Positions 1 to 64,000 of a DNA stretch of 64,000 bases are shown piece after piece (within the stretch, counting starts at the first letter, position 1; each line of letters starts with the position of its first letter). Both the position numbers and the translations under genes were made by a program. The notes under the pieces were generated by a model. It worked only from the letters and a program-made list of their open reading frames with translations, was not told the DNA's origin and did not search any database. Source of the DNA: Balanoglossus misakiensis (taxonomy: Eukaryota; Animalia; Hemichordata); NCBI GenBank assembly GCA_040954595.2, contig CM082592.2, forward strand, positions 1,178,001-1,242,000, in the 5' to 3' direction.

Positions 1-3000
1 TTGAAATTTTACTAAGGTTTTACGAAAATCCAATATGGCCGCCATAATCTTCGACCAATCACAAAGATCTTCGCAAACTTGATAGACATCAGATAGGTGA
101 CTACATACCCTAAACCCCGTGTCTCGGTTATCACCAGTTCTAGAGAAGAAGATTTTTGAAATTTAAGCCGGATTTCAGAAAAAAAATTGTAGCAAAAAAA
201 CTGCAACATTGACAGCAAAATATCCAATTACAAAAATGATGGGTAGAAGGTAGACTACCTGCACACCAAATTTGAAGTCGATCTGACTTGTAGTTTCTGA
301 GATCTAAGATTTGCATTTTTTCAGAAAATCCAATATGGCCGCCAGGTCACGTGACCAATTAAAAATTCAAGGGTTCAATGCACATCTACTCATTGACCTT
401 GACCACTGTAGCAAGTTTCAGAAGTGTACCTGCAGCGGTGTCTGAGATCTAGAGCGACAAAGAATTGACACAAGAAAAAAGAAAGAAAGAAAGAAAGAAA
501 GACAGAAAAACCCCAACGAAACCAATAGGGCCCAAGCGCTGGCTTGCGCTTGGGCCTTAATTAAAGCTGCAAGCAGCATTGTCCGGGCCCAAGCTCTATT
601 ATCTGATCAGATTATTAGATATGCACATAATTAATGAGTAGAAACATAATGCTGTGTTTTATCCCATGAAATATCAAGGTTATATCTATGTTTGGTGCTG
701 ATATAGTGTTAAGTAGGTCAAAGGTCATCTGAGGTCACCCAAAATTTGTGCAGAAAATTTTGACCCATAGTGGTCCATGTCCAACAAAAACCAGACCTCT
801 AGCCCTTTTGGTTAGCCCGGAATTAGGTATGCACATAAATAGTGAGTAAAGCAGGCGTCACAGGTGACCCAAAACTTTGGCTTTTCATTATGGCCCCATA
901 CCTCCAAATGCCAAGGCTGTGCCTGCTTTGGATGCTGAGATATGCAAAAGTAGGTCAAAGGTCATCTGAGGTCATCCAAAATTTGGGCAAAAAATTTTGA
1001 CCCCATACTGGTCCATGTCCAACAAAAACCAAACCTCTAGCTCAATTGGTTCGCCTGTAATTAGCTATGCACATAATTAATGAGGTCAGCAGAGGTCAAA
1101 GGGGTCATGAAAAGTAGCAAAATATTTTGATCACACACTAATCCACATGCATCAAAAACAAAACGTCTAGCCCTATAGGTTAGCCTGGAAATAGATATGC
1201 AGAAATAATAATGTGTGAAAAGTAGGTCAAAGGTCATGTGAAAAATCGCCAAAAATTTGTAACATATTGTAGTCATATGACGATTGATATCCATAAAAAG
1301 AATTTGTATGCTATTAATTTTTATACTAGAAAAAGGAATTTTAATTTTTCACTGCTTTTTACAAAATCCAATATGGCCGCCATAATCTTCGACCAATCAC
1401 ATTCCTCTTCCCAAACTTGATAGACATCTGTTTAATGAACACACACACCAAATCTTGCGACTCGGTTATCGCCGGTTCTTGAGAAGAAGATTTTTGAAAT
1501 TTTACTAGGGTTTTTCGAAAATCCAATATGGCCGCCATAATCTTCGACCAATCACAATGATCTTCGCAAACTTGATAGACATCAGTTAGGTGACCACATA
1601 CCCCAAACCCCGTGTCTCGGTTATCACCGGTTCTGGAGAAGAAGATTTTTGAAATTTAAGCCAGATTTCAGAAAAAAAATTGTAGCAAAAAAACTGCAAC
1701 TTTGTCAGCATAATTTCCAATTACAAAAATGATTGACAGAAGGTAGTCTACCTGCACGCCAAATTTGAAGTTGATCTGACTTGTAGTTTCTGAGATCTGA
1801 GATTTGCATTTTTTCAGAAAATCCAAGATGGCCGCCAGGTCATGTGACTAATTAAAAATTCATGGGTTCAATGCACGACTACTCATTGACCTTGACCACT
1901 GTAGCAAGTTTGAGAACTGTACCTGCAGTGGTGTCTGAGATCTAGAGCGACAAAGAATTGACAGAAGAATAAAGAAAGAAGAAAGAAAGAAAGAATTAAA
2001 GCTGCAAGCAGCATTGTCCGGGCCCAAGCTCTATTATCTGATCTGATTATTAGATATGCACATAATTAATGAGTAGAAACATAATGCAGTGTTTTATCCC
2101 ATGAAATATCAAGGTTATATCTATGTTTGGTGCTGATATAGTGTTAAGTAGGTCAAAGGTCACCCAGGGGTCACCCACAATTTGGGCAGAATATTTTGAC
2201 CCATAGTGGTCAATGTCCAACAAAAACCAGACCTCTAGCCCTTTTGGTTAACCCGGAATTAGGTATGCACATAAATAATGCGTAAAGCAGGTGTCACAGG
2301 TGACCCCACAACTTTGGCTTTTCATTATGGCCCCATACCTCCAAACGCCAAGGTTGTACCTGCTTTGGATGCTGAGATATGCAAAAGTAGGTCAAAGGTC
2401 ATCTGAGGTCACCCAAAATTTGGGTAGAAAATTTTGACCCGTAGTGGTCCATGTATAACAAAAACAAAACCTCTAGGTCTATTGGTTCATCTGTAATTAG
2501 GTATGTGCATATTTAATGAGTAAAGCAGGTGTCACAGGTGACCCAAAACTTTGGCTTTTCATTATGGCCCCATACCTCCAAACGCCAAGGCTGTATCTGG
2601 TGTGGATGTCGAGATATGCAAAAGTAGGTCAAAGGTCACCCGAGGTCACCCAACATTTGGGCAAAATATTTTGACCCCATACTGGTCCATGTATAACAAA
2701 AACAAAACCTCTAGGTCTATTGGTTCATCTGTAATTAGGTATATGCATATTTAATGAGGTCAGCAGAGGTCAAAGGGGTCATGAAAAGTAGCAAAATTTT
2801 TTGATCACATACAAATCCACATACATCTAAAACCAAACTTATAGCCCTATTGGTTAGCCAGGAATTAGATATGCAGAAAAATGATGCGTCAAAAGTAGGT
2901 CAAAGGTCATTGCCAAAATTACCAAAATATTTATAGCTTATTCTTGTCATATGATGATTCATATCCATAAAAAGAATTTCTGTGCTATCAATTTTTAGGC

Positions 3001-6000
3001 TAGAAACAGAATTTTTACTTTTTAATCGTTGTTCACAAAATCTAATATGGCCGCCAAAATCTTCGACCAATCACAATGATCTTCGCAAACTTGATAGACA
3101 TCTGTTTAATGACCACACACACCAAATCTTGTGACTCGGTTATCGCCGGTTCTTGAGAAGAAGATTTTTGAAATTTTACTAGGGTTTTTCGAAAATCCAA
3201 TATGGCCGCCATAATCTTCCACCAATCACAATGATCTTCGCAAACTTGATAGACCTCAGTTTGGTGACCACATACCCCAAACCGCGTGACTCGGTTATCG
3301 CCGGTTCTGGAGAAGAAGATTTTTGAAATTTTGACCAGATTTCAGAAAAACAACTGTAGCAAAAAAACTGCAACATTGACAGCAAAATATCCAATTACAA
3401 AAATGATGGGTAGAAGGTAGACTACCTGCACACCAAGTTTGAAGTCGATCTGACTTGTAGTTTCTGAGATCTGAGATTTGCATTTTTTCAGAAAATCTAA
3501 TATGGCCGCCAGGTCACGTGACTAATTAAAAATTCAAGGGTTCAATGCACATCTACTCATTGACCTTGACCACTGTAGCAAGTTTGAGAAGTGTACCTGC
3601 AGTGGTGTCTGAGATCTAGAGCGACAAAGAATTGACACAAGAATAAAGAAAGAAGAAAGAAGAATTAAAGCTGCGAGCAGCATTGTCGGGCCCAAGCGCT
3701 GATCTTGAATTATATATGCACAGTATGAATGAGAAGAAACAGAATTTTCTATCGGATGTATTATCTCATGACATAACAAGGATGTGTGTATTTTTGCTGC
3801 TGAAATAGGGTGAAGTAGGTCAAAGGTCACCTGAGGTCACCCACAATTTGGGCAATTTTTTTTACCCATACTGGTCCATGTCCAACAAAAACCAAAAGTC
3901 TAGCTCTATTGGTTCGCCTGTAATTAGGTATGTGCATATTTAATGAGATCAGCAGGTGTTACAGGTGACTCAAAAATGTGGCTTTACATTTTGGTCCCAT
4001 TCTGCCAAATGCCAAGGCTGTATCTGCGCTGGATGCTGAGATATGCGAAAGTAGGTCAAAGGTCACCAGAGGTCACCCAATATTTGGGCAACAAATTTTG
4101 ACCCCATATTGGTCCATGTCCAACAAAAACCAAACCTCTAGCTCTATTGGTTCACCTGTAATTAGCTATGCACATAATTAATGAGGTCAGCAGAGGTCAA
4201 AGGGGTCATGAAAAGTAGCAAAATATTTTGATCACACACAAATCCACATGCATCAAAAACCAAATGTCTAGCCCTATAGGTTAGCCTGGAAATAGATATG
4301 CAGAAATAATAATGTGTGAAAAGTAGGTCAAAGGTAATGTGAAAAATCGACAAAAATTTGTAACATATTTTAGTCACATGATGATTGATATCCATAAAAA
4401 GAATTTCTATGCTATCAATTTTTAGACTAGAAAAAGAAATTTCAATTTTTCACTGCTTTTTACAAAATCCAATATGGCCGCCATATTTTTCGACCAATCA
4501 CAATGCTCTTTGCAAACTTGATAGACATCAGTGTAGTGACCTCACTCACCGAATCTTGCGACTCAGTTATCGACCGTTCTGGAGAATAAGATTTTTGGAG
4601 TTTAACTATGGTTTTTCGAAAATCCAATATGGCCGCCATAATCTTCGACCAATCACAATGATCTTCGCAAACTTGATAGACATCAGTTAGGTGACCACAT
4701 ACCCCAAACCGCGTGTCTCGGTTATCACCGGTTCTGGAGAAGAAGATTTTTGAAATTTAAGCCAGATTTCAGGAAAAAAATTGTAGCAAAAAAACTGCAA
4801 CTTTTACAGCATAATTTCCGATTACAAAAATGATGGGCAGAAGGTAGTCTACCTGCATGCCAAATTTGAAGTCGATCTGACTTGTAGTTTCTGAGATCTG
4901 AGATTTGCATTTTTTCAGAAAATCCAATATGGCCGCCAGGTCACGTGACTAATTAAGTATTCACAAGTCACTGCACATCTACTCATTGACCTTGACCACT
5001 GTAGCAAGTTTGAGAAGTGTACCTGCAGTAGTTTCAGAGATCTCGTTGGCCGAAGAATTGACACAAGAATAAAGAAAGAAAGAAAGAAAGAAAGAATTAA
5101 AGCTGCGAGCAGCATTGTCGGGCCCAAGCGCTGATCTCGAATTATATATGCACAGTATGAATGAGAAGAAACAGAATTTTCTATCGGATGTATTATCTCA
5201 TGACATATCAAGGACGTGTGTATTTTTGCTGCTGAAATAGGGTGAAGTAGGTCAAAGGTCACCTGAGGTCACCTAACATTTGGGAAAGAATTTTTGACCC
5301 ATACTCGTCCATGTCCAACAAAACTCAAAACTCTAGCTCTATTGGTTCGCCTGTAATTAGGTATGTGCATATTAAATGAGGTCAGCAGGTGTCACAGGTG
5401 ACCCAAAAATTTGGCTTTACATTAAGCTCCCATCCTGCCAAATGCCAAGGCTGTATCTGCTCTGGATGCTGAGATATGCGAAAGTAGGTCAAAGGTCACA
5501 TACGGTCACCCTATTTTTGGCCCAAATTGTTTGACCCCATACTAGTCATGGTAAGTGTCCAACAAAAAACAAACGTCTAGCCCTATTGGTTCACCGGGCA
5601 TTGATGTCAATAATTAATGAGGTCACTTGTGAGAAACCCATTAGGCGTTCCATCCCTACAAATGACAAGTCTGTATCTGCTCTGGATACCGATATATGAA
5701 AAAGTAGGTCAAAGGTCACCTAAAATTTGGGCAAAATTTTTTGACCCCATACTAGTCAATGTCCAACAAAAACCAAAACTCTAGCTCTATTGGTTTGCCT
5801 GTAATTAGGTATGTGCATATTTAATGAGGTCAGCAAGTGTCACAGGTGACCCAAAAATGTGGCTTTACATTTTGGTCCCATCCTGCCAAATGTCATGGCT
5901 GTATCTGCTCTGGATGCTGAGATATGCGAAAGTAGGTCAAAGGTCACCAGAGGTCACCCAAAATTTGGGCAAACAATTTTGATCCCATACTGGTCCATGT

Positions 6001-6965
6001 CCAACAAAAACCAAACCTCTAGCTCTATTGGTTCGCCCGTAATTAGCTATGTACATAATTAATGAGGTCAGCAGAGGTCATGAAAAGTAGCAAAATATTT
6101 TGATCACACACTAATCCACATGCATCAAAAACCAAACGTCTAGCCCTATAGGTTAGCCTGGAATTAGATATGCTAAAATAATAATGCGTGATAAGTAGGT
6201 CAAAGGTCATGTGAAAAATCTCCAAAAAATTGTAACATATTTTACTCACATGACGATTGATATCCATTAAAAGAATTTGTATGCTATCAATTTTTAGACT
6301 AGAAAAAGGAATTTCAATTTTTCACTGCTTTTTACAAAATCCAATATGGCCGCCATAATCTTCGACCAATCACAATGCTCTTTGCAAATTTGATAGACAA
6401 CAGTGTAGTGACCATACTCCCCGAATCTTGCGACTCAGTCATCGACCGTTCTGGAGAATAAGATTTTTGGAGTTTAACTATGGTTTTTCGAAAATCCAAT
6501 ATGGCCGCCATAATCTTCGACCAATCACAATGATCTTCGCAAACTTGATAGACATCAGTTAGGTGACCACATACCCCAAACCGCGTGTCTCGGTTATCAC
6601 CGGTTCTGGAGAAGAAGATTTTTGAAATTTAAGCCAGATTTCAGGAAAAAAATTGTAGCAAAAAAACTGCAACTTTTACAGCATAATTTCCGATTACAAA
6701 AATGATGGGCAGAAGGTAGTCTACCTGCATGCCAAATTTGAAGTCGATCTGACTTGTAGTTTCTGAGATCTGAGATTTGCATTTTTTCAGGAAATCCAAT
6801 ATGGCCGCCAGGTCACGTGACTAATTAAGTATTCACAAGTCACTGCACATCTACTCATTGACCTTGACCACTGTAGCAAGTTTGAGAAGTGTACCTGCAG
6901 TAGTTTCAGAGATCTCGTTGGCCGAAGAATTGACACAAGAATAAAGAAAGAAAGAAAGAAAGAAA

Positions 6966-7277
6966 GAAAAATTCCAACGAAACCAATAGGGCCCAAGCGC
7001 TTGCTTGCGCTTGGGCCCTAAAAATTCCAACGAAACCAATAGGGCCCAAGCGCTTGCTTGCGCTTGGGCCCTAAAGAAGGAAAGACAGAAAAACCCCAAC
7101 GAAACCAATAGGGCCCAAGCGCTGGTATGCGCTTGGGCCCTAAAGAAAGAAGAAAGAAGGAAAGACAGAAAAACCCCAACGAAACCAATAGGGCCCAAGC
7201 GCTGGTATGCGCTTGGGCCCTAAAAAACCCAGACGAAACCAATAGGGCCCAAGCGCTGGTATGCGCTTGGGCCCTAA
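6966..7277. repeat. Stack of 5 hairpin caps (2 TTGCTT, 3 TGGTAT)
   Basis: ~53 bp units AACGAAACCAATAGGGCCCAAGCGC-6nt-GCGCTTGGGCCCTAA, some separated by GAAA remnants. Confidence 0.95.
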
Positions 7278-8691
7278 TTAAAGCTGCAAGCAGCATTGTC
7301 CGGGCCCAAGCTCTATTATCTGATCTGATTATTAGATATGCACATAATTAATGAGTAGAAACATCAAAGGTCACCCAGGGGTCATCCACAATTTGGGCAG
7401 AACATTTTGACCCATAGTGGTCCATGTCCAACAAAAACCAGACCTCTAGCCATTTTGGTTAGCCCGGAATTAGGTATGCACATAAATAATGAGTAAAGCA
7501 GGTGTCACAGGTGACCCAAAACTTTGGCTTTTCATTATGGCCCCATACCTCCAAATGCCAAGGCTGTATCTGCTGTGGATGTCGAGATATGCAAAAGTAG
7601 GTCAAAGGTCACCCGAGGTCTTCCAACATTTGGGCAAAATATTTTGACCCCATACTGGTCCATGTATAACAAAAACAAAATCTCTAGGTCTATCGGTTCA
7701 TCTGTAATTAGGTATGTGCATATTTAATGAGGTCAGCAGAGGTCAAAGGGGTCATGAAAAGTAGCAAAATTTTTTGATCACATACAAATCCACATACATC
7801 AAAAACCAAACTTATAGCCCTATTGGTTAGCCTGGAATTAGATATGCAGAAAAATGATGCGTCAAAAGTAGGTCAAAGGTCATTGCCAAAATTACCAAAA
7901 TATTTATAGCTTATTCTTGTCATATGATGATTCATATCCATAAAAAGAATTTCTGTGCTATCAATTTTTAGGCTAGAAAGGGAATTTTTACTTTTTAGTC
8001 GTTTTTCACAAAATCCAATATGGCCGCCATAATCTTCGACCAATCACATTCCCCTTCGCAAACTTGATAGACATCTGTTTAATGACCACACACACCAAAT
8101 CTTGTGACTCGGTTATCGCCCGTTCTGGAGAAGAAGATTTTTGAAGTTTTACTATGGTTTTTCGAAAATCCAATATGGCCGCCATAATCTTCGACCAATC
8201 ACAATGATCTTCGCAAACTTGATAGACATCAGTTAGGTGACCACATACCTCAAATGGCGTGACTCGGTTATCGCCGGTTCTGGAGAAGAAGATTTTTGAA
8301 AATTTGACCAGATTTCAGAAAAACAACTGTAGCAAAAAAACTGCAACATTGACAGCATAATATCCAATTACAAAAATGATGGGCATAAGGTATACTAGCT
8401 GCACACCAAATTTGAAGTCAATCTGACTTGTAGTTTCTGAGATCTGAGATTTGCACTTTTTCAGAAAATCCAATATGGCCGCCAGGTCACGTGACTAATT
8501 AAATATTCACGAGCCACTGCACATCTACTCATTGGCCCCTATCTGCCTACCAAGTTTCAGCCTGGTTGGTGCTGCAGTTTTTGAGATTTAGGTGGCCGAA
8601 AAATGGAACCAAGAATAAAGAAGGAAAGAAAGACTGAAAAACCCCAACGAAACCAATAGGGCCCAAGCGCTGGTATGCGCTTGGGCCCTAA
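7276..8691 (-). mobile_element. Uninterrupted single copy, subfamily A head (reference for element structure)
   Basis: Head at 7276 (..GGGCCCAAGCTCTATTATC), body, GAAA tract at ~8612-8636, one cap at 8637-8690 with loop TGGTAT, AA on both sides. Confidence 0.85.
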
Positions 8692-11547
8692 TTAAAGCTG
8701 CAAGCAGCATTGTCGGGCCCAAGCGCTGATCTTGAATTATATATGCACAGTATGAATGAGAAGAAACAGAATTTTCTATCGTATGTATTATCTTATGACA
8801 TTACAAGGATGTGTGTATTTTTGCTGCTGAAATAGGGTGAAGTAGGTCAAAGGTCACCTGAGGTCACCCAACATTTGGGCAATTTTTTTTTTACCCATAC
8901 TGGTCCATGTCCAACAAAAAACAAAACTGTAGCTCTATTGGTTCGCCTGTAATTAGGTATGTGCATATTTAATGAGGTCAGCAGGTGTCACAGGTACCCA
9001 AAAATGTGGCTTTACATTTTGGTCCCATCCTACCAAATGCCATGGCTGTATCTGCTCTGGATGCTGAGATATGCGAAAGTAGGTCAAAGGTCACCAGAGG
9101 TCACGCAACATTTGGGCAAAGAATTTTGATCCCATACTGGTCCATGTCCAACAAAAACCAAACCTCTAGCTCTATTGGTTCGCCTGTAATTAGCTATGCA
9201 CATAATTAATGAGGTCAGCAGAGGTCAAAGGGGTCATGAAAAGTAGCAAAATATTTTGATCACACACTAATCCACATTCATCAAAAACCAAACGTCTAGC
9301 CCTATAGGTTAGCCTGGAATTAGATATGCAGAAATAATAACGCGTGATAAGTAGGTCAAAGGTCATGTGAAAAATCGCCAAAAAATTGTAACATATTTTA
9401 GTCACATGACGATTGATATCCATAAAAAGAATTTGTATGCTATCAATTTTTAGACTAGAAAAAGGAATTTCAATTTTTCACTGCTTTTTACAAAATCCAA
9501 TATGGCCGCCATAATCTTCGACCAATCACAATGCTCTTTGCAAACTTGATAGACATCAGTGTAGTGACCATACTCCCCGAATCTTGCGACTCAGTCATCA
9601 CCCGTTCTGGAGAAGAAGATTTTTGCAGTTTTACTATGGTTTTTCGAAAATCCAATATGGCCGCCATAATCTTCGACCAATCACAATGATCTTCGCAAAC
9701 TTGATAGATATCAGTTAGGTGACCACATACCCCAAACCCCGTGACTCGGTTATCACTGGTTCTGAAGAAGAAGATTTTTGAAATTTAAGCCAGATTTCAG
9801 AAAAAAATTTGTAGCAAAAAAACTGCAACTTTTACAGCATAATTTCCGATTACAAAAATGATGGGCAGAAGGTAGTCTACCGGCATGCCAAATTTGAAGT
9901 CGATCTGACTTGTAGTTTCTGAGATCTGAGATTTGCATTTTTTCAGAAAATCCAATATGGCCGCCAGGTCACGTGACTAATTAAGTATTCACAAGTCACT
10001 GCACATCTACTCATTGACCTTGACCACTGTAGCAAGTTTGAGCAGTGTACCTGCAGTAGTTTCAGAGATCTCGTTGGCCGAAGAATTGACAGGAGAATAA
10101 AGAAAGAAAGAAAGAAAGAAAGAATTAAAGCTGCGAGCAGCATTGTCGGGCCCAAGCGCTGATCTTGAATTATATATGCACAGTATGAATGAGAAGAAAC
10201 AGAATTTTCTATCGGATGTATTATCTCATGACATAACAAGGACGTGTGTATTTTTGCTGCTTAAATAGGGTGAAGTAGGTCAAAGGTCACCTGGGGTCAC
10301 CCAACATTTGGGCAATTTTTTTTTACCCATACTGGTCCATGTCCTACAAAAACCAAAACTCTAGCTCTATTGGTTCGCCTGTAATTAGGTATGTGCATAT
10401 TTAATGAGGTCAGCAGGTGTCACAGGTGACCCAAAAATGTGGCTTTACATTTTGGTCCCATCCTACCAAATGCCAAGGCTGTATCTGCTCTGGATGCTGA
10501 GATATGCGAAAGTAGGTCAAAGGTCACCAGAGGTCATGCAACATTTGGGCAAAAAATTTTGATCCCATACTGGTCTGTGTCCAACAAAAACCAAACCTCT
10601 ACCTCTATTGGTTCGCCTGTAATTAGCTATGCACATAATTAATGAGGTCAGCAGAGGTCAAAGGGGTCATGAAAAGTAGCAAAATATTTTGATCACACAC
10701 TAATCCACATGCATCAAAAACCAAAAGTCTAGCCCTATAGGTTAGCCTGGAATTAGATATGCTGAAATAATAACGTGTGATATGTAGGTCAAAGGTCATG
10801 TGAAAAATCGCCAAAAAATTTTAACATATTTTAGTCACATGACGATTGATATCCATCAAAAGAATTTGCATGCTATCAATTTTTAGACTAGAAAAAGGAA
10901 TTTCAATTTTTCACTGCTTTTTACAAAATCCAATATGGCCGCCATAATCTTCGACCAATCACAATGCTCTTTGCAAACTTGATAGACATCATTGTAGTGA
11001 CCATACTCCCCGAATCTTGCGACTCAGTCATCGCCCGTTCTGGAGAAGAAGATTTTTGGAGTTTAACTATGGTTTTTCGAAAATCCAATATGGCCGCCAT
11101 AATCTTCGACCAATCACAATGATCTTCGCAAACTTGATAGACATCAGTTAGGTGACCACATACCCCAAACCCCGTGTCTCGGTTATCACCGGTTCTGGAG
11201 AAGAAGATTTTTGAAATTTAAGCCAGATTTCAGAAAAAAAATTGTAGCAAAAAAACTGCAACATTTACAGCAAAATATCCAATTACAAAAATGATGGGTA
11301 GAGGGTATACTACCAGCACGCCAAATTTGAAGTCGATCTGACTTGTAGTTTCTGAGATCTGAGATTTGCATTTTTTCAGAAAATCCAATATGGCCGCCAG
11401 GTCACGTGACTAATTAAGTATTCACAAGTCACTGCACATCTACTCATAGACCTTGACCACTGTAGCAAGTTTGAGCAGTGTACCTGCAGTAGTTTCAGAG
11501 ATTTAGTTGGCCGAAGAATTGACACAAGAATAAAGAAAGAAAGAAAG

Positions 11548-13038
11548 AATTAAAGCTGCGAGCAGCATTGTCGGGCCCAAGCGCTGATCTTGAATTATAT
11601 ATGCAAAGTATGAATGAGAAGAAACAGAATTTTCTATCGGATGTATTATCTCATGACATAACAAGGATGTGTGTATTTTTGCTGCTGAAATAGGGTGAAG
11701 TAGGTCAAAGGTCACCTAAGGTCACCCAACATTTGGGCAATTTTTTTTGACCCATACTGGTCTATGTCCAACAAAAACCAAAACTCTAGCTCTTTTGGTT
11801 CAGATGTAATTAGGTATGTGCATATTTAATGAGGTCAACAGGTGTCACAGGTGACCCAAAAATGTGGCTTTACATTTTGGTCCCATCCTACCAAATGCCA
11901 TGGCTGTATCTGCTCTGGATGCTGAGATATGCGAAAGTAGGTCAAAGGTCACCAGAGGTCACCCAACATTTGGGCAAAAAATTTTGATCCCATACTGGTC
12001 CATGTCCAACAAAAACCAAACCTCTAGCTCTATTGGTTCGCCTGTAATTAGCTATGCACATAATTAATGAGGTCAGCTGAGGTCAAAGGGGTCATGAAAA
12101 GTAGCAAAATATTTTGATCACACACTAATCCACATTCATCAAAAACCAAACGTCTAGCCCTATAGGTTAGCCTGGAATTAGATATGCAGAAATAATAATG
12201 CGTGATAAGTAGGTCAAAGGTCATGTGAAAAATCGCCAAAAAATTGTATAATATTTTAGTCACATGACGATTGATATCCATAAAAAGAATTTGTATGCTA
12301 TCAATTTTTAGACTAGAAAAAGGAATTTCAATTTTTCACTGCTTTTTACAAAATCCAATATGGCCGCCATAATCTTCGACCAATCACAATGCTCTTTGCA
12401 AACTTGATAGACATCAGTGTAGTGACCATACTCCCCGAATCTTGCAACTCAGTCATCTCCCGTTCTGGAGAAGAAGATTTTTGGAGTTTAACTATGGTTT
12501 TTCGAAAATCCAATATGGCCACCATAATCTTCGACCAATCACAATGATCTTCGCAAACTTGATAGACATCAGTTAGGTGACCACATACCCCAAACCCCGT
12601 GTCTCGGTTATCACCGGTTCTGGAGAAGAAGATTTTTGAAATTTAAGCCAGATTTCAGAAAAAAAATTGTAGCAAAAAAACTGCAACATTGACAGCAAAA
12701 TTTCCAATTACAAAAATGATGGGTAGAAGGTAGTCTACCTGCATGCCAAATTTGAAGTCGATCTGACTTGTAGTTTCTGAGATCTGAGATTTGCATTTTT
12801 TCAGAAAATCCAATATGGCCGCCAGGTCACGTGACTAATTAAGTATTCACAAGTCACTGCACATCTACTCATTGACCTTGACCATTGTAGCAAGTTTGAG
12901 AAGTGTACCTGCAGTAGTTTCAGAGATCTCGTTGGCCGAAGAATTGACACAAGAATAAAGAAAGAAAGAAAGAAAGAAAGAAAGAAAAATTCCAACGAAA
13001 CCAATAGGGCCCAAGCGCTTGCTTGCGCTTGGGCCCTA
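11548..13038 (-). mobile_element. Uninterrupted single copy, subfamily B
   Basis: Head ..GGGCCCAAGCGCTGATCTTG, tail CTCGTTGGCCGAAGAATTGACAC, (GAAA)n, cap AAAAATTCCAACG.. with loop TTGCTT. Confidence 0.8.
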
Positions 13039-13222
13039 AAGAAAGAAAGCAAGCAAGAAAGAAAAATTCCAACGAAACCAATAGGGCCCAAGCGCTTGCG
13101 TGCGCTTGGGCCCTAAAAATTCCAACGAAACCAATAGGGCCCAAGCGCTTGCTTGCGCTTGGGCCCTAAAAATTCCAACGAAACCAATACGGGCCCAAGC
13201 CTGGCTTGGCTTGGGCCCGTAA
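12985..13222. repeat. Stack of 4 hairpin caps (3 B-type, 1 D-type)
   Basis: Loops TTGCTT, TTGCGT, TTGCTT, then TACGGGCCCAAGCC-TGGCTT-GGCTTGGGCCCGTA. Confidence 0.95.
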
Positions 13223-15527
13223 ATATAGCTGCAAGCAGCAATAGCGGGCCCAAGCCAACATATCACATAGCACATAGCAACATAGCAATAAGCATATCTG
13301 TTCTGGATGCCAAGATATGGTAAAGTAGGTCAAAGGTCACCTGAGGTCATGCAAAATTTGGGCAAGAAATTTTGACCCTATACTGGTCCATGTTCAACAA
13401 AAACCAAACCTATAGCCCTATTGGTTAGCCTGGAATTAGGTATGCACATAATTAATGAGGTAGGCAGGTGTCACAGGTGATCCCCAATTTTGGCTTTTCA
13501 ATTTTAGTCCCAACCCTCCAAACGCCAAGTCTGTACCTGCTCTGGATGCCAAGATCTGGTAAAGTAGGTCAAAGGTCAGCCGAGGTCAAGCAAAATTTGG
13601 GCAAGAAATTTTGAACCTATACTGGTCCATGTTCAACAAAAACCAAACCTATAGCCCTATTGGTTAGCCTGGAATTAGGTATGCACATAATAAATGAGAT
13701 ATACAGGTGTCACAGGTGACCCCCATTTTGGCTTTTCAATTTTAGTCCCAACCCTCCAAACGCTAAGTCTGTACCTGGTCTGGATGCCGAGATATAGGAA
13801 AGTAGGTCAAAGGTCACCTGAGGTCACCCAAAATTTGGGCAAGAAATTTTGACCCTATACTGGTCCATGTCCCACACGAACGAAACCTCTAGCCCTCTTA
13901 GTTAGCCCAGAATTAGGTATGCACATAATTAATGAGTTAAGCAGGTGTTACAGGTGAGCCTAAAATGTTGCCTTTTATTTTGGTGCCATTGTGCTCACTG
14001 ACCAATAGATAGTCACTGTACAAGACTATTGCACAGACCAGAATTCCACAATAAGACATGGACATAGCTTAACCATAGAAGTATAAGTAAAGGTATAAAT
14101 TTAATAAAAAAATTAATATAAAAAAATCGGTCGATTTTTCATATTATTTTTTTCCGCTTAAAATTATTGACAAATGCTAGGCTAGCAGCACACCAAAGTT
14201 GGAGATGATCGGCCTAACAGATTTTGAGATATGTATGCATATTTATCCAAAATAATATGTTGTCATAGCTTAACTATGTAAAGTATAGGCACATGGCTTG
14301 GGCGAAAAATATGAAAAATAATACTTAAAAATCTTCTTCTCAAAATTGACATGGCCTATGGCCTTGACATTTGGCATGTAGAACCCTGGCCATGTGGTCC
14401 ACAAAGCATCTGAACAGAATTTTGATATCTCAATTCATATGCAAATTAGGCCGATTTGAAAATTTTGCCCATATATGGTCATCAGGTCACGTGACTAATT
14501 AAACATTCACAAGGGTACTGCACTAGCTCTCATTGGCCTGCACCATTGTGCCAAGTTTGAAATCTGTAGGTTTAGCCGTTTTCCAGATCTAGCTGGCCGA
14601 AAAAACTACACAAGAAAAAAAAAAAGAAATATAGCTGCAAGCAGCGATGACGGGCCCAAGCTTAAGCCGAAGGTCAAAGGTCATAAGCGGTCACCCGAAA
14701 TTTTGGCAAGAAATTTTGACCCCATACTGGTCCGTGTCCCACAAGAACAAAATCTCTAGCCCTATTGGTTCGCCTACAATTAGGTATGCGCATAATTAAT
14801 GAGATAAAGTGTAAGGCTCCATCAGGAGTTCCATCCCTCCAAATGCCAAGGCTGTATCTGCTGTGGATGCCGAGATATGGTAAATTAGGTCAAAGGTCAC
14901 CTGAGGTCACCCAAAATTTGGGCAAAAAATTTTGACCCCATACTGGTCCATGTTCAGCATAAATCAAACCTCTAGCCCTATTGGTTAGCCTGGAATTAGG
15001 TATGCACATAATTAATGAGATAAGCAGGTGTCACAGGTGACCCCAATTTTGGCTTTTCAATTTTAGTCCCAACCCTCCAAACGCCAAGTCTGTACCTGCT
15101 CTGGATGCGGAAATATAGGAAAGTAGGTCAAAGGTCACCTGAGGTCATCCAAAATTTAGGCAATTTTTTTTAACCCCATACTGGTCCATGTCCCACAAGC
15201 ACGAAACCTCTAACCCTACTGGTTAGCCTGTAATTAGGTATGCACATAATTAATGAGATATGCAGGTGTCACAGGTGACCCCCATTTTGGCTTTTCAACT
15301 TTAGTCCCAACCCTCCAAACGCCAAGTCTGTACCTGCTGTGGATGCCGAGATATAGGAAAGTAGGTCAAAGGTCACCTGAGGTCACCCAAAATTTGGGCA
15401 AGAAATTTTGACCCTATACTGGTCCATGTCTCACAAGAACGAAACCTCTAGCCCTCTTAGTTAGCCCAGAATTAGGTATGCACATAATTAATGAGTTAAG
15501 CAGGTGTTACAGGTGAGACTAAACTTG

Positions 15528-16294
15528 GGCTAGTTATACTTTGCGAAACAACGAAACAGCGAAACGACGAAACCATTATTAAAATAGGGGCCAGTCATCA
15601 AGACGGTGGCGTATGATTTTTTTAAAAGTTTCCAAATTAAAACGTAAGCGAGCCAAGAAAACTACAGGTCAGATAAATTGTTTTCTCGGAAATTCAACAT
15701 TAGAATTTGGCGTTGGAAACAAACGGCGGGTCGCCAGTTCCTGGTCTGCGGCCTGGTACTATGTAGTGGTAGAGTCGACGTCGTGTGCGCGCAAACGATT
15801 CATGCCAAACTGCTACATATACACAGTGAATATACGCGCGCGCACAACGAAACCACAAAAGATCGAAACCTCAAAATGCGGCAGCAACTGACACTATTTC
15901 CTTAAATACCACAAGGCGGGGAGGCATGAATTGCAATTAAGATAATAAAGAAATTTCGACAATGATACTGTGTTGTGTGAGTTACATGTGTTTCTATATA
16001 TAACTACTACTCTTACCCCCCATCAGTGTTTGACCCTCGAAAGCTTACGGACACTACTGCTTTGTTTCAACTAATCCCTAGCCCTGTGAATATACTCGTA
16101 CATTGACCTTTTGGGGCGGGATTCTTTTTTGGCGCGCAACCACTAGTACCAGGCCGCAGACCAGGAACTTATTTGGAAACTTTAAAAAAAAATAATACGC
16201 CACCGTCTTGATGACTGGCCCCTATTTTAATAATGGTTTCGTCGTTTCGCTGTTTCGTTTCGCTGTTTCGTTGTTTCGCAAAGTATAACTAGCC
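15528..16294. mobile_element. 767 bp MITE with ~100 bp TIRs and 9 bp TSD (Mutator- or Merlin-like)
   Basis: TIR GGCTAGTTATACTTTGCGAAACAACGAAACAGCG.. mirrored at ~16180-16294. TSD CTAAACTTG at 15519-15527 and 16295-16303 (7 bp TAAACTT if the termini are GGG/CCC). Empty site GAGACTAAACTTGTGCC at ~36584 in the paralogous copy. Confidence 0.92.
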
Positions 16295-16957
16295 CTAAAC
16301 TTGTGCCTTTTATTTTGGTGCTATTGTGCTCACTGACCAATAGACAGTCACTGTACAGGACTATTGCACAGACCTGAATTCCACAATAAGACATAGACAT
16401 AGCTTAACCATAGAGGTATAATTAAAGGTATAAATTTAATAAAAAAATTAATATAAAAAAATCGGTCGATTTTTCATATTATTTTTTTTCGCTTAAAATT
16501 ATTGACAAATGCTAGGCTAGCTGCACACCAAAGTTGGAGATGGTCGGCCTAACAGATTTTGAGATATGTATGCATATTTATCCAAAATACGATGTGGTCA
16601 TAGCTTTACTATGTGAAGTATAGGCCGATGGCTTGGGCGAAAAAAATATGAAAAATAATACTTAAAAATCTTCTTCTCAAAATTGACATGGCCTATGGCC
16701 TTGACATTTGGCATGTAGAACCCTGGCCATATGGCCCACAAAGTATCTTAACAGAATTTTGATATCTCCATTCATATGCAAATTAGGCCAAATTGAAAAT
16801 TTTGCCCATATATGGTCATCAGGTCACATGACTAATTACACATTCACAAGGGTACTGCACCAGCTCTAATAGCCCTGCACCATTGTGCCAAATGTGAGAT
16901 TTGTAGGTTCAGCCGTTTTCAAGATCTAGCTGGACAAAAAAACGACACAAGAAGAAG

Positions 16958-16989
<32 letters not shown>

Positions 16990-16993
16990 GAAG

Positions 16994-17172
16994 AAAAACC
17001 CCAGTAATACCAATAGGGCCCAAGCCTGCTGGGCTTGGGCCCTAAGAAGAAGAAGAAGTAGAAGAAAAACCAGGATAATAACAATAGGGCCCAAGCGCTG
17101 CATGCGCTTGGGCCCTAAAAAACCCCAACGAAACCAATAGGGCCCAAGCGCTTGCGTGCGCTTGGGCCCTAA
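16994..17172. repeat. Stack of 3 hairpin caps
   Basis: Caps at ~16994, 17066 and 17117. Confidence 0.95.
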
Positions 17173-20029
17173 TTAAAGCTGCAAGCAGCATTGTCCGGGC
17201 CCAAGCTCTATTATCTGATCAGATTATTAGATATGCACATAATTAATGAGTAGAAACATAATGCTGTGTTTTATCCCATGAAATATCAAGGTTATATCTA
17301 TGTTTGGTGTTGATATAGTGTTAAGTAGGTCAAAGGTCACCAAGAGGTCACCCACAATTTGGGCAGAAAATTTTGATCCATAGTGGTCCATGTCCAACAA
17401 AAACCAGACCTCTAGCCCTTTTGGTTAGCCAGGAATTAGGTATGCACATAAATAATGAGTTAAGCAGGTGTCAAAGGTGACCCAAAACTTTGGCTTTTCA
17501 TTATGGCCCCATACCTCCAAACGCCAAGGTTGTATCTGCTGTGGATGTCGAGATATGCAAAAGTAGGTCAAAGGTCACCCGAGGTCACCCAACATTTGGG
17601 CAAAATATTTTGACCCCATACTGGTCCATGTATAACAAAAACAAAACCTCTAGGTCTATTGGTTCATCATTAATTAGGTATGCGCATATTTAATGAGGTC
17701 ACCAGAGGTCAAAGGGGTCATGAAAAGTAGCAACATTTTTTGATCACATACAAATCCACATACATCAAAAACCAAACTTATAGCCCTATTGGTAAGCCTG
17801 GAATTAGATATGCAGAAAAATGATGCGTCAAAAGTAGGTCAAAGGTCATTGCCAAAATTACCAAAATATTTATAGCTTATTCTTGTCATATGATGATTCA
17901 TATCCATAAAAAGAATTTCTGTGCTATCAATTTTTAGGCTAGAAAAGGAATTTTTACTTTTTAATCGTTTTTCACAAAATCCAATATGGCCGCCATAATC
18001 TTCGACCAATCACATTCCCCTTCGCAAACTTGATAGACACCTGTTTAATGACCACACACACCAAATCTTGTGACTCGGTTATCGCCCGTTCTTGAGAAGA
18101 AGATTTTTGAAGTTTTACTATGGTTTTTCGAAAATCCAATATGGCCGCCATAATCTTCGACCAATCACAATGATCTTCGCAAACTTGATAGACATCAGTT
18201 AGGTGACCAAATACCCCAAACCGCGTGATTCAGTTATCACCGGTTCTGGAGAAGAAGATTTTTGAAATTTAAGCCAGATTTCAGAAAAAAAATTGTAGCA
18301 AAAAAACTGCAACATTTACAGCAAAATATCCAATTACAAAAATGATGGGTAGAAGGTAGACTACCTGCACACCAAATTTGAAGTCGATCTGACTTGTAGT
18401 TTCTGAGATCTGAGATTTGCATTTTTTCAGAAAATCCAATATGGCCGCCAGGTCACGTAACTAATTAAAAATTCACAGGTTCAATGCACGACTACTCATT
18501 GACCTTGACCACTGTAGCAAGTTTCAGAAGTGTACCTGCAGCGGTGTCTGAGATCTAGAGCGACAAAGAATTGACACAAGAATAAAGAAAGAAGAAAGAA
18601 TTAAAGCTGCAAGCAGCATTGTCCGGGCCCAAGCTCTATTATCTGATCTGATTATTAGATATGCACATAATTAATGAGTAGAAACATAATGCTGTGTTTT
18701 ATCCCATGAAATATCATGGTTATATCTATGTTTAGTGCTGATAAAGTGTTAAGTAGGTCAAAGGTCACCCAGAGGTCACCCATAATTTGGGCAGAAAATT
18801 TTGACCCATAGTGGTCCATGTCCAACAAAAACCAGACCTATAGCACTTTTGGTTAGCCCGGAATTAAGTATGCACATAAATAATGAGTTAAGCAGGTGTC
18901 ACAGGTGACCCACAACTTTGGCTTTTCATTATGGCCCCATACCTCCAAACGCCAAGGCTGTATCTGCTGTGGATGCTGATATTTGCAAAAGTAGGTCAAA
19001 GGTCACCAGAGGTCACCCAACATTTGGGTAAAATTTTTTGACCCCATACTAGTCCTGTCCAACAAAAACAAAACCTCTAGGTCTATTGGTTCGCCTGTAA
19101 TTAGCTATGCACATAATTAATGAGGTCAGCAGGGGTCAAAGGGGTCGTGAAAAGTAGCAAAAAATTTTGATCACACACTTATCCACATACATCAACAACC
19201 AAACTTATAGCCCTATTGGTTAGCCTGGAATTAGATATGCAGAAAAATGATGCGTCAAAAGTAGGTCAAAGGTCATTGCCAAAATTACCAAAATATTTAT
19301 AGCATATTGTAGTCATATGATGATCCATATCCATAAAAAGAATTTCTGTGCTATCAATTTTTAGGCTAGAAAGGGAATTTTTACTTTTTAATCGTTTTTC
19401 ACAAAATCCAATATGGCCGCCATAATCTTCGACCAATCACATTCCTCTTCGCAAACTTGATAGACATCTGGTGAATGACCACACACACAAAATCTTGTGA
19501 CTCGGTTATCACCGGTTCTCGAGAAGAAGATTTTTGAAATTTTACTAGGGTTTTTCGAAAATCCAATATGGCCGCCATAATCTTCGACCAATCACAATGC
19601 TCTTCGCAAACTTGATAGACATCAGTTAGGTGACCACATACCCCAAACCCCGTGTCTCGGTTATCACCGGTTCTAGAGAAGAAGATTTTTGAAATTTAAG
19701 CCAGATTTCAGAAAAAAAATTGTAGCAAAAAAACTGCAACATTGACAGCATAATTTCCAATTACAAAAATGTTTGACAGAAGGTAGTCTACCTGCACGCC
19801 AAATTTGAAGTCGATCTGACTTGTAGTTTCTGAGATCTGAGATTTGCATTTTTTCAGAAAATCCAAGATGGCCGCCAGGTCATGTGACTAATTAAAAATT
19901 CATGGGTTCAATGCACGACTACTCATTGACCTTGACCACTGTAGCAAGTTTGAGAACTGTACCTGCAGTGGTGTCTGAGATCTAGAGCGACAAAGAAATG
20001 ACAGAAGAATAAAGAAAGAAGAAAGAAAG

Positions 20030-21198
20030 AATTAAAGCTGCAAGCAGCATTGTCCGGGCCCAAGCTCTATTATCTGATCTGATGCTAATATAGTGTTAAG
20101 TAGGTCAAAGGTCACCCGAGGTCACCAACATTTGGGCAAAATATTTTGACCCCATACTGGTCCATGTATAACAAAAACAAAACCTCTAGGTCTATTGGTT
20201 CATCATTAATTAGGTATGTGCATATTTAATGAGGTCAACAGAGGTCAAAGGGGTTATGAAAAGTAGCAAAATTTTTTGATCACATACAAATCCACATACA
20301 TCAAAAACCAAACTTATAGCCCTATTGGTTAGCCTGGAATTAGATATGCAGGAAAATGATGCGTCAAAAGTAGGTCAAAGGTCATTGACAAAATTACCAA
20401 AATATTTTTAGCTTATTCTTGGCATATGATGATTCATATCCATTAAAAAGAATTTCTGATCTATCAATTTTTAGGCTGGAAAGGGAATTTTTACTTTTTA
20501 ATCGTTTTTCACAAAATCCAATATGGCCGCCATAATCTTCGACCAATCACATTCATCTTCGCAAACTTGATAGACATCTGTTTAATGACCACACACACCA
20601 AATCTTGTGACTCAGTTATCGCCGGTTCTTGAGAAGAAGATTTTTGAAATTTTACTAGGGTTTTTCGAAAATCCAATATGGCCGCCATAATCTTCGACCA
20701 ATCACAATGATCTTCGCAAACTTGATAGACCTCAGTTTGGTGACCACATACCCCAAACCGCGTGACTCGGTTATCGCCGGTTCTGGAGAAGAAGATTTTT
20801 GAAATTTTGACCAGATTTCAGAAAAAAAATTGTAGCAAAAAAACTGCAACATTGACAGCAAAATATCCAATTACAAAAATGATGGGCAGAAGGTACACTA
20901 CCAGCACACCAAATCTGAAGTAAATCTGACTTGTAGTTTCTGAGATCTGAGATTTGCATTTTTTCAGAAAATCCAATATGGCCGCCATGTCACGTGACTA
21001 ATTAAAAATTCAAGGGTTCAATGCACGACTACTCATTGACCTTGACCACTGTAGCAAGTTTCAGAAGTGTACCTGCAGCGGTGTCTGAGATCTAGAGCGA
21101 CAAAGAATTGACACAAGAATAAAGAAAGAAAGAAAGAAGAAAGAAAAACCCCAACGAAACCAATAGGGCCCAAGCGCTGGCTTGCGCTTGGGCCCTAA
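20030..21198 (-). mobile_element. Uninterrupted, internally deleted subfamily A copy
   Basis: Head joins TCTGATCTGATG directly to CT(A/G)ATATAGTG, the same deletion as in copy 21205; one cap at 21145-21197. Confidence 0.8.
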
Positions 21199-24100
21199 AG
21201 ACAGAATTAAAGCTGCAAGCAGCATTGTCCGGGCCCAAGCTCTATTATCTGATCTGATGCTGATATAGTGTTAAGTAGGTCAAAGGTCACCCGAGGTCAC
21301 CCAAAATTTTGGGCAAAATATTTTGACCCCATACTGGTCCATGTATAACAAAAACAAAACCTCTAGGTCTATTGGTTCATCTGTAATTAGGTATGTGCAT
21401 ATTTTATGAGGTCAGCAGAGGTCAAAGGGGTCATGAAAAGTAGCAAAATTTTTTGATCACATACAAATCCACATACATCAAAAACCAAACTTATAGCCCT
21501 ATTGGTTAGCCTGCAATTAGATATGCAGAAAAATGATGCGTCAAAAGTAGGTCAAAGGTCATTGCCAAAATTACCAAAATATTTATAGCTTATTCTTGTC
21601 ATATGATGATTCATATCCATAAAAAGAATTTCTGTGCTATCAATTTTTAGGCTAGAAAAGGAATTTTTACTTTTTAATCGTTTTTCACAAAATCCAATAT
21701 GGCCGCCATAATCTTTGACCAATCACATTCCCCTTCGCAAACTTGATAGACATCTGTTTAATGACCACACACACCAAATCTTGTGACTCGGTTATCGCCC
21801 ATTCTTGAGAAGAAGATTTTTGAAGTTTTACTATGGTTTTTCGAAAATCCAATATGGCCGCCATAATCTTCGACCAATCACAATGATCTTCGCAAACTTG
21901 ATAGACATCAGTTAGGTGACCACATACTCCAAACCGCGTGACTCAGTTATCACAGGTTCTGGAGAAGAAGATTTTTGAAATTTAAGCCAGATTTCAGAAA
22001 AAAAATTGTAGCAAAAAAACTGCAACATTTACAGCAAAATATCCAATTACAAAAATGATGGGTAGAAGGTAGACTACCTACACACCAAATTTGAAGTCGA
22101 TCTGACTTGTAGTTTCTGAGATCTGAGATTTGCATTTTTTCAGAAAATCCAATATGGCCGCCAGGTCACGTGACTAATTAAAAATTCAAGGGTTCAATGC
22201 ACGACTACTCATTGACCTTGACCACTGTAGCAAGTTTGAGAAGTGTACCTGCAGCGGTGTCTGAGATCTAGAGCGACAAAGAATTGACACAAGAATAAAG
22301 AAAGAAAGAAGAAAGAAGGAAAGACAGAATTAAAGCTGCGAGCAGCATTGTCGGGCCCAAGCGCTGATCTTGAATTATATATGCACAGTATGAATGAGAA
22401 GAAACAGAATTTTCTATCAGATGTATTATCTCATGACATAACAAGGATGTGTGTATTTTTGCTGCTGAAATAGGGTGAAGTAGGTCAAAGGTCACCTGAG
22501 GTCACCCAACATTTGGGCAAAAAATTTTGACCCCATACTGGTCCATGTCCAACAAAAACCAAAACTCTAGCTCTATTGGTTCGCCTGTAATTAGGTATGT
22601 GCATATTTAATGAGGTCAGCAGGTGTCACAGGTGACCCAAAAATGTGGCTTTACATTTTGGTCCCATCCTACCAAATGCCATGGCTGTATCTGCTCTGGA
22701 TGCTGAGATATGCGAAAGTAGGTCAAAGGTCACCAGAGGTCACCCAACATTTGGGCAAAAAATTTTGATCCCATACTTGTCCATGTCCAACAAAAACCAA
22801 ACCTCTAGCTCTATTGGTTCGCCTGTAATTAGCTATGCACATAATTAATGAGGTCAGCAGAGGTCAAAGGGGTCATGAAAAGTAGCAAAATATTTTGATC
22901 ACACACTAGTCCACAAGCATCAAAAACCAAACGTCTAGCCCTATAGGTTAGCCTGGAATTAGATATGCAGAAATAATAACGCGTGATAAGTAGGTCAAAG
23001 GTCATGTGAAAAATCGCCAAAAAATTGTTACATATTTTAGTCACATGACGATTGATATCCATAAAAAGAATTTGTATGCTATCAATTTTTAGACTAGAAA
23101 AAGGAATTTCAATTTTTCACTGCTTTTTACAAAATCCAATATGGCCGCCATAATCTTTGACCAATCACAATGCTCTTTGCAAACTTGATAGACATCAGTG
23201 TAGTGACCATACTCCCCGAATCTTGTGACTCAGTCATCGCCCGTTCTGGAGAAGAAGATTTTTGGAGTTTAACTATGGTTTTTCGAAAATCCAATATGGC
23301 CGCCATAATCGTCGACCAATCACAATGATCTTCGCAAACTTGATAGACATCACTTAGGTGACCACATACCCCAAACCCCGTGTCTCAGTTATCATCGGTT
23401 CTGGAGAAGAAGATTTTTGAAATTTAAGCCAGATTTCAGAAAAAAAATTGTAGCAAAAAAACTGCAACATTGACAGCAAAATTTCCAATGACAAAAATGA
23501 TGGGTAGAAGGTAGTCTACCTGCATGCCAAATTTGAAGTCGATCTGACTTGTAGTTTCTGAGATCTGAGATTTGTATTTTTTCAGAGAATCCAATATGGC
23601 CGCCAGGTCACGTGACTAATTAAGTATTCACAAGTCACTGCACATCTACTCATTGACCTTGACCACTGTAGCAAGTTTGAGAAGTGTACCTGCAGTAGTT
23701 TCAGAGATCTCGTTGGCCGAAGAATTGACACAAGAATAAAGAAAGAAAGAAAGAAAGAAAGAAAGAATTAAAGCTGCGAGCAGCATTGTCGGGCCCAAGC
23801 GCTGATCTTGAATTACATATGCACAGTATGAATGAGAAGAAACAGAATTTTCTATCGGATGTATTATCTCATGACATAACAAGGATGTGTTTATTTTTGC
23901 TGCTGAAATAGGGTGAAGTAGGTCAAAGGTCACCCAACATTTGGGCAATATTTTTGACCCATACTGGTCCATGTCCAACAAAAACCAAAACTCTAGCTCT
24001 ATTGGTTCGTCTGTAATTAGGTATGTGCATATTTAATGAGGTCAGCAGTTGTCACAGGTGACCCCAAAATGTGGCTTTACATTTTGGTCCCATCCTACCA

Positions 24101-26628
24101 AATGCCATGGCTGTATCTGCTCTGGATGCTGAGATATGCGAAATTAGGTCAAAGGTCACCAGAGGTCACCCAACATTTGGGCAAAAAATTTTGATCCCAT
24201 ACTGGTCCATGTCCAACAAAAACCAAACCTCTAGCTCTATTGGTTCGTCTGTAATTAGCTATGCACATAATTAATGAGGTCAGCTGAGGTCAAAGGTGTC
24301 ATGAAAAGTAGCAAAATATTTTGATCACACACTAATCCACATTCATCAAAAACCAAACGTCTAGCCCTATAGGTTAGCCTTGAATTAGATATGCAGAAAT
24401 AATAATGCGTGATAAGTAGGTCAAAGGTCATGTGAAAAATCGCCAAAAAATTGCATAATATTTTAGTCACATGACGATTGATATCCATAAAAAGAATTTG
24501 TATGCTATCAATTTTTAGACTAGAAAAAGGAATTTCAATTTTTCACTGCTTTTTACAAAATCCAATATGGCCGCCATAATCTTCGACCAATCACAATGCT
24601 CTTTGCAAACTTGATAGACATCAGTGTAGTGACCATACTCCCCGAATCTTGCAACTCAGTCATCTCCCGTTCTGGAGAAGAAGATTTTTGGAGTTTAACT
24701 ATGGTTTTTCGAAAATCCAATATGGCCACCATAATCTTCGACCAATCACAATGATCTTCGCAAACTTGATAGACATCAGTTAGGTGACCACATACCCCAA
24801 ACCCCGTGTCTCAGTTATCACCGGTTCTGGAGAAGAAGATTTTTGAAATTTAATCCAGATTTCAGAAAAAAAATTGTAGCAAAAAAACTGCAACATTGAC
24901 AGCAAAATTTCCAATTACAAAAATGATGGGTAGAAGGTAGTCTACCTGCATGCCAAATTTGAAGTCGATCTGACTTGTAGTTTCTGAGATCTGAGATTTG
25001 CATTTTTTCAGAAAATCCAATATGGCCGCCAGGTCACGTGACTAATTAAGTATTCACAAGTCACTGCACATCTACTCATTGACCTTGACCACTGTAGCAA
25101 GTTTGAGAAGTGTACCTGCAGTAGTTTCAGAGATCTCGTTGGCCGAAGAATTGACACAAGAATAAAGAAAGAAAGAAAGAAAGAAAGAAAGAATTAAAGC
25201 TGCAAGCAGCATTGTCGGGCCCAAGCGCTGATCTTGAATTATATATGCACAGTGTGAATGAGAAGAAGCAGAATTTTCTATCGGATGTATTATCTCATGA
25301 CATAACAAGGATGTGTGTATTTTTGCTGCTGAAATAGGGTGAAGTAGGTCAAAGGTCACCTGAGGTCACCCAACATTTGGGTAATTTTTTTTTACCCATA
25401 CTGGTCCATGTCCAATAAAAACCAAAACTCTAGCTCTATTGGTTTGCGTGTAATTAGGTATGTGCATATTTAATGAGGTCCGCAGGTGTCACAGGTGACC
25501 CAAAAATGTGGCTTTACATTTTGGTCCCATCCTACCAAATGCCATGGCTGTATCTGCTCTGGATGCTGAGATATGCGAAAGTAGGTCAAAGGTCACCAGA
25601 GGTCACCCAACATTTGGGCAAAAAATTTTGATCCCATACTGGTCCATGTCCAACAAAAACCAAACCTCTAGCTCTATTGGTTCGCCTGTAATTAGCTATG
25701 CACATAATTAATGAGGTCAGCAGAGGTCAAAGGGGTCATGAAAAGTAGCAAAATATTTTGATCACACATTAATCCACATTCATCAAAAACCAAACGTCTA
25801 GCCCTACAGGTTAGCCTGGAATTAGATATGCAGAAATAATAACGCGTGATAAGTAGGTCAAAGGTCATGTGAAAAATCGCCAAAAAATTGTAACACATTT
25901 TAGTCACATGACGATTGATATCCATAAAAAGAATTTGTATGCTATCAATTTTTAGACTAGAAAAAGGAATTTCAATTTTTCACTGCTTTTTACAAAATCC
26001 AATATGGCCGCCATAATCTTCGACCAATCACAATGCTCTTTGCAAACTTGATAGACATCAGTGTAGTGACCATACTCCTCGAATCTTGCGACTAAGTCAT
26101 CGCCCGTTCTGGAGAAGAAGATTTTTGCAGTTTAACTATGGTTTTTCGAAAATCCAATATGGCCGCCATAATCTTCGACCAATCACAATGATCTTCGCAA
26201 ACTTGATAGACATCAGTTAGGTGACCACATACCCCAAACCCTGTGTCTCAGTTATCACCGGTTCTGGAGAAGAAGATTTTTTAAATTTAAGCCAGATTTC
26301 AGAAAAAAAATTGTAGCAAAAAAACTGCAACATTGACAGCAAAATATCCAAATACAAAAATGATGGGTAGAAGGTAGTCTACCTGCATGTCAAATTTGAA
26401 GTCGATCTGACTTGTAGTTTCTGAGATCTGAGATTTGCATTTTTTCAGAAAATCCAATATGGCCGCCAGGTCACGTGACTAATTAAGTATTCACAAGTCA
26501 CTGCACATCTACTCATAGACCTTGACCACTGTAGCAAGTTTGAGCAGTGTACCTGCAGTAGTTTCAGAGATTTAGTTGGCCGAAGAATTGACACAAGAAA
26601 AAAGAAAGAAAGAAAGAAAGAAAGAAAG

Positions 26629-26948
26629 AAAAACCCCAACGAAACCAATAGGGCCCAAGCGCAAGCAAGCGCTTGGGCCCTAAAAATTCCAACGAAACCA
26701 ATAGGGCCCAAGCGCTTGCTTGCGCTTGGGCCCTAAAAATTCCAACGAAACCAATAGGGCCCAAGCGCTTGCTTGCGCTTGGGCCCTAAAAACCCCAACG
26801 AAACCAATAGGGCCCAAGCGCTGGTATGCGCTTGGGCCCTAAAAACCCCAACGAAACCAATAGGGCCCAAGCGCTGGTATGCGCTTGGGCCCTAAAAACC
26901 CCAACGAAACCAATAGGGCCCAAGCGCTGGTATGCGCTTGGGCCCTAA
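26629..26948. repeat. Stack of 6 hairpin caps (3 B-type, 3 A-type)
   Basis: 53 bp period; loops AAGCAA, TTGCTT, TTGCTT, TGGTAT x3. Confidence 0.95.
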
Positions 26949-29900
26949 AGAAAGCAAGAAAGAATTAAAGCTGCAAGCAGCATTGTCCGGGCCCAAGCTC
27001 TATTATCTGATCTGATTATTAGATATGCACATAATTAATGAGTAGGAACATAATGCTGTTTTATCCCATGAAATATCAAGGTTATATCTATGTTTGGTGT
27101 TGATATAGTGTTAAGTAGGTCAAAGGTCACCCAGAGGTCACCCACAATTTGGGCAGAAAATTTTGACCCATAGTGGTCCATGTCCAACAAAATCCAGATC
27201 TCTAGCCCTTTTGGTTAGCCCGAAATTAGGTATGCACATAAATAATGAGTTAAGCAGGTGTCACAGGTGACCCAAAACTTTGGCTTTTCATTATGGCCCC
27301 ATACCTCCAAACGCCAAGGCTGTATCTGCTGTGGATGTCGAGATATGCAAAAGTAGGTCAAAGGTCATCCGAGGTCACCCAACATTTGGGCAAAAAAATT
27401 TGACCCAATACTGGTTCATGTCCAACAGAAACCAAACATCTAGGTCTATTGGTTCATCTGTAATTAGGTATGCGCATATTTAATGAGGTCAGCTGAGGTC
27501 AAAGGGGTCATGATAAGTAGCGAAATTTTTTGATCACATACAAATCCACATACATCAAAAACCAAAATCATAGCCCTATAGGTTAACCTGGAATTAGATA
27601 TGCAGAAAAAAACGATGTGTCAAAAGTAGGTCAAAGGTCATTGCCAAAATTACCAAAATATTTGGGGTAGGTCCTGGCAGGGATGATACCAATGTGCACA
27701 AAAATCAGAACTTTGGTACATTTAGAACACGTAGTATGAGCTATATATGCATATATGCAGGTTCTTAAAAAAAGTAGGTCAAAGGTCATGTGAAAATTTC
27801 CAAAATATTTGCAACATATTCTAGTCATATCACGACTCATATCCATAAAAAAAATTTGTATGCTATCTATTTTTAGACTAGAAAAATGATTTCTTAATTT
27901 TCGCTGGTTTTTACAAAATCCAATATGGCCGCCATAATCTTCGACCAATCACAACGCTCTTCGCAAACTATATAGACATCAGTTAGGTGATGTCATACCC
28001 TAAATCCCATGACTCGGTTATTGCCGGTTCTTGAGAAGAAGATTTTTGAAGATTTTACTGTACTTTTTCGAAAATCCAATATGGCGGCCAAAGTCACGTG
28101 ACCGCTCAGGATTTTATTGTCAAACTTTGAAGGGCAGAGGACATGTGTACCATACACCAAATTTGAACTTGATTGGCCCTGTGGTTTTTGAGAAGAAGCC
28201 ATTTAAAGATTTTCAGAAAATCCAATATGGCCGCCAGGTCACGTGACTAATTAAATATTCACAAGCCACTGCACATCTACTCATTGACCTTGACCACTGT
28301 AGCAAGTTTGAGAAGTGTACCTGTAGCCGTTTCAGAGATCTAGGAGAGCAAAGATTGACATAAGAATAAAGAAAGAAATATAGCTGCAAGCAGCAATAGC
28401 GGGCCCAAGCCAACATAGCACACAGCAACATAGCAATAAGCATATCTGCTCAGGATGCCAAGATATGGTAAAGTAGGTCAAAGGTCAACTGAGGTCATGT
28501 TATTTTTGGGCAAGAAATTTTTACCGTATACTGGTCCATGTTCAACAAAAACCAAACCTATAGCCCTATTGGTTAGCCTGGAATTAGGTATGCACATAAT
28601 TAATGAGATATGCAGGTGCCACAGGTGACCCCCAATTTTGGCTTTTCACTTTCAGTCCTAACCCTCCAAACGCCAAGTTTGTACCTGCTCTGGATGCCAA
28701 GATATGGTAAAGTAGGTCAAAGGTCACCTGAGGTCATGCAAAATGTGGGCAAGAAATTTTGACCCTATACTGGTCCATCTTCAACAAAAACCAAACCTAT
28801 AGCCCTATTGGTTAGCCTGGAATTAGGTATGCACATAATTAATGAGATAGGCAGGTGTCACAGGTGACCCCCAATTTTGGCTTTTCAATTTTAGTCCCAA
28901 CCCTCCAAACGCCAAGTCTGTACCTGCTCTGGATGCCAAGATCTGGTAAAGTAGGTCAAAGGTCACCTGAGGTCATGCAAAATTTGGGCAAGAAATTTTG
29001 ACCCTATACTGGTCCATGTTCAACAAAAACCAAACCTGTAGCCCTATTGGTTAGCCTGGAATTAGGTATGCACATAATAAATGAGTTAAGCAGGTGTTAC
29101 AGGTGAGCCTAAAATTGTGCCTTTTATTTTGGTGCCATTGTGCTCACTCACCAATAGACAGTCACTGTACAGGACTATTGCGCAGACCAGAATTCCACAA
29201 TAAGAAGTGGACATAGCTTAACTATGGAGGTATAAGTAAAGGTTTAAATTTAATAAAAAAATTAATATAAAAAAATCGGTTGATTTTTCATATTATTTTT
29301 TTTCGCTTAAAATGATTAACAAATGCTAGGCTAGCTGCACAGCAACTTTGGAATTGATCGGCCGAACAGATTTTGAGATATGTATGTATATTTATCCAAA
29401 ATAGTCTGTGGTCATAGCTTAACTATGTCAAGTATAGGCCCATGGCTTGGGCGAAAAATATGGAAAATAATACTTAAAAATCTTCTTCTCAAAATTGACA
29501 TGGCTTATGGCCTTGACATTTGGCATGTAGAACCCTGGCCATATGGTCCACAAAGCATCTGAACAGAATTTTGATATCTCCATTCATATGCAAATTAAGC
29601 CAAATTGAAAATTTTGCCCATATATGGTCATCAGGTCACATGACTAATTACACATTCACAAGGGTACTGCACAAGCTCTCATAGGCCTGCACCATTGTGC
29701 CAAATGTGAGATTTGTAGGTTCAGCCGTTTTCAAGATCTAGCTGGACAAAAAAACGACACAAGAAGAAGTAGAAGAAATATAGCTGCAAGCAGCAATAGC
29801 GGGCCCAAGCCAACATATCACATAGCACATAGCAACATAGCAATAAGCATATCTGCTCTGGATGCCAAGATATGGTAAAGTAGGTCAAAGGTCACCTGAG

Positions 29901-30944
29901 GTCATGCAAAATTTGGGCAAGAAATTTTGACCCTATACTGGTCCATGTTCAACAAAAACCAAACCTATAGCCCTATTGGTTAGCCTGGAATTAGGTATGC
30001 ACATAATTAATGAGGTAGGCAGGTGTCACAGGTGATCCCCAATTTTGGCTTTTCAATTTTAGTCCCAACCCTCCAAACGCCAAGTCTGTACCTGCTCTGG
30101 ATGCCAAGATCTGGTAAAGTAGGTCAAAGGTCACCTGAGGTCACCCAAAATTTGGGCAAGAAATTTTGACCCTATACTGGTCCATGTCCCACAAGAACGA
30201 AACCTCTAGCCCTCTTCGTTAGCTCAGAATTAGGTATGCACATAATTAATGAGTTAAGCAGGTGTTACAGGTGAGCCTAAAATTTTGCCTTTTATTTTGG
30301 TGCCATTGTGCTCACTGACATATAGATAGTCACTGTACAAGACTATTGCACAGACCAGAATTCCACAATAAGACATGGACATAGCTTAACCATAGAGGTA
30401 TAAATAAAGGTATAAATTTAATAAAAAAATTAATATAAAAAAATCGGTCGATTTTTCATATTATTTTTTTCCGCTTAAAATTATTGACAAATGCTAGGCT
30501 AGCTGCACACCAAAGTTGGAGATGATCGGCCTAACAGATTTTGAGATATGTATGCATATTTATCCAAAATAATATGTTGTCATAGCTTAACTATGTAAAG
30601 TATAGGCACATGGCTTGGGCGAAAAATATGAAAAATAATACTTAAAAATCTTCTTCTCAAAATTGACATGGCCTATGGCCTTGACATTTGGCATGTAGAA
30701 CCCTGGCCATGTGGTCCACAAAGCATCTGAACAGAATTTTGATATCTCAATTCATATGCAAATTAGGCCGATTTGAAAATTTTGCCCATATATGGTCATC
30801 AGGTCACATGACTTATTAAACATTCACAAGGGTACTGCACCAGCTCTCATTGGCCTGCACCATTGTGCTAAGTTTGAAATTGGTAGGTTCAGCCGTTCTC
30901 CAGATCTACCTGGCCGAAAAAACTACACAAGAAGAAGTAGAAGA

Positions 30945-32646
30945 AAATATAGCTGCAAGCAGCAATAGCGGGCCCAAGCCAACATAGCACATAGCAACAT
31001 AGCAATAAGCATATTTGCTCTGGATGCCAAGATATGGAAAATTAGGTCAAAGGTCACCTGAGGTCATGCAAAAATTTGGGCAAGAAATTTTGATCCTATA
31101 CTAGTCCATGTTCAACAAAAACCAAACCTATAGCCCTATTGGTTAGCCTGGAATTAGGTATGCACATAATTAATGAGATATGCAGGTGTCACAGGTGACC
31201 CCCAATTTTGGCTTTTCAATTTTAGTTCCAACCCTCCAAACTCCAAGTCTGTACCTGCCCTGGGTGCCAAGATATGGTAAAGTAGGTCAAAGGTCACCTG
31301 AGGTCATGCAAAATTTGGGCAAGAAATTTTGACCCTATACTGGTCCATGTTCAACAAAAACCAAACCTATAGCCCTATTGGTTAGCCTGGAATTAGGTAT
31401 GCACATAATTAATAAGATATGCAGGTGTCACAGGTGACCCCCAATTTGGCTTTTCAATTTTAGTCCCAACCCTCCAAACGCCAAGTCTGTACCTGCCCTG
31501 GGTGCCAAGATATGGTAAAGTAGGTCAAAGGTCACCTGAGGTCATGCAAAATTTGGGCAAGAAATTTTGACCCTATACTGGTCCATGTTCAACAAAAACC
31601 TAACCTATAGCCCTATTGGTTAGCCTGGAATTAGGTATGCACATAATTAATGAGGTATGCAGGTGTCACAGGTGACCCCAAATTTTGGCTTTTCAATTTT
31701 AGTCCTAACCCTCCAAACGCCAAGTCTGTACCTGCTCTGGATGCCGAGATATAGGAAAGTAGGTCAGAGGTCACCTGAGGTCACCCAAAATTTGGGCAAG
31801 AAATTTTGACCCTATACTGGTCCATGTCCCACAAGAACGAAACCTCTAGCCCTCTTAGTTAGCCCAAAATTAGGTATGCACATAATTAATGAGTTAAGCA
31901 GGTGTTACAGGTGAGCCTAAAATTGTGCCTTTTATTTTGGTGCCATTGTGCTCACCGACCAATAGACAGTCACTGTACAGGACTATTGCACAGACCAGAA
32001 TTCCACAATAAGACATGGACATAGCTTAACCATAGAGGTATAAGTAAAGGTATTATTTAATAAAAAAATTAATATAAAAAAATCGGTCGATTTTTCATAC
32101 TATTTTTTTTCGCTTAAAATTATTGACAAATGCTAGGCTAGCTGCACACCAAAGTTGGAGATGATCGGCCTAACAGATTTTGAGATATGTATGCATATTT
32201 ATCCAAACTAATATGTGGTCATGGCTTTACTATGGAAAGTATAGGCCCAGGGCTGGGTGAAAAAATATGAAAAATAATACTTACAAATCTTCTTCTCAAA
32301 ATTGGCATGGCCAATGGCCTTGACATTTGGCATGTAGGACACTGACCACATGGTCCGCAAAAGTTGCTAAAAGAATTTTGATATCTCCATTCATATGCAA
32401 ATAAGGCCGATTTGAAAATTTTGCCCATATATGGTCATCAGGTCATGTGACTAATTAAACATTCACAAGGGTACTGCACTAGCTCTCATTGACCTGCACC
32501 ATTGTGCCAAGTTTGAAATTGGTAGGTTTAGCAGTTTTCCAGATGTAGCTCACCAAAAAAACGACAGAAGAAGAAGAAGAAGAAGAAGAAAAAGAAAAAC
32601 TCCAGTAAAAACAATAGGGCCCAAGCCTGCTGGGCTTGGGCCCTAA
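30945..32646 (-). mobile_element. Uninterrupted single copy, subfamily C
   Basis: Head AATATAGCTGCAAGCAGCAATAGCGGGCCCAAGCCAAC, ~239 bp internal tandem repeats, (GAA)n tract, cap with loop CCTGCTGGG at 32596-32645. Confidence 0.8.
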
Positions 32647-35600
32647 ATATAGCTGCAAGCAGCAATAGCGGGCCCAAGCCAACATAGCACATAGCACATA
32701 GCAACATAGCAATAAGCATATTTGCTCTGGATGCCAAGATATGGTAAAGTAGGTCAAAGGTCACCCGAGGTCAAGCAAAATTTGGGCAAGAAATTTTGAA
32801 CCTATACTGGTCCATGTTCAACAAAAACCAAACCTATAGCCCTATTGGTTAGCCTGGAATTAGGTATGCACATAATAAATGAGATATACAGGTGTCACAG
32901 GTGACCCCAATTTTGGCTTTTCAATTTTAGTCCCAACCCTCCAAACGCCAAGTCTGTACCTGCTCTGGATGCCGAGATATAGGAAAGTAGGTCAAAGGTC
33001 ACCTGAGGTCACCCAAAATTTGGGCAAGAAATTTTGACCCTATACTGGTCCATGTTCAACAAAAACCAAACCTATAGCCCTATTGGTTAGCCTGGAATTA
33101 GGTATGCACATAATAAATGAGATATACAGGTGTCACAGGTGACCCCCATTTTGGCTTTTCAATTTTAGTCCCAACCCTCCAAACGCCAAGTCTGTACCTG
33201 CTCTGGATGCCGAGATATAGGAAAGTAGGTCAAAGGTCACCTGAGGTAACCCAAAATTTGGGCAAGAAATTTTGACCCTATACTGGTCCATGTCCGACAA
33301 GAACGAAACCTCTAGCCCTCTTAGTTAGCCCAGAATTAGGTATGCACATAATTAATGAGTTAGGCAGGTGTTACAGGTGAGCCTAAAATTGTGCCTTTTA
33401 TTTTGGTCCAATTGTGCTCACTGACCAATAGACAGTCACTGTACAGGACTATTGCACAGACCAGAATTCCACAATAAGAAATGGACATAGCTTAACCATA
33501 GAGGTATAAGTAAAGGTATACATTTAAAAAAAAAATTAATATCAAAAAATCGGTCGATTTTTCATATTATTTTTTTTTGCTTAAAATTATTGACGAATGC
33601 TAGGCTAGCTGCACACCAAAGTTGGAGATGATCGGCCTAACAGATTTTGAGATATGTATGCATATTTATCCAAAATAATATGTGGTCATAGCTTTACTAT
33701 GTAAAGTATAGGCCCATGGCTTGGGCGAAAAATATGGAAAATAATACTTAAAAATCTTCTTCTCAAAATTGACATGGCTTATGGCCTTGACGTTTGGCAT
33801 GTAGAACCCTGGCCATATGGTCCACAAAGCATCTGAACAGAATTTTGATATCTCCATTCATATGCAAATTAGGCAAAATTGAAAATTTTGCCCATATATG
33901 GTCATCAGGTCACATGACTAATTAAACATTCACAAGGGTACAGCTCATGCTCTCAGAGGCCTGCACCACTGTGCCAACTTTGAGATTTGTAGGTTCAGCC
34001 GTTTTCAAGATCTACTTGACGAAAAAAACTACACAAGAAGAAGAAGAAATATAGCTGCAAGCAGCAATGGCGGGCCCAAGCCAACATAGCACATAGCAAC
34101 ATAGCAATAAGCATATCTGCTCTGGATGCCAAGATATGGAAAAGTAGGTCAAAGGTCACCTGAGGTCATGCAAAATTTGGGCGAGAAATTTTGACCCTAT
34201 ACTGGTCCATGTTCATCAAAAACCAAACCTATAGCCCTATTGGTTAGCCTGGAATTAGGTATGCACATAATTAATGAGGTAGGCAGGTGTCACAGGTGAC
34301 CCCCCAATTTGGCTTTTTAATTTTAGTCCCAACCATCTAAACGCCAATTCTGTATCTGCTCTGGATGCCAAGATATGGTAAAGTAGGTCAAAGGTCACCT
34401 GAGGTCATGCAAAATTTGGGCAATAAATTTTGACCCTATACTGGTCCACGTTCAACAAAAACCAAACCTATAGCCCTATTGGTTAGCCTGGAATTAGGTA
34501 TGCACATAATTAATGATGTAGGCAGGTGTCACAGGTGACCCCCAATTTTGCCTCTTCAATTTTAGTCCCAACGCTCCAAACGCCAAGTCTGTACCTGCTC
34601 TGGATGCCAAGATCTGGTTAAGTAGGTCAAAGGTCACCTGAGGTCATACAAAATTTGGGCAAGACATTTTGACCCTAAACAGGTCCATGTTCAACAAAAA
34701 CCAAACCTATTGCCCTATTGGTTAGCCTTGAATTAGGTATGCACATAATTAATGAGATATGCAGGTGTCACAGGTGACCCCCTTTTTGGCTTTTCAACTT
34801 TAGTCCCAACCCTCCAAACGCCAAGTATGTACCTGCTCTGGATGCCGAGATATAGGAAAGTAGGTCAAAGGTCACCTGGGGTCACCCAAAATTTGGGCAA
34901 GAAATGTTGACCCTATACTGGCCCATGTCCCACAAGAACGAAACCTCTAGCCCTCTTAGTTAGCCCAGAATTAGGTATGCACATAATTAATGAGTTTAGC
35001 AGGTGTTACAGGTGAGCCTAAAATCGTGCCTTTTATTTTGGTGCTATTGTGCTCACTGACCAATAGACAGTCACTTTACAGGACTATTGCACAGACCAGA
35101 ATTCCACAATAAGACATGGACATAGCTAAACCATAGAGGTATAAGTAAATGTATAAATTTAATAAAAAAATTAATATAAAAAAATCGGTCGATTTTTCAT
35201 ATTATTTTTTTTCGCTTAAAATTATTGACAAATGCTAGACTAGCTGCACACCAAAGTTGGAGATGATCGGCCTAACAGATTTTGAGATATGTATGCATAT
35301 TTATCCAAAATAATATGTGGTCATAGCTTTACTATGTAAAGTATAGGCCGATGGCTTGGGCGAAAAATATGGAAAATAATACTTAAAAATCTTCTCCTCA
35401 AAATTGACATGGCCTATGGCCTTGACATTTGGCATGTAGAACCCTGGCCATATGGTCCACAAAGTATCTGAACAGAATTTTGATATCTCAATTCATATGC
35501 AAATTAGGGCGATTTGAAAATTTTGCCCATATATGGTCATCAGGTCACGTGACTAATTAAACATTCACGAGGGTACTGCACCAGCTCTCATTGGCCTGCA

Positions 35601-35696
35601 CCATTGTACTAAGTTTGAAATTGGTAGGTTCAGCCGTTCTCCAGATCTAGCTGGACAAAAAAACGACACAAGAAGAAGAAGAAGAAGAAGTAGAAG

Positions 35697-37244
35697 AATA
35701 TAGCTGCAAGCAGCGATGACGGGCCCAAGCTTAAGCCGAAGGTCAAAGGTCATAAGCGGTCACCCGAAATTTTGGCAAGAAATTTTGACCCCATACTGGT
35801 CCGTGTCCCACAAGAACGAAATCTCTAGCCCTATTGGTTCGCCTACAATTAGGTATGCGCATAATTAATGAGATAAAGTGTAAGGCTCCATCAGGAGTTC
35901 CATCCCTCCAAATGCCAAGGCTGTATCTGCTGTGGATGCCGAGATATGGTAAATTAGGTCAAAGGTCACCTGAGGTCACCCAAAATTTGGGCAAAAAATT
36001 TTGACCCCATACTGGTCCATGTTCAGCATAAATCAAACCTCTAGCCCTATTGGTTAGCCTGGAATTAGGTATGCACATAATTAATGAGATAAGCAGGTGT
36101 CACAGGTGACCCCAATTTTGGCTTTTCAATTTTAGTCCCAACCCTCCAAACGCCAAGTCTGTACCTGCTCTGGATGCGGAAATATAGGAAAGTAGGTCAA
36201 AGGTCACCTGAGGTCATCCAAAATTTAGGCAATTTTTTTTAACCCCATACTGGTCCATGTCCCACAAGCACGAAACCTCTAACCCTACTGGTTAGCCTGT
36301 AATTAGGTATGCACATAATTAATGAGATATGCAGGTGTCACAGGTGACCCCCATTTTGGCTTTTCAACTTTAGTCCCAACCCTCCAAACGCCAAGTCTGT
36401 ACCTGCTGTGGATGCCGAGATATAGGAAAGTAGGTCAAAGGTCACCTGAGGTCACCCAAAATTTGGGCAAGAAATTTTGACCCTATACTGGTCCATGTCT
36501 CACAAGAACGAAACCTCTAGCCCTCTTAGTTAGCCCAGAATTAGGTATGCACATAATTAATGAGTTAAGCAGGTGTTACAGGTGAGACTAAACTTGTGCC
36601 TTTTATTTTGGTGCTATTGTGCTCACTGACCAATAGACAGTCACTGTACAGGACTATTGCACAGACCTGAATTCCACAATAAGACATAGACATAGCTTAA
36701 CCATAGAGGTATAATTAAAGGTATAAATTTAATAAAAAAATTAATATAAAAAAATCGGTCGATTTTTCATATTATTTTTTTTCGCTTAAAATTATTGACA
36801 AATGCTAGGCTAGCTGCACACCAAAGTTGGAGATGGTCGGCCTAACAGATTTTGAGATATGTATGCATATTTATCCAAAATACGATGTGGTCATAGCTTT
36901 ACTATGTGAAGTATAGGCCGATGGCTTGGGCGAAAAAAATATGAAAAATAATACTTAAAAATCTTCTTCTCAAAATTGACATGGCCTATGGCCTTGACAT
37001 TTGGCATGTAGAACCCTGGCCATATGGCCCACAAAGTATCTTAACAGAATTTTGATATCTCCATTCATATGCAAATTAGGCCAAATTGAAAATTTTGCCC
37101 ATATATGGTCATCAGGTCACATGACTAATTACACATTCACAAGGGTACTGCACCAGCTCTCATAGCCCTGCACCATTGTGCCAAATGTGAGATTTGTAGG
37201 TTCAGCCGTTTTCAAGATCTAGCTGGACAAAAAAACGACACAAG

Positions 37245-37276
<32 letters not shown>

Positions 37277-37332
37277 GAAGAAAAACCCCAGTAATACCAA
37301 TAGGGCCCAAGCCTGCTGGGCTTGGGCCCTAA
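35697..37332 (-). mobile_element. Uninterrupted subfamily C-prime copy, near-identical to 14627-17045 minus the MITE
   Basis: Diagnostic head GCAGCGATGACGGGCCCAAGCTTAAGCCG, shared only with the copy at 14627; same tail and cap. Confidence 0.85.
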
Positions 37333-37585
37333 AAAAAGCCAGTAATACCAATAGGGCCCAAGCCTGCTGGGCTTGGGCCCTAAAAACTCCAGCAAAAACA
37401 ATAGGGCCCAAGCCTGCTGGGCTTGGGCCCTAAAAAGCCAACAATACCAATAGGGCCCAAGCCTGCTTGGCTTGGGCCCTAAAAACCCCAGTAATACCAA
37501 TAGGGCCCAAGCCTGCTGGGCTTGGGCCCTAAAAACTCCAACGAAACCAATACGGGCCCAAGCCTGGCTTGGCTTGGGCCCGTAA
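37281..37585. repeat. Stack of 6 hairpin caps (5 C-type, 1 D-type)
   Basis: Five ~50 bp caps with AAGCCTGCT(G/T)GGCTT, then one D-type cap. Confidence 0.95.
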
Positions 37586-40500
37586 TTAAAGCTGCAAGCA
37601 GCATTGTCCGGGCCCAAGCTCTATTATCTGATCAGATTATTAGATATGCACATAATTAATGAGTAGAAACATAATGCTGTGTTTTATCCCATGAAATATC
37701 AAGGTTATATCTATGTTTGGTGTTGATATAGTGTTAAGTAGGTCAAAGGTCACCCAGAGGTCACCCACAATTTGGGCAGAAAATTTTGACCCATAGTGGT
37801 CCATGTCCAACAAAAACCAGATCTCTAGCCCTTTTGGTTAGCCCGAAATTAGGTATGCACATAAATAATGAGTTAAGCAGGTGTCACAGGTGACCCAAAA
37901 CTTTGGCTTTTCATTATGGCCCCATACCTCCAAACGCCAAGGCTGTATCTGCTGTGGATGTCGAGATATGCAAAACAGGTGAAAGGTCATCCGAGGTCAC
38001 CCAACATTTGGGCAAAAAAATTTGACCCAATACTGGTTCATGTCCAACAAAAACCAAACCTTTAGGTCTATTGGTTCATCTGTAATTAGGTATGCGCATA
38101 TTTAATGAGGTCAGCAGAGGTCAAAGGGGTCATGATAAGTAGCGAAATTTTTTGATCACATACAAATCCACATACATCAAAAACCAAAATCATAGCCCTA
38201 TAGGTTAGCCTGGAATTAGATATGCAGAAAAAAACGATGTGTCAAAAGTAGGTCAAAGGTCATTGCCAAAATTACCAAAATATTTGGGGTAGGTCCTGGC
38301 TGGGATGATACCAATGTGCACAAAAATCAGAACTCTGGTGCATTTAAAACACGTAGTATGAGCTATATATGCATATATGCAGGTTCTTAAAAAAGTAGGT
38401 CAAAGGTCATGTGAAAATTTCCAAAATATTTGCAACATATTCTAGTCATATCACGACTCATATCCATAAAAAGAATTTGTTTGCTATCTATTTTTAGACT
38501 AGAAAAATGATTTCTTAATTTTCGCTGGTTTTTACAAAATCCAATATGGCCGCCATAATCTTCGACCAATCACATTCCCCTTCGCAAACTTGTTAGACAT
38601 CTGTTTAATGACCACACACACCAAATCTTGTGACTCAGTTATCGCCGGTTCTTGAGAAGAAGATTTTTGAAATTTTACTAGGGTTTTTCGAAAATCCAAT
38701 ATGGCCGCCATAATCTTCGACCAATCACAATGCTTCTTATCAAACTTGATAGACATCAGTTAGGTGACCACATACCCCAAACCGCGTCACTCGGTTATCG
38801 CCGGTTCTGGAGAAGAAGATTTTTGAAATTTAAGCCAGATTTCAGAAAAAAAATTGTAGCAAAAAAACTGCAACATTTACAGCAAAATATCCAATTACAA
38901 AAATGATGGGTAGAAGGTAGACTACCTGCACACCAAATTTGAAGTCGATCTGACTTGTAGTTTCTGAGATCTGAGATTTGCATTTTTTCAGAAAATCCAA
39001 TATGGCCGCCAGGTCACGTGACTAATTAAAAATTCAAGGGTTCAATGCACGACTACTCATTGACCTTGACCACTGTAGCAAGTTTGAAAACTGTACCTGC
39101 AGTGGTGTCTGAGATCTAGAGCGACAAAGAAGTGAACCAAGAATAAAGAAAGAAAGAAAGAATTAAAGAAAGATTAAAGCTGCGAGCAGCATTGTCGGGC
39201 CCAAGCGCTGATCTTGAATTACATATGCACAGTATGAATGAGAAGAAACAGAATTTTCTATCGGATGTATTATCTCATGACATAACAAGGATGTGTGTAT
39301 TTTTGCTGCTGAAATAGGGTGAAGTAGGTCAAAGGTCACCTGAGGTCACCCAACATTTGGGCATTTTTTTTTACCCATACTGGTCCATGTCCAACAAAAA
39401 CCAAAACTCTAGCTCTATTGGTTCGTCTGTAATTAGGTATGTGCATATTTAATGAGGTCAGCAGGTGTCACAGGTGACCCAAAAATGTGGCTTTACATTT
39501 TGGTCCCATCCTACCAAATGCCATGGCTGTATCTGCTCTGGATGCTGAGATATGCGAAAGTAGGTCAAAGGTCACCAGAGGTCACCCAACATTTGGGCAA
39601 AAAATTTTGATCCCATACTGGTCCATGTCCAACAAAAACCAAACCTCTAGCTCTATTGGTTCGCCTGTAATTAGCTATGCACATAATTAATGAGGTCAGC
39701 AGAGGTCAAAGGGGTCATGAAAAGTAGCAAAATATTTTGATCACACACTAATCCACATGCATCAAAAAACAAAAGTCTAGCCCTATAGGTTAGCCTGGAA
39801 TTAGATATGCAGAAATAATAACGCGTGATAAGTAGGTCAAAGGTCATGTGAAAAATGGCCAAAAATTTGTAACATATTTTAGTCACATGACGATTGATAT
39901 CCATGAAAAGAATTTAGATGCTATCAATTTTTAGACAAGGAAAAGGAATTTCAATTTTTCACTGCTTTTTACAAAATCCAATATGGCCGCCATAATCTTC
40001 GACCAATCACAATGCTCTTTGCAAACTTGATAGAAATCAGTGTTGTGACCATACTCCCGGAATCTTGCGACTCAGTTATCGCCCGTTCTGGAGAAGAAGA
40101 TTTTTGCAGTTTTACTATAGTTTTTCGAAAATCCAATATGGCCGCCATAATCTTCGACCAATCACAATGCTTCTTATCAAACTTGATAGACATCAGTTAG
40201 GTGACCACATACCCCAAACCACGTCACTCGGTTATCACCGGTTCTTGAGAAGAAGATTTTTGAAGTTTTAGTTGGATTTTTCGAAAATCAAATATGGCGG
40301 CCAAAGTCACGTGACCGCTCGAGATTTTATTATCAAACTTTGTAGGGCAGAGGCCATGTGTACTATGTACCAAATTTGAACTTGATTTGCCTTGTAGTTT
40401 TTGAGAAGAAGTCATTTACATTTTTTCAGAAAATCCAATATGGCCGCCAGGTCACGTGACTAATTAAGTATTCACAAGTCACTGCACATCTACTCATTGA

Positions 40501-43500
40501 CTTTGACCACTGTAGCAAGTTTGAGCAGTGTACCTGCAGTAGTTTCAGAGATTTAGTTGGCCGAAGAATTGACACAAGAATAAAGAAAGAAAGAAAAATT
40601 CCAACGAAACCAATAGGGCCCAAGCGCTTGCGCGCGCTTGGGCCCTAAAAAACCCCAACGAAACCAATAGGGCCCAAGCGCTGCTGTGCGCTTGGGCCCT
40701 AATTAAAGCTGCGAGCAGCATTGTCGGGCCCAAGCGCTGATCTCGAATTATATATGCACAGTATGAATGAGAAGAAACAAAATTTTCTATCGGGTGTATT
40801 ATCTCATGACATAACAAGGACGTGTGTATTTTTGCTGCTGAAATAGGGTGAAGTATGTCAAAGGTCACTTGAGGTCACCCAACATTTGGGCAAATTTTTT
40901 TGACCCATACTGGTCCATGTCCAACAAAAACCAAAACTCTAGCTCTATTGGTTCGCATGTAATTAGGTATGTGCATATTTAATGAGGTCAGCAGGTGTCA
41001 CAGGTGACCCAAAAATGTGGCTTTACATTTTGGTCCCATCCTGCCAAATGCCAGGGATGTATCTGCTCTGGATGCTGAGATATGCGAAAGTAGGTCAAAG
41101 GTCACCAGAGGTCTTCCAAAATTTGGGCAAAAAATTTTGATCCCATACATGTCCATGTCCAACAAAAACCAAACCTCTAGCTCTATTGGTTCGCCTGTAA
41201 TTAGCTATGCACATAATTAATGAGGTCAGCAGAGGTCAAAGGGGTCATGAAAAGTAGCAAAATATTTTGATCACACACTAATCCACATGCATCAAAAACC
41301 AAACGTCTAGCCCTATAGGTTAGCCTTGAATTAGATATGCAGAAATAATAATGCGTGATAAGTAGGTCAAAGGTCATGTGAAAAATCGCCAAAAATTTGT
41401 AACATATTTTAGTCATATGACGATTGATATCCATGAAAAGAATTTGTATGCTATCAATTTTTAGACTAGTAAAAGGAATTTCAATTTTTCACTGCTTTTT
41501 ACGAAATCCAATATGGCCGCCATAATCTTCGACCAATCACAATGCTCTTTGCAAACTTGATAGACATCAGTGTTGTGACCATACTCCCCGAATCTTGCGA
41601 CTCAGTTATCGCCAGTTCTGGAGTAGAAGATTTTTGCAGTTTTACTATGGTTTTTCGAAAATCCAATATGGCCGCCATAATCTTCGACCAATCACAATGC
41701 TATTTATCAAACTTGATAGACATCAGTTAGGTAACCACATACCCCAAACCGCGTCACTCGGTTATCACCGGTTCTGGAGAAGAAGATTTTTGAAATTTAA
41801 GCCAGATTTCAGAAAAAAAATTGTAGCAAAAAAACTGCAACATTTACAGCAAAATATCCAATTACAAAAATGATGGGTAGAAGGTAGACTACCTGCACAC
41901 CAAATTTGAAGTCCATCTGACTTGTAGTTTCTGAGATCTGAGATTTGCATTTGTTCAGAAAATCCAATATGGCCGCCAGGTCACGTGACTAATTAAAAAT
42001 TCAAGGGTTCAGTGCACGACTACTCATTGACCTTGACCACTGTAGCAAGTTTGAAAACTGTACCTGCAGTGGTGTCTGAGATCTAGAGCGACAAAGAAGT
42101 GAACCAAGAATAAAGAAAGAAAGAAAGATTAAAGCTGCGAGCAGCATTGTCGGGCCCAAGCGCTGATCTTGAATTACATATGCACAGTATGAATGAGAAA
42201 AAACAGAATTTTCTATCGGATGTATTATCTCATGACATAACAAGGATGTGTGTATTTTTGCTGCTGAAATAGGGTGAAGTAGGTCAAAGGTCACCTGAGG
42301 TCACCCAACATTTGGGCAATTTTTTTGACCCATACTGGTCCATGTCCAACAAAAACCAAAACTCTAGCTCTATTGGTTCGTCTGTAATTAGGTATGTGCA
42401 TATTTAATGAGGTCAGCAGGTGTCACAGGTGACCCAAAAATGTGGCTTTACATTTTGGTCCCATCCTACCAAATGCCATGGCTGTATCTGCTCTGGATGC
42501 TGAGATATGCGAAAGTAGGTCAAAGGTCACCAGAGGTCACCCAACATTTGGGCAAAAAATTTTGATCCCATACTGGTCCATGTCCAACAAAAACCAAACC
42601 TCTAGCTCTATTGGTTCGCCTGTAATAAGCTATGCACATAATTAATGAGGTCAGCAGAGGTCAAAGGGGTCATGAAAAGTAGCAAAATATTTTGATCACA
42701 CACTAATCCACATGCATCAAAAACCAAAAGTCTAGCCCTATAGGTTAGCCTGGAATTAGATATGCAGAAATAATAACGCGTGATAAGTAGGTCAAAGGTC
42801 ATGTGAAAAATTGCCAAAAATTTGTAACATATTTTAGTCACATGACGATTGATATCCATGAACAGAATTTAGATGCTATCAATTTTTAGACAAGGAAAAG
42901 GAATTTCAATTTTTCACTGCTTTTTACAAAATCCAATATGGCCGCCATAATCTTCGACCAATCACAATGCTCTTTGCAGACTTGATAGACATCAGTGTTG
43001 TGACCATACTCCCCGAATCTTGCGACTCAGTTATTGCCCGTTCTGGAGAAGAAGATTTTTGCAGTTTTACTATGGTTTTTCGAAAATCCAATATGGCCGC
43101 CATAATCTTCGACCAATCACAATGCTTCTTATCAAACTTGATAGACATCAGTTAGGTGACCACATACCCCAAACCGCGTCACTTGGTTATCACCGGTTCT
43201 GGAGAAGAAGATTTTTGAAATTTAAGCCAGATTTCAGAAAAAAAATTGTAGCAAAAAAACTGCAACATTTACAGCAAAATATCCAATTACAAAAATGATG
43301 GGTAGAAGGTAGACTACCTGCACACCAAATTTGAAGTCGATCTGACTTGTAGTTTCTGAGATCTGAGATTTGCATTTTTTCAGAAAATCCAATATGGCCG
43401 CCAGGTCACGTGACTAATTAAAAATTCAAGGGTTCAATGCACGACTACTCATTGACCTTGACCACTGTAGCAAGTTTGAAAACTGTACCTGCAGTGGTGT

Positions 43501-45001
43501 CTGAGATCTAGAGCGACAAAGAAGTGAACCAAGAATAAAGAAAGAAAGAAAGAAAGAAAGAAAGAATTAAAGCTGCGAGCAGCATTGTCGGGCCCAAACG
43601 CTGATCTTGAATTACATATGCACAGTATGAATGAGAAGAAACAGAATTTTCTATCGGATGTATTATCTCATGACATAACAAGGATGTGTGTATTTTGCTG
43701 CTGAAAATGGGTGAAGTAGGTCAAAGGTCACCTGAGGTCACCCAACATTTGGGCAATTTGTTTGACCCATACTGGTCCATGTCCAACAAAAACCAAAACT
43801 CTAGCTCTATTGGTTCGTCTGTAATTAGGTATGTGCATATTTAATGAGGTCAGCAGGTGTCACAGGTGACCCAAAAATGAGGCTTTACATTTTGGTCCCA
43901 TCCTACCAAATGCCATGGCTGTATCTGCTCTGGATGCTGAGATATGCGAAAGTAGGTCAAAGGTCACCAGAGGTCACCCAACATTTGGACAAAAATTTTT
44001 GATCCCATACTGGTCCATGTCCAACAAAAACCAAACCTCTAGCTCTATTGGTTCGCCTGTAATTAGCTATGCACATAATTAATGAGGTCAGCAGAGGTCA
44101 AAGGGGTCATGAAAAGTAGCAAAATATTTTGATCACACACTAATCCACATGCATCAAAAACCAAAAGTCTAGCCCTATAGGTTAGCCTGGAATTAGATAT
44201 GCAGAAATAATAACGCGTGATAAGTAGGTCAAAGGTCATGTGAAAAATCGCCAAAAATTTGTAACATATTTTAGTCATATGACGATTGATATCCATGAAC
44301 AGAATTTAGATGCTATCAATTTTTAGACAAGGAAAAGGAATTTCAATTTTTCACTGCTTTTTACAAAATCCAATATGGCCGCCATAATCTTCGACCAATC
44401 ACAATGCTCTTTGCAGACTTGATAGACATCAGTGTTGTGACCATACTCCCCGAATCTTGCGACTCAGTTATTGCCCGTTCTGGAGAAGAAGATTTTTGCA
44501 GTTTTACTATGGTTTTTCGAAAATCCAATATGGCCGCCATAATCTTCGACCAATCACAATGCTTCTTATCAAACTTGATAGACATCAGTTAGGTAACCAC
44601 ATACCCCAAACCGCGTCACTTGGTTATCACCGGTTCTGGAGAAGAAGATTTTTGAAATTTAAGCCAGATTTCAGAAAAAAAATTGTAGCAAAAAAACTGC
44701 AACATTTACAGCAAAATATCCAATCACAAAAATGATGGGTAGAAGGTAGACTACCTGCACACCAAATTTGAAGTCGATCTGACTTGTAGTTTCTGAGATC
44801 TGAGATTTGCATTTTTTCAGAAAATCCAATATGGCCGCCAGGTCACGTGACTAATTAAAAATTCAAGGGTTCAATGCACGACTACTCATTGACCTTGACC
44901 ACTGTAGCAAGTTTGAAAACTGTACCTGCAGTGGTGTCTGAGATCTAGAGCGACAAAGAAGTGAACCAAGAATAAAGAAAGAAAGAAAGAAAGAAAGAAA
45001 G

Positions 45002-45384
45002 AAAAACCCCAACGAAACCAATAGGGCCCAAGCGCTGCTGTGCGCTTGGGCCCTAAAAACCCCAACGAAACCAATAGGGCCCAAGCGCTGCTGTGCGCTT
45101 GGGCCCTAAAGAACCCCAACGAAACCAATAGGGCCCAAGCGCTGCTATGCGCTTGGGCCCTAAAAACCCCAACGAAACCAATAGGGCCCAAGCGCTGGTA
45201 TGGGCTTGGGCCCTAAAAATTCCAACGAAACCAATACGGGCCCAAGCCTGGCTTGGCTTGGGCCCGTAAAAAATTCCAACGAAACCAATACGGGCCCAAG
45301 CCTGGCTTGGCTTGGGCCCGTAAAGAAAGAAAAACCCCAACGAAACCAATACGGGCCCAAGCCTGGCTTGGCTTGGGCCCGTAA
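45002..45384. repeat. Terminal stack of 7 hairpin caps closing the cluster
   Basis: Loops TGCTGT x2, TGCTAT, TGGTAT, then 3 D-type caps; unrelated repeat follows. Confidence 0.95.
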
Positions 45385-48300
45385 TAAATTCTTTTCTTAG
45401 TTTCAAACGGGTAGAGATACTTTCCACACGGGTTTTCTGACATTGAATTCCCGTTCATCAACTCAGATTTCCTACAGCATAAGTCGGCTAAAACCCTGAC
45501 ACTCTAGAGCAGAAACAGTTGCACACTGGTAACGTTGAACAAGTCGATTTTTCTACGGCCTGGCTCGGCTAAATCTCCGTCACAATAGTCATGTTTCATA
45601 AGTCAGGTCCATGACATATGTACCGACATCTGTGATTGGTCCATCTGGTAATCTTAGGTCCACTTGAGGCACGGTGATTGGAGGGACCTTATGTGTTAGG
45701 TCTTATTATTATGTATTATTCACTAGACCTTGTAGGTTAGGTCTTATTACTATGTATTATTCACTTTACAGCTCCCTCATTGGTTAATGTGTAGGTCTGG
45801 TCCTCCAGTGTTCACTGCCTCATTATGCAGGACCTTGTAGGTTAGGTCTTATTAACATGCATTTATTCAATTTTCAGCTCCCTGATTGGTTAATGTGTAG
45901 GTCTCCAATTTTCACTGCCTCGTTATGCAAAGTCTTTTGTACTTTCTGAATACAGTTGTCGTATTCTGTCTGGCATGCTGCCTGCGCGTTGTCGAAGCTC
46001 GATCCCAGTGTATAAAGAAAGGCACTCATATAATGATTGGATTTAACCTTTCCTTCACTATTCATGGCATTTTTTTGTGATACTGTGAACTAGATACTCG
46101 AAATAAAAATTGCCAGGAGAATTTTTTTATTTTATTTCCAGTGGCGGTTTGTTGAAATGGGCTAGTGTTTTGTTACGTAATGCTTTTCAGCGCATCACTT
46201 CGTGTAACACCTGGCTGAATACGAAGTGTGTGCTATTCATTCGAGCAAACCAAAAATATCTTACAATAGAACTGTTTAGAATAGCATTGCATTTCTTTAA
46301 TTGGGATACCTCATTAGTTGCTTTACAGGTATGATTACTTTTATTGTACTTCTTTCACGAAGCTGCACCGTCATAGTTCCATTTTTATGAAAACAATATA
46401 CGAATGTATAAACGGACAACGTACTCCTTTTCACAACATCTACGTCAAAACAAATTTACTTTAAAATAGTAAAACAACAATAATAATATTGATGATGAGA
46501 AGTAGGAGGGTGATTTAAGAAAATATACAACTGTTAGCAAAAATGCTTAGATGTGTTAATCAGATTTTCAAAGTCCATCTAAAAATCATTTAATCTTTCC
46601 AGGGTGCGGTTTATGTTGGAGATAGTATCAGTCAGGCTATTTCTCAGAAAATTAATGAATGATCTGCGGACATCCCGAATAATGTGTTACCACAACGCTA
46701 GCCAGGAAGCACATGGGACATTTCACAATGAGGCAGTGAACACTGGGAAACCAGACTGACACGTTAACCAATCAGGGAGCTGTATGGTGAATAAATACAT
46801 ATTAATATGACCTAACCTACAAGGTCCTGTATTATGAGGCAGTGAACACATGGGGGACCAAACTGACACGTTAACCAATCAGGGAGCTGTAAAGCGAAAA
46901 ATGCATAGTAATAAGACCTAACCTACAAGGTCTAGTGAATAATACATAATAATAAGACCTAACCTACAAGGTCCCTCCAATCAGCGTGCCGCAAGTGGAC
47001 CTAAGAGAAGCGGATAAACCAATCATAACATGCAAAACATGTGTATAGGACGTGTAATGTAGGTCATTTTGAAACAGGACTAATATGACAGACACTAGCG
47101 TACGTTAGCAACGGTGATCAAGTCAGATTTTCTACGGCATGGCTTGGATAAAGCCCCGGCACTCTAGAGCAGAAACACGCGTACAGAGACCACGTTGATC
47201 AAGTCTGATCTCCTACGGCTTGGCTCGACTAAAACCCCGGCACACTATGACAGACACTAGCGTTCGTTAGCAACGTTGATCAAGTCAGATTTCCTACGGC
47301 ATGGCTTGGCTAAAGCCCTGGCACTCTAGACCAGAAACACGCGTACAGAGAACACGTTGATCAACTCACATTTCCTTCGGCCTGGCACGGCTGATGCCTC
47401 GGCACTAAATACAGGACACAGACTGGCGTAAGTTATCAACGGTGATTACGTCGGATTTCCTACGGCCTGGCTCTGCAAAAGACCCGACACTCTAGCACAA
47501 AGACGTTGGCTAAGTCGGACAAACCGAAGAGGTAAAGTCACAGCGGGTTGTTCGGGTAGGACTGCATTATTGCCCGTCAATTTATAGAGAAAGCCCGAAT
47601 TTAACCAGGGCGTTTCAAACACCGACGTTAGTTGGGGGCACGGCCTGCAGTACTGCCGGGTAAGCTGACATAGGCGTACCGCATGTAATGTAGGGGGGGG
47701 AACAGAACGGTTCAATACTACATTTATTAGATATCAGCTAATTTTGGACAATCATCTAAAATCTAAATCATTTTTTCATATTTGGATATCTGATGATGTA
47801 TGAAATTTCCATTATATGTAAAAATGGTGCTGATTATAAAAAATGCACTCTGAATGAGCTGATTTAATACAAAATTGCGTTTTATTCGTTTTTGCACCAA
47901 AAAGGTCATTTTTAGGCAAAACCTTCTTTATTTTTTTAATTCGGTGACCTTATCATATATAAACAATTGCTTGTATGTTAACAGTTTTTATGACTCTTAA
48001 AAGCAGTGACACTGGCGGCATTCAAGACGAAAATAACCATTTTAGCCACATTTTGGTCAAAAATGGTAAATTTTTGAAAATTACGAAAAATAACACTTTT
48101 CTACATTTTCGGTAAACTGATGGAGTATAGAATGCCCTTCGTATGTATATATCGATACAATTTCCACAAAAGACAGTCTAATTTGGCTCACTGCAGACAA
48201 AATTGCATGTTATCAAATTTTGCTTGAAAATGTCATTTTTAGAAAAACAATTAAAAAAAGCTTTAATTGTTCTTCGAATTCGGTGCCCTGATTATATATG

Positions 48301-51300
48301 ACATGTTCATTGTATGTTAAAAGTTTCGACCACTCCAAAAATGCAGAGATATTTTTTCGAAAAATTGTCTTTTTTACAAAATAAATAAGAATAAAATCTT
48401 TTCTTAGTTTCAAACGGGTAGAGATACTTTCCACACGGGTTTTCTAACATTGAATTCCCGTTCATCAACTCAGATTTCCTACAGCATAAGTCGGCTAAAA
48501 CCCTGACACTCTAGAGCAGAAACAGTTGCACACTGGTAACGTTGAACAAGTCGATTTTTCTACGGCCTGGCTCGGCTAAATCACCGTCACAATATGACAG
48601 ACACTAGCGTACGTTAGCAACGGTGATCAAGTCAGATTTTCTACGGCATGGCTTGGCTAAAGCCCTGGCACTCTAGAGCAGAAACACGCGTACAGAGACC
48701 ACGTTGATCTACTCACATTTCCTTCGGCCTGGCACGGCTGATGCCCCGGCACTAAATACAGGACACAGACTGGCGTAAGTTAACAACTGTAATCACGTCG
48801 GGATTCCTACGGCCTGGCTCAGCTGAAGCCCCGGCACTCTAGAGCAGAAACAGGCGTACATTGACCACGTTGATCAAGTCAGATTTCCTACGGCGTGACT
48901 CGGCTGGTGCACCGGCTCTATATGACACAGACTGGCGTAAGTTATCAACGGTGATTACGTCGGATTTCCTACGGCCTGGTTTAGCTGAAGCCCCGGCACT
49001 TTAGAGCGGAAACACGCGTACATTGACCACGATGATCAAGTCAGATCTCCTACGGCCTGGCTCGACTAAAACCCCGGCACACCATGACAGACACTAGCGT
49101 TCGTTACCAACGGTGATCAAGTCGGATTTCCTTCGGCCTGGCTCTGCAAAAGACCCGACACTCTAGTACAAAGACGTTGGCTAAGTCGGACAAACCGAAG
49201 AGGGAAAGTCACTGCAGGTCAACACTCGACATTTGTTCGGGTAGGACTGTATTATTGCCTGTCAATTTATAGAGAAAGCCCGAATTTAACCAGGGCGTTT
49301 CAAACACCGACGTTAGTTGGGGGCACGGCCTGCAGTACTGCCGGGTAAGCTGACATCGGCGTACCACATATAATGTAGGGGGGTGGGGGAAACAGAACGG
49401 TTCAATACTACATTTATTAGATATCAGCTAATTTTGGACAATCATCTAAAATCTAAATCATTTTTTTCATATTTGGATATCTGATGATGTATGAAATTTC
49501 CATTATATGTAAAAAATGGTGCTGATTATAAAAAAATGCACTCTGAATGAGCTGATTTAATACAAAATTGCGTTTTATTCGTTTTTGCACCAAAAAGGTC
49601 ATTTTTAGGCAAAACATTCTTTATTTTTTTAATTCGGTGACCTGATCATATATAAACAATTGCTTGTATGTTAAAAGTTTTTATCACTCTTAAAAGCAGT
49701 GACACTGGCGGCATTCAAGACGAAAATAACCATTTTAGCCCCATTTTGGTCAAAAATGGTAAATTTTTGAAAATTACGAAAAATAACACTTTTCTACGTT
49801 TTCGGTAATCTGATGGAGTATAGAATGCCCTTCGTATGTATATATCGATACAATTTCCACAAAAGACAGTCTAATTTGGCTCACTGCAGACAAAATTGCA
49901 TGTTATCAAATTTTGCTTGAAAATGTCATTATTAGAAAAACAATTAAAAAAACCTTTGTTCTTCGAATTTGGTGCCCTGATCATATATGACATGTTGATT
50001 GTATGTTAAAACTTTCGACCACTCCAAAAATGCAGAGATATTGACGGAATTAAAAAAAAATAGTCATTTTGGCCATATTTTGACAAAAATGGTAAATTTT
50101 TAAAAAATCATAAAAAATTAACTCTTTTCTTCATTTTCGGAAATATTATGGAGCATGAAGTGTCGTTCTCTTGTAAAAAGTGCTGCAAAATCCAGAAAAG
50201 GCGGTATAATTTGAATCACCCAAGACAAAATTACCATTTTATGACTTTTTTTCGAAAAATTGTCTTTTTTACAAAACAAATAAGAATAAATTCTTTTCTT
50301 AGTTTGAAACGGGTAGAGATACTTTCCACACGGGTTTTCTAACATTGAATTCCCGTTCATCAACTCAGATTTCCTACAGCATAAGTCGGCTAAAAGCCTG
50401 ACACTCTAGACCAGAAACACGCGTACAGAGACCACGTTGATCAAGTCTGATCTCCTACGGCTTGGCACGGCTGATGCCCCGGCACTAAATACAGGACACA
50501 GACTGGCGTAAGTTAACAACTGTAATCACGTCGGGATTCCTACGGCCTGGCTCAGCTGAAGCCCCGGCACTCTAGAGCAGAAACAGGCGTACATTGACCA
50601 CGTTGATCAAGTCAGATTTCCTACGGCGTGACTCGGCTGGTGCACCGGCTCTATATGACACAGACTGGCGTAAGTTATCAACGGTGATTACGTCGGATTT
50701 CCTACGGCCTGGTTTAGCTGAAGCCCCGGCACTTTAGAGCGGAAACACGCGTACATTGACCACGATGATCAAGTCAGATCTCCTACGGCCTGGCTCGACT
50801 AAAACCCCGGCACACCATGACAGACACTAGCGTTCGTTACCAACGGTGATCAAGTCGGATTTCCTTCGGCCTGGCTCTGCAAAAGACCCGACACTCTAGT
50901 ACAAAGACGTTGGCTAAGTCGGACAAACCGAAGAGGGAAAGTCACTGCAGGTCAACACTCGACATTTGTTCGGGTAGGACTGTATTATTGCCTGTCAATT
51001 TATAGAGAAAGCCCGAATTTAACCAGGGCGTTTCAAACACCGACGATAGTTGGGGGCACGGCCTGCAGTACTGCCGGGTAAGCTGACATCGGCGTACCGC
51101 ATATAATGTAGGGGGGTGGGGGAAACAGAACGGTTCAATACTACATTTATTAGATATCAGCTAATTTTGGACAATCATCTAAAATCTAAATCATTTTTTT
51201 CATATTTGGATATCTGATGATGTATGAAATTTCCATTATATGTAAAAAATGGTGCTGATTATAAAAAAATGCACTCTGAATGAGCTGATTTAATACAAAA

Positions 51301-53742
51301 TTGCGTTTTATTCGTTTTTGCACCAAAAAGGTCATTTTTAGGCAAAACATTCTTTATTTTTTTAATTCGGTGACCTGATCATATATAAACAATTGCTTGT
51401 ATGTTAAAAGTTTTTATGACTCTTAAAAGCAGTGACACTGGCGGCATTCAAGACGAAAATAACCATTTTAGCCCCATTTTGGTCAAAAATGGTAAATTTT
51501 TGAAAATTACGAAAAATAACACTTTTCTACGTTTTCGGTAATCTGATGGAGTATAGAATGCCCTTCGTATGTATATATCGATACAATTTCCACAAAAGAC
51601 AGTCTAATTTGGCTCACTGCAGACAAAATTGCATGTTATCAAATTTTGCTTGAAAATGTCATTTTTAGAAAAACAATTAAAAAAACCTTTGTTCTTCGAA
51701 TTTGGTGCCCTGATCATATATGACATGTTGATTGTATGTTAAAACTTTCGACCACTCCAAAAATGCAGAGATATTGACGGAATTAAAAAAAAATAGTCAT
51801 TTTGGCCATATTTTGACAAAAATGGTAAATTTTTAAAAAATCATAAAAAATTAACTCTTTTCTTCATTTTCGGAAATATTATGGAGCATGAAGTGTCGTT
51901 CTCTTGTAAAAAGTGCTGCAAAATCCAGAAAAGGCGGTATAATTTGAATCACCCAAGACAAAATTACCATTTTATGACTTTTTTTCGAAAAATTGTCTTT
52001 TTTACAAAACAAATAAGAATAAATTCTTTTCTTAGTTTGAAACGGGTAGAGATACTTTCCACACGGGTTTTCTAACATTGAATTCCCGTTCATCAACTCA
52101 GATTTCCTACAGCATAAGTCGGCTAAAAGCCTGACACTCTAGATCAGAAACACGCGTACAGAGACCACGTTGATCAAGTCTGATCTCCTACGGCTTGGCT
52201 CGACTAAAACCCCGGCACACTTTGACAGACACTAGCGTTCGGTAGCAACGTTGATCAAGTCAGATTTCCTACGGCATGGCTTGGCTAAAGCCCTGGCACT
52301 CTAGAGCAGAAACAGGCGTACATTGACCACGTCTACGGCATGGCTTGGCTGAGGCCCCGGAACTCTAGAGCAGAAACAGGCGTACATTGACCACTTTGAT
52401 CAAGTCAGATTTCCTACGGCGTGACTCGGCCTGTGCACCGGCTCTATATGACACAGACTGGCGTAAGTTATCAACGGTTATTACGTCGGATTTCCTACGG
52501 CCTGGCTCAGCTGAAGCCCCGGCACTTTAGAGCGGAAACACGCGTACATTGACCACGTTGATCAAGTCAGATCTCCTACGGCCTGGCTCGACTAAAACCC
52601 CGGCACACCATGACGGACACTAGCGTTCGTTAGCAACGGTGATCAAGTCGGATTTCCTTCGGCCTGGCTCTGCAAATGACCCGACACTCTAGTACAGAGA
52701 CGTTGGCTGGTCAACACTCGACATTTGTTCGGGTATTATTGCATTATTGCCTGTCAATTTATAGAGAAAGTCCGAATTTAACCAGGGCGTTTCAAACACC
52801 GACGTTAGTTGGGGGCACGGCCTGCAGTACTGTCGGGTAAGCTGACATCGGCGTACCGCATATAATGTAGGGGGGGGGGAACAGAACGGTTCAATACTAC
52901 ATTTATTAGATATCAGCTAATTTTGGACAATCATCTAAAATCTAAATCATGTTTTCATATTTGGATATCTGATGATGTATGACATTTCCATTATATGTAA
53001 AAATGGTGCTGATTATAAAAAATGCACTCTGAATGATCTGATTTAATACAAAATTGCGTTTTATTCGTTTTTGCACCAAAAAGGTCATTTTTAGGCAAAA
53101 CATTCTTTATTTTTTTAACTCAGTGACCTGATCATATATAAAGAATTGCTTGTATGTTAAAAGTTTTTATGACTTTTAAAAGCAGTGACACTGGCGGCAT
53201 TCAACACGAAAATAAAAATTTTAGCCACAATTTGGTCAAAATGGTAATTTTTTGAAAATTACAAAAAATACCTGTTTTCTACATTTTCGGAAATCTGATG
53301 GAGTATAAAATGCTCTTCGTATGTATATATCGATACAAATTCCATAAAAGACAGTCTAATTTGGCTCACTGCAGACAAAATTGTGTTTTATCAAATTTTA
53401 CTTGAAAATGTCATTTTTAGAAGAAAAAAATAATAAAAAAACCTTTGTTCTTCGAATTTGGTGCCCTGATCATATATGACATGTTGATTGTATGTTAAAA
53501 CTTTCGACCACTCCAAAAATGCAGAGATATTGACGGAATTCAAGAAAAAATAGCCATTTTGGCCATATTTTGACAAAAATGGTAAATTTTTAAAAAATCA
53601 TAAAAAATAAACTCTTTTCTTCATTTTCGGAAATATTATGGAGCATGAAGTGTCGTTCTCTTGGAAAAAGTGCTGCAAATTCCAGAAAAGGCGGTATAAT
53701 TTGAATCACCCAAGACAAAATTACCATTTTCGACTTTTTTCG
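45385..53742. repeat. Tandem array of about four 1.5-1.9 kb units with GC-rich ~60 bp subrepeats and an AT-rich half
   Basis: Marker GTAGAGATACTTTCCACACGGG at ~45411, 48418, 50314, 52047; marker TGTAG(G)nAACAGAACGGTTCAATACTAC at ~47689, 49375, 51107, 52866; subrepeat GATCAAGTCAGATTTCCTACGGC. ORF translations 50118-50363 and 51851-52096 are identical and 1733 bp apart. Confidence 0.9.
45587..47081. mobile_element. 1495 bp non-autonomous TIR element with 3 bp TSD AAT (possibly PIF/Harbinger group)
   Basis: Termini AGTCATGTTTCA / TGAAACAGGACT; ~300 bp imperfect inverted arms containing GACCTTGTAGGTTAGGTCTTATTA repeats; TSD AAT at 45584-45586 and 47082-47084; empty site CGTCACAATATGACAG at ~48585. 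Confidence 0.88.
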
Positions 53743-55456
53743 ACCCCAATGTCCAATGTAATAAACGTTAACCCAATATGTAACACTAAACTAATATGTA
53801 ATAACACCTTAACCCAATATGTAATAACACTGCCCTAAAGTATTTTAACGCTAAGCTAAATGAAATACACCAAATCAATTTGAAATTATATCAGAATATG
53901 AATATTAAAATCCTTACTAAACATGTTTTAAAAATAAACTCAATGTTTTTCATTAACCCAATATGTAATAACACTTAACCCAATATGTAATGGTAAAGGT
54001 GGCTTGTATTTTTTATACGAGGGGGGGGGGGTACATTTGTCTTTCTGGGAAAAGACCATAATATTATTTCATCTATTTTCAATAGAGGTGGTGATAGAGG
54101 GGGAAACCCTATTGATTAACATACTTCCCGCTTAACCCAACGAATTACTTGCAAGGTCCGGTAGCATTTGATAGTCCTGGTAAAGTTAACATAGTGATAG
54201 ATTTACCAACCTTTACATCCACATGAAATCAAGGTAAATTTTGCTGTTTGAACCTCTAGCTTTATGCTATATTTCGCAAAACTATTACTATCGGCTGTTA
54301 GTATACGGATCCACCCACCCGGGGACTGCAACCACCGGGCTAATTCCCCACTTTTGTTCCGTATCACCCGAGGTGGGGAGGCCCCGGGGTTACGCTGGGG
54401 TCCGTGGGGATTAGAAAATTTTGTAAAATAAAGGGTGCGAACTGCATTTTGTGGATTCAAAAGCACAAGTTTTGTGGCATAAGTATGTGAACCACCTAAA
54501 CTTTTTTTTTTATAAAAAAGATGACCCCCCCCCCCCTCCCCCCCCCCGCTTTTGGACTTCAAAATTAAGAAAGGTATACTTGACGCGTAAGGCGTTCAAT
54601 ATAAGTATCTGTTTCACTTTTGACGGGCAAGTAGTGTGCACGGATGGTAAAGTGTAACCCCCCTGCCCCCATCTGTACAAGTGAGGGTTGAAGTGTCCTG
54701 ATGTATATGGCTTCATTAATACATCAGATTCTCTGTCTAAAATTTGGAAATTTTCCATGTCAATTATGTGTCCTGGGTATTCTCTGAATATGTCTGGGAG
54801 CTTCCATCTGAGACAATATTTTGATGTCACACATGCGTACACAACTTGATTTCACTACTTTTATAAAGACTTGAGTTTTACTTCAACTCTATTGGGTTAA
54901 TATTACATATTCAAACACATTAGGGCAGTGTTATTACATATTGGGTTAAAGTGTCATAACATATTGTGTTAGTATTACATATTGGGTTAAGGTGTTATTA
55001 CATATTGGGTTAGTATTACATATTGGGTTAGTGTTACATATTGGTTTAAGTGGTATTACATATTGGATTAGTGTTACATATTAGGTTAAAGTTTATTACA
55101 TACAGGGTTAAAGTTTATTACATATAGGGTTAACTAATAACGTTTTTTTTTCATGTAGAATTAATGTTATTTCATGTAGAAATAAAGTTTATTAGATATA
55201 GGGTTAACTAATAACGTACTTTTTCATGTAGAATTAACGTTATTTCATGTAAAATTCAAATCTATAACATATAGGGTTAACGCTTATTACATACGCAGCT
55301 AGCTGATAACGTTTATTACATGTAGAATTAAAGTTTATTACATATTGGGTTAAGTGTTATTACAAATTGGGTTAGTATTACATATTGGGTTAAGTGTTAT
55401 TACATATTAGTTTAGTATTACATATTGGGTTAATTATAACATATTGGGGTGATACA
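53743..55456. mobile_element. Foldback-like element with inverted arms built from AACCCAATATGTAAT subrepeats
   Basis: AACCCAATATGTAATAACAC repeats at 53770-53990 are the reverse complement of GTGTTATTACATATTGGGTT repeats at 54890-55450. Right end is ..ATATTGGGGTGATACA; the left end looks truncated; no TSD seen. Confidence 0.7.
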
Positions 55457-55882
55457 GATGGCATCCTGGGATTTGGAGAACACAGTGTCGTGGCATATAG
55501 AAAATTTGTACCCGTGTTCTGATAGATATCGGTCTATTCCTCGCTGATAAGTTGTCAGACTGTATGGTTCATATTCTGTTCCGTCGCTCTGTCGTGCTCC
55601 GATGTAAAATTTGGCCAAGTACAAATCTAAAGTTTCCGGTGGTAAATTGTACAGTTCTTCGTCGACCCCTTCCTCTGTTTCCTCTAAAAACTTCTTCAGT
55701 TGATTAACTGCACTGCTTGTCGATTTAACGGTATTTGACTTCTGCTGGTTTTTTATGAACTGGTCAATTTCGCCAGATGAGACGGCTACGTGTCGCTCGA
55801 TAGACGACATGATTAGCTCTGCAGCTCTGCGCTGCCGACAGTTTCGGAGCAGACGTTCGTTATAGAACATTTTTGGCGCCAT
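55457..55882 (-). pseudogene. N-terminal fragment of a Crypton-type tyrosine recombinase ORF (region preceding DUF3504, related to ZMYM/QRICH1/KCTD1)
   Basis: Motifs IDQFIKNQQKSNTVKST, LPPETLDLYLAKFYIGARQSDGTEYEPYSLTTYQRGIDRYL and FSICHDTVFSKSQ resemble the Crypton core-binding region. The ORF runs into the foldback arm (CITPICYN) before any catalytic residues. Confidence 0.8.
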
Positions 55883-56116
55883 TGAAAAAAATGTACATTG
55901 GTATAAAACATTGGAGTATTTTTACATGTGAAATATTTTATTTATCGTTGGTAAAATTTCCCATTACAGCAAACCCCTGTTTTCCGATCAAAGTGTCTTT
56001 GTTTACAAGTTGAAAATAGTTCCGGTTGGGGACGTCAGAGGGATGGTAATTACAATAACGCTTGGTGCAAATTTACCTACGTCTGACGTCATACTATGGT
56101 ATATGCGGAGCTATGT

Positions 56117-56299
56117 ATGTGATAATTTCATATAATCCCATGATATCTTTCTTTGTTTGACGTCATCGTATACGAGTGGTTTTCGCGGAGCAGTGCAACT
56201 TCGAGCCGCAGGCGAGAAGTTGTACGCTTCCGCGAAAACCACGAGTATACGATGACGTTAAACAAAGAAAGATATCATGGGATTATATATTTATCACAT
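56117..56299. repeat. ~183 bp imperfect palindrome
   Basis: ATGTGATAA..TATAATCCCATGATATCTTTCTTTGTTT..CGTCATCGTATAC..GTGGTTTTCGCGGA mirrored around the centre GAGCCGCAGGCGA. Confidence 0.92.
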
Positions 56300-56416
56300 G
56301 AACAGTCTTCATATTTTTCGTTAGAAGAGGCAGGACTAAAAAAATTCAGTACCTTGCAACACTTTTGGAGCGGTGTCGTATTTTACTGAGCGGGATTATT
56401 TCCCCCAGGAGATATA

Positions 56417-56510
56417 TGTTGGGAGATTTTATGAATGATCAGCGATAGTTCATCATTTGCATATACGCAAATGATGAACTATCGCTGATCATTCATAAAA
56501 TCTCCCAACA
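56417..56510. repeat. Perfect palindrome with 44 bp arms and a 6 nt loop
   Basis: TGTTGGGAGATTTTATGAATGATCAGCGATAGTTCATCATTTGC-ATATAC-exact reverse complement. Confidence 0.95.
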
Positions 56511-57107
56511 AGTCGTCCCGTTGAGTTCCGTTCACTCGAAGTTCGGCCTTACACAAATGTAATCGATTCTCTAACAATTTTACTGCAACCTGTTGCCACG
56601 TCTTATACATTTCGTTGACCGGTGGAAAAGAGAGGTTCAGTCGTCACGCTGAACCGGCTCGAAACAATTCCCCACGCTGATTCGACTCGGAACGTACCGG
56701 ACTTGCGCCTAGCCTAGGCTATGTGTACCTGACCCAAAACTTTGACAGCCACGATCGTCTATGATCGTTGCGTCGACTGTCTTCTTTCCAAATTCCACCT
56801 TTCTGTTTTGAGCTTACAAAGCGATATTGTCATGGAACCGTCATTTTTTTATTTCATTTCTGTATTGTAAATGCCGCGCGCTACACGTACTGTTTCTGTT
56901 TGACAACAAAGCTACGGCGAATCGGTGGAAATAGTTCCGGTTGATGACGTAACACAGGGGTGATCTGGATTTTTGATCTGTCCTGGTCTACGTCACACAG
57001 GTGGTGATCAGGGCCAGTTCATGTGATAATCATAAAAATTACATGTAGCGCTATTGAAATTAGCTTCCACTTGATCAGAAAATCTTGGGGAGTTTACTGA
57101 TGTGCAA

Positions 57108-57737
57108 TCAGACAAACATTTGTACCAGCCCCTCTCGAATTCGCACTCCAGTTTGATCATTGTGGAAGATGTTTGGATACTCATTTGCATCTTGAACTTG
57201 ATCCATATCCATAAAATACTCAATGTCATCATCTGTCATACTGCAGATATTATGAAGAATGCATGCACACATGACCAATTTGCAAACTGTTGTGACATAT
57301 GGGCTATTGAGTGCTTGTAATCTACGTAATCTTCCCTTAATATGTCCAATAGTACGCTCCACAACCGAACGACAGGATGATACCGCTCTGTTGTACCTTC
57401 TTTCTGGTTGGGTAAGAACACCATTATCCCTAAATGGGGTAAGTAGCCATGGCTTGACTGGATACGCAGAATCACCAATGATGTACATGCCCTGTGGGAT
57501 GTCCAAACCATTCTCTGCTCTTGCATAAAAGTTTGAATTCCTCAGAACTCGAGCATCATGTGTAGATCCCGGCCAGCCAACATATGCGTCATTGATAATC
57601 ATGAGGTCATCAACAATGAGCTGCAGGATGACAGATGTGTAGCCTTTCCTATTTACATAGTCGCGAGAATCACCGTGAAGATTGGTAAGTCTGATGTGAG
57701 TTCCATCAATGAAGCCTACTACATTAGGAAGGCGGTT
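57108..57737 (-). pseudogene. PIF/Harbinger (HARBI1-like, DDE_Tnp_4) transposase, C-terminal part
   Basis: The frame extends upstream of the listed ORF as RLPNVVGFIDGTHI..YVNRKGY. It contains VGWPGSTHDARVLRNS, GDSAYP, YNRAVSSCRSVVERTIGHIKGR and CACILHN. The N-terminus is absent at the minisatellite block, or lies in an unseen exon. Confidence 0.9.
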
Positions 57738-57804
57738 GTATGGAACGCCGTTACTGTCATGTGTAGTGCAATATTAATACGTGATGTGCATTTCGATATA
57801 GCTT

Positions 57805-58113
57805 ACTTCATTTTTGACATCGCTTACTCCATTTTTGACTTCACTTAGTCCATTTTTGACATCGCTAAGTCCATTTTTGACATCACTAAGTCCATTTTCA
57901 ACATCGCTAAGTCCATTTTTGACATCGCGTACCCCATTTACGGCGCGGAGTACCCCATTTACGGTGCGTACCCCATTTACGGCGCGGAGTACCCCATTTA
58001 CGCCGCATACCCCATTTACGGCACGGAGTACCCCATTTACAGCGCGGAGTACCCCATTTACGCCGCGTACCCCATTTACGCCGCGCACCCCATTTACGCC
58101 GCGTACCCCATTT
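57805..58113. repeat. Compound minisatellite: 21 bp CCATTTTTGACATCGCTAAGT, then 18/21 bp ACCCCATTTACG(G)CGCG(GA)GT
   Basis: Direct tandem periodicity; explains the low-complexity ORFs 57774-58088 and 57814-58137. Confidence 0.9.
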
Positions 58114-58704
58114 TCTGCGTTGTCAGCACTATTCTAAACAATCCCATACACCAATGGGGCATGGGTGCGCGCGTCGCTTGAAATTTCGCACATGAGAAAT
58201 GCCATACAATACATGTATAAACAATCTATTTAGAGGCATACTAGCCTTGGATTGGTACACGTGTTAGGATTGCAAACACATTCGCAAACATAATTATTGT
58301 ATAAGTTTAAGAAGCGCACTGTAATAAATGTATGAAAATAAGACAGTACGTGATTTTAACTTGACCCACTTGTCAGGTTCTTTCAGATTTCGTTAACAAA
58401 ATTTGAAATGTCTTACTTTCATAGACCACTGCTTTTATATTATGAGTGATCCTGTAATTATGTAGAAGATGTGTTTTATTTTCTATTGGTATGCCCAGTA
58501 TATCATTGTATTGGAGAGAAATTTATTCCAAAATTCTTCTATGATACACCCCTTGAGTGGAAATTTATTTTATTACTTCAGTCGATATGGCATGACATTA
58601 AAACAAATTATTTCTAAAACAATTATTATATTTGGTTACTGAAGTTGTCATTTCATTCAAATGATCAACGGCTGTTCGGGTAAAAAGTTTTGAGTTACAT
58701 GGTA

Positions 58705-61700
58705 ATAGTGTGGTATGATGTGTATTCCCGTAGGATTTTTGTGCTAAAATTGATTGTTTTGCTGTGGCTTCTATGGGGACCCAACTACCCGAAAATGATG
58801 GGGTGCAATTTTAAGGGTCCCTCCATCATATTTTTCTGGGGGGGGGGGGTACTTCAGTTTTGTGGTATGATGTGTATTCCCGTAGGATTTTTGTGCTAAA
58901 ATTGATTTTTTCTAGCTGTTTGGCTTCATTGGGGACCCAACTACCTAAAAATCATGGGGTGCAATTTTTAGGGCCCCTCCATCATTTTTGTTTCGGGGGG
59001 TCTCTTCTGTTTTCGTCACTCGAGGATATTTGTTCACCTATTTACTCTATCATATGGGAATTTGGGCTACAATTAATTTGTTTTTGTTGTTTTTGCTTTG
59101 GAGGGGACCCACCTGGCCAAAAATAATCGGGTGCAAATTATAGGGCCCCTCCATCGTTTTTTTATTAGGGGGGGGGGGCACTTCCATTTTGGCCACTCCG
59201 AAGTTGTTTGTTGCCCTACATTGTGTATTTACTCCCTTCTCATAGAATATTTTGCTAAAAATATTATTTTTCTTTGATGTTTTGGTTTCAATGGGGCTCC
59301 ACCAGAACTAAAATGATGGGGTTCAAATTTTTGGAACCTTCCATCATGTCTTTGGGGGGGGGGTAATCATTTCTGTTTTGGCTACCCTGAAGGTACTTGT
59401 TCACCTATTTACTATAAGGTTAGTATTGTCGTGGTATTTCTTGCAATTTGGTTTGCTCTTTTGGCTTGAATGCAGACTGACTGCCGAAAAGTGATGGTGT
59501 GCAAAATGTTGGACCCCTTTACCACATATTTTTTGGTGGGGGGGGGGGGGGGTTCTCTATATATTTTTTCGCCAACCCGTTGTAACAGTTGTTTTTTAAT
59601 CTTAGATTGTTTCGTTTATTCTAAATTTAGTATACTAAGGTAAATTAAAACTCCTTTATATATAATAAAGTACATAAGGAAGTACCACGGAAGGTGCAAT
59701 AAACAACCCAAGAAGCATAACGATTCTTTTCTGATATCTCGGTATTCTCAATCATCATTTTCACAAAAACCAGTTATGTTTGATCTACTCATCGTCAGTG
59801 TCGTTATTTTCAAGAACATTTTCCCTTAATTGGTTTTCAGTCTCCACCATAGCATTTGCAGAGGGGAGTACATGGTAAATCATTCTTTGAGCAACTGCAA
59901 CGTCCCCTACAACCTGCTTTGCAGCCACATTTGATAAGCTCTAGTACTGCCTATGGTGCAGGGAAAGCAAGACATTTTACTGGATAAAACACGCCGATTT
60001 CCACCCATTCTTTTCGATTGGTGGAAGTTCAGGACAATTTGTTGCGTATGATTTATCCCTCATTGTGATGAAGGGGTGGCACCCTTTTCACAGATCACGC
60101 AAATCTTGTTTTTATCTGACATATTAATTCTGTAGTTTATTACAAAATGTCCAAAAAGCTATCGATAGGGAACGTAAAACGCGGCTTACGGTGCTAAGAA
60201 AATAGCCAATATGTATTTAGTTATAAAACTGAGATGTAGTTCACAGACTTGTTTTATTTTCAGTGGTATTGAGCAACAAAATGAGCCAAATTTGATATTG
60301 TTCATGTTTACCAAAACAAGTTTTAGAAGTAAGACATAATTCAAGGGCTTTTTACAGCACTATTACGCTATTGGCATGAAAATTTTAAAAATACTACTTT
60401 AAAATAGACAATACTTCAACTGATATGTACTTCACAGGCTTTATTTACGACAGTCTTTAACTTTGAAATGAGTTTAAGTGAATATCGTTTTAATACCCCA
60501 AGAAAAAAGTGTTGAACTAAAACATACTTCGGAGTTTTTGCACAGACTTATATCGGTGAGACTTTTAGTACAATGGTAAATATGTCAGACATTGATTGTG
60601 CTACGAAAGAATAAAAAACTCTTAACGAAAAAGTTCACATCTACACAGACTTTCACTAATTGCCCCAGGAAAGAGAAAAAAGAGTAACCCTAATATATTA
60701 AACTATTTGGTATAGCCTAGTATACTATACTTTTGTAAACCATAGAAAACATGAGTATGGTGATGAGTTGGGTGGCGGTCCAAGGTGCGGGGAGAAGTCC
60801 AAACCAGAGAGATATTTGTGGTTGATTTGGTAGTGTCATAATTCAACTAAGTATATTTATTCAACTAAGATAGCGCTGTAGTATATGTGACAACTGATAC
60901 AAATGTAGGTAACTGATATGTTTACCCCATAAACCGTCTAATATTTGAGATTCCCAAAATGTGGAGAGGCCCTAAAATTTGACCTCCCTCATTTTTGAGC
61001 AGTTAGGTCCCCATAGAAGTTTTAAAAAAAAAGAAATTGGAAGAAATCCTTTACAAATACACATGTCACACTATGAAGGTTAGATCAATGAACCAATATC
61101 TCCGCGGCTGCTAAAACTAAAGTGACCCCCCCCCCCGCAAGAAAATGTGATGGAGGGGTCCAACAAATTGATTTCCATCATTTTGGGGATGTTTATTCAT
61201 CATTGAAACCAAAACAGCAAATAAAACAAATAACTATTAGCAAAACTCCTACGAGAATACACGAAATAGGTGAACAAATACCGTTAAGAAATGGAAGTGC
61301 CGCCCCCCCCCACAAATGTAATAGAGGGGTCCTAAAATTTGCATGTGATCTTTTGCGACCAGGTGGGTCCCCATTTAAGTCAAAACAGCAAAAAAAATCT
61401 TTAGCAGAGTATTCTACGAAAATGGAGTAGATAGGTGAATAAATATCTTCGGGGAGGCCAAAACAGGAGTGACCCCCCCCCCCCGAAAAAATATGATGGA
61501 GGGGCCCTAAAAATTGCACCCCATCATTTTCGGGTAGTTGGGTCCCCATTGAAGCCAAAACAGCAAAACATTCAATTTTAGCACAAAAATCCTACGGGAA
61601 TACACATCATACCACAAAACGGAAGTACTCCCCCCCCCCAGAAAAATATGATGGAGGGGCCCTTAAAATTGCACCCCATCATTTTCGAGTAGTTGGGTCC

Positions 61701-61786
61701 CCATAGAAGCCAAAACAGCAAAAAAATCAATTTTAGCACAAAAATCCTACGGGTGCTGTTTTCCTTGACATACCATACCGCACTAT
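58705..61786. mobile_element. Foldback-like element with long inverted arms of ~155 bp G-tract subrepeats
   Basis: 58710-59560 (CCCGTAGGATTTTTGTGCTAAAATTGA..GGGGACCCAACTACCCGAAAATGATGGGGTGCAATTTT..polyG) is the reverse complement of 60960-61755. Exact termini and TSD are not resolved. Confidence 0.7.
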
Positions 61787-62224
61787 AACATGAAAATACC
61801 CTTACTGTTTTGACTTTTGACAGCCGCCTGGCCCGTTTTGGCCATTGTTTTAACACCAGTACTGCATTCGTTGCAAATTTAGAAAAAAGCTTGAGCAACT
61901 GCCCAAGTGTATATTTCATCTAGCCACAGACAAATTTCTCTTTGTCTGTGTTCTGGCTTTAGTGTAGTATGAGACATTTTAGCCACAAGCTGATGGTTGA
62001 AGGTATCATTTTCTTGGAGTGGAATTTTTTATTTGTCTATACAATGTTTGTGCAGATGGGAAAAGTCAAATTTTTGGAGTATGATAATCTAAGGAATAGT
62101 GCAATAAAAAACACAGAAAAAAATTGCAATCATCACATTTTAGCTGCAATGTAAGGACTATTAAGAAGAGTCCTCCCCAAAACTGAATTACAAAGTATTC
62201 ATTCAACAAATTTGGTTTCAATTC

Positions 62225-64000
62225 TTTTTTTTTTTTTTTTATTAAATCAGAGAAAAAAAAAGAGATACAAATCAAGGGAAGTCAAAAACACAAAAACAAT
62301 AGGAAGGTGAGGGCAAAGGGCAAAAACAAATAAAAAACAAGAACACAATTGTCATAATCGACAATCTGAAGACATCACAGTGGCAGGATTACTTTCCATT
62401 TGTCGTGAAAAAGATTGATTATTCCATTTTTCTTTGCAATATTTTTTTCTGAGATTACAATACTTTTAACTTTTTCAATGAAGACAGCAAGAGACGGTTT
62501 TTCATTTAAGAAACGAATTGCATATAAATGGTACTTGGCTATAATTAATAAATGGTTTAATAGTGAGTTTCTGTTTTGAGGAAGGACACCAAAAAGGACA
62601 TCTCGACAAGATAGTGTGATTATTTGATTTGTTTTTAACTGGTAGAATTTTTGAAAGGTGGCCCAAAATTTTCTGGCTTCGCTACATTCCCAAAATAAAT
62701 GCTCTATAGTTTCTTGTAAATTACAGTGTTGACAGCTATCACTGTCTTTTATTTTATTATTCATTAGAAAAAGGTTTGTAGCTAGTATGCGGTGATTAAT
62801 TTTAAATTGAAAAACTCGCAATTTCACCTCTTTTGTGGTTTCATATGGCAATTTCCATATTTTTGTCCAGTTTACGTTTCGCGCATAATTCATTTTAGAG
62901 TACTTTTTTTTCTGAAGTGGGTGGGAGAAACTTTTTTTGCTTAAACATCTCGTAGAATTCCTTTGTGGTGCCTGTTCGAATTGGGTTTTTTTCAAGGTAT
63001 TCTTGCGTATTTTCATCAGTTGCTGGAATAAAACTGCCATTTCTCAATAATTCTTTCCATTTTCTTGGTATTGAGGAGATAACACCACTATATGTTATAC
63101 AATCTACATTGACATTAAACTTTTCCTTAAACTCCTGCCAGGGGAGTGGAGCACCAGTAACATCAAAGAAATCGCTTATGTACTTAATACCCTGTTGGAA
63201 CAATTTTTTATAGAATATGCCATTTTTTATAGAATATGGTGTTCCCATCGACAGTAACATATTTGTTATTCCATATGAATTGTGACGCGACCTCCTGGGC
63301 TGTATGAATTTCCACGTTTTTCAGTTCCGAAAGATATGTCAAAATATTCGAGTAAAACATAGGGATTTTAAAGGGAATGCGTTTAACGTCATAATTACTG
63401 TTTAATAGAAATCTGAGGCCCCCAGTCTTTGAAAATATAAATTTGGGATAAGCTTCCATGGGGAATCATTTTCTAAAAGTTGCTTCAAATAAGACAATTT
63501 AAGTGCCTTATTCATTTCCAAAACGTCAATCATTTTAAGCCCCCTTTATCTAAATCCCCCATAATTGTAACATTTTTAATATGAGTTTTTTTATTTTTCC
63601 ACAGAAATTTAAAAAGTATTGAGTTTGCTTCTTTTACAAAACTTTCAGGAACAGAAATTGCTTTCATAACGTATACTAATTTTGAAATTCCAAAGCATTT
63701 TGAAAGAAGTACTCTCCCCTCTATTGTCAGATTTCTACCTTTCCATATGTCTAATTTATCTCTAAGTTTTCTTAAAATATTCCAGCAATTAAGTTTCTCA
63801 TTTTGAACTGTGTCGTGGCCAATGTGCACTCCGAGCAATGTTATTGGTGATTTAGTATCGGATAAAATTGGCGGAAGATCACCGAAGTATTTCCACAGAC
63901 GTTTCGTTGGTCCTACTAAAAGTAATTCTGTTTTATTGTAATTTATTTCTAACCCTGAACAATTCGTAAATTCCTTTAACATTTAAATGCTTGTATTAAT
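62225..64000 (-). mobile_element. 3' part of a Tx1/L1-type non-LTR retrotransposon with 3' UTR and poly(A)
   Basis: T16 at 62225-62240 overlapping a minus-strand AATAAA; ~135 bp T-rich 3' UTR; ORF2 remnants upstream. Confidence 0.9.
62375..63982 (-). pseudogene. Frameshifted LINE ORF2 C-terminal region (end of RT, thumb, zf-RVT-like zinc finger)
   Basis: SGLEINYNKTELL, ITLLGV, WKGRNLTIEGRVLLSK, FLWK..GGL, QFIWNNK, FQFKINHRILATN, CQHC..ETIEHLFWEC. Split over four or more ORF pieces. Confidence 0.9.

What the first reader, a model, noticed from the sequence alone, without database searches (positions are those of the whole stretch)
1..45384. The apparent satellite is a balanced-parenthesis nest of a self-targeting mobile element
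Treat each head as an opening bracket and each cap as a closing bracket; every stack then closes the open bodies in last-in-first-out order with matching subtype. Heads 559A, 1994A, 3663B, 5095B are closed by 2 B caps then A caps (+1 extra). Heads 8690, 10123, 11548 (B) are closed by 3 B caps (+1). Heads 13221 and 14627 get 2 caps (+1). Heads 17171A, 18599A, 21205A, 22328B, 23766B, 25192B get exactly 3 B then 3 A caps. Head 26963 plus five open C copies get exactly 5 C caps then 1 D cap. Heads 37584 and 39173 get 2 caps. Heads 40701, 42128, 43565 get 3 TGCT(G/A)T caps (+4). Seen: the counts and subtypes. Inference: each copy carries its own target tract between body and cap, so every insertion provides a new landing site. 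That builds a >45 kb array nested at least 11 deep, which stores a partial insertion order. Unequal crossing-over would not keep bodies and distant caps balanced. I cannot tell from the sequence whether this has been described.
Basis: partly seen in the sequence, partly recalled or inferred. Interest (0 to 1): 0.95.

Follow-up and report, generated by a model that had tools for sequence, protein, structure and literature searches.

The report
Rolling-circle transposons nested inside themselves
This 45-kb block that looks like a satellite is a set of about 1.5-kb non-coding repeats nested one inside another, all facing the same way; they are likely rolling-circle transposons that jumped again and again into one spot beside the front end of earlier copies, so repeat arrays could grow by self-insertion and keep an inferred record of arrival order.

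Summary
The bracket structure is real. Window 1-45384 holds 29 heads and 37 caps, all on one strand. Last-in-first-out pairing closes 29 of 29 heads and leaves 8 caps unmatched. Tail and cap sequences agree better than permuted pairings. One-base slips at 4 left junctions are offset at the predicted right junctions 1.5-6.5 kb away. On the minus strand the unit has Helitron2/HINE anatomy: 5' hairpin (cap), microsatellite, central tandem repeats, 3' inverted repeat plus hairpin (head). Insertion is at T|T without duplication; empty-site paralogues confirm the outer right end. Corrections: the main target is the T-run at the foot of the 5' hairpin (28 of 36 internal sites), not the microsatellite (8); none lies in 41 kb of body. 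Six levels are shown; eleven assumes parents upstream of the window. About half of single unequal exchanges would go unseen, and divergence does not confirm age order. No read spans the array. Self-insertion of Helitrons is proposed in print; this deep, site-focused nest was not found in 8 searches, though unchecked scan notes report it in other genomes.

The parts
1..45383 (-). Nested array of non-coding Helitron2/HINE-like elements (begins upstream of the window)
11550..13037 (-). Example of an intact innermost element (subtype B), 1.49 kb
11550..11582 (-). 3' end of the element ('head'): subterminal inverted repeat GCTTGGGCCC 23-25 nt from the end, then the small hairpin GCTGC-TY-GCAGC
12343..12646 (.). 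Central 155-bp tandem repeat (two copies); 238-bp repeats lie nearer the head and vary in number between copies
12957..12987 (-). (TTTC)n microsatellite, (TTC)n in subtype C; secondary landing site (8 of 36)
12985..13037 (-). 5' end ('cap'): hairpin carrying the inverted repeat (14-bp stem in the A and D caps folded), then about 17 nt and the T5 run that is the main landing site (28 of 36)
6967..7275 (-). Cap stack: 2 B, 2 A, 1 unmatched A
12985..13220 (-). Cap stack: 3 B, 1 unmatched D
16994..17170 (-). Cap stack: 2 caps closing C bodies, 1 unmatched
17173..26946 (-). Six-deep chain fully inside the window: 17173>18601>21207>22330>23768>25194, with side copy 20032
26965..37583 (-). Six-deep chain fully inside the window: 26965>28378>29778>32647>34049>35698, with side copy 30947
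45002..45383 (-). Last cap stack: 3 E, 1 unmatched A, 3 unmatched D; outermost 5' end at about 45383
45384..45407 (+). Host sequence right of the outermost end; empty-site paralogues read AAGAATAAATTC at about 50284 and 52015
15528..16294 (.). Foreign 767-bp element with terminal inverted repeats and a 9-bp target duplication, inside copy 14629 (absent from its 99.8% identical twin 35698)

Best explanation
The block is a nest of about 1.5-kb non-coding elements with Helitron2/HINE anatomy, likely built by at least 36 separate same-direction insertions, made by an inferred rolling-circle transposase encoded elsewhere, into T|T sites that each resident copy carries within about 60 bases of its 5' hairpin. 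SHOWN: typed bracket nesting; one orientation; site use (28 at the hairpin-foot T-run, 8 in the microsatellite, 1 in host DNA, 0 in the bodies); no target duplication; the T-run site reappears in front of both the new and the old cap after each insertion, which accounts for nests and for head-to-tail siblings alike. INFERRED (about 0.85): the copies arrived one at a time, mostly from other loci, moved by a RepHel protein. INFERRED (about 0.5): the site is chosen because the transposase binds the resident 5' hairpin and cuts the first T-run after it; the inner arm sits 20-21 nt from the cut, much as the 3' inverted repeat sits 23-25 nt from the element's 3' end, so the cap may mimic a terminus. 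Nesting order would then give a partial order of arrival.
For: 29 of 29 heads close by LIFO. Tail-cap concordance: 0 of 20,000 global and 54 of 20,000 within-stack permutations reach it. Caps predicted from the 10 self-contained copies fit the 19 interrupted copies: 7 exact, 13-14 within 2 differences; 0 of 100,000 global and 341-519 of 100,000 within-stack permutations do as well. Junction bookkeeping: 15 of 15 parents cut at the cap A-run restore the same length, including all 4 with a shifted left junction (p 1.8e-4 global, 0.025 within stacks); three junctions with a single A exclude an AA duplication. The parent is the child's closest copy in only 2 of 21 or 3 of 21; 14629 and 35698 are 99.8% identical but sit in different parents 21 kb apart. 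0 insertions among 583 same-strand and 454 opposite-strand runs of four or more in 41,156 nt of body. Empty-site paralogues. Anatomy and the TTTT|T/C target match published Helitron2/HINE features. The family is very abundant in two contig sets of one sample of organism A.
Against: Divergence does not confirm that parents are older: 11 vs 8 and 8 vs 11. No read or contig spans a nested junction or the array (skipped the cap region). No autonomous partner seen and no genome held. 8 of 37 caps have no visible body; the last three D caps are nearly identical and could be cap-only duplicates. About half of single adjacent unequal exchanges would be invisible to a coarse parse. Two caps (26651, 17087) match no other copy. 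Within-stack rank support is weak in three stacks. One locus only.
Confidence: 0.85

Rival explanations
1. Satellite-type growth: bodies (1.4 kb) and caps (53 bp) were amplified separately by unequal crossing-over or slippage from a small nested seed, and the balance is partly chance.
For: Same subtypes are adjacent (16 of 21 parent-child pairs share a tail cluster); 42129 and 43567 are 99% identical neighbours; the final D caps are nearly identical; 12-16 of 28-36 adjacent exchanges leave a coarse parse intact; mosaic copies (A or B head with E tail) show that recombination occurs.
Against: Neighbours are closest copies in only 2-3 of 21; fine-subtype caps match tails up to 7.7 kb away (28378 with 37503; 37586 with 40670); 4 of 4 shifted junctions are offset at the predicted distant cap.
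Confidence: 0.07
2. Local hopping or composite copying: each new copy is made from a resident of the same array and lands beside its own 5' end, or nested blocks move as units (the Fusarium model of chimeric excision gives extra 5' ends).
For: Subtype assortment (16 of 21, permutation mean 4.9); 6 of 6 children of C parents are C; parent is the nearest tail in 3 of 21; a cap excess of 8 is what chimeric excision predicts (PMC5148889).
Against: Most children have a closer copy elsewhere in the array than their parent and differ 2-10% from it; no duplicated nested block was seen; assortment also follows from waves of activity or subtype-specific targeting.
Confidence: 0.15
3. No special targeting: the general TTTT|T/C preference of Helitron2 plus chromatin context accounts for the sites.
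For: All 15 matched cap-run junctions fit TTTT|T or TTTT|C, the rule reported for Helitron-1N1_CRe; the outermost copy landed at a T|T of an unrelated repeat.
Against: 583 equally suitable runs in the bodies and 244 in the adjoining 18.6 kb are unused, and no copy lies in the opposite orientation despite 454 + 248 runs.
Confidence: 0.1
4. Assembly artefact from a high-copy repeat family.
For: The family is extremely abundant and fragments short-read contigs; no spanning read was seen.
Against: Copies are distinct (mostly 90-98% alike); mis-joins would not give typed LIFO order with single-base bookkeeping across kilobases; about 55% of sampled words of 37200-46700 occur in two runs of one sample, which may be the source sample.
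Confidence: 0.03

Closest known systems
HINE / DINE-1 non-autonomous Helentrons (Thomas et al. 2014, PMC4067079; oyster Cg_HINE, PMC7492417; passages seen)
   Same: Subterminal inverted repeats, short inverted repeat beside the 5' one, microsatellite, central tandem repeats, 3' stem-loop, TT target, no target duplication, no coding capacity.
   Different: The passages seen describe dispersed copies; none describes insertion focused on the element's own 5' end, or deep nests.
Helitron2 (Bao and Jurka 2013, PMC3627910; passages)
   Same: Asymmetric terminal inverted repeats, 5' repeat 0-2 bp from the end and in a hairpin, 3' repeat 20-30 bp from the end before a hairpin; insertion between TTTT and T/C.
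   Different: No self-targeting reported in the passages seen; no RepHel partner identified here.
FoHeli self-insertion in Fusarium (PMC5148889, passages) and nested maize Helitrons with multiple termini (PMC3288121, passages)
   Same: Self-insertion near an end is proposed to give stacked termini.
   Different: There, one or a few cases or inferred intermediates with unbalanced ends; here at least 36 internal events at one locus, one orientation, balanced ends left in place, six levels shown.
SaTar microsatellite-targeted MULE arrays of guayule and rice (PMC5907723; abstract and section 19); double insertion at one site as a seed of satellites (McGurk and Barbash, seen only as summarised in PMC12628747)
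   Same: Arrays built by repeated insertion into a regenerated target.
   Different: SaTar arrays are explicitly non-nested and are MULEs; here the target lies inside the element, so the array nests.
Lepidopteran helitron-like family that disrupts (GAAA)n microsatellites (Coates et al. 2010; title only, in a reference list; paper not held)
   Same: By its title, a Helitron-like element associated with GAAA repeats.
   Different: Cannot be judged; the text was not seen and may bear on novelty.

Membership tests
Helitron2/HINE (HLE2) non-autonomous element | 5' inverted repeat 0-2 bp from the 5' end, folded into a hairpin | tested here: met
   14-bp stems, -18.9 and -18.6 kcal/mol for an A and a D cap, starting 1-2 nt from the end
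Helitron2/HINE (HLE2) non-autonomous element | 3' inverted repeat (8-15 bp) about 20-30 bp from the 3' end | tested here: met
   GCTTGGGCCC, 10-13 bp complementary to the 5' arm, 23-25 nt from the end; 28 of 29 heads exact, 1 with one mismatch
Helitron2/HINE (HLE2) non-autonomous element | Short 3' hairpin after the inverted repeat | tested here: met
   GCTGC-TY-GCAGC in 29 of 29 heads; folds weakly, -3.0 and -5.0 kcal/mol in the two heads folded
Helitron2/HINE (HLE2) non-autonomous element | Insertion at T|T or TTTT|T/C with no target duplication | tested here: met
   15 of 15 cap-run junctions balance; three single-A junctions exclude an AA duplication; empty-site paralogues
Helitron2/HINE (HLE2) non-autonomous element | 5'-terminal T | tested here: inconclusive
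   Two extra T per insertion are shown, but they may sit one at each end or both at the 5' end
DINE-1 / Cg_HINE type | Microsatellite after the 5' hairpin, then central tandem repeats | tested here: met
   (TTTC)n or (TTC)n tract; 155-bp and 238-bp repeats
Helitron2/HINE (HLE2) non-autonomous element | No coding capacity | tested here: met
   Only nine ORFs of 101-132 aa start in the array, most across caps; no Rfam match in 11540-17200
Helitron2/HINE (HLE2) non-autonomous element | Termini shared with an autonomous RepHel-coding partner | not testable with these tools
   No genome held; the five flank ORFs scanned are not RepHel
Helentron (as distinct from Helitron2) | Partner transposase carries an AP-endonuclease domain | not testable with these tools
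   No partner available
MITE (cut-and-paste) | Symmetric terminal inverted repeats and a fixed target duplication | tested here: not met
   Repeats are asymmetric and no duplication fits the single-A junctions
Helitron1 | 5'-TC and CTRR-3' ends | tested here: not met
   Ends read (T)AGGG or (T)ACGG and TTTAA(T) or TATAT(T)
Classical satellite DNA | Head-to-tail monomers with neighbours most alike | tested here: not met
   Only 8 of 29 heads directly follow a cap; neighbour is closest copy in 2-3 of 21

The most novel reading that the evidence does not exclude
Animal Helitron2/HINE elements home to their own 5' hairpin, which acts as a docking signal that mimics a terminus, so every copy is a self-renewing landing pad. 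This is a general, undescribed way to build satellite-like arrays by insertion, in which the nest records the order of subfamily waves and may show subfamily-specific targeting.
Probability: 0.4. Interest if true: 0.75.

Novelty: new variant of a known kind. Interest (0 to 1): 0.55.

Why it matters
How Helitron2/Helentron transposases choose targets is open; published rules stop at TT or TTTT|T/C. Here 36 of 36 internal insertions fall within about 60 nt of a resident 5' hairpin while over 1,000 similar T-runs in the same elements are unused, which gives a sharp, testable targeting hypothesis. It also gives a route to satellite-like DNA by insertion, and an array whose history can be parsed. 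Such blocks would be annotated as satellite or as fragments by standard tools. The element type and the idea of self-insertion are known, which limits the surprise.

Tried and rejected
Whole-genome parse: no genome held. Age order from divergence: no signal (rho 0.19, p 0.32; 11 vs 8; private substitutions 8 vs 11). Typed-parse shuffle (1 of 200,000): not used as evidence, because cap labels came from the pairing itself. Other loci: 2 metagenome contigs share only a 33-bp head with the C subtype, each preceded by an AT-rich tract, and end within 70 nt of it, so they are uninformative about nesting; 24 of 24 viral-contig matches to a looser pattern lack the element context; 0 matches in prokaryote genomes. 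Reads: contigs of X1 and X2 (one sample) confirm abundance but the tract and cap were skipped; X4 holds little and raw run X6 none; a read-level test of the junctions is therefore open. Runs X3, X5 and X7-X24 gave no result. Rfam: none. Flank ORFs are Harbinger-like DDE, a below-cutoff QRICH1-domain match and LINE fragments, not RepHel. AA target duplication rejected. No earlier scan note on this genome or by sequence.
Full report
Setting. The window is animal-type DNA of about 39% GC full of mobile-element remains; no whole genome is held. A run search finds the region in two contig sets of one sample of a coded 'organism A' (55% and 54% of 651 sampled words; possibly the source sample). Laid on one element, these give 7,859 and 3,829 short contigs at very high depth, so the family is abundant genome-wide.

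Observation. Regex parsing finds 29 heads and 37 caps in 1-45384; all heads are on the + strand and no head or cap lies beyond. A stack parser closes 29 of 29 heads and leaves 8 caps unmatched (528, 7245, 13191, 17140, 45184, 45238, 45292, 45353). Two chains are six deep inside the window. Depth 11 for copy 5097 follows only if the seven later unmatched caps close bodies upstream.

Tests of pairing. (a) Tail (250 nt) versus cap distance over 29 pairs: rho 0.789; global permutations 0 of 20,000; within-stack 54 of 20,000; reversed order 0.645; nearest-downstream-cap pairing 0.730. Per stack, LIFO is a top-scoring order in four of seven multi-cap stacks; in three it is not (94 of 720, 4 of 6, 1 of 2 orders score higher). 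(b) Out-of-sample: caps were predicted from the 10 uninterrupted copies for the 19 interrupted ones; summed differences 44-46 against permutation means of 102 (global, 0 of 100,000) and 63-64 (within stack, 341-519 of 100,000). All 7 cases with an exact cap match have tails within 6 differences in 250 nt; 10125 is a miss (near-identical tail, 6 cap differences). (c) Junction bookkeeping, independent of subtype: for the 15 of 19 parents whose last child sits at the cap A-run, left A count plus right linker length is 24 in 14 and 25 in the one D cap, which is 1 nt longer. Four left junctions deviate (1, 1, 1 and 3 A instead of 2) and each is offset at the LIFO-predicted right junction 1.5-6.5 kb away (p 1.8e-4 global, 0.025 within stacks). 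The other four parents rebuild normal tracts.

What the unit is. On the minus strand it reads: 5' hairpin with a 14-bp stem containing GGGCCCAAGC; about 17 nt; T5; (TTTC)n or (TTC)n; body with 155-bp and 238-bp tandem repeats; GCTTGGGCCC; hairpin GCTGC-TY-GCAGC; 3' end. This is the anatomy given for Helitron2 (PMC3627910, passages), DINE-1/HINE (PMC4067079, passages and section 6), oyster Cg_HINE (PMC7492417, passages) and HLE2 (PMC11417382, passages). Each insertion adds two T; with one T at each end all 15 cap-run junctions read TTTT|T or TTTT|C, the rule reported for Helitron-1N1_CRe. Single-A junctions exclude an AA duplication. The outermost right end continues into a 1.7-kb tandem unit whose other copies show the empty site. 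No autonomous partner was seen, so membership rests on anatomy and target site.

Targeting. Of 37 caps, 21 are followed directly by a cap, 8 directly by a head, 7 by tract and 1 by host. Following the sibling chains, 7 of the 8 head links end at a cap run, giving 28 sites at the hairpin-foot T-run, 8 in the tract and 1 in host DNA. The bodies (41,156 nt) hold 583 same-strand runs of four or more and 454 on the other strand; none is used. Bodies do accept insertions: copy 14629 carries a 767-bp inverted-repeat element with a 9-bp duplication. After an insertion the TTTT|T site stands again before the parent's cap and a new one comes with the child, so one rule yields both nests and head-to-tail siblings (sequence). 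Why this run is chosen is inferred, not shown: the inner hairpin arm lies 20-21 nt from the cut, close to the 23-25 nt between the 3' inverted repeat and the 3' end, so a transposase bound to the resident hairpin could treat it as a terminus. Exposure of single strands at a resident's 5' end during its own copying is an alternative I cannot separate. Children share the parent's tail cluster in 16 of 21 pairs (permutation mean 4.9, 0 of 20,000), which could reflect waves of activity, subtype-specific targeting or local hops.

Against simple duplication. The parent is the child's closest copy in 2 of 21 by full alignment and 3 of 21 by BLAST. Twins 14629 and 35698 (99.8%) are both innermost, in different parents. 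However, about half of single unequal exchanges between adjacent like units would leave a coarse parse intact, so a minor role, above all for unmatched caps, is not excluded. Divergence does not confirm parent-before-child; the order rests on the logic of nesting. No read spans the junctions: the first lay skipped the tract and cap, so this test remains open.

Literature. Self-insertion giving multiple termini is proposed for Fusarium FoHeli (PMC5148889, passages) and maize Helitrons (PMC3288121, passages), and invoked for Paramecium Helitrons that sit in telomeric repeats in one orientation (PMC13085455, passages). A review covers rolling-circle tandems, double insertion and shuffled oyster loci (PMC12628747, passages). 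SaTar arrays are microsatellite-targeted but non-nested (PMC5907723, abstract and section 19). The Xenopus (PMC12001565) and oyster (PMC8268682) passages describe tandem arrays, not self-nests. Eight searches gave no description of a deep, balanced, same-orientation nest aimed at the element's own 5' end. Subscription journals, Repbase reports and supplements were not seen; Coates et al. 2010 was seen by title only and may bear on this. Four unchecked scan notes report like nests in other genomes; they are leads, not support, but suggest the pattern is not unique to this locus.

Verdict. Observation confirmed; interpretation supported with corrections; a new variant of a known kind; interest 0.55.

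Noticed in passing
window 15528-16294: 767-bp element with long terminal inverted repeats and a 9-bp target duplication (Mutator-like by recalled criteria) inside copy 14629; absent from twin 35698.
   Followed up: partly
window 45384-53740: Tandem array of a 1.7-kb unit (88-92% alike) with internal 81/162-bp repeats; it is the host of the nest's outermost end.
   Followed up: partly
window 45633-47025: Element with about 340-bp inverted repeats (84% alike) interrupting the first 1.7-kb unit.
   Followed up: no
window 57108-57773 (-): 221-aa frame matching DDE_Tnp_4, E 1.5e-33; Harbinger-like by recall; next to 18-21-bp minisatellites at 57801-58113.
   Followed up: no
window 55430-55921 (-): 163-aa frame with a below-cutoff QRICH1-domain match, E 7.4e-7; possibly a Crypton-related remnant (recalled link, untested).
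   Followed up: no
window 58709-61753: Inverted arrays of a 155/156-bp repeat about 690 bp long at each end of a 3-kb segment; not compared with the 155-bp repeat of the nest.
   Followed up: no
window 62375-63982 (-): Broken LINE-like reverse transcriptase frames; zf-RVT, E 7.3e-9.
   Followed up: no
window 37586, 40703, 42129, 43567: Mosaic copies: A or B heads joined to one E-type tail and cap; 26965 and 7278 have A heads with divergent tails. Recombination between subtypes during or before transposition.
   Followed up: partly
L001 71-103 and L002 2889-2921: Two contigs of one metagenome record carry a 33-bp head 94% identical to the C-subtype head, each preceded by an AT-rich tract, with unrelated bodies; the terminus may be conserved across distant animals.
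   Followed up: partly

Follow-up and report, generated by a model that had tools for sequence, protein, structure and literature searches.

Our analysis of a 64,000-nt stretch of Balanoglossus misakiensis DNA (the window, by which we mean the whole stretch analyzed) points to a nest of non-coding HINE-type copies of 1.2-1.7 kb, each of which was probably inserted whole into the microsatellite beside the 5' end of an earlier copy, with a gain of two A and no target duplication, the likely route being rolling-circle transposition by a RepHel enzyme with its gene elsewhere. In character the window resembles animal repeat DNA (GC ~0.39, N absent), and its bases 1-45382 hold one element family only, with every copy on the same strand. 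Copies were delimited by a head, which is the end where TTAAAG or ATATAG stands in front of a palindrome of 12 nt, and by a cap, a 53-nt unit with a long hairpin. A last-in-first-out parse of bases 1-45382 found 29 heads and 37 caps and left no head open, the eight unmatched caps belonging to copies that would begin left of the window. With children excised the copies measure 1165-1736 nt, apart from two longer exceptions of 1923 nt (added internal repeat sequence) and 2415 nt (a foreign insert), and they fall into four head types, A and B with (GAAA)n tracts and C and D with (GAA)n tracts. Nesting is six levels deep inside the window and would be ten or eleven levels deep provided that the unmatched caps represent real parents; a number of these caps could instead stem from composite elements carrying two 5' ends, an origin suggested for Fusarium in the available text of PMC5148889.

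The stack pairing of bodies and caps beats chance. Similarity between body ends tracks similarity between the caps assigned to them (rho 0.72 with last-in-first-out pairing), a value that none of 3000 random pairings and 2 of 3000 within-block shuffles attained, and first-in-first-out (queue) pairing gives rho 0.49. The second child of copy 18601, at 21207, encloses the chain 22330-26787 > 23768-26734 > 25194-26681, and the stack of caps behind it closes copies 25194, 23768, 22330, 21207, 18601 and 17173, last in, first out (Table 1).

Table 1. Nested copies, their parts and the receiving host repeat, with coordinates in the window.
Feature	Coordinates	Strand	Basis or remark
Grandparent copy containing 18601	17173..26946	-	last-in-first-out parse
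Parent copy, subfamily A	18601..26893	-	1490 nt without its two children; core coordinates, T...T ends need one extra base per side
First child, uninterrupted, 1165 nt, mid-tract	20032..21196	-	target TCTT^T under the T...T reading
3' palindrome, 5-bp arms, 2-nt centre	20037..20048	-	stability no better than shuffles
3' subTIR, 10 bp, 23-24 nt from core end	20056..20065	-	terminal repeat comparison
Central 155-bp tandem repeat, two units	20504..20808		repeat structure; has 15-mer common to oyster Cg_HINE arrays
5' hairpin holding 5' subTIR, 14-bp arms, 6-nt loop	21164..21197	-	DNA fold -18.9 kcal/mol, z -6.9
Parent tract remnant between both children, 10 nt	21197..21206		junction sequence
Second child, at parent's A5 leader	21207..26840	-	parse
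Six stacked 53-nt caps (5' ends)	26629..26946	-	repeat structure, parse, pairing test
Child with one A before its head and 7 A after its cap	35698..37330	-	parse, junctions
Child with one A before its head and 6 A after its cap, parent 37586	39174..40646	-	parse, junctions
One-A child, parent 40703	42129..45107	-	parse, junctions
Outermost cap, end of nest	45353..45382	-	parse; family match search beyond
Uninterrupted tract-to-cap junction, reference	489..518		sequence comparison
Host repeat, 81/162-bp family, receiving nest	45383..45587		empty paralogous sites 48390, 50285, 52018

Both the nesting and the exact rejoining of the split tracts are confirmed. The initial annotation, whose overall interpretation is partly supported by what follows, had claimed that three parents (18599, 559 and 1994, the claims on all of which hold within one base) regain an intact microsatellite once their children are removed. 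The first of these, our copy 18601, reads GAA before head 20032, then cap 21196, a remnant of 10 nt and head 21207, then cap 26840 and the A5 leader; taking out both children with two bases each leaves the 30-nt string given in that annotation, of which the window has a single unbroken occurrence, at 489-518. Copies 559 and 1994 rejoin likewise, with remnants at 7155 and 7075 (~7155 and 7076 in that annotation), which had named failure of most excisions as the result that would overturn it. Across the window, removal of two bases with each child restored 19/19 parents, which hold 21 children, against 0, 1, 3 and 1 of 19 when 0, 1, 3 or 4 extra bases were removed. The rigid part of this test is the 17-nt distance that separates the tract's last G and the cap anchor, a spacing also found in 10/10 childless copies; 16 children at the cap leader are measured on this ruler, and the five mid-tract children depend on unit length, the list of allowed tract units having been drawn up after the two-base result was already known.

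Caps are followed by AA in 37/37 cases, where nearly all had been claimed, but G-AA-head, said to hold for nearly all junctions, was found at only 17/29 heads, the others being cap-AA-head (8), one-A (35698, 39174 and 42129) and three-A (30947). Two of the one-A heads had been noticed before (as 39173 and 42128) and are confirmed, and the third, 35698, had been missed. All three have GA on the left and AA on the right and still show a net gain of two A, removal of two bases restores the parent leader at each, and they are independent, having different parents and coming from two subfamilies. Since AA and not GA stands to the right of the cap in these children, a 2-bp target duplication fails. 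Copy 35698 is 99.9% identical to copy 14629-17043, which lies in a different parent and has two A on the left and two on the right, so the two A arrive with the element. Of the AA insertion core proposed initially, the net gain of two A per event therefore stands, but not a duplicated or shared dinucleotide, given AA on the right at 3/3 one-A junctions. AA is no target duplication in this animal HINE family.

Placing both A at the head fails in 3/29 copies, whereas one A at each end fits 29/29 and both A at the cap also fits 29/29. The two surviving registers were compared on the 19 events free of a sibling junction, 10/29 being excluded for unclear insertion order. With one T at each end (minus strand), the targets are TTTT^T (11), TTTT^C (2), TCTT^T (4), TCTT^C (1) and TTCT^T (1), i.e., TTTT^Y in 13/19 with a pyrimidine after the cut in 19/19. 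Bao and Jurka, in the available text, place Helitron2 insertions between TTTT and T/C without a TSD and list TCTT among the tetramers tolerated by related families (PMC3627910). On the strength of the 13/19 TTTT^Y targets and this published rule the T...T register is favored, and the minus-strand element probably begins and ends with a single T; one-A junctions would then be explained as T^C targets. A Helentron-type element carrying both T at its 5' end and none at its 3' end, inserted before a target T, is unlikely but deserves weight: it counts against the T...T reading that this register also accounts for the terminal letters in 29/29, it leaves T after the cut in 19/19 clean events, it suits the contrast between two A after 37/37 caps and one A at 3/29 heads (Fisher p 0.08), and a Proto-Helentron with 5' TT has been described (PMC4067079, available text). 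It yields TTTT before the cut in only 2/19, however, and the published Helitron2 rule agrees with T...T rather than with it.

Read on the minus strand, the element consists of T, a hairpin with the 5' repeat, a 17-nt leader, a (TTTC)n/(TTC)n tract, central repeats (155-bp and 238-bp units), the 3' repeat, the palindrome and T. The hairpin has arms of 13-14 bp, with fold z of -5.1 to -6.9 in the 3/3 caps folded. Inverted repeats of 8-13 bp are present in 29/29 copies, asymmetric and subterminal, lying 2 nt (5') and 24-25 nt (3') from the T...T ends, and from one subfamily to the next their length shifts jointly at the head and the cap (12 bp in the majority of B, 11 bp in the majority of C). 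The palindrome with 5-bp arms occurs in 29/29 heads, and its stem was predicted in the 3/3 folded, at a stability not above shuffles. Six-frame translation of copy 18601 gave no Pfam match, and positions 17000-27200 gave no Rfam match. Because the end plan matches Helitron2 and the module order matches HINE/DINE-1, these elements are very probably non-coding members of the HINE/Helitron2 class (Helentron, DINE-1/pearl), and the Helentron/DINE-1 reading of TT targeting in the initial annotation is supported by the end anatomy and by the TTTT^T/C targets.

Comparisons with known systems are drawn from the available portions of the sources cited. Helitron2 elements as described by Bao and Jurka have a 5' T, two hairpins and ATIRs of 8-15 bp, set 0-2 bp in from the 5' end and at a distance of 20-30 bp from the 3' end (PMC3627910). 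One non-autonomous element, Helitron-1N1_CRe, shares with our family the 5' T, the 5' hairpin with its ATIR, insertion at TTTT^T/C without a TSD, and a 3' ATIR 20-30 bp from the end and upstream of a small hairpin, whereas the body here is of animal type, with microsatellite and central repeats. A further difference is that none of the 29 copies here was of the truncated kind with long TSDs, and the repeated insertion into the element's own 5' tract seen here has no mention in the available text of that source. The module order equals that of HINE (PMC4067079; PMC7492417; HELIANO, PMC11417382), and HINE/DINE-1 elements (Thomas et al., 2014, PMC4067079) share the subTIR and the inverted repeat close to it, the microsatellite, the repeats in the centre and the 3' subTIR with its palindrome, as well as the preference for TT and an unmodified target. 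Thomas et al. describe at least two T per end in varying numbers, whereas here the gain is a constant two T and three ends have a single T; the 3' subTIR here also has a shorter distance to the end than the 38-60 bp of the mite families (PMC4067079).

The oyster elements Cg_HINE/pearl/DTC84 (PMC7492417; PMC3879986, available text) resemble the present family in module order, in central repeats of 155-167 bp and in AA at both ends. A 15-mer from the central repeat, with 44 occurrences in the window against none in 100 shuffles and 3465 in oyster Cg_HINE arrays, is common to both (Cg170-type arrays), although this link rests on one motif and not on an alignment. No subTIR match was found among the Cg_HINE subTIRs listed in the available supplement of PMC7492417, palindrome sequences differ as well, and (TTTC)n/(TTC)n occupies the place of GTCY/ACGG. 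With that replacement the tract itself becomes a target. Coates et al. are said to have reported in 2010 a Helitron-like family of Lepidoptera, MINE-1, that disrupts (GAAA)n microsatellites.

Kapitonov and Jurka in 2012 reportedly presented CryptonV as tyrosine recombinase elements. The initial annotation had kept a tyrosine recombinase as an option, and a non-autonomous element of CryptonV type, whose circle recombined into the microsatellite at a short AA core with mismatch giving rise to one-A junctions, is in our judgment improbable. CryptonV elements may resemble ours, inside the nest, in microsatellite targeting, for which some families are specific (PMC8869645, available text), and in an expected circular intermediate, which the constant gain of two A would suit, but they differ in the enzyme. 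As an observation against our favored reading, the 5' hairpin shares the geometry of a YR site, its 14-bp arms around 6 nt being close to the 11-13 bp arms and 6-8 bp spacer given in PMC3212892. At 55433-55921 there is a Crypton-like fragment whose match to the QRICH1 domain (E 7e-7) falls narrowly short of the Pfam cut-off, but it is 10 kb from the nest, and the DNA around it (45383-64000) contained no match to the element family. No linked recombinase gene was found. Cryptons with known ends have direct repeats of 4-6 bp or lack terminal repeats (PMC3212892, available text), whereas junction identity here is at most 2 bp, with no 4-6 bp terminal direct repeat, the inverted repeats are subterminal and the crossover would fall outside the hairpin spacer. 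Descriptions of end structure were absent from the available literature naming CryptonV. Module order and target rule agree with Helitron2/HINE.

A cut-and-paste MITE that duplicates 2 bp (AA) of its target, the view first taken of pearl/DTC84 (credited with an AA TSD in the available text of PMC3879986), would account for AA on both sides of 26/29 elements, but it is very hard to sustain when 3/3 informative events keep the gain of two with GA to the left and AA to the right, each needing two compensating changes, and when the inverted repeats are asymmetric and subterminal. That no repeated transposition took place, bodies and caps having been multiplied separately by unequal crossing-over or the nest being an assembly artefact, is the least credible of all, for while heads and caps each lie in tandem runs, eight caps are without a head in the window and no read or contig among the public runs spans the nest, the last-in-first-out balance is exact, caps are subfamily-matched, tract remnants rejoin, children are 1-20% off their parents and seldom nearest to them, and a contig of run X2 (maybe the window's own sample) holds a cap-cap joint with 38 letters on its shorter side.

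The HINE/Helitron2 reading accounts for where within a pyrimidine tract the copies insert, the target rule making the A5 run at the cap leader a preferred site, and 21/28 nested non-sibling closures are at this run. The target rule alone leaves the near-exclusive use of the tract zone unexplained: this zone holds 71/1117 TTTT^Y sites (6.4%, both strands, 29 copies), yet all 21/21 in-window children lie in it, in a single orientation. Children lie inside their own subfamily group in 20/21 cases, A/B parents holding 14 A/B children and one C and C parents holding six C/D and no A/B (Fisher p 1.3e-4, in a test that takes no account of the sequence in which activity bursts came or of the eight copies whose parents begin beyond the window, among them a C under an A-like cap). 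Only 1/21 children has its parent as nearest copy, and local self-copying as the cause of nesting was rejected on this count. In the tree only 3665/5097 and 42129/43567 form pairs (21 A/B copies, C/D left out).

Nested Helitrons of Fusarium (PMC5148889) and maize (PMC3288121) likewise arise by self-insertion and end in stacked termini, with the ends joined in FoHeli1, but the available texts describe a few cases with short duplicated ends, whereas here 36 events share one small zone and one orientation. Our literature search turned up no description of an element with its own tract as a fixed self-target, and only the Fusarium and maize nests surfaced. The self-nesting habit is unusually strong, and it is only the strength of the preference for its own end that is unusual.

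The left junction of the nest falls beyond the window, and on the right the host repeat differs from the empty site at 48390 by three differences in 205 nt (98.5% identity), which gives a rough hint that the nest may have grown fast. The empty host form, with a single AA after G, occurs three times in the window and also in contigs. The public contigs come from four runs and at most two samples, one perhaps the window's own; the tallies count distinct contexts and not copies, and one-A or no-A junctions may fall below matching length, so that their absence from the tallies carries no weight. Loose ends from the first A before the head were found in at least 34 contigs (14, 19 and 1 in three runs), with at least eight more adding one T, and loose ends after cap and AA in at least 14 (7 and 7 in two runs). 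The flanks there are mixed A-rich sequences with an agreement of ~0.5, and none among the matches listed was a contig bridging cap-AA-head with 31 letters on each side. The outermost copy and the dispersed copies sit in A-rich DNA and not in microsatellite; microsatellite insertion holds inside the nest.

A related family in metagenome contigs matches ours over no more than the initial 30 nt of the head, and we presume this head to be common in teleost genomes. Before the head, 24 chosen metagenome matches have two or more A (19), one (3) or none (2), the last two being one chance match and one decayed head. In one locus (L021) the order is tract, cap, (AAT)n remnant, cap, AA and head, and in another (L081) cap-AA-head, which is the same stacking in another organism.

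Pattern scans of metagenome, viral and genome data for a RepHel gene with these ends found none, only short or chimeric contigs. The metagenome scan gave 121 matches, from which the 24 were chosen by downstream sequence (L078 being the chance match), and the longest stop-free frame among 14 loci checked was 183 aa. Viral scans gave 1, 6 and 0 matches, all without family ends, and the single genome match, the chimeric contig L127, has a head, with no cap or RepHel seen in it. In published texts the head 12-mers occur in 10 papers, none of them on transposons as judged by title, and the text of the HELIANO and Thomas et al. supplements, figure images being outside its scope, held no match.

Our data suggests that a RepHel enzyme encoded elsewhere likely drives rolling-circle transposition of the element. 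The enzyme would nick one element end, a single-stranded copy would be made, probably as a circle with a TT junction, and this copy would be joined where TTTT (or TCTT) precedes and T or C follows. The near-exclusive site ~53 nt inside the resident 5' end may need an extra cue, a weaker step, for which the most likely candidates would be enzyme held at the resident hairpin or a longer pyrimidine-tract motif. More tentatively, the family could be a self-homing Helentron whose transposase docks on the resident 5' hairpin and inserts ~53 nt inside it in a subfamily-matched manner, so that fast-growing safe-harbour nests of tens of kb might form, a habit that may be conserved in distant animals whose copies have just the 30-nt 3' end in common with these and carry an (AAT)n tract.

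The nest is a natural collection in which filled sites can be set beside empty ones. In this HINE family the AA, for years described in pearl/DINE-like elements as a duplicated target, is no such duplication, and the question of where the terminal T lies has been narrowed to two registers. If the bias toward the resident 5' end reflects enzyme docking, it would be a target-selection rule undescribed for Helentrons in the literature searched, and it would provide a route by which dispersed elements may become tandem blocks with units of 53 bp and 1.5 kb.

Copy 14629 of the nest is interrupted by a foreign insert (see table), and its twin copy 35698, which is 99.9% identical, lacks this insert; the insert is a very recent MITE-like insertion. 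The second repeat family, the host of the nest, shows very high depth in two public runs (X1 and X2), and is itself interrupted by an insert whose inverted ends (45633-45963 versus 47025-46688) are 84% identical. An 18-22 bp tandem array cuts the Crypton-like fragment short, and the array is found again in inverted orientation at 53756-53830. Tandem arrays of 18-21 bp adjoin the Harbinger-type fragment.

Coordinates of the host repeat, inserts and mobile-element fragments in the window
Feature	Position	Strand	Remarks
Insert of ~760 nt, long terminal inverted repeats	15543-16278		within copy 14629
Second repeat family, host of nest	45383-45587 and 47082-52900		81/162-bp inner repeats, 1.73-kb tandem units
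Insert with long inverted ends	45633-47025		interrupts host repeat
Crypton-like fragment	55433-55921	(-)	QRICH1 domain, E 7e-7, under cut-off
Harbinger-type DDE transposase fragment	57111-57773	(-)	DDE_Tnp_4, E 1.5e-33
Non-LTR retrotransposon ORF2 end, broken, spread over several frames	62378-63982	(-)	zf-RVT, E 7e-9

A distant relative in two metagenome contigs (L021, 560-740; L081, 230-330) has the same head as the window family and a different cap; its tract is (AAT)n, and its caps are stacked. In a contig assigned to a bacterial MAG (L127), bacterial genes are joined to animal-like DNA that carries the head of the window family and an LTR-bounded insert, and this contig is likely a chimeric assembly.

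At 39156-39172, the tract of copy 37586 contains an unusual unit in which GAA precedes the six initial letters of a head. This unit may have been left behind when a deletion between two AAAG motifs removed a child, or it may be a variant of the first unit of the tract. One of the 37 caps in the window (26651-26680) has a flipped hairpin centre: its loop matches the usual B-type loop in reverse complement. Template switching in single-stranded DNA, or repair of a hairpin there, would be consistent with this.

Follow-up and report, generated by a model that had tools for sequence, protein, structure and literature searches.

Stacked 5' ends in a 64,000-nucleotide window point to a deep, ordered nest of non-autonomous Helentrons

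HINEs and the related DINE-1 elements, as laid out in the available parts of the description by Thomas, Vadnagara and Pritham (2014, PMC4067079), have no coding capacity. Their 5' subTIR lies a few bases inside the terminus, close to a short inverted repeat (IR) complementary to it; they also carry a microsatellite, central tandem repeats and a 3' subTIR with a short stem-loop behind it, their termini are T-rich, and they insert into T-rich (TT) sites. In the accessible sections of its description (Vojvoda Zeljko et al. 2020, PMC7492417), Cg_HINE of the Pacific oyster has a left flank with 5' subTIR, IR and 4-base microsatellite, satellite-like repeats of ~160 bases and a right flank with 3' subTIR and palindrome, and it enters oligo-T/TT targets without target duplication. 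The elements that we analysed in a stretch of 64,000 nucleotides (hereafter the window, numbered from its first letter) appear to share these features, the 3' stem-loop and the insertion without target duplication being putative here, and their modules stand in the order that both papers give for Cg_HINE and DINE-1, as far as the available text goes. What the portions of PMC4067079 at hand do not describe is deep, ordered self-nesting, and the present family was matched to no described one. Five strings from the window's repeat units had no occurrence in two supplementary files of PMC7492417, and the subTIR string had a single chance-like occurrence in that supplement, inside array sequence; the family, and probably the host too, therefore differs from Cg_HINE. 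A full-text literature search with the subTIR strings returned unrelated papers only, and the cap strings described below matched no locus in the metagenome_contigs and genome_contigs collections, which thus yielded neither further copies of the family nor orthologous empty sites.

Other described systems resemble the locus in part. The pearl, DTC84 and mini-me 'MITEs' of bivalves and insects (Satovic and Plohl 2013, PMC3879986) share the left flank, core repeats, tetranucleotide microsatellite and right flank, as well as AA at both termini on the same strand as the window's + strand. The available text of that paper, in which the word 'nested' does not occur, takes the AA as the MITE's 2-base target duplication, whereas here we read it as T-rich Helentron termini. 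The accessible passages on the Helitron2-like FoHeli of Fusarium (Chellapan et al. 2016, PMC5148889) and on maize Helitrons (PMC3288121) report, as at this locus, insertion into a relative near its end and duplicated short 5' termini with one 3' terminus, with nests as the proposed source. Those nests have one or two layers, whereas the present locus has at least 37 layers or serial events, a landing tract that can be defined (T5 plus microsatellite) and a record that can be read last-in-first-out. MuTAnT (PMC4486113) shares the preference for a simple-sequence target but, according to the part of its description available, belongs to the Mutator-like superfamily and targets host TA repeats, not the element's own tract. 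Self-nesting of Helitron-like elements is already published, and the present array is an unusually deep but ordinary case of it, which leaves present knowledge of the Helentron mechanism unchanged.

Two motifs delimit the repeated units, which are 1.1-2.4 kb long and 85-99% alike. The cap (regular expression GGGCC[CT]AAGC..G[CG]TTGGGCC[CT]) occurs 37 times and the head (AGCTGC[AG]AGCAGC) 29 times in the window, both throughout on the + strand; the head motif had no match on the minus strand, and looser motif scans of the window found no partial caps or heads beyond these. The cap spacer motif had 30 matches, against 0.32 expected from shuffles. Read on the minus strand, the cap comprises the 5' subTIR/IR hairpin adjoining T5(CTTT)n, and the head is made up of the 3' subTIR and the putative stem-loop. 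The names used in the original prediction imply the opposite polarity, which had to be reversed: compared with the published layout of HINEs, caps correspond to 5' ends and heads to 3' ends, which places the elements on the minus strand. By this layout they are HINEs, that is, non-autonomous Helentrons (HLE2).

Read on the minus strand, the 5' end consists of TTA or TTAC, the 5' subTIR, a loop of 5-6 bases and the complementary IR, which lies within the 1-22 bases of the 5' subTIR seen in HINEs. The hairpin has stems of 13-14 pairs and folds at -16.8 to -18.9 kcal/mol, a value matched by 0 of 200 shuffles. HINE subTIRs are ~11-13 bases long, the 5' one 2-4 bases from the terminus; here the string GGGCCCAAGC(GCT) is shared by 5' and 3' subTIRs over 10-14 letters in 28 of the 29 last-in-first-out pairs and over 8 letters in the remaining one. 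Behind the 5' hairpin follow a microsatellite, (AAAG)n or (AAG)n, and the tandem repeats of the body, of 155/156 bases (x2) or 238/239 bases (x1.8-3.8), again in the HINE manner. The 3' end runs from the 3' subTIR through the palindrome GCTGCTYGCAGC to TTTAATT. This palindrome, GCTGC-TY-GCAGC, is present 7 bases from the end in 29/29 copies of both families and folds at -3 kcal/mol, no better than shuffles; the putative 3' stem-loop is thus weak by energy, and its support comes from conservation in all copies.

Within the array, only two frames of at least 130 aa were found, both through cap stacks and none in bodies. No Rep/helicase gene was detected in the window, Pfam matches outside the array being confined to DDE_Tnp_4, zf-RVT and a sub-threshold QRICH1, and Rfam at gathering thresholds gave 0 matches over the whole window. 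Two other assignments were rejected. A canonical Helitron (HLE1) has the form 5'-TC...hairpin...CTRR-3' with A/T insertion, and the termini here read TTA-hairpin...stem-loop-TTTAATT with subterminal inverted repeats. Taking the + strand as the sense strand would move microsatellite and IR to the 3' end and make the target A^A, which contradicts the published layout.

Table 1. Features of the array and its right flank (^ marks the point corresponding to the insertion)
Feature	Position	Strand	Basis or remarks
Whole array in window	506..45382	-	29 complete HINE-type elements and 8 extra 5'-end modules; single orientation, canonical 5'->3' on minus strand
Unmatched 5'-end module U1	506..560	-	Hairpin 528-557; parse
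Unmatched 5'-end module U2	7222..7277	-	Hairpin 7245-7274; parse
Guest-free complete copy (example)	7278..8691	-	3' end, body with 155-base repeat x2, microsatellite, 5' hairpin
Unmatched 5'-end module U3, D-type	13168..13222	-	Hairpin 13191-13218; parse and cap type
Unmatched 5'-end module U4	17117..17172	-	Hairpin 17140-17169; parse
Copy 26969 with guests	26965..37585	-	Sole in-window body pairing with a D-type 5' end (37554)
Three nested bodies with 3' ends	40703..45001	-	Starts 40703, 42129, 43567; motifs and identity
Three 5'-end modules	45002..45161	-	Loops TGCTGT, TGCTGT, TGCTAT; close copies 43571, 42133, 40707 last-in-first-out
Four stacked 5'-end modules, partnerless in window	45162..45382	-	Units from 45162, 45215, 45268, 45329; hairpins 45184-45213, 45238-45265, 45292-45319, 45353-45380
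Right flank: distal part of interrupted 1.7 kb unit, then further units	45383..48389	+	45383-45587 98.5% identical to 48390-48594
Uninterrupted paralogous target site TACAAAATAAATAAG^AATAAAATC	48375..48403	+	Closest paralogue of interrupted unit
Uninterrupted paralogous target site TACAAAACAAATAAG^AATAAATTCTTTTC	50270..50298	+	Sequence comparison
Uninterrupted paralogous target site TACAAAACAAATAAG^AATAAATTCTTTTC	52003..52031	+	Sequence comparison

We very probably see here a nest of HINEs, in which each newcomer landed, in the same orientation, in the T-rich tract behind a resident's 5' hairpin (on the minus strand, T5 + (CTTT)n). Each insertion splits the resident: its 5' hairpin module stays on one flank of the newcomer, while its microsatellite, body and 3' end stay on the opposite flank. 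Insertion after insertion, this produces a series of bodies and then as many 53-base hairpin modules, which close last-in-first-out. Mobilisation, which for HINEs depends on an autonomous Helentron with matching ends, would occur in trans, by a Helentron Rep/helicase/endonuclease encoded outside the window, and integration at T^T without target duplication. Every insertion would regenerate the T5 run, so that the landing pad would be self-renewing.

With each head taken as an opening and each cap as a closing bracket, last-in-first-out, the parse closed 29/29 heads and left 8 caps unpaired, whose units begin ~22 bases before their hairpins (Table 1). The original prediction had arrived at the same eight spare caps (37 minus 29) at the same coordinates. 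Closure of all heads is not significant alone, since it was obtained in 47359 of 200000 symbol shuffles (24%) and 65841 of 200000 run-length shuffles (33%), and the weight of the nesting evidence lies in the type concordance given below.

Four of the spare 5' ends form the stack at the right edge of the array, where they are the four outermost 5' ends of the nest, the last one abutting the original T-rich target in a 1.7 kb repeat. The hairpin 45184-45213 is C-type (loop TGGTAT, G in the stem), and the other three are D-type, CGGGCCCAAGCC-TGGCTT-GGCTTGGGCCCG, a form also found at 13191 and 37554; the hairpin letters at 45238, 45292 and 45353 bear out the statement that the three outermost caps are D-type. 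An (AAAG) remnant of 7-10 bases (~45323-45330) separates the last two D modules, and the DNA folds of modules like those of the stack reach -18.6 to -18.9 kcal/mol (z -5.1 to -5.6). Further inward, the three bodies starting at 40703, 42129 and 43567 are 97-99% identical to one another, have a 3' end made up of 3' subTIR, GCTGCTCGCAGC stem-loop and TTTAATT, and each end in (AAAG)n. The guests of copy 26969 number six, all of the B family, with 238-base repeats and an (AAG)n tract. That copy (26963 in the original prediction; tail ctaggagagcaaagattgacataag) does pair under the parse with the D-type cap 37554, and from this single cap-tail association the three outermost copies had been predicted to have tails like it.

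All eight spare 5' ends would close eight copies whose bodies and 3' ends sit upstream of the window start, and we put the chance that the net number of upstream heads is exactly eight at about even. Eight is an upper expectation, not a necessity, because nicking at a nest's outermost 5' end yields elements with multiple 5' termini. In the main rival account, to which we assign a smaller but substantial probability, the nest is real and some of the eight spare hairpins are extra 5' termini of such composites, which arise by nicking of a nest at an outer 5' end and copying as far as the first 3' end; this would leave fewer than eight heads upstream. This route, giving several 5' termini and one 3' terminus, is known from Fusarium FoHeli in the available text of PMC5148889, and nest-derived multi-terminus Helitrons are described in the accessible part of the maize study (PMC3288121); moreover, the three D-type modules are nearly identical mutually, and within the window the 5' end of an outer host looks no different from a spare one. 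However, every cap in the closed blocks has a cognate tail, and a single 5' end accounts for each of the 29 in-window elements. The remnant that separates the last two D modules is consistent with an insertion of its own, although a composite would carry the remnant too. In one contig (see below), moreover, a head adjoins the repeat where predicted, and the outermost copy, at least, thus appears complete.

The order within the nest could be read from the types of its parts. Last-in-first-out pairing gave the best match between body tails and cap types (Mantel r 0.755, against 0.545 for first-in-first-out), a value reached by 0/10000 random pairings and 0/10000 within-block shuffles (shuffle maximum 0.753). 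Tails gcgacaaagaattgaca pair with CCCC caps, loop TGGTAT or TGGCTT, in 6/6 copies, tails gcgacaaagaagtgaacc with loops TGCTGT or TGCTAT in 4/4, and tails ggccgaagaattgaca with TTCC caps in 9/10, the exception (25198) having the same loop inverted; the B' copies 14633 and 35702 are each closed by ccccagtaatacc caps. In the closed blocks, bodies and caps run 7/7, 7/7, 2/2 and 1/1. Host microsatellites are split around the guests: that of copy 21211 ends in GAAGGAAAGACAG to the left of its guest, hosts 565 and 2000 have GAAGGAAAGACAG on the right side of theirs, and host 18605 has AGACAGAA between its two guests. Parse, cap and tail types, Mantel test and split microsatellites agree in supporting the proposed last-in-first-out nest.

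It is very unlikely that the array arose instead by tandem amplification without insertion, through unequal crossing-over or rolling-circle concatemers of truncated units, as proposed for centromeric Helitron arrays, plus separate slippage of the 53-base unit. The oyster literature, in the available parts of PMC8268682 and PMC12628747, usually invokes crossing-over and tandem arrays of truncated Helitrons, and identical neighbouring caps do occur here, for example at 26810, 26863 and 26916. Amplification, however, predicts neither the equal run lengths of bodies and caps nor the mirrored type order that no within-block shuffle reproduced, and it leaves the split host microsatellites unpredicted; besides, the units of the published concatemer model lack 3' ends, whereas those here keep their 3' ends and lack 5' ends. 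We consider it hardly credible that the order is an assembly artefact of a highly repeated region, since the similarity of the units, the great abundance of the family in the runs and the aligned records being all short contigs, with no long read across the array, are outweighed by the closure of 29/29 pairs with near-perfect concordance, a mirrored order that a random misjoin would spoil, and a divergence of 1-15% between copies that suffices for long-read assembly.

The stack preserves the order of more than 36 insertions at a single locus and thus shows how old the subfamilies are relative to one another: copies with D-type caps are outermost, and A1 hosts A2 (three times), never the reverse. 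By nearest-neighbour identity, guests did not look significantly younger than hosts (identity higher in 11 and lower in 9 of 21 pairs, p 0.41), and nesting depth had no significant relation to identity (rho 0.23, p 0.24). That a guest is a copy of its own host was rejected, the host being the nearest relative in only 2/21 pairs. The array shows how an element carrying its own preferred target can build up a locus exceeding 45 kb, which imitates a 1.4 kb satellite with a 53-base minisatellite at its flank. In repeat annotation and satellite surveys, such loci would probably be mistaken for tandem repeats having 'a box on one side only'. In practice, the analysis yields a rule for parsing (brackets plus type concordance) and a prediction on the adjacent sequence that can be tested.

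The landing sites are T-rich on the minus strand, namely T5, (CTTT)n and TTTATTCTTATTT. Among cap-cap junctions, 21/26 are direct at the T5 run (T + A5-7 + spacer) and 5/26 retain a microsatellite remnant; cap-to-head junctions are direct in 8/10. The preference for T5 over the microsatellite may be simply the known liking for oligo-T. We think it improbable, although worth stating, that the transposase is drawn to the residents' 5' hairpin and so homes to the adjacent T5, not to T-rich DNA generally, with recursive self-nesting as a main route to Helentron-derived 'long-monomer satellites', by which we mean 1-2 kb units that resemble tandem repeats and are missing one end of the element.

To the right of the stack, the flank from 45383 reads AATAAATTCTTTTCTTAG and continues the 1.7 kb repeat. 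The intact sites proposed at ~50276 and ~52010 are present at 50270 and 52003, and a third, previously unlisted, lies at 48375; this copy is 98.5% identical to the interrupted unit over 205 bases, the other two 89.4% and 88.7%. On the minus strand the original target is ..GAATTTATT^CTTATTTG.., T-rich and within the 1.7 kb tandem repeat. The founder insertion had been placed at AAG^AA: the repeat is indeed interrupted at ..AAATAAG(AA)^.., while AAG^AA is one of three equivalent placements (TT^CTT, T^TCTT or ^TTCTT on the minus strand). The terminal A/T letters could belong equally to the element or to its target. AA is present at both junctions, and therefore both a 2-base duplication and element termini fit; the empty sites used for comparison are paralogous.

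The left flank expected upstream was ..TTTTTTACAAAA(C/T)AAATAAGAA (also written ..TACAAAA(C/T)AAATAAGAA) from the 1.7 kb repeat. A single Logan contig, from run X1 and aligned up to 48396, reads ..AAGAATTAAA and then a head-type loose end, GCTGCAAGCAGC. It thus carries the predicted left junction ..AAATAAGAA+TTAAAGCTGCAAGCAGC with 12 loose letters and may derive from another repeat copy, because the 1.7 kb repeat is very abundant in X1 (summed word depth 10^4 to 10^6). The contigs aligned to 37000-52500 were all short, and their joints represent alternative placements of repeated junctions, uninformative on the left junction. Runs X1 and X2 (organism A) contain the families at high summed depth, and 4508 of the 10262 X1 contigs on 37000-52500 were at 99% or more identity; X1 may be the assembly's own sample. 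Contigs of X4 and X5 (organism B) on the same interval were mostly 90-95% alike (520/650 in X4).

The stretch behind the original prediction consists of the last four of seven units in an array of hairpin end modules (caps; see table), each unit combining an A-run with a spacer of 17-18 bases, either CCCCAACGAAACCAATA or a TTCC variant, and with a hairpin (GGGCCCAAGCGC-loop-GCGCTTGGGCCC) whose perfect stem has 12-14 base pairs. The window has a G+C content of 32-42% and looks eukaryotic, and searching it with the hairpin expression and with AGCTGC[AG]AGCAGC yielded 37 caps and 29 heads (the opposite element ends), respectively, every one on the plus strand; looser motif scans of the window revealed no hidden partial caps or heads. 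With heads written as opening and caps as closing brackets, the array reads )(((()))))()((())))(()))((()(((())))))(((()((())))))(())((())))))), and parsing this string closed all 29 heads and left 8 caps over, recovering the same eight that the original prediction had named. Its assignment of the three outermost caps to the D-type hairpin variant was also correct: the last three (45238, 45292, 45353) carry it, C..G lengthening the stem. Closure of all heads was not significant by itself; it also arose in 24% of cases when symbols were shuffled and in 33% when run lengths were.

Coordinates of features in the window (copies are named by a position near their start)
Feature	Position	Strand	Details
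Array of hairpin units	45002-45382		7 copies, head-to-tail, unit ~53 bases
Unmatched cap hairpins	528, 7245, 13191, 17140, 45184, 45238, 45292, 45353		from bracket parse
Inverted-loop 5' hairpin	26651-26680		GCGC-AAGCAA-GCGC vs GCGC-TTGCTT-GCGC
Copy 2000	1996-3664		238-base and 155-base repeats in one body
Copy 14633	14629-16993		~780 bases longer than relative 35702
Copies 20036, 21211	20032-22329		short form, ~1.1 kb
Terminus-like match	39140-39173		GAATTAAAGAAAGA, in microsatellite of copy 37590
Tandem repeat	45383-53750		unit starts 48390, 50285, 52018; first unit 45383-48389, ~3 kb
Uninterrupted repeat units	48375, 50270, 52003		..TACAAAA(T/C)AAATAAG^AATAAA..
Frame, 163 aa	55430-55921	minus	QRICH1 match slightly under curated cut-off
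Open frame, 221 aa	57108-57773	minus	DDE_Tnp_4 match, E 1.5e-33
Two ~155-base repeat arrays	58709-59000, 61459-61753		~2.4 kb enclosed
Open frame, 222 aa	62375-63043	minus	zf-RVT match, E 7.3e-09

Last-in-first-out pairing of the ends matched tail type to cap type in 6/6, 9/10 and 4/4 cases across the three tail types of the A family, and it gave both B' copies one common cap type. Tail distance and cap distance correlated at 0.755 under this pairing as against 0.545 under first-in-first-out pairing, and the former value was equalled by none of 10000 random pairings and none of 10000 within-block shuffles. The diagnostic end motif of the host microsatellite, GAAGGAAAGACAG, lies left of the inserted copy (guest) in copy 21211, but hosts 565 and 2000 have it on the right-hand side of theirs; AGACAGAA is located between both guests of host 18605. 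Blocks closed exactly, at 7/7, 7/7, 2/2 and 1/1 bodies/caps. With type concordance, split host microsatellites and balanced blocks in agreement, the array is a true nest, and there is good support for the nesting model; a mirrored order is expected neither from independent amplification of bodies and caps nor from misassembly. The only exception to TTCC-type tail-cap concordance is a 5' hairpin with the CCCC instead of the TTCC spacer variant and an exactly inverted loop, which may have flipped via hairpin or cruciform processing or via template switching.

On the minus strand every copy starts with TTA, followed by a 5' subterminal inverted repeat (subTIR), a loop of 5-6 bases, the inverted repeat complementary to the subTIR, the spacer, T5 and (CTTT)n or (CTT)n, the subTIR and its complement folding into a strong hairpin. 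The body holds repeats of either 155 bases (two) or 238 bases (about three), and is followed by the 3' subTIR, the palindrome GCTGCTYGCAGC and TTTAATT. The two subTIRs have 10-14 letters in common in 28/29 pairs; the 3' stem-loop is kept in all 29 copies and by energy is not stable. By the HLE2 rules in PMC11417382, the copies match part for part the module layout of oyster Cg_HINE (PMC7492417) and of DINE-1/HINE (PMC4067079), so that caps correspond to 5' ends and heads to 3' ends. The same sources report a preference of these elements for TT or oligo-T targets, and pearl/DTC84, in an older description (PMC3879986), is the same kind of element read on the opposite strand, bearing 'AA' at each end. 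The array lacks coding capacity, and no Rep/helicase gene was found within the window. The elements are HINEs (non-autonomous Helentrons), a new member of an already known kind. Several copies depart from the common form (see table); copies 40707, 42133 and 43571 join an A2-type 3' end to an A1-like tail, heads and tails being recombined between subfamilies. In the microsatellite of copy 37590, GAATTAAAGAAAGA brings the opening 8 letters of a 3' terminus into the tract, perhaps as a footprint, perhaps by chance.

On the minus strand, the T5 run together with the T-rich microsatellite that directly follows the 5' hairpin probably served as the landing pad, and the common orientation of all copies would follow from the asymmetry of this target strand. 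Cap-to-cap junctions are direct in 21/26 cases and retain a microsatellite remnant in 5/26, and 8/10 cap-to-head junctions are direct; a direct junction would reflect insertion in the T5 run, and a remnant insertion further in. Every insertion would recreate the T5 run at the junction, so that a later copy could enter either the guest's own tract, deeper, or the host's tract beside the guest, and both guest-in-guest and side-by-side arrangements are present. A2-type copies are found inside A1-type copies three times, and A1-type copies never inside A2; A1 copies are also more diverged among themselves (mean 0.858 vs 0.945). A direct test of whether guests are younger than hosts was not significant (higher 11, lower 9, n=21 pairs, p 0.41). 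In only 2/21 pairs are guest and host nearest relatives, so the copies did not arise simply by re-insertion of their hosts. Helitron-like elements have already been described as inserting into themselves and nesting (PMC5148889, PMC3288121), and shuffled or tandemised Helitron parts have been published for oyster (PMC8268682, PMC12628747); in a limited literature collection, we found no published account of elements stacked deep and in order within a microsatellite of their own.

That exactly eight heads lie upstream, as had been predicted from the unmatched caps, is not certain. According to PMC5148889, Helitron2-like elements with several 5' termini were observed in Fusarium, the proposed route being a nick at the outermost 5' end of a nest, with copying as far as the first 3' end, and maize presents the mirror case (PMC3288121). 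A founder with several 5' termini would have brought in spare hairpin modules without matching bodies. The 29 complete elements in the window require no spare 5' end.

The sequence from 45383 on continues a 1.7-1.9 kb tandem repeat, into which the founder had inserted, and over 205 bases this flank shares 98.5% identity with the unit at 48390. Three boundary positions are equivalent because AA (minus-strand TT) may belong to element or target, and all three predict the same upstream string. Sequencing runs X1-X3 come from one sample of organism A, which may be the source of the assembly itself, whereas X4-X5 come from organism B, and both sets hold parts of the stretch; run contigs were aligned to positions 48200-48600, the nearest paralogue with an empty site. 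One X1 contig matches to 48396 and continues as GCTGCAAGCAGC, as expected if the left junction reads ..AAATAAGAA+TTAAAGCTGCAAGCAGC as predicted, save for a single mismatch at 48393; it also has the A-variant of the head palindrome likewise found in copy 26969. This agrees weakly with the predicted origin of the left flank in the 1.7 kb repeat, does not bear on the number of heads and is not proof, being a single X1 contig with 12 loose letters from a run in which the repeat is very abundant. Summed word depth of the repeat is very high in X1/X2 (10^4 to 10^6), and its units contain 81/162-base subrepeats and inverted repeats of 40-106 bases.

Elsewhere in the window, the 221-aa frame looks like a PIF/Harbinger-type transposase fragment and the 222-aa frame is likely a non-LTR retrotransposon remnant. 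The consensus units of the two ~155-base repeat arrays look mutually reverse-complementary, and the arrays perhaps represent the inverted ends of a further element.
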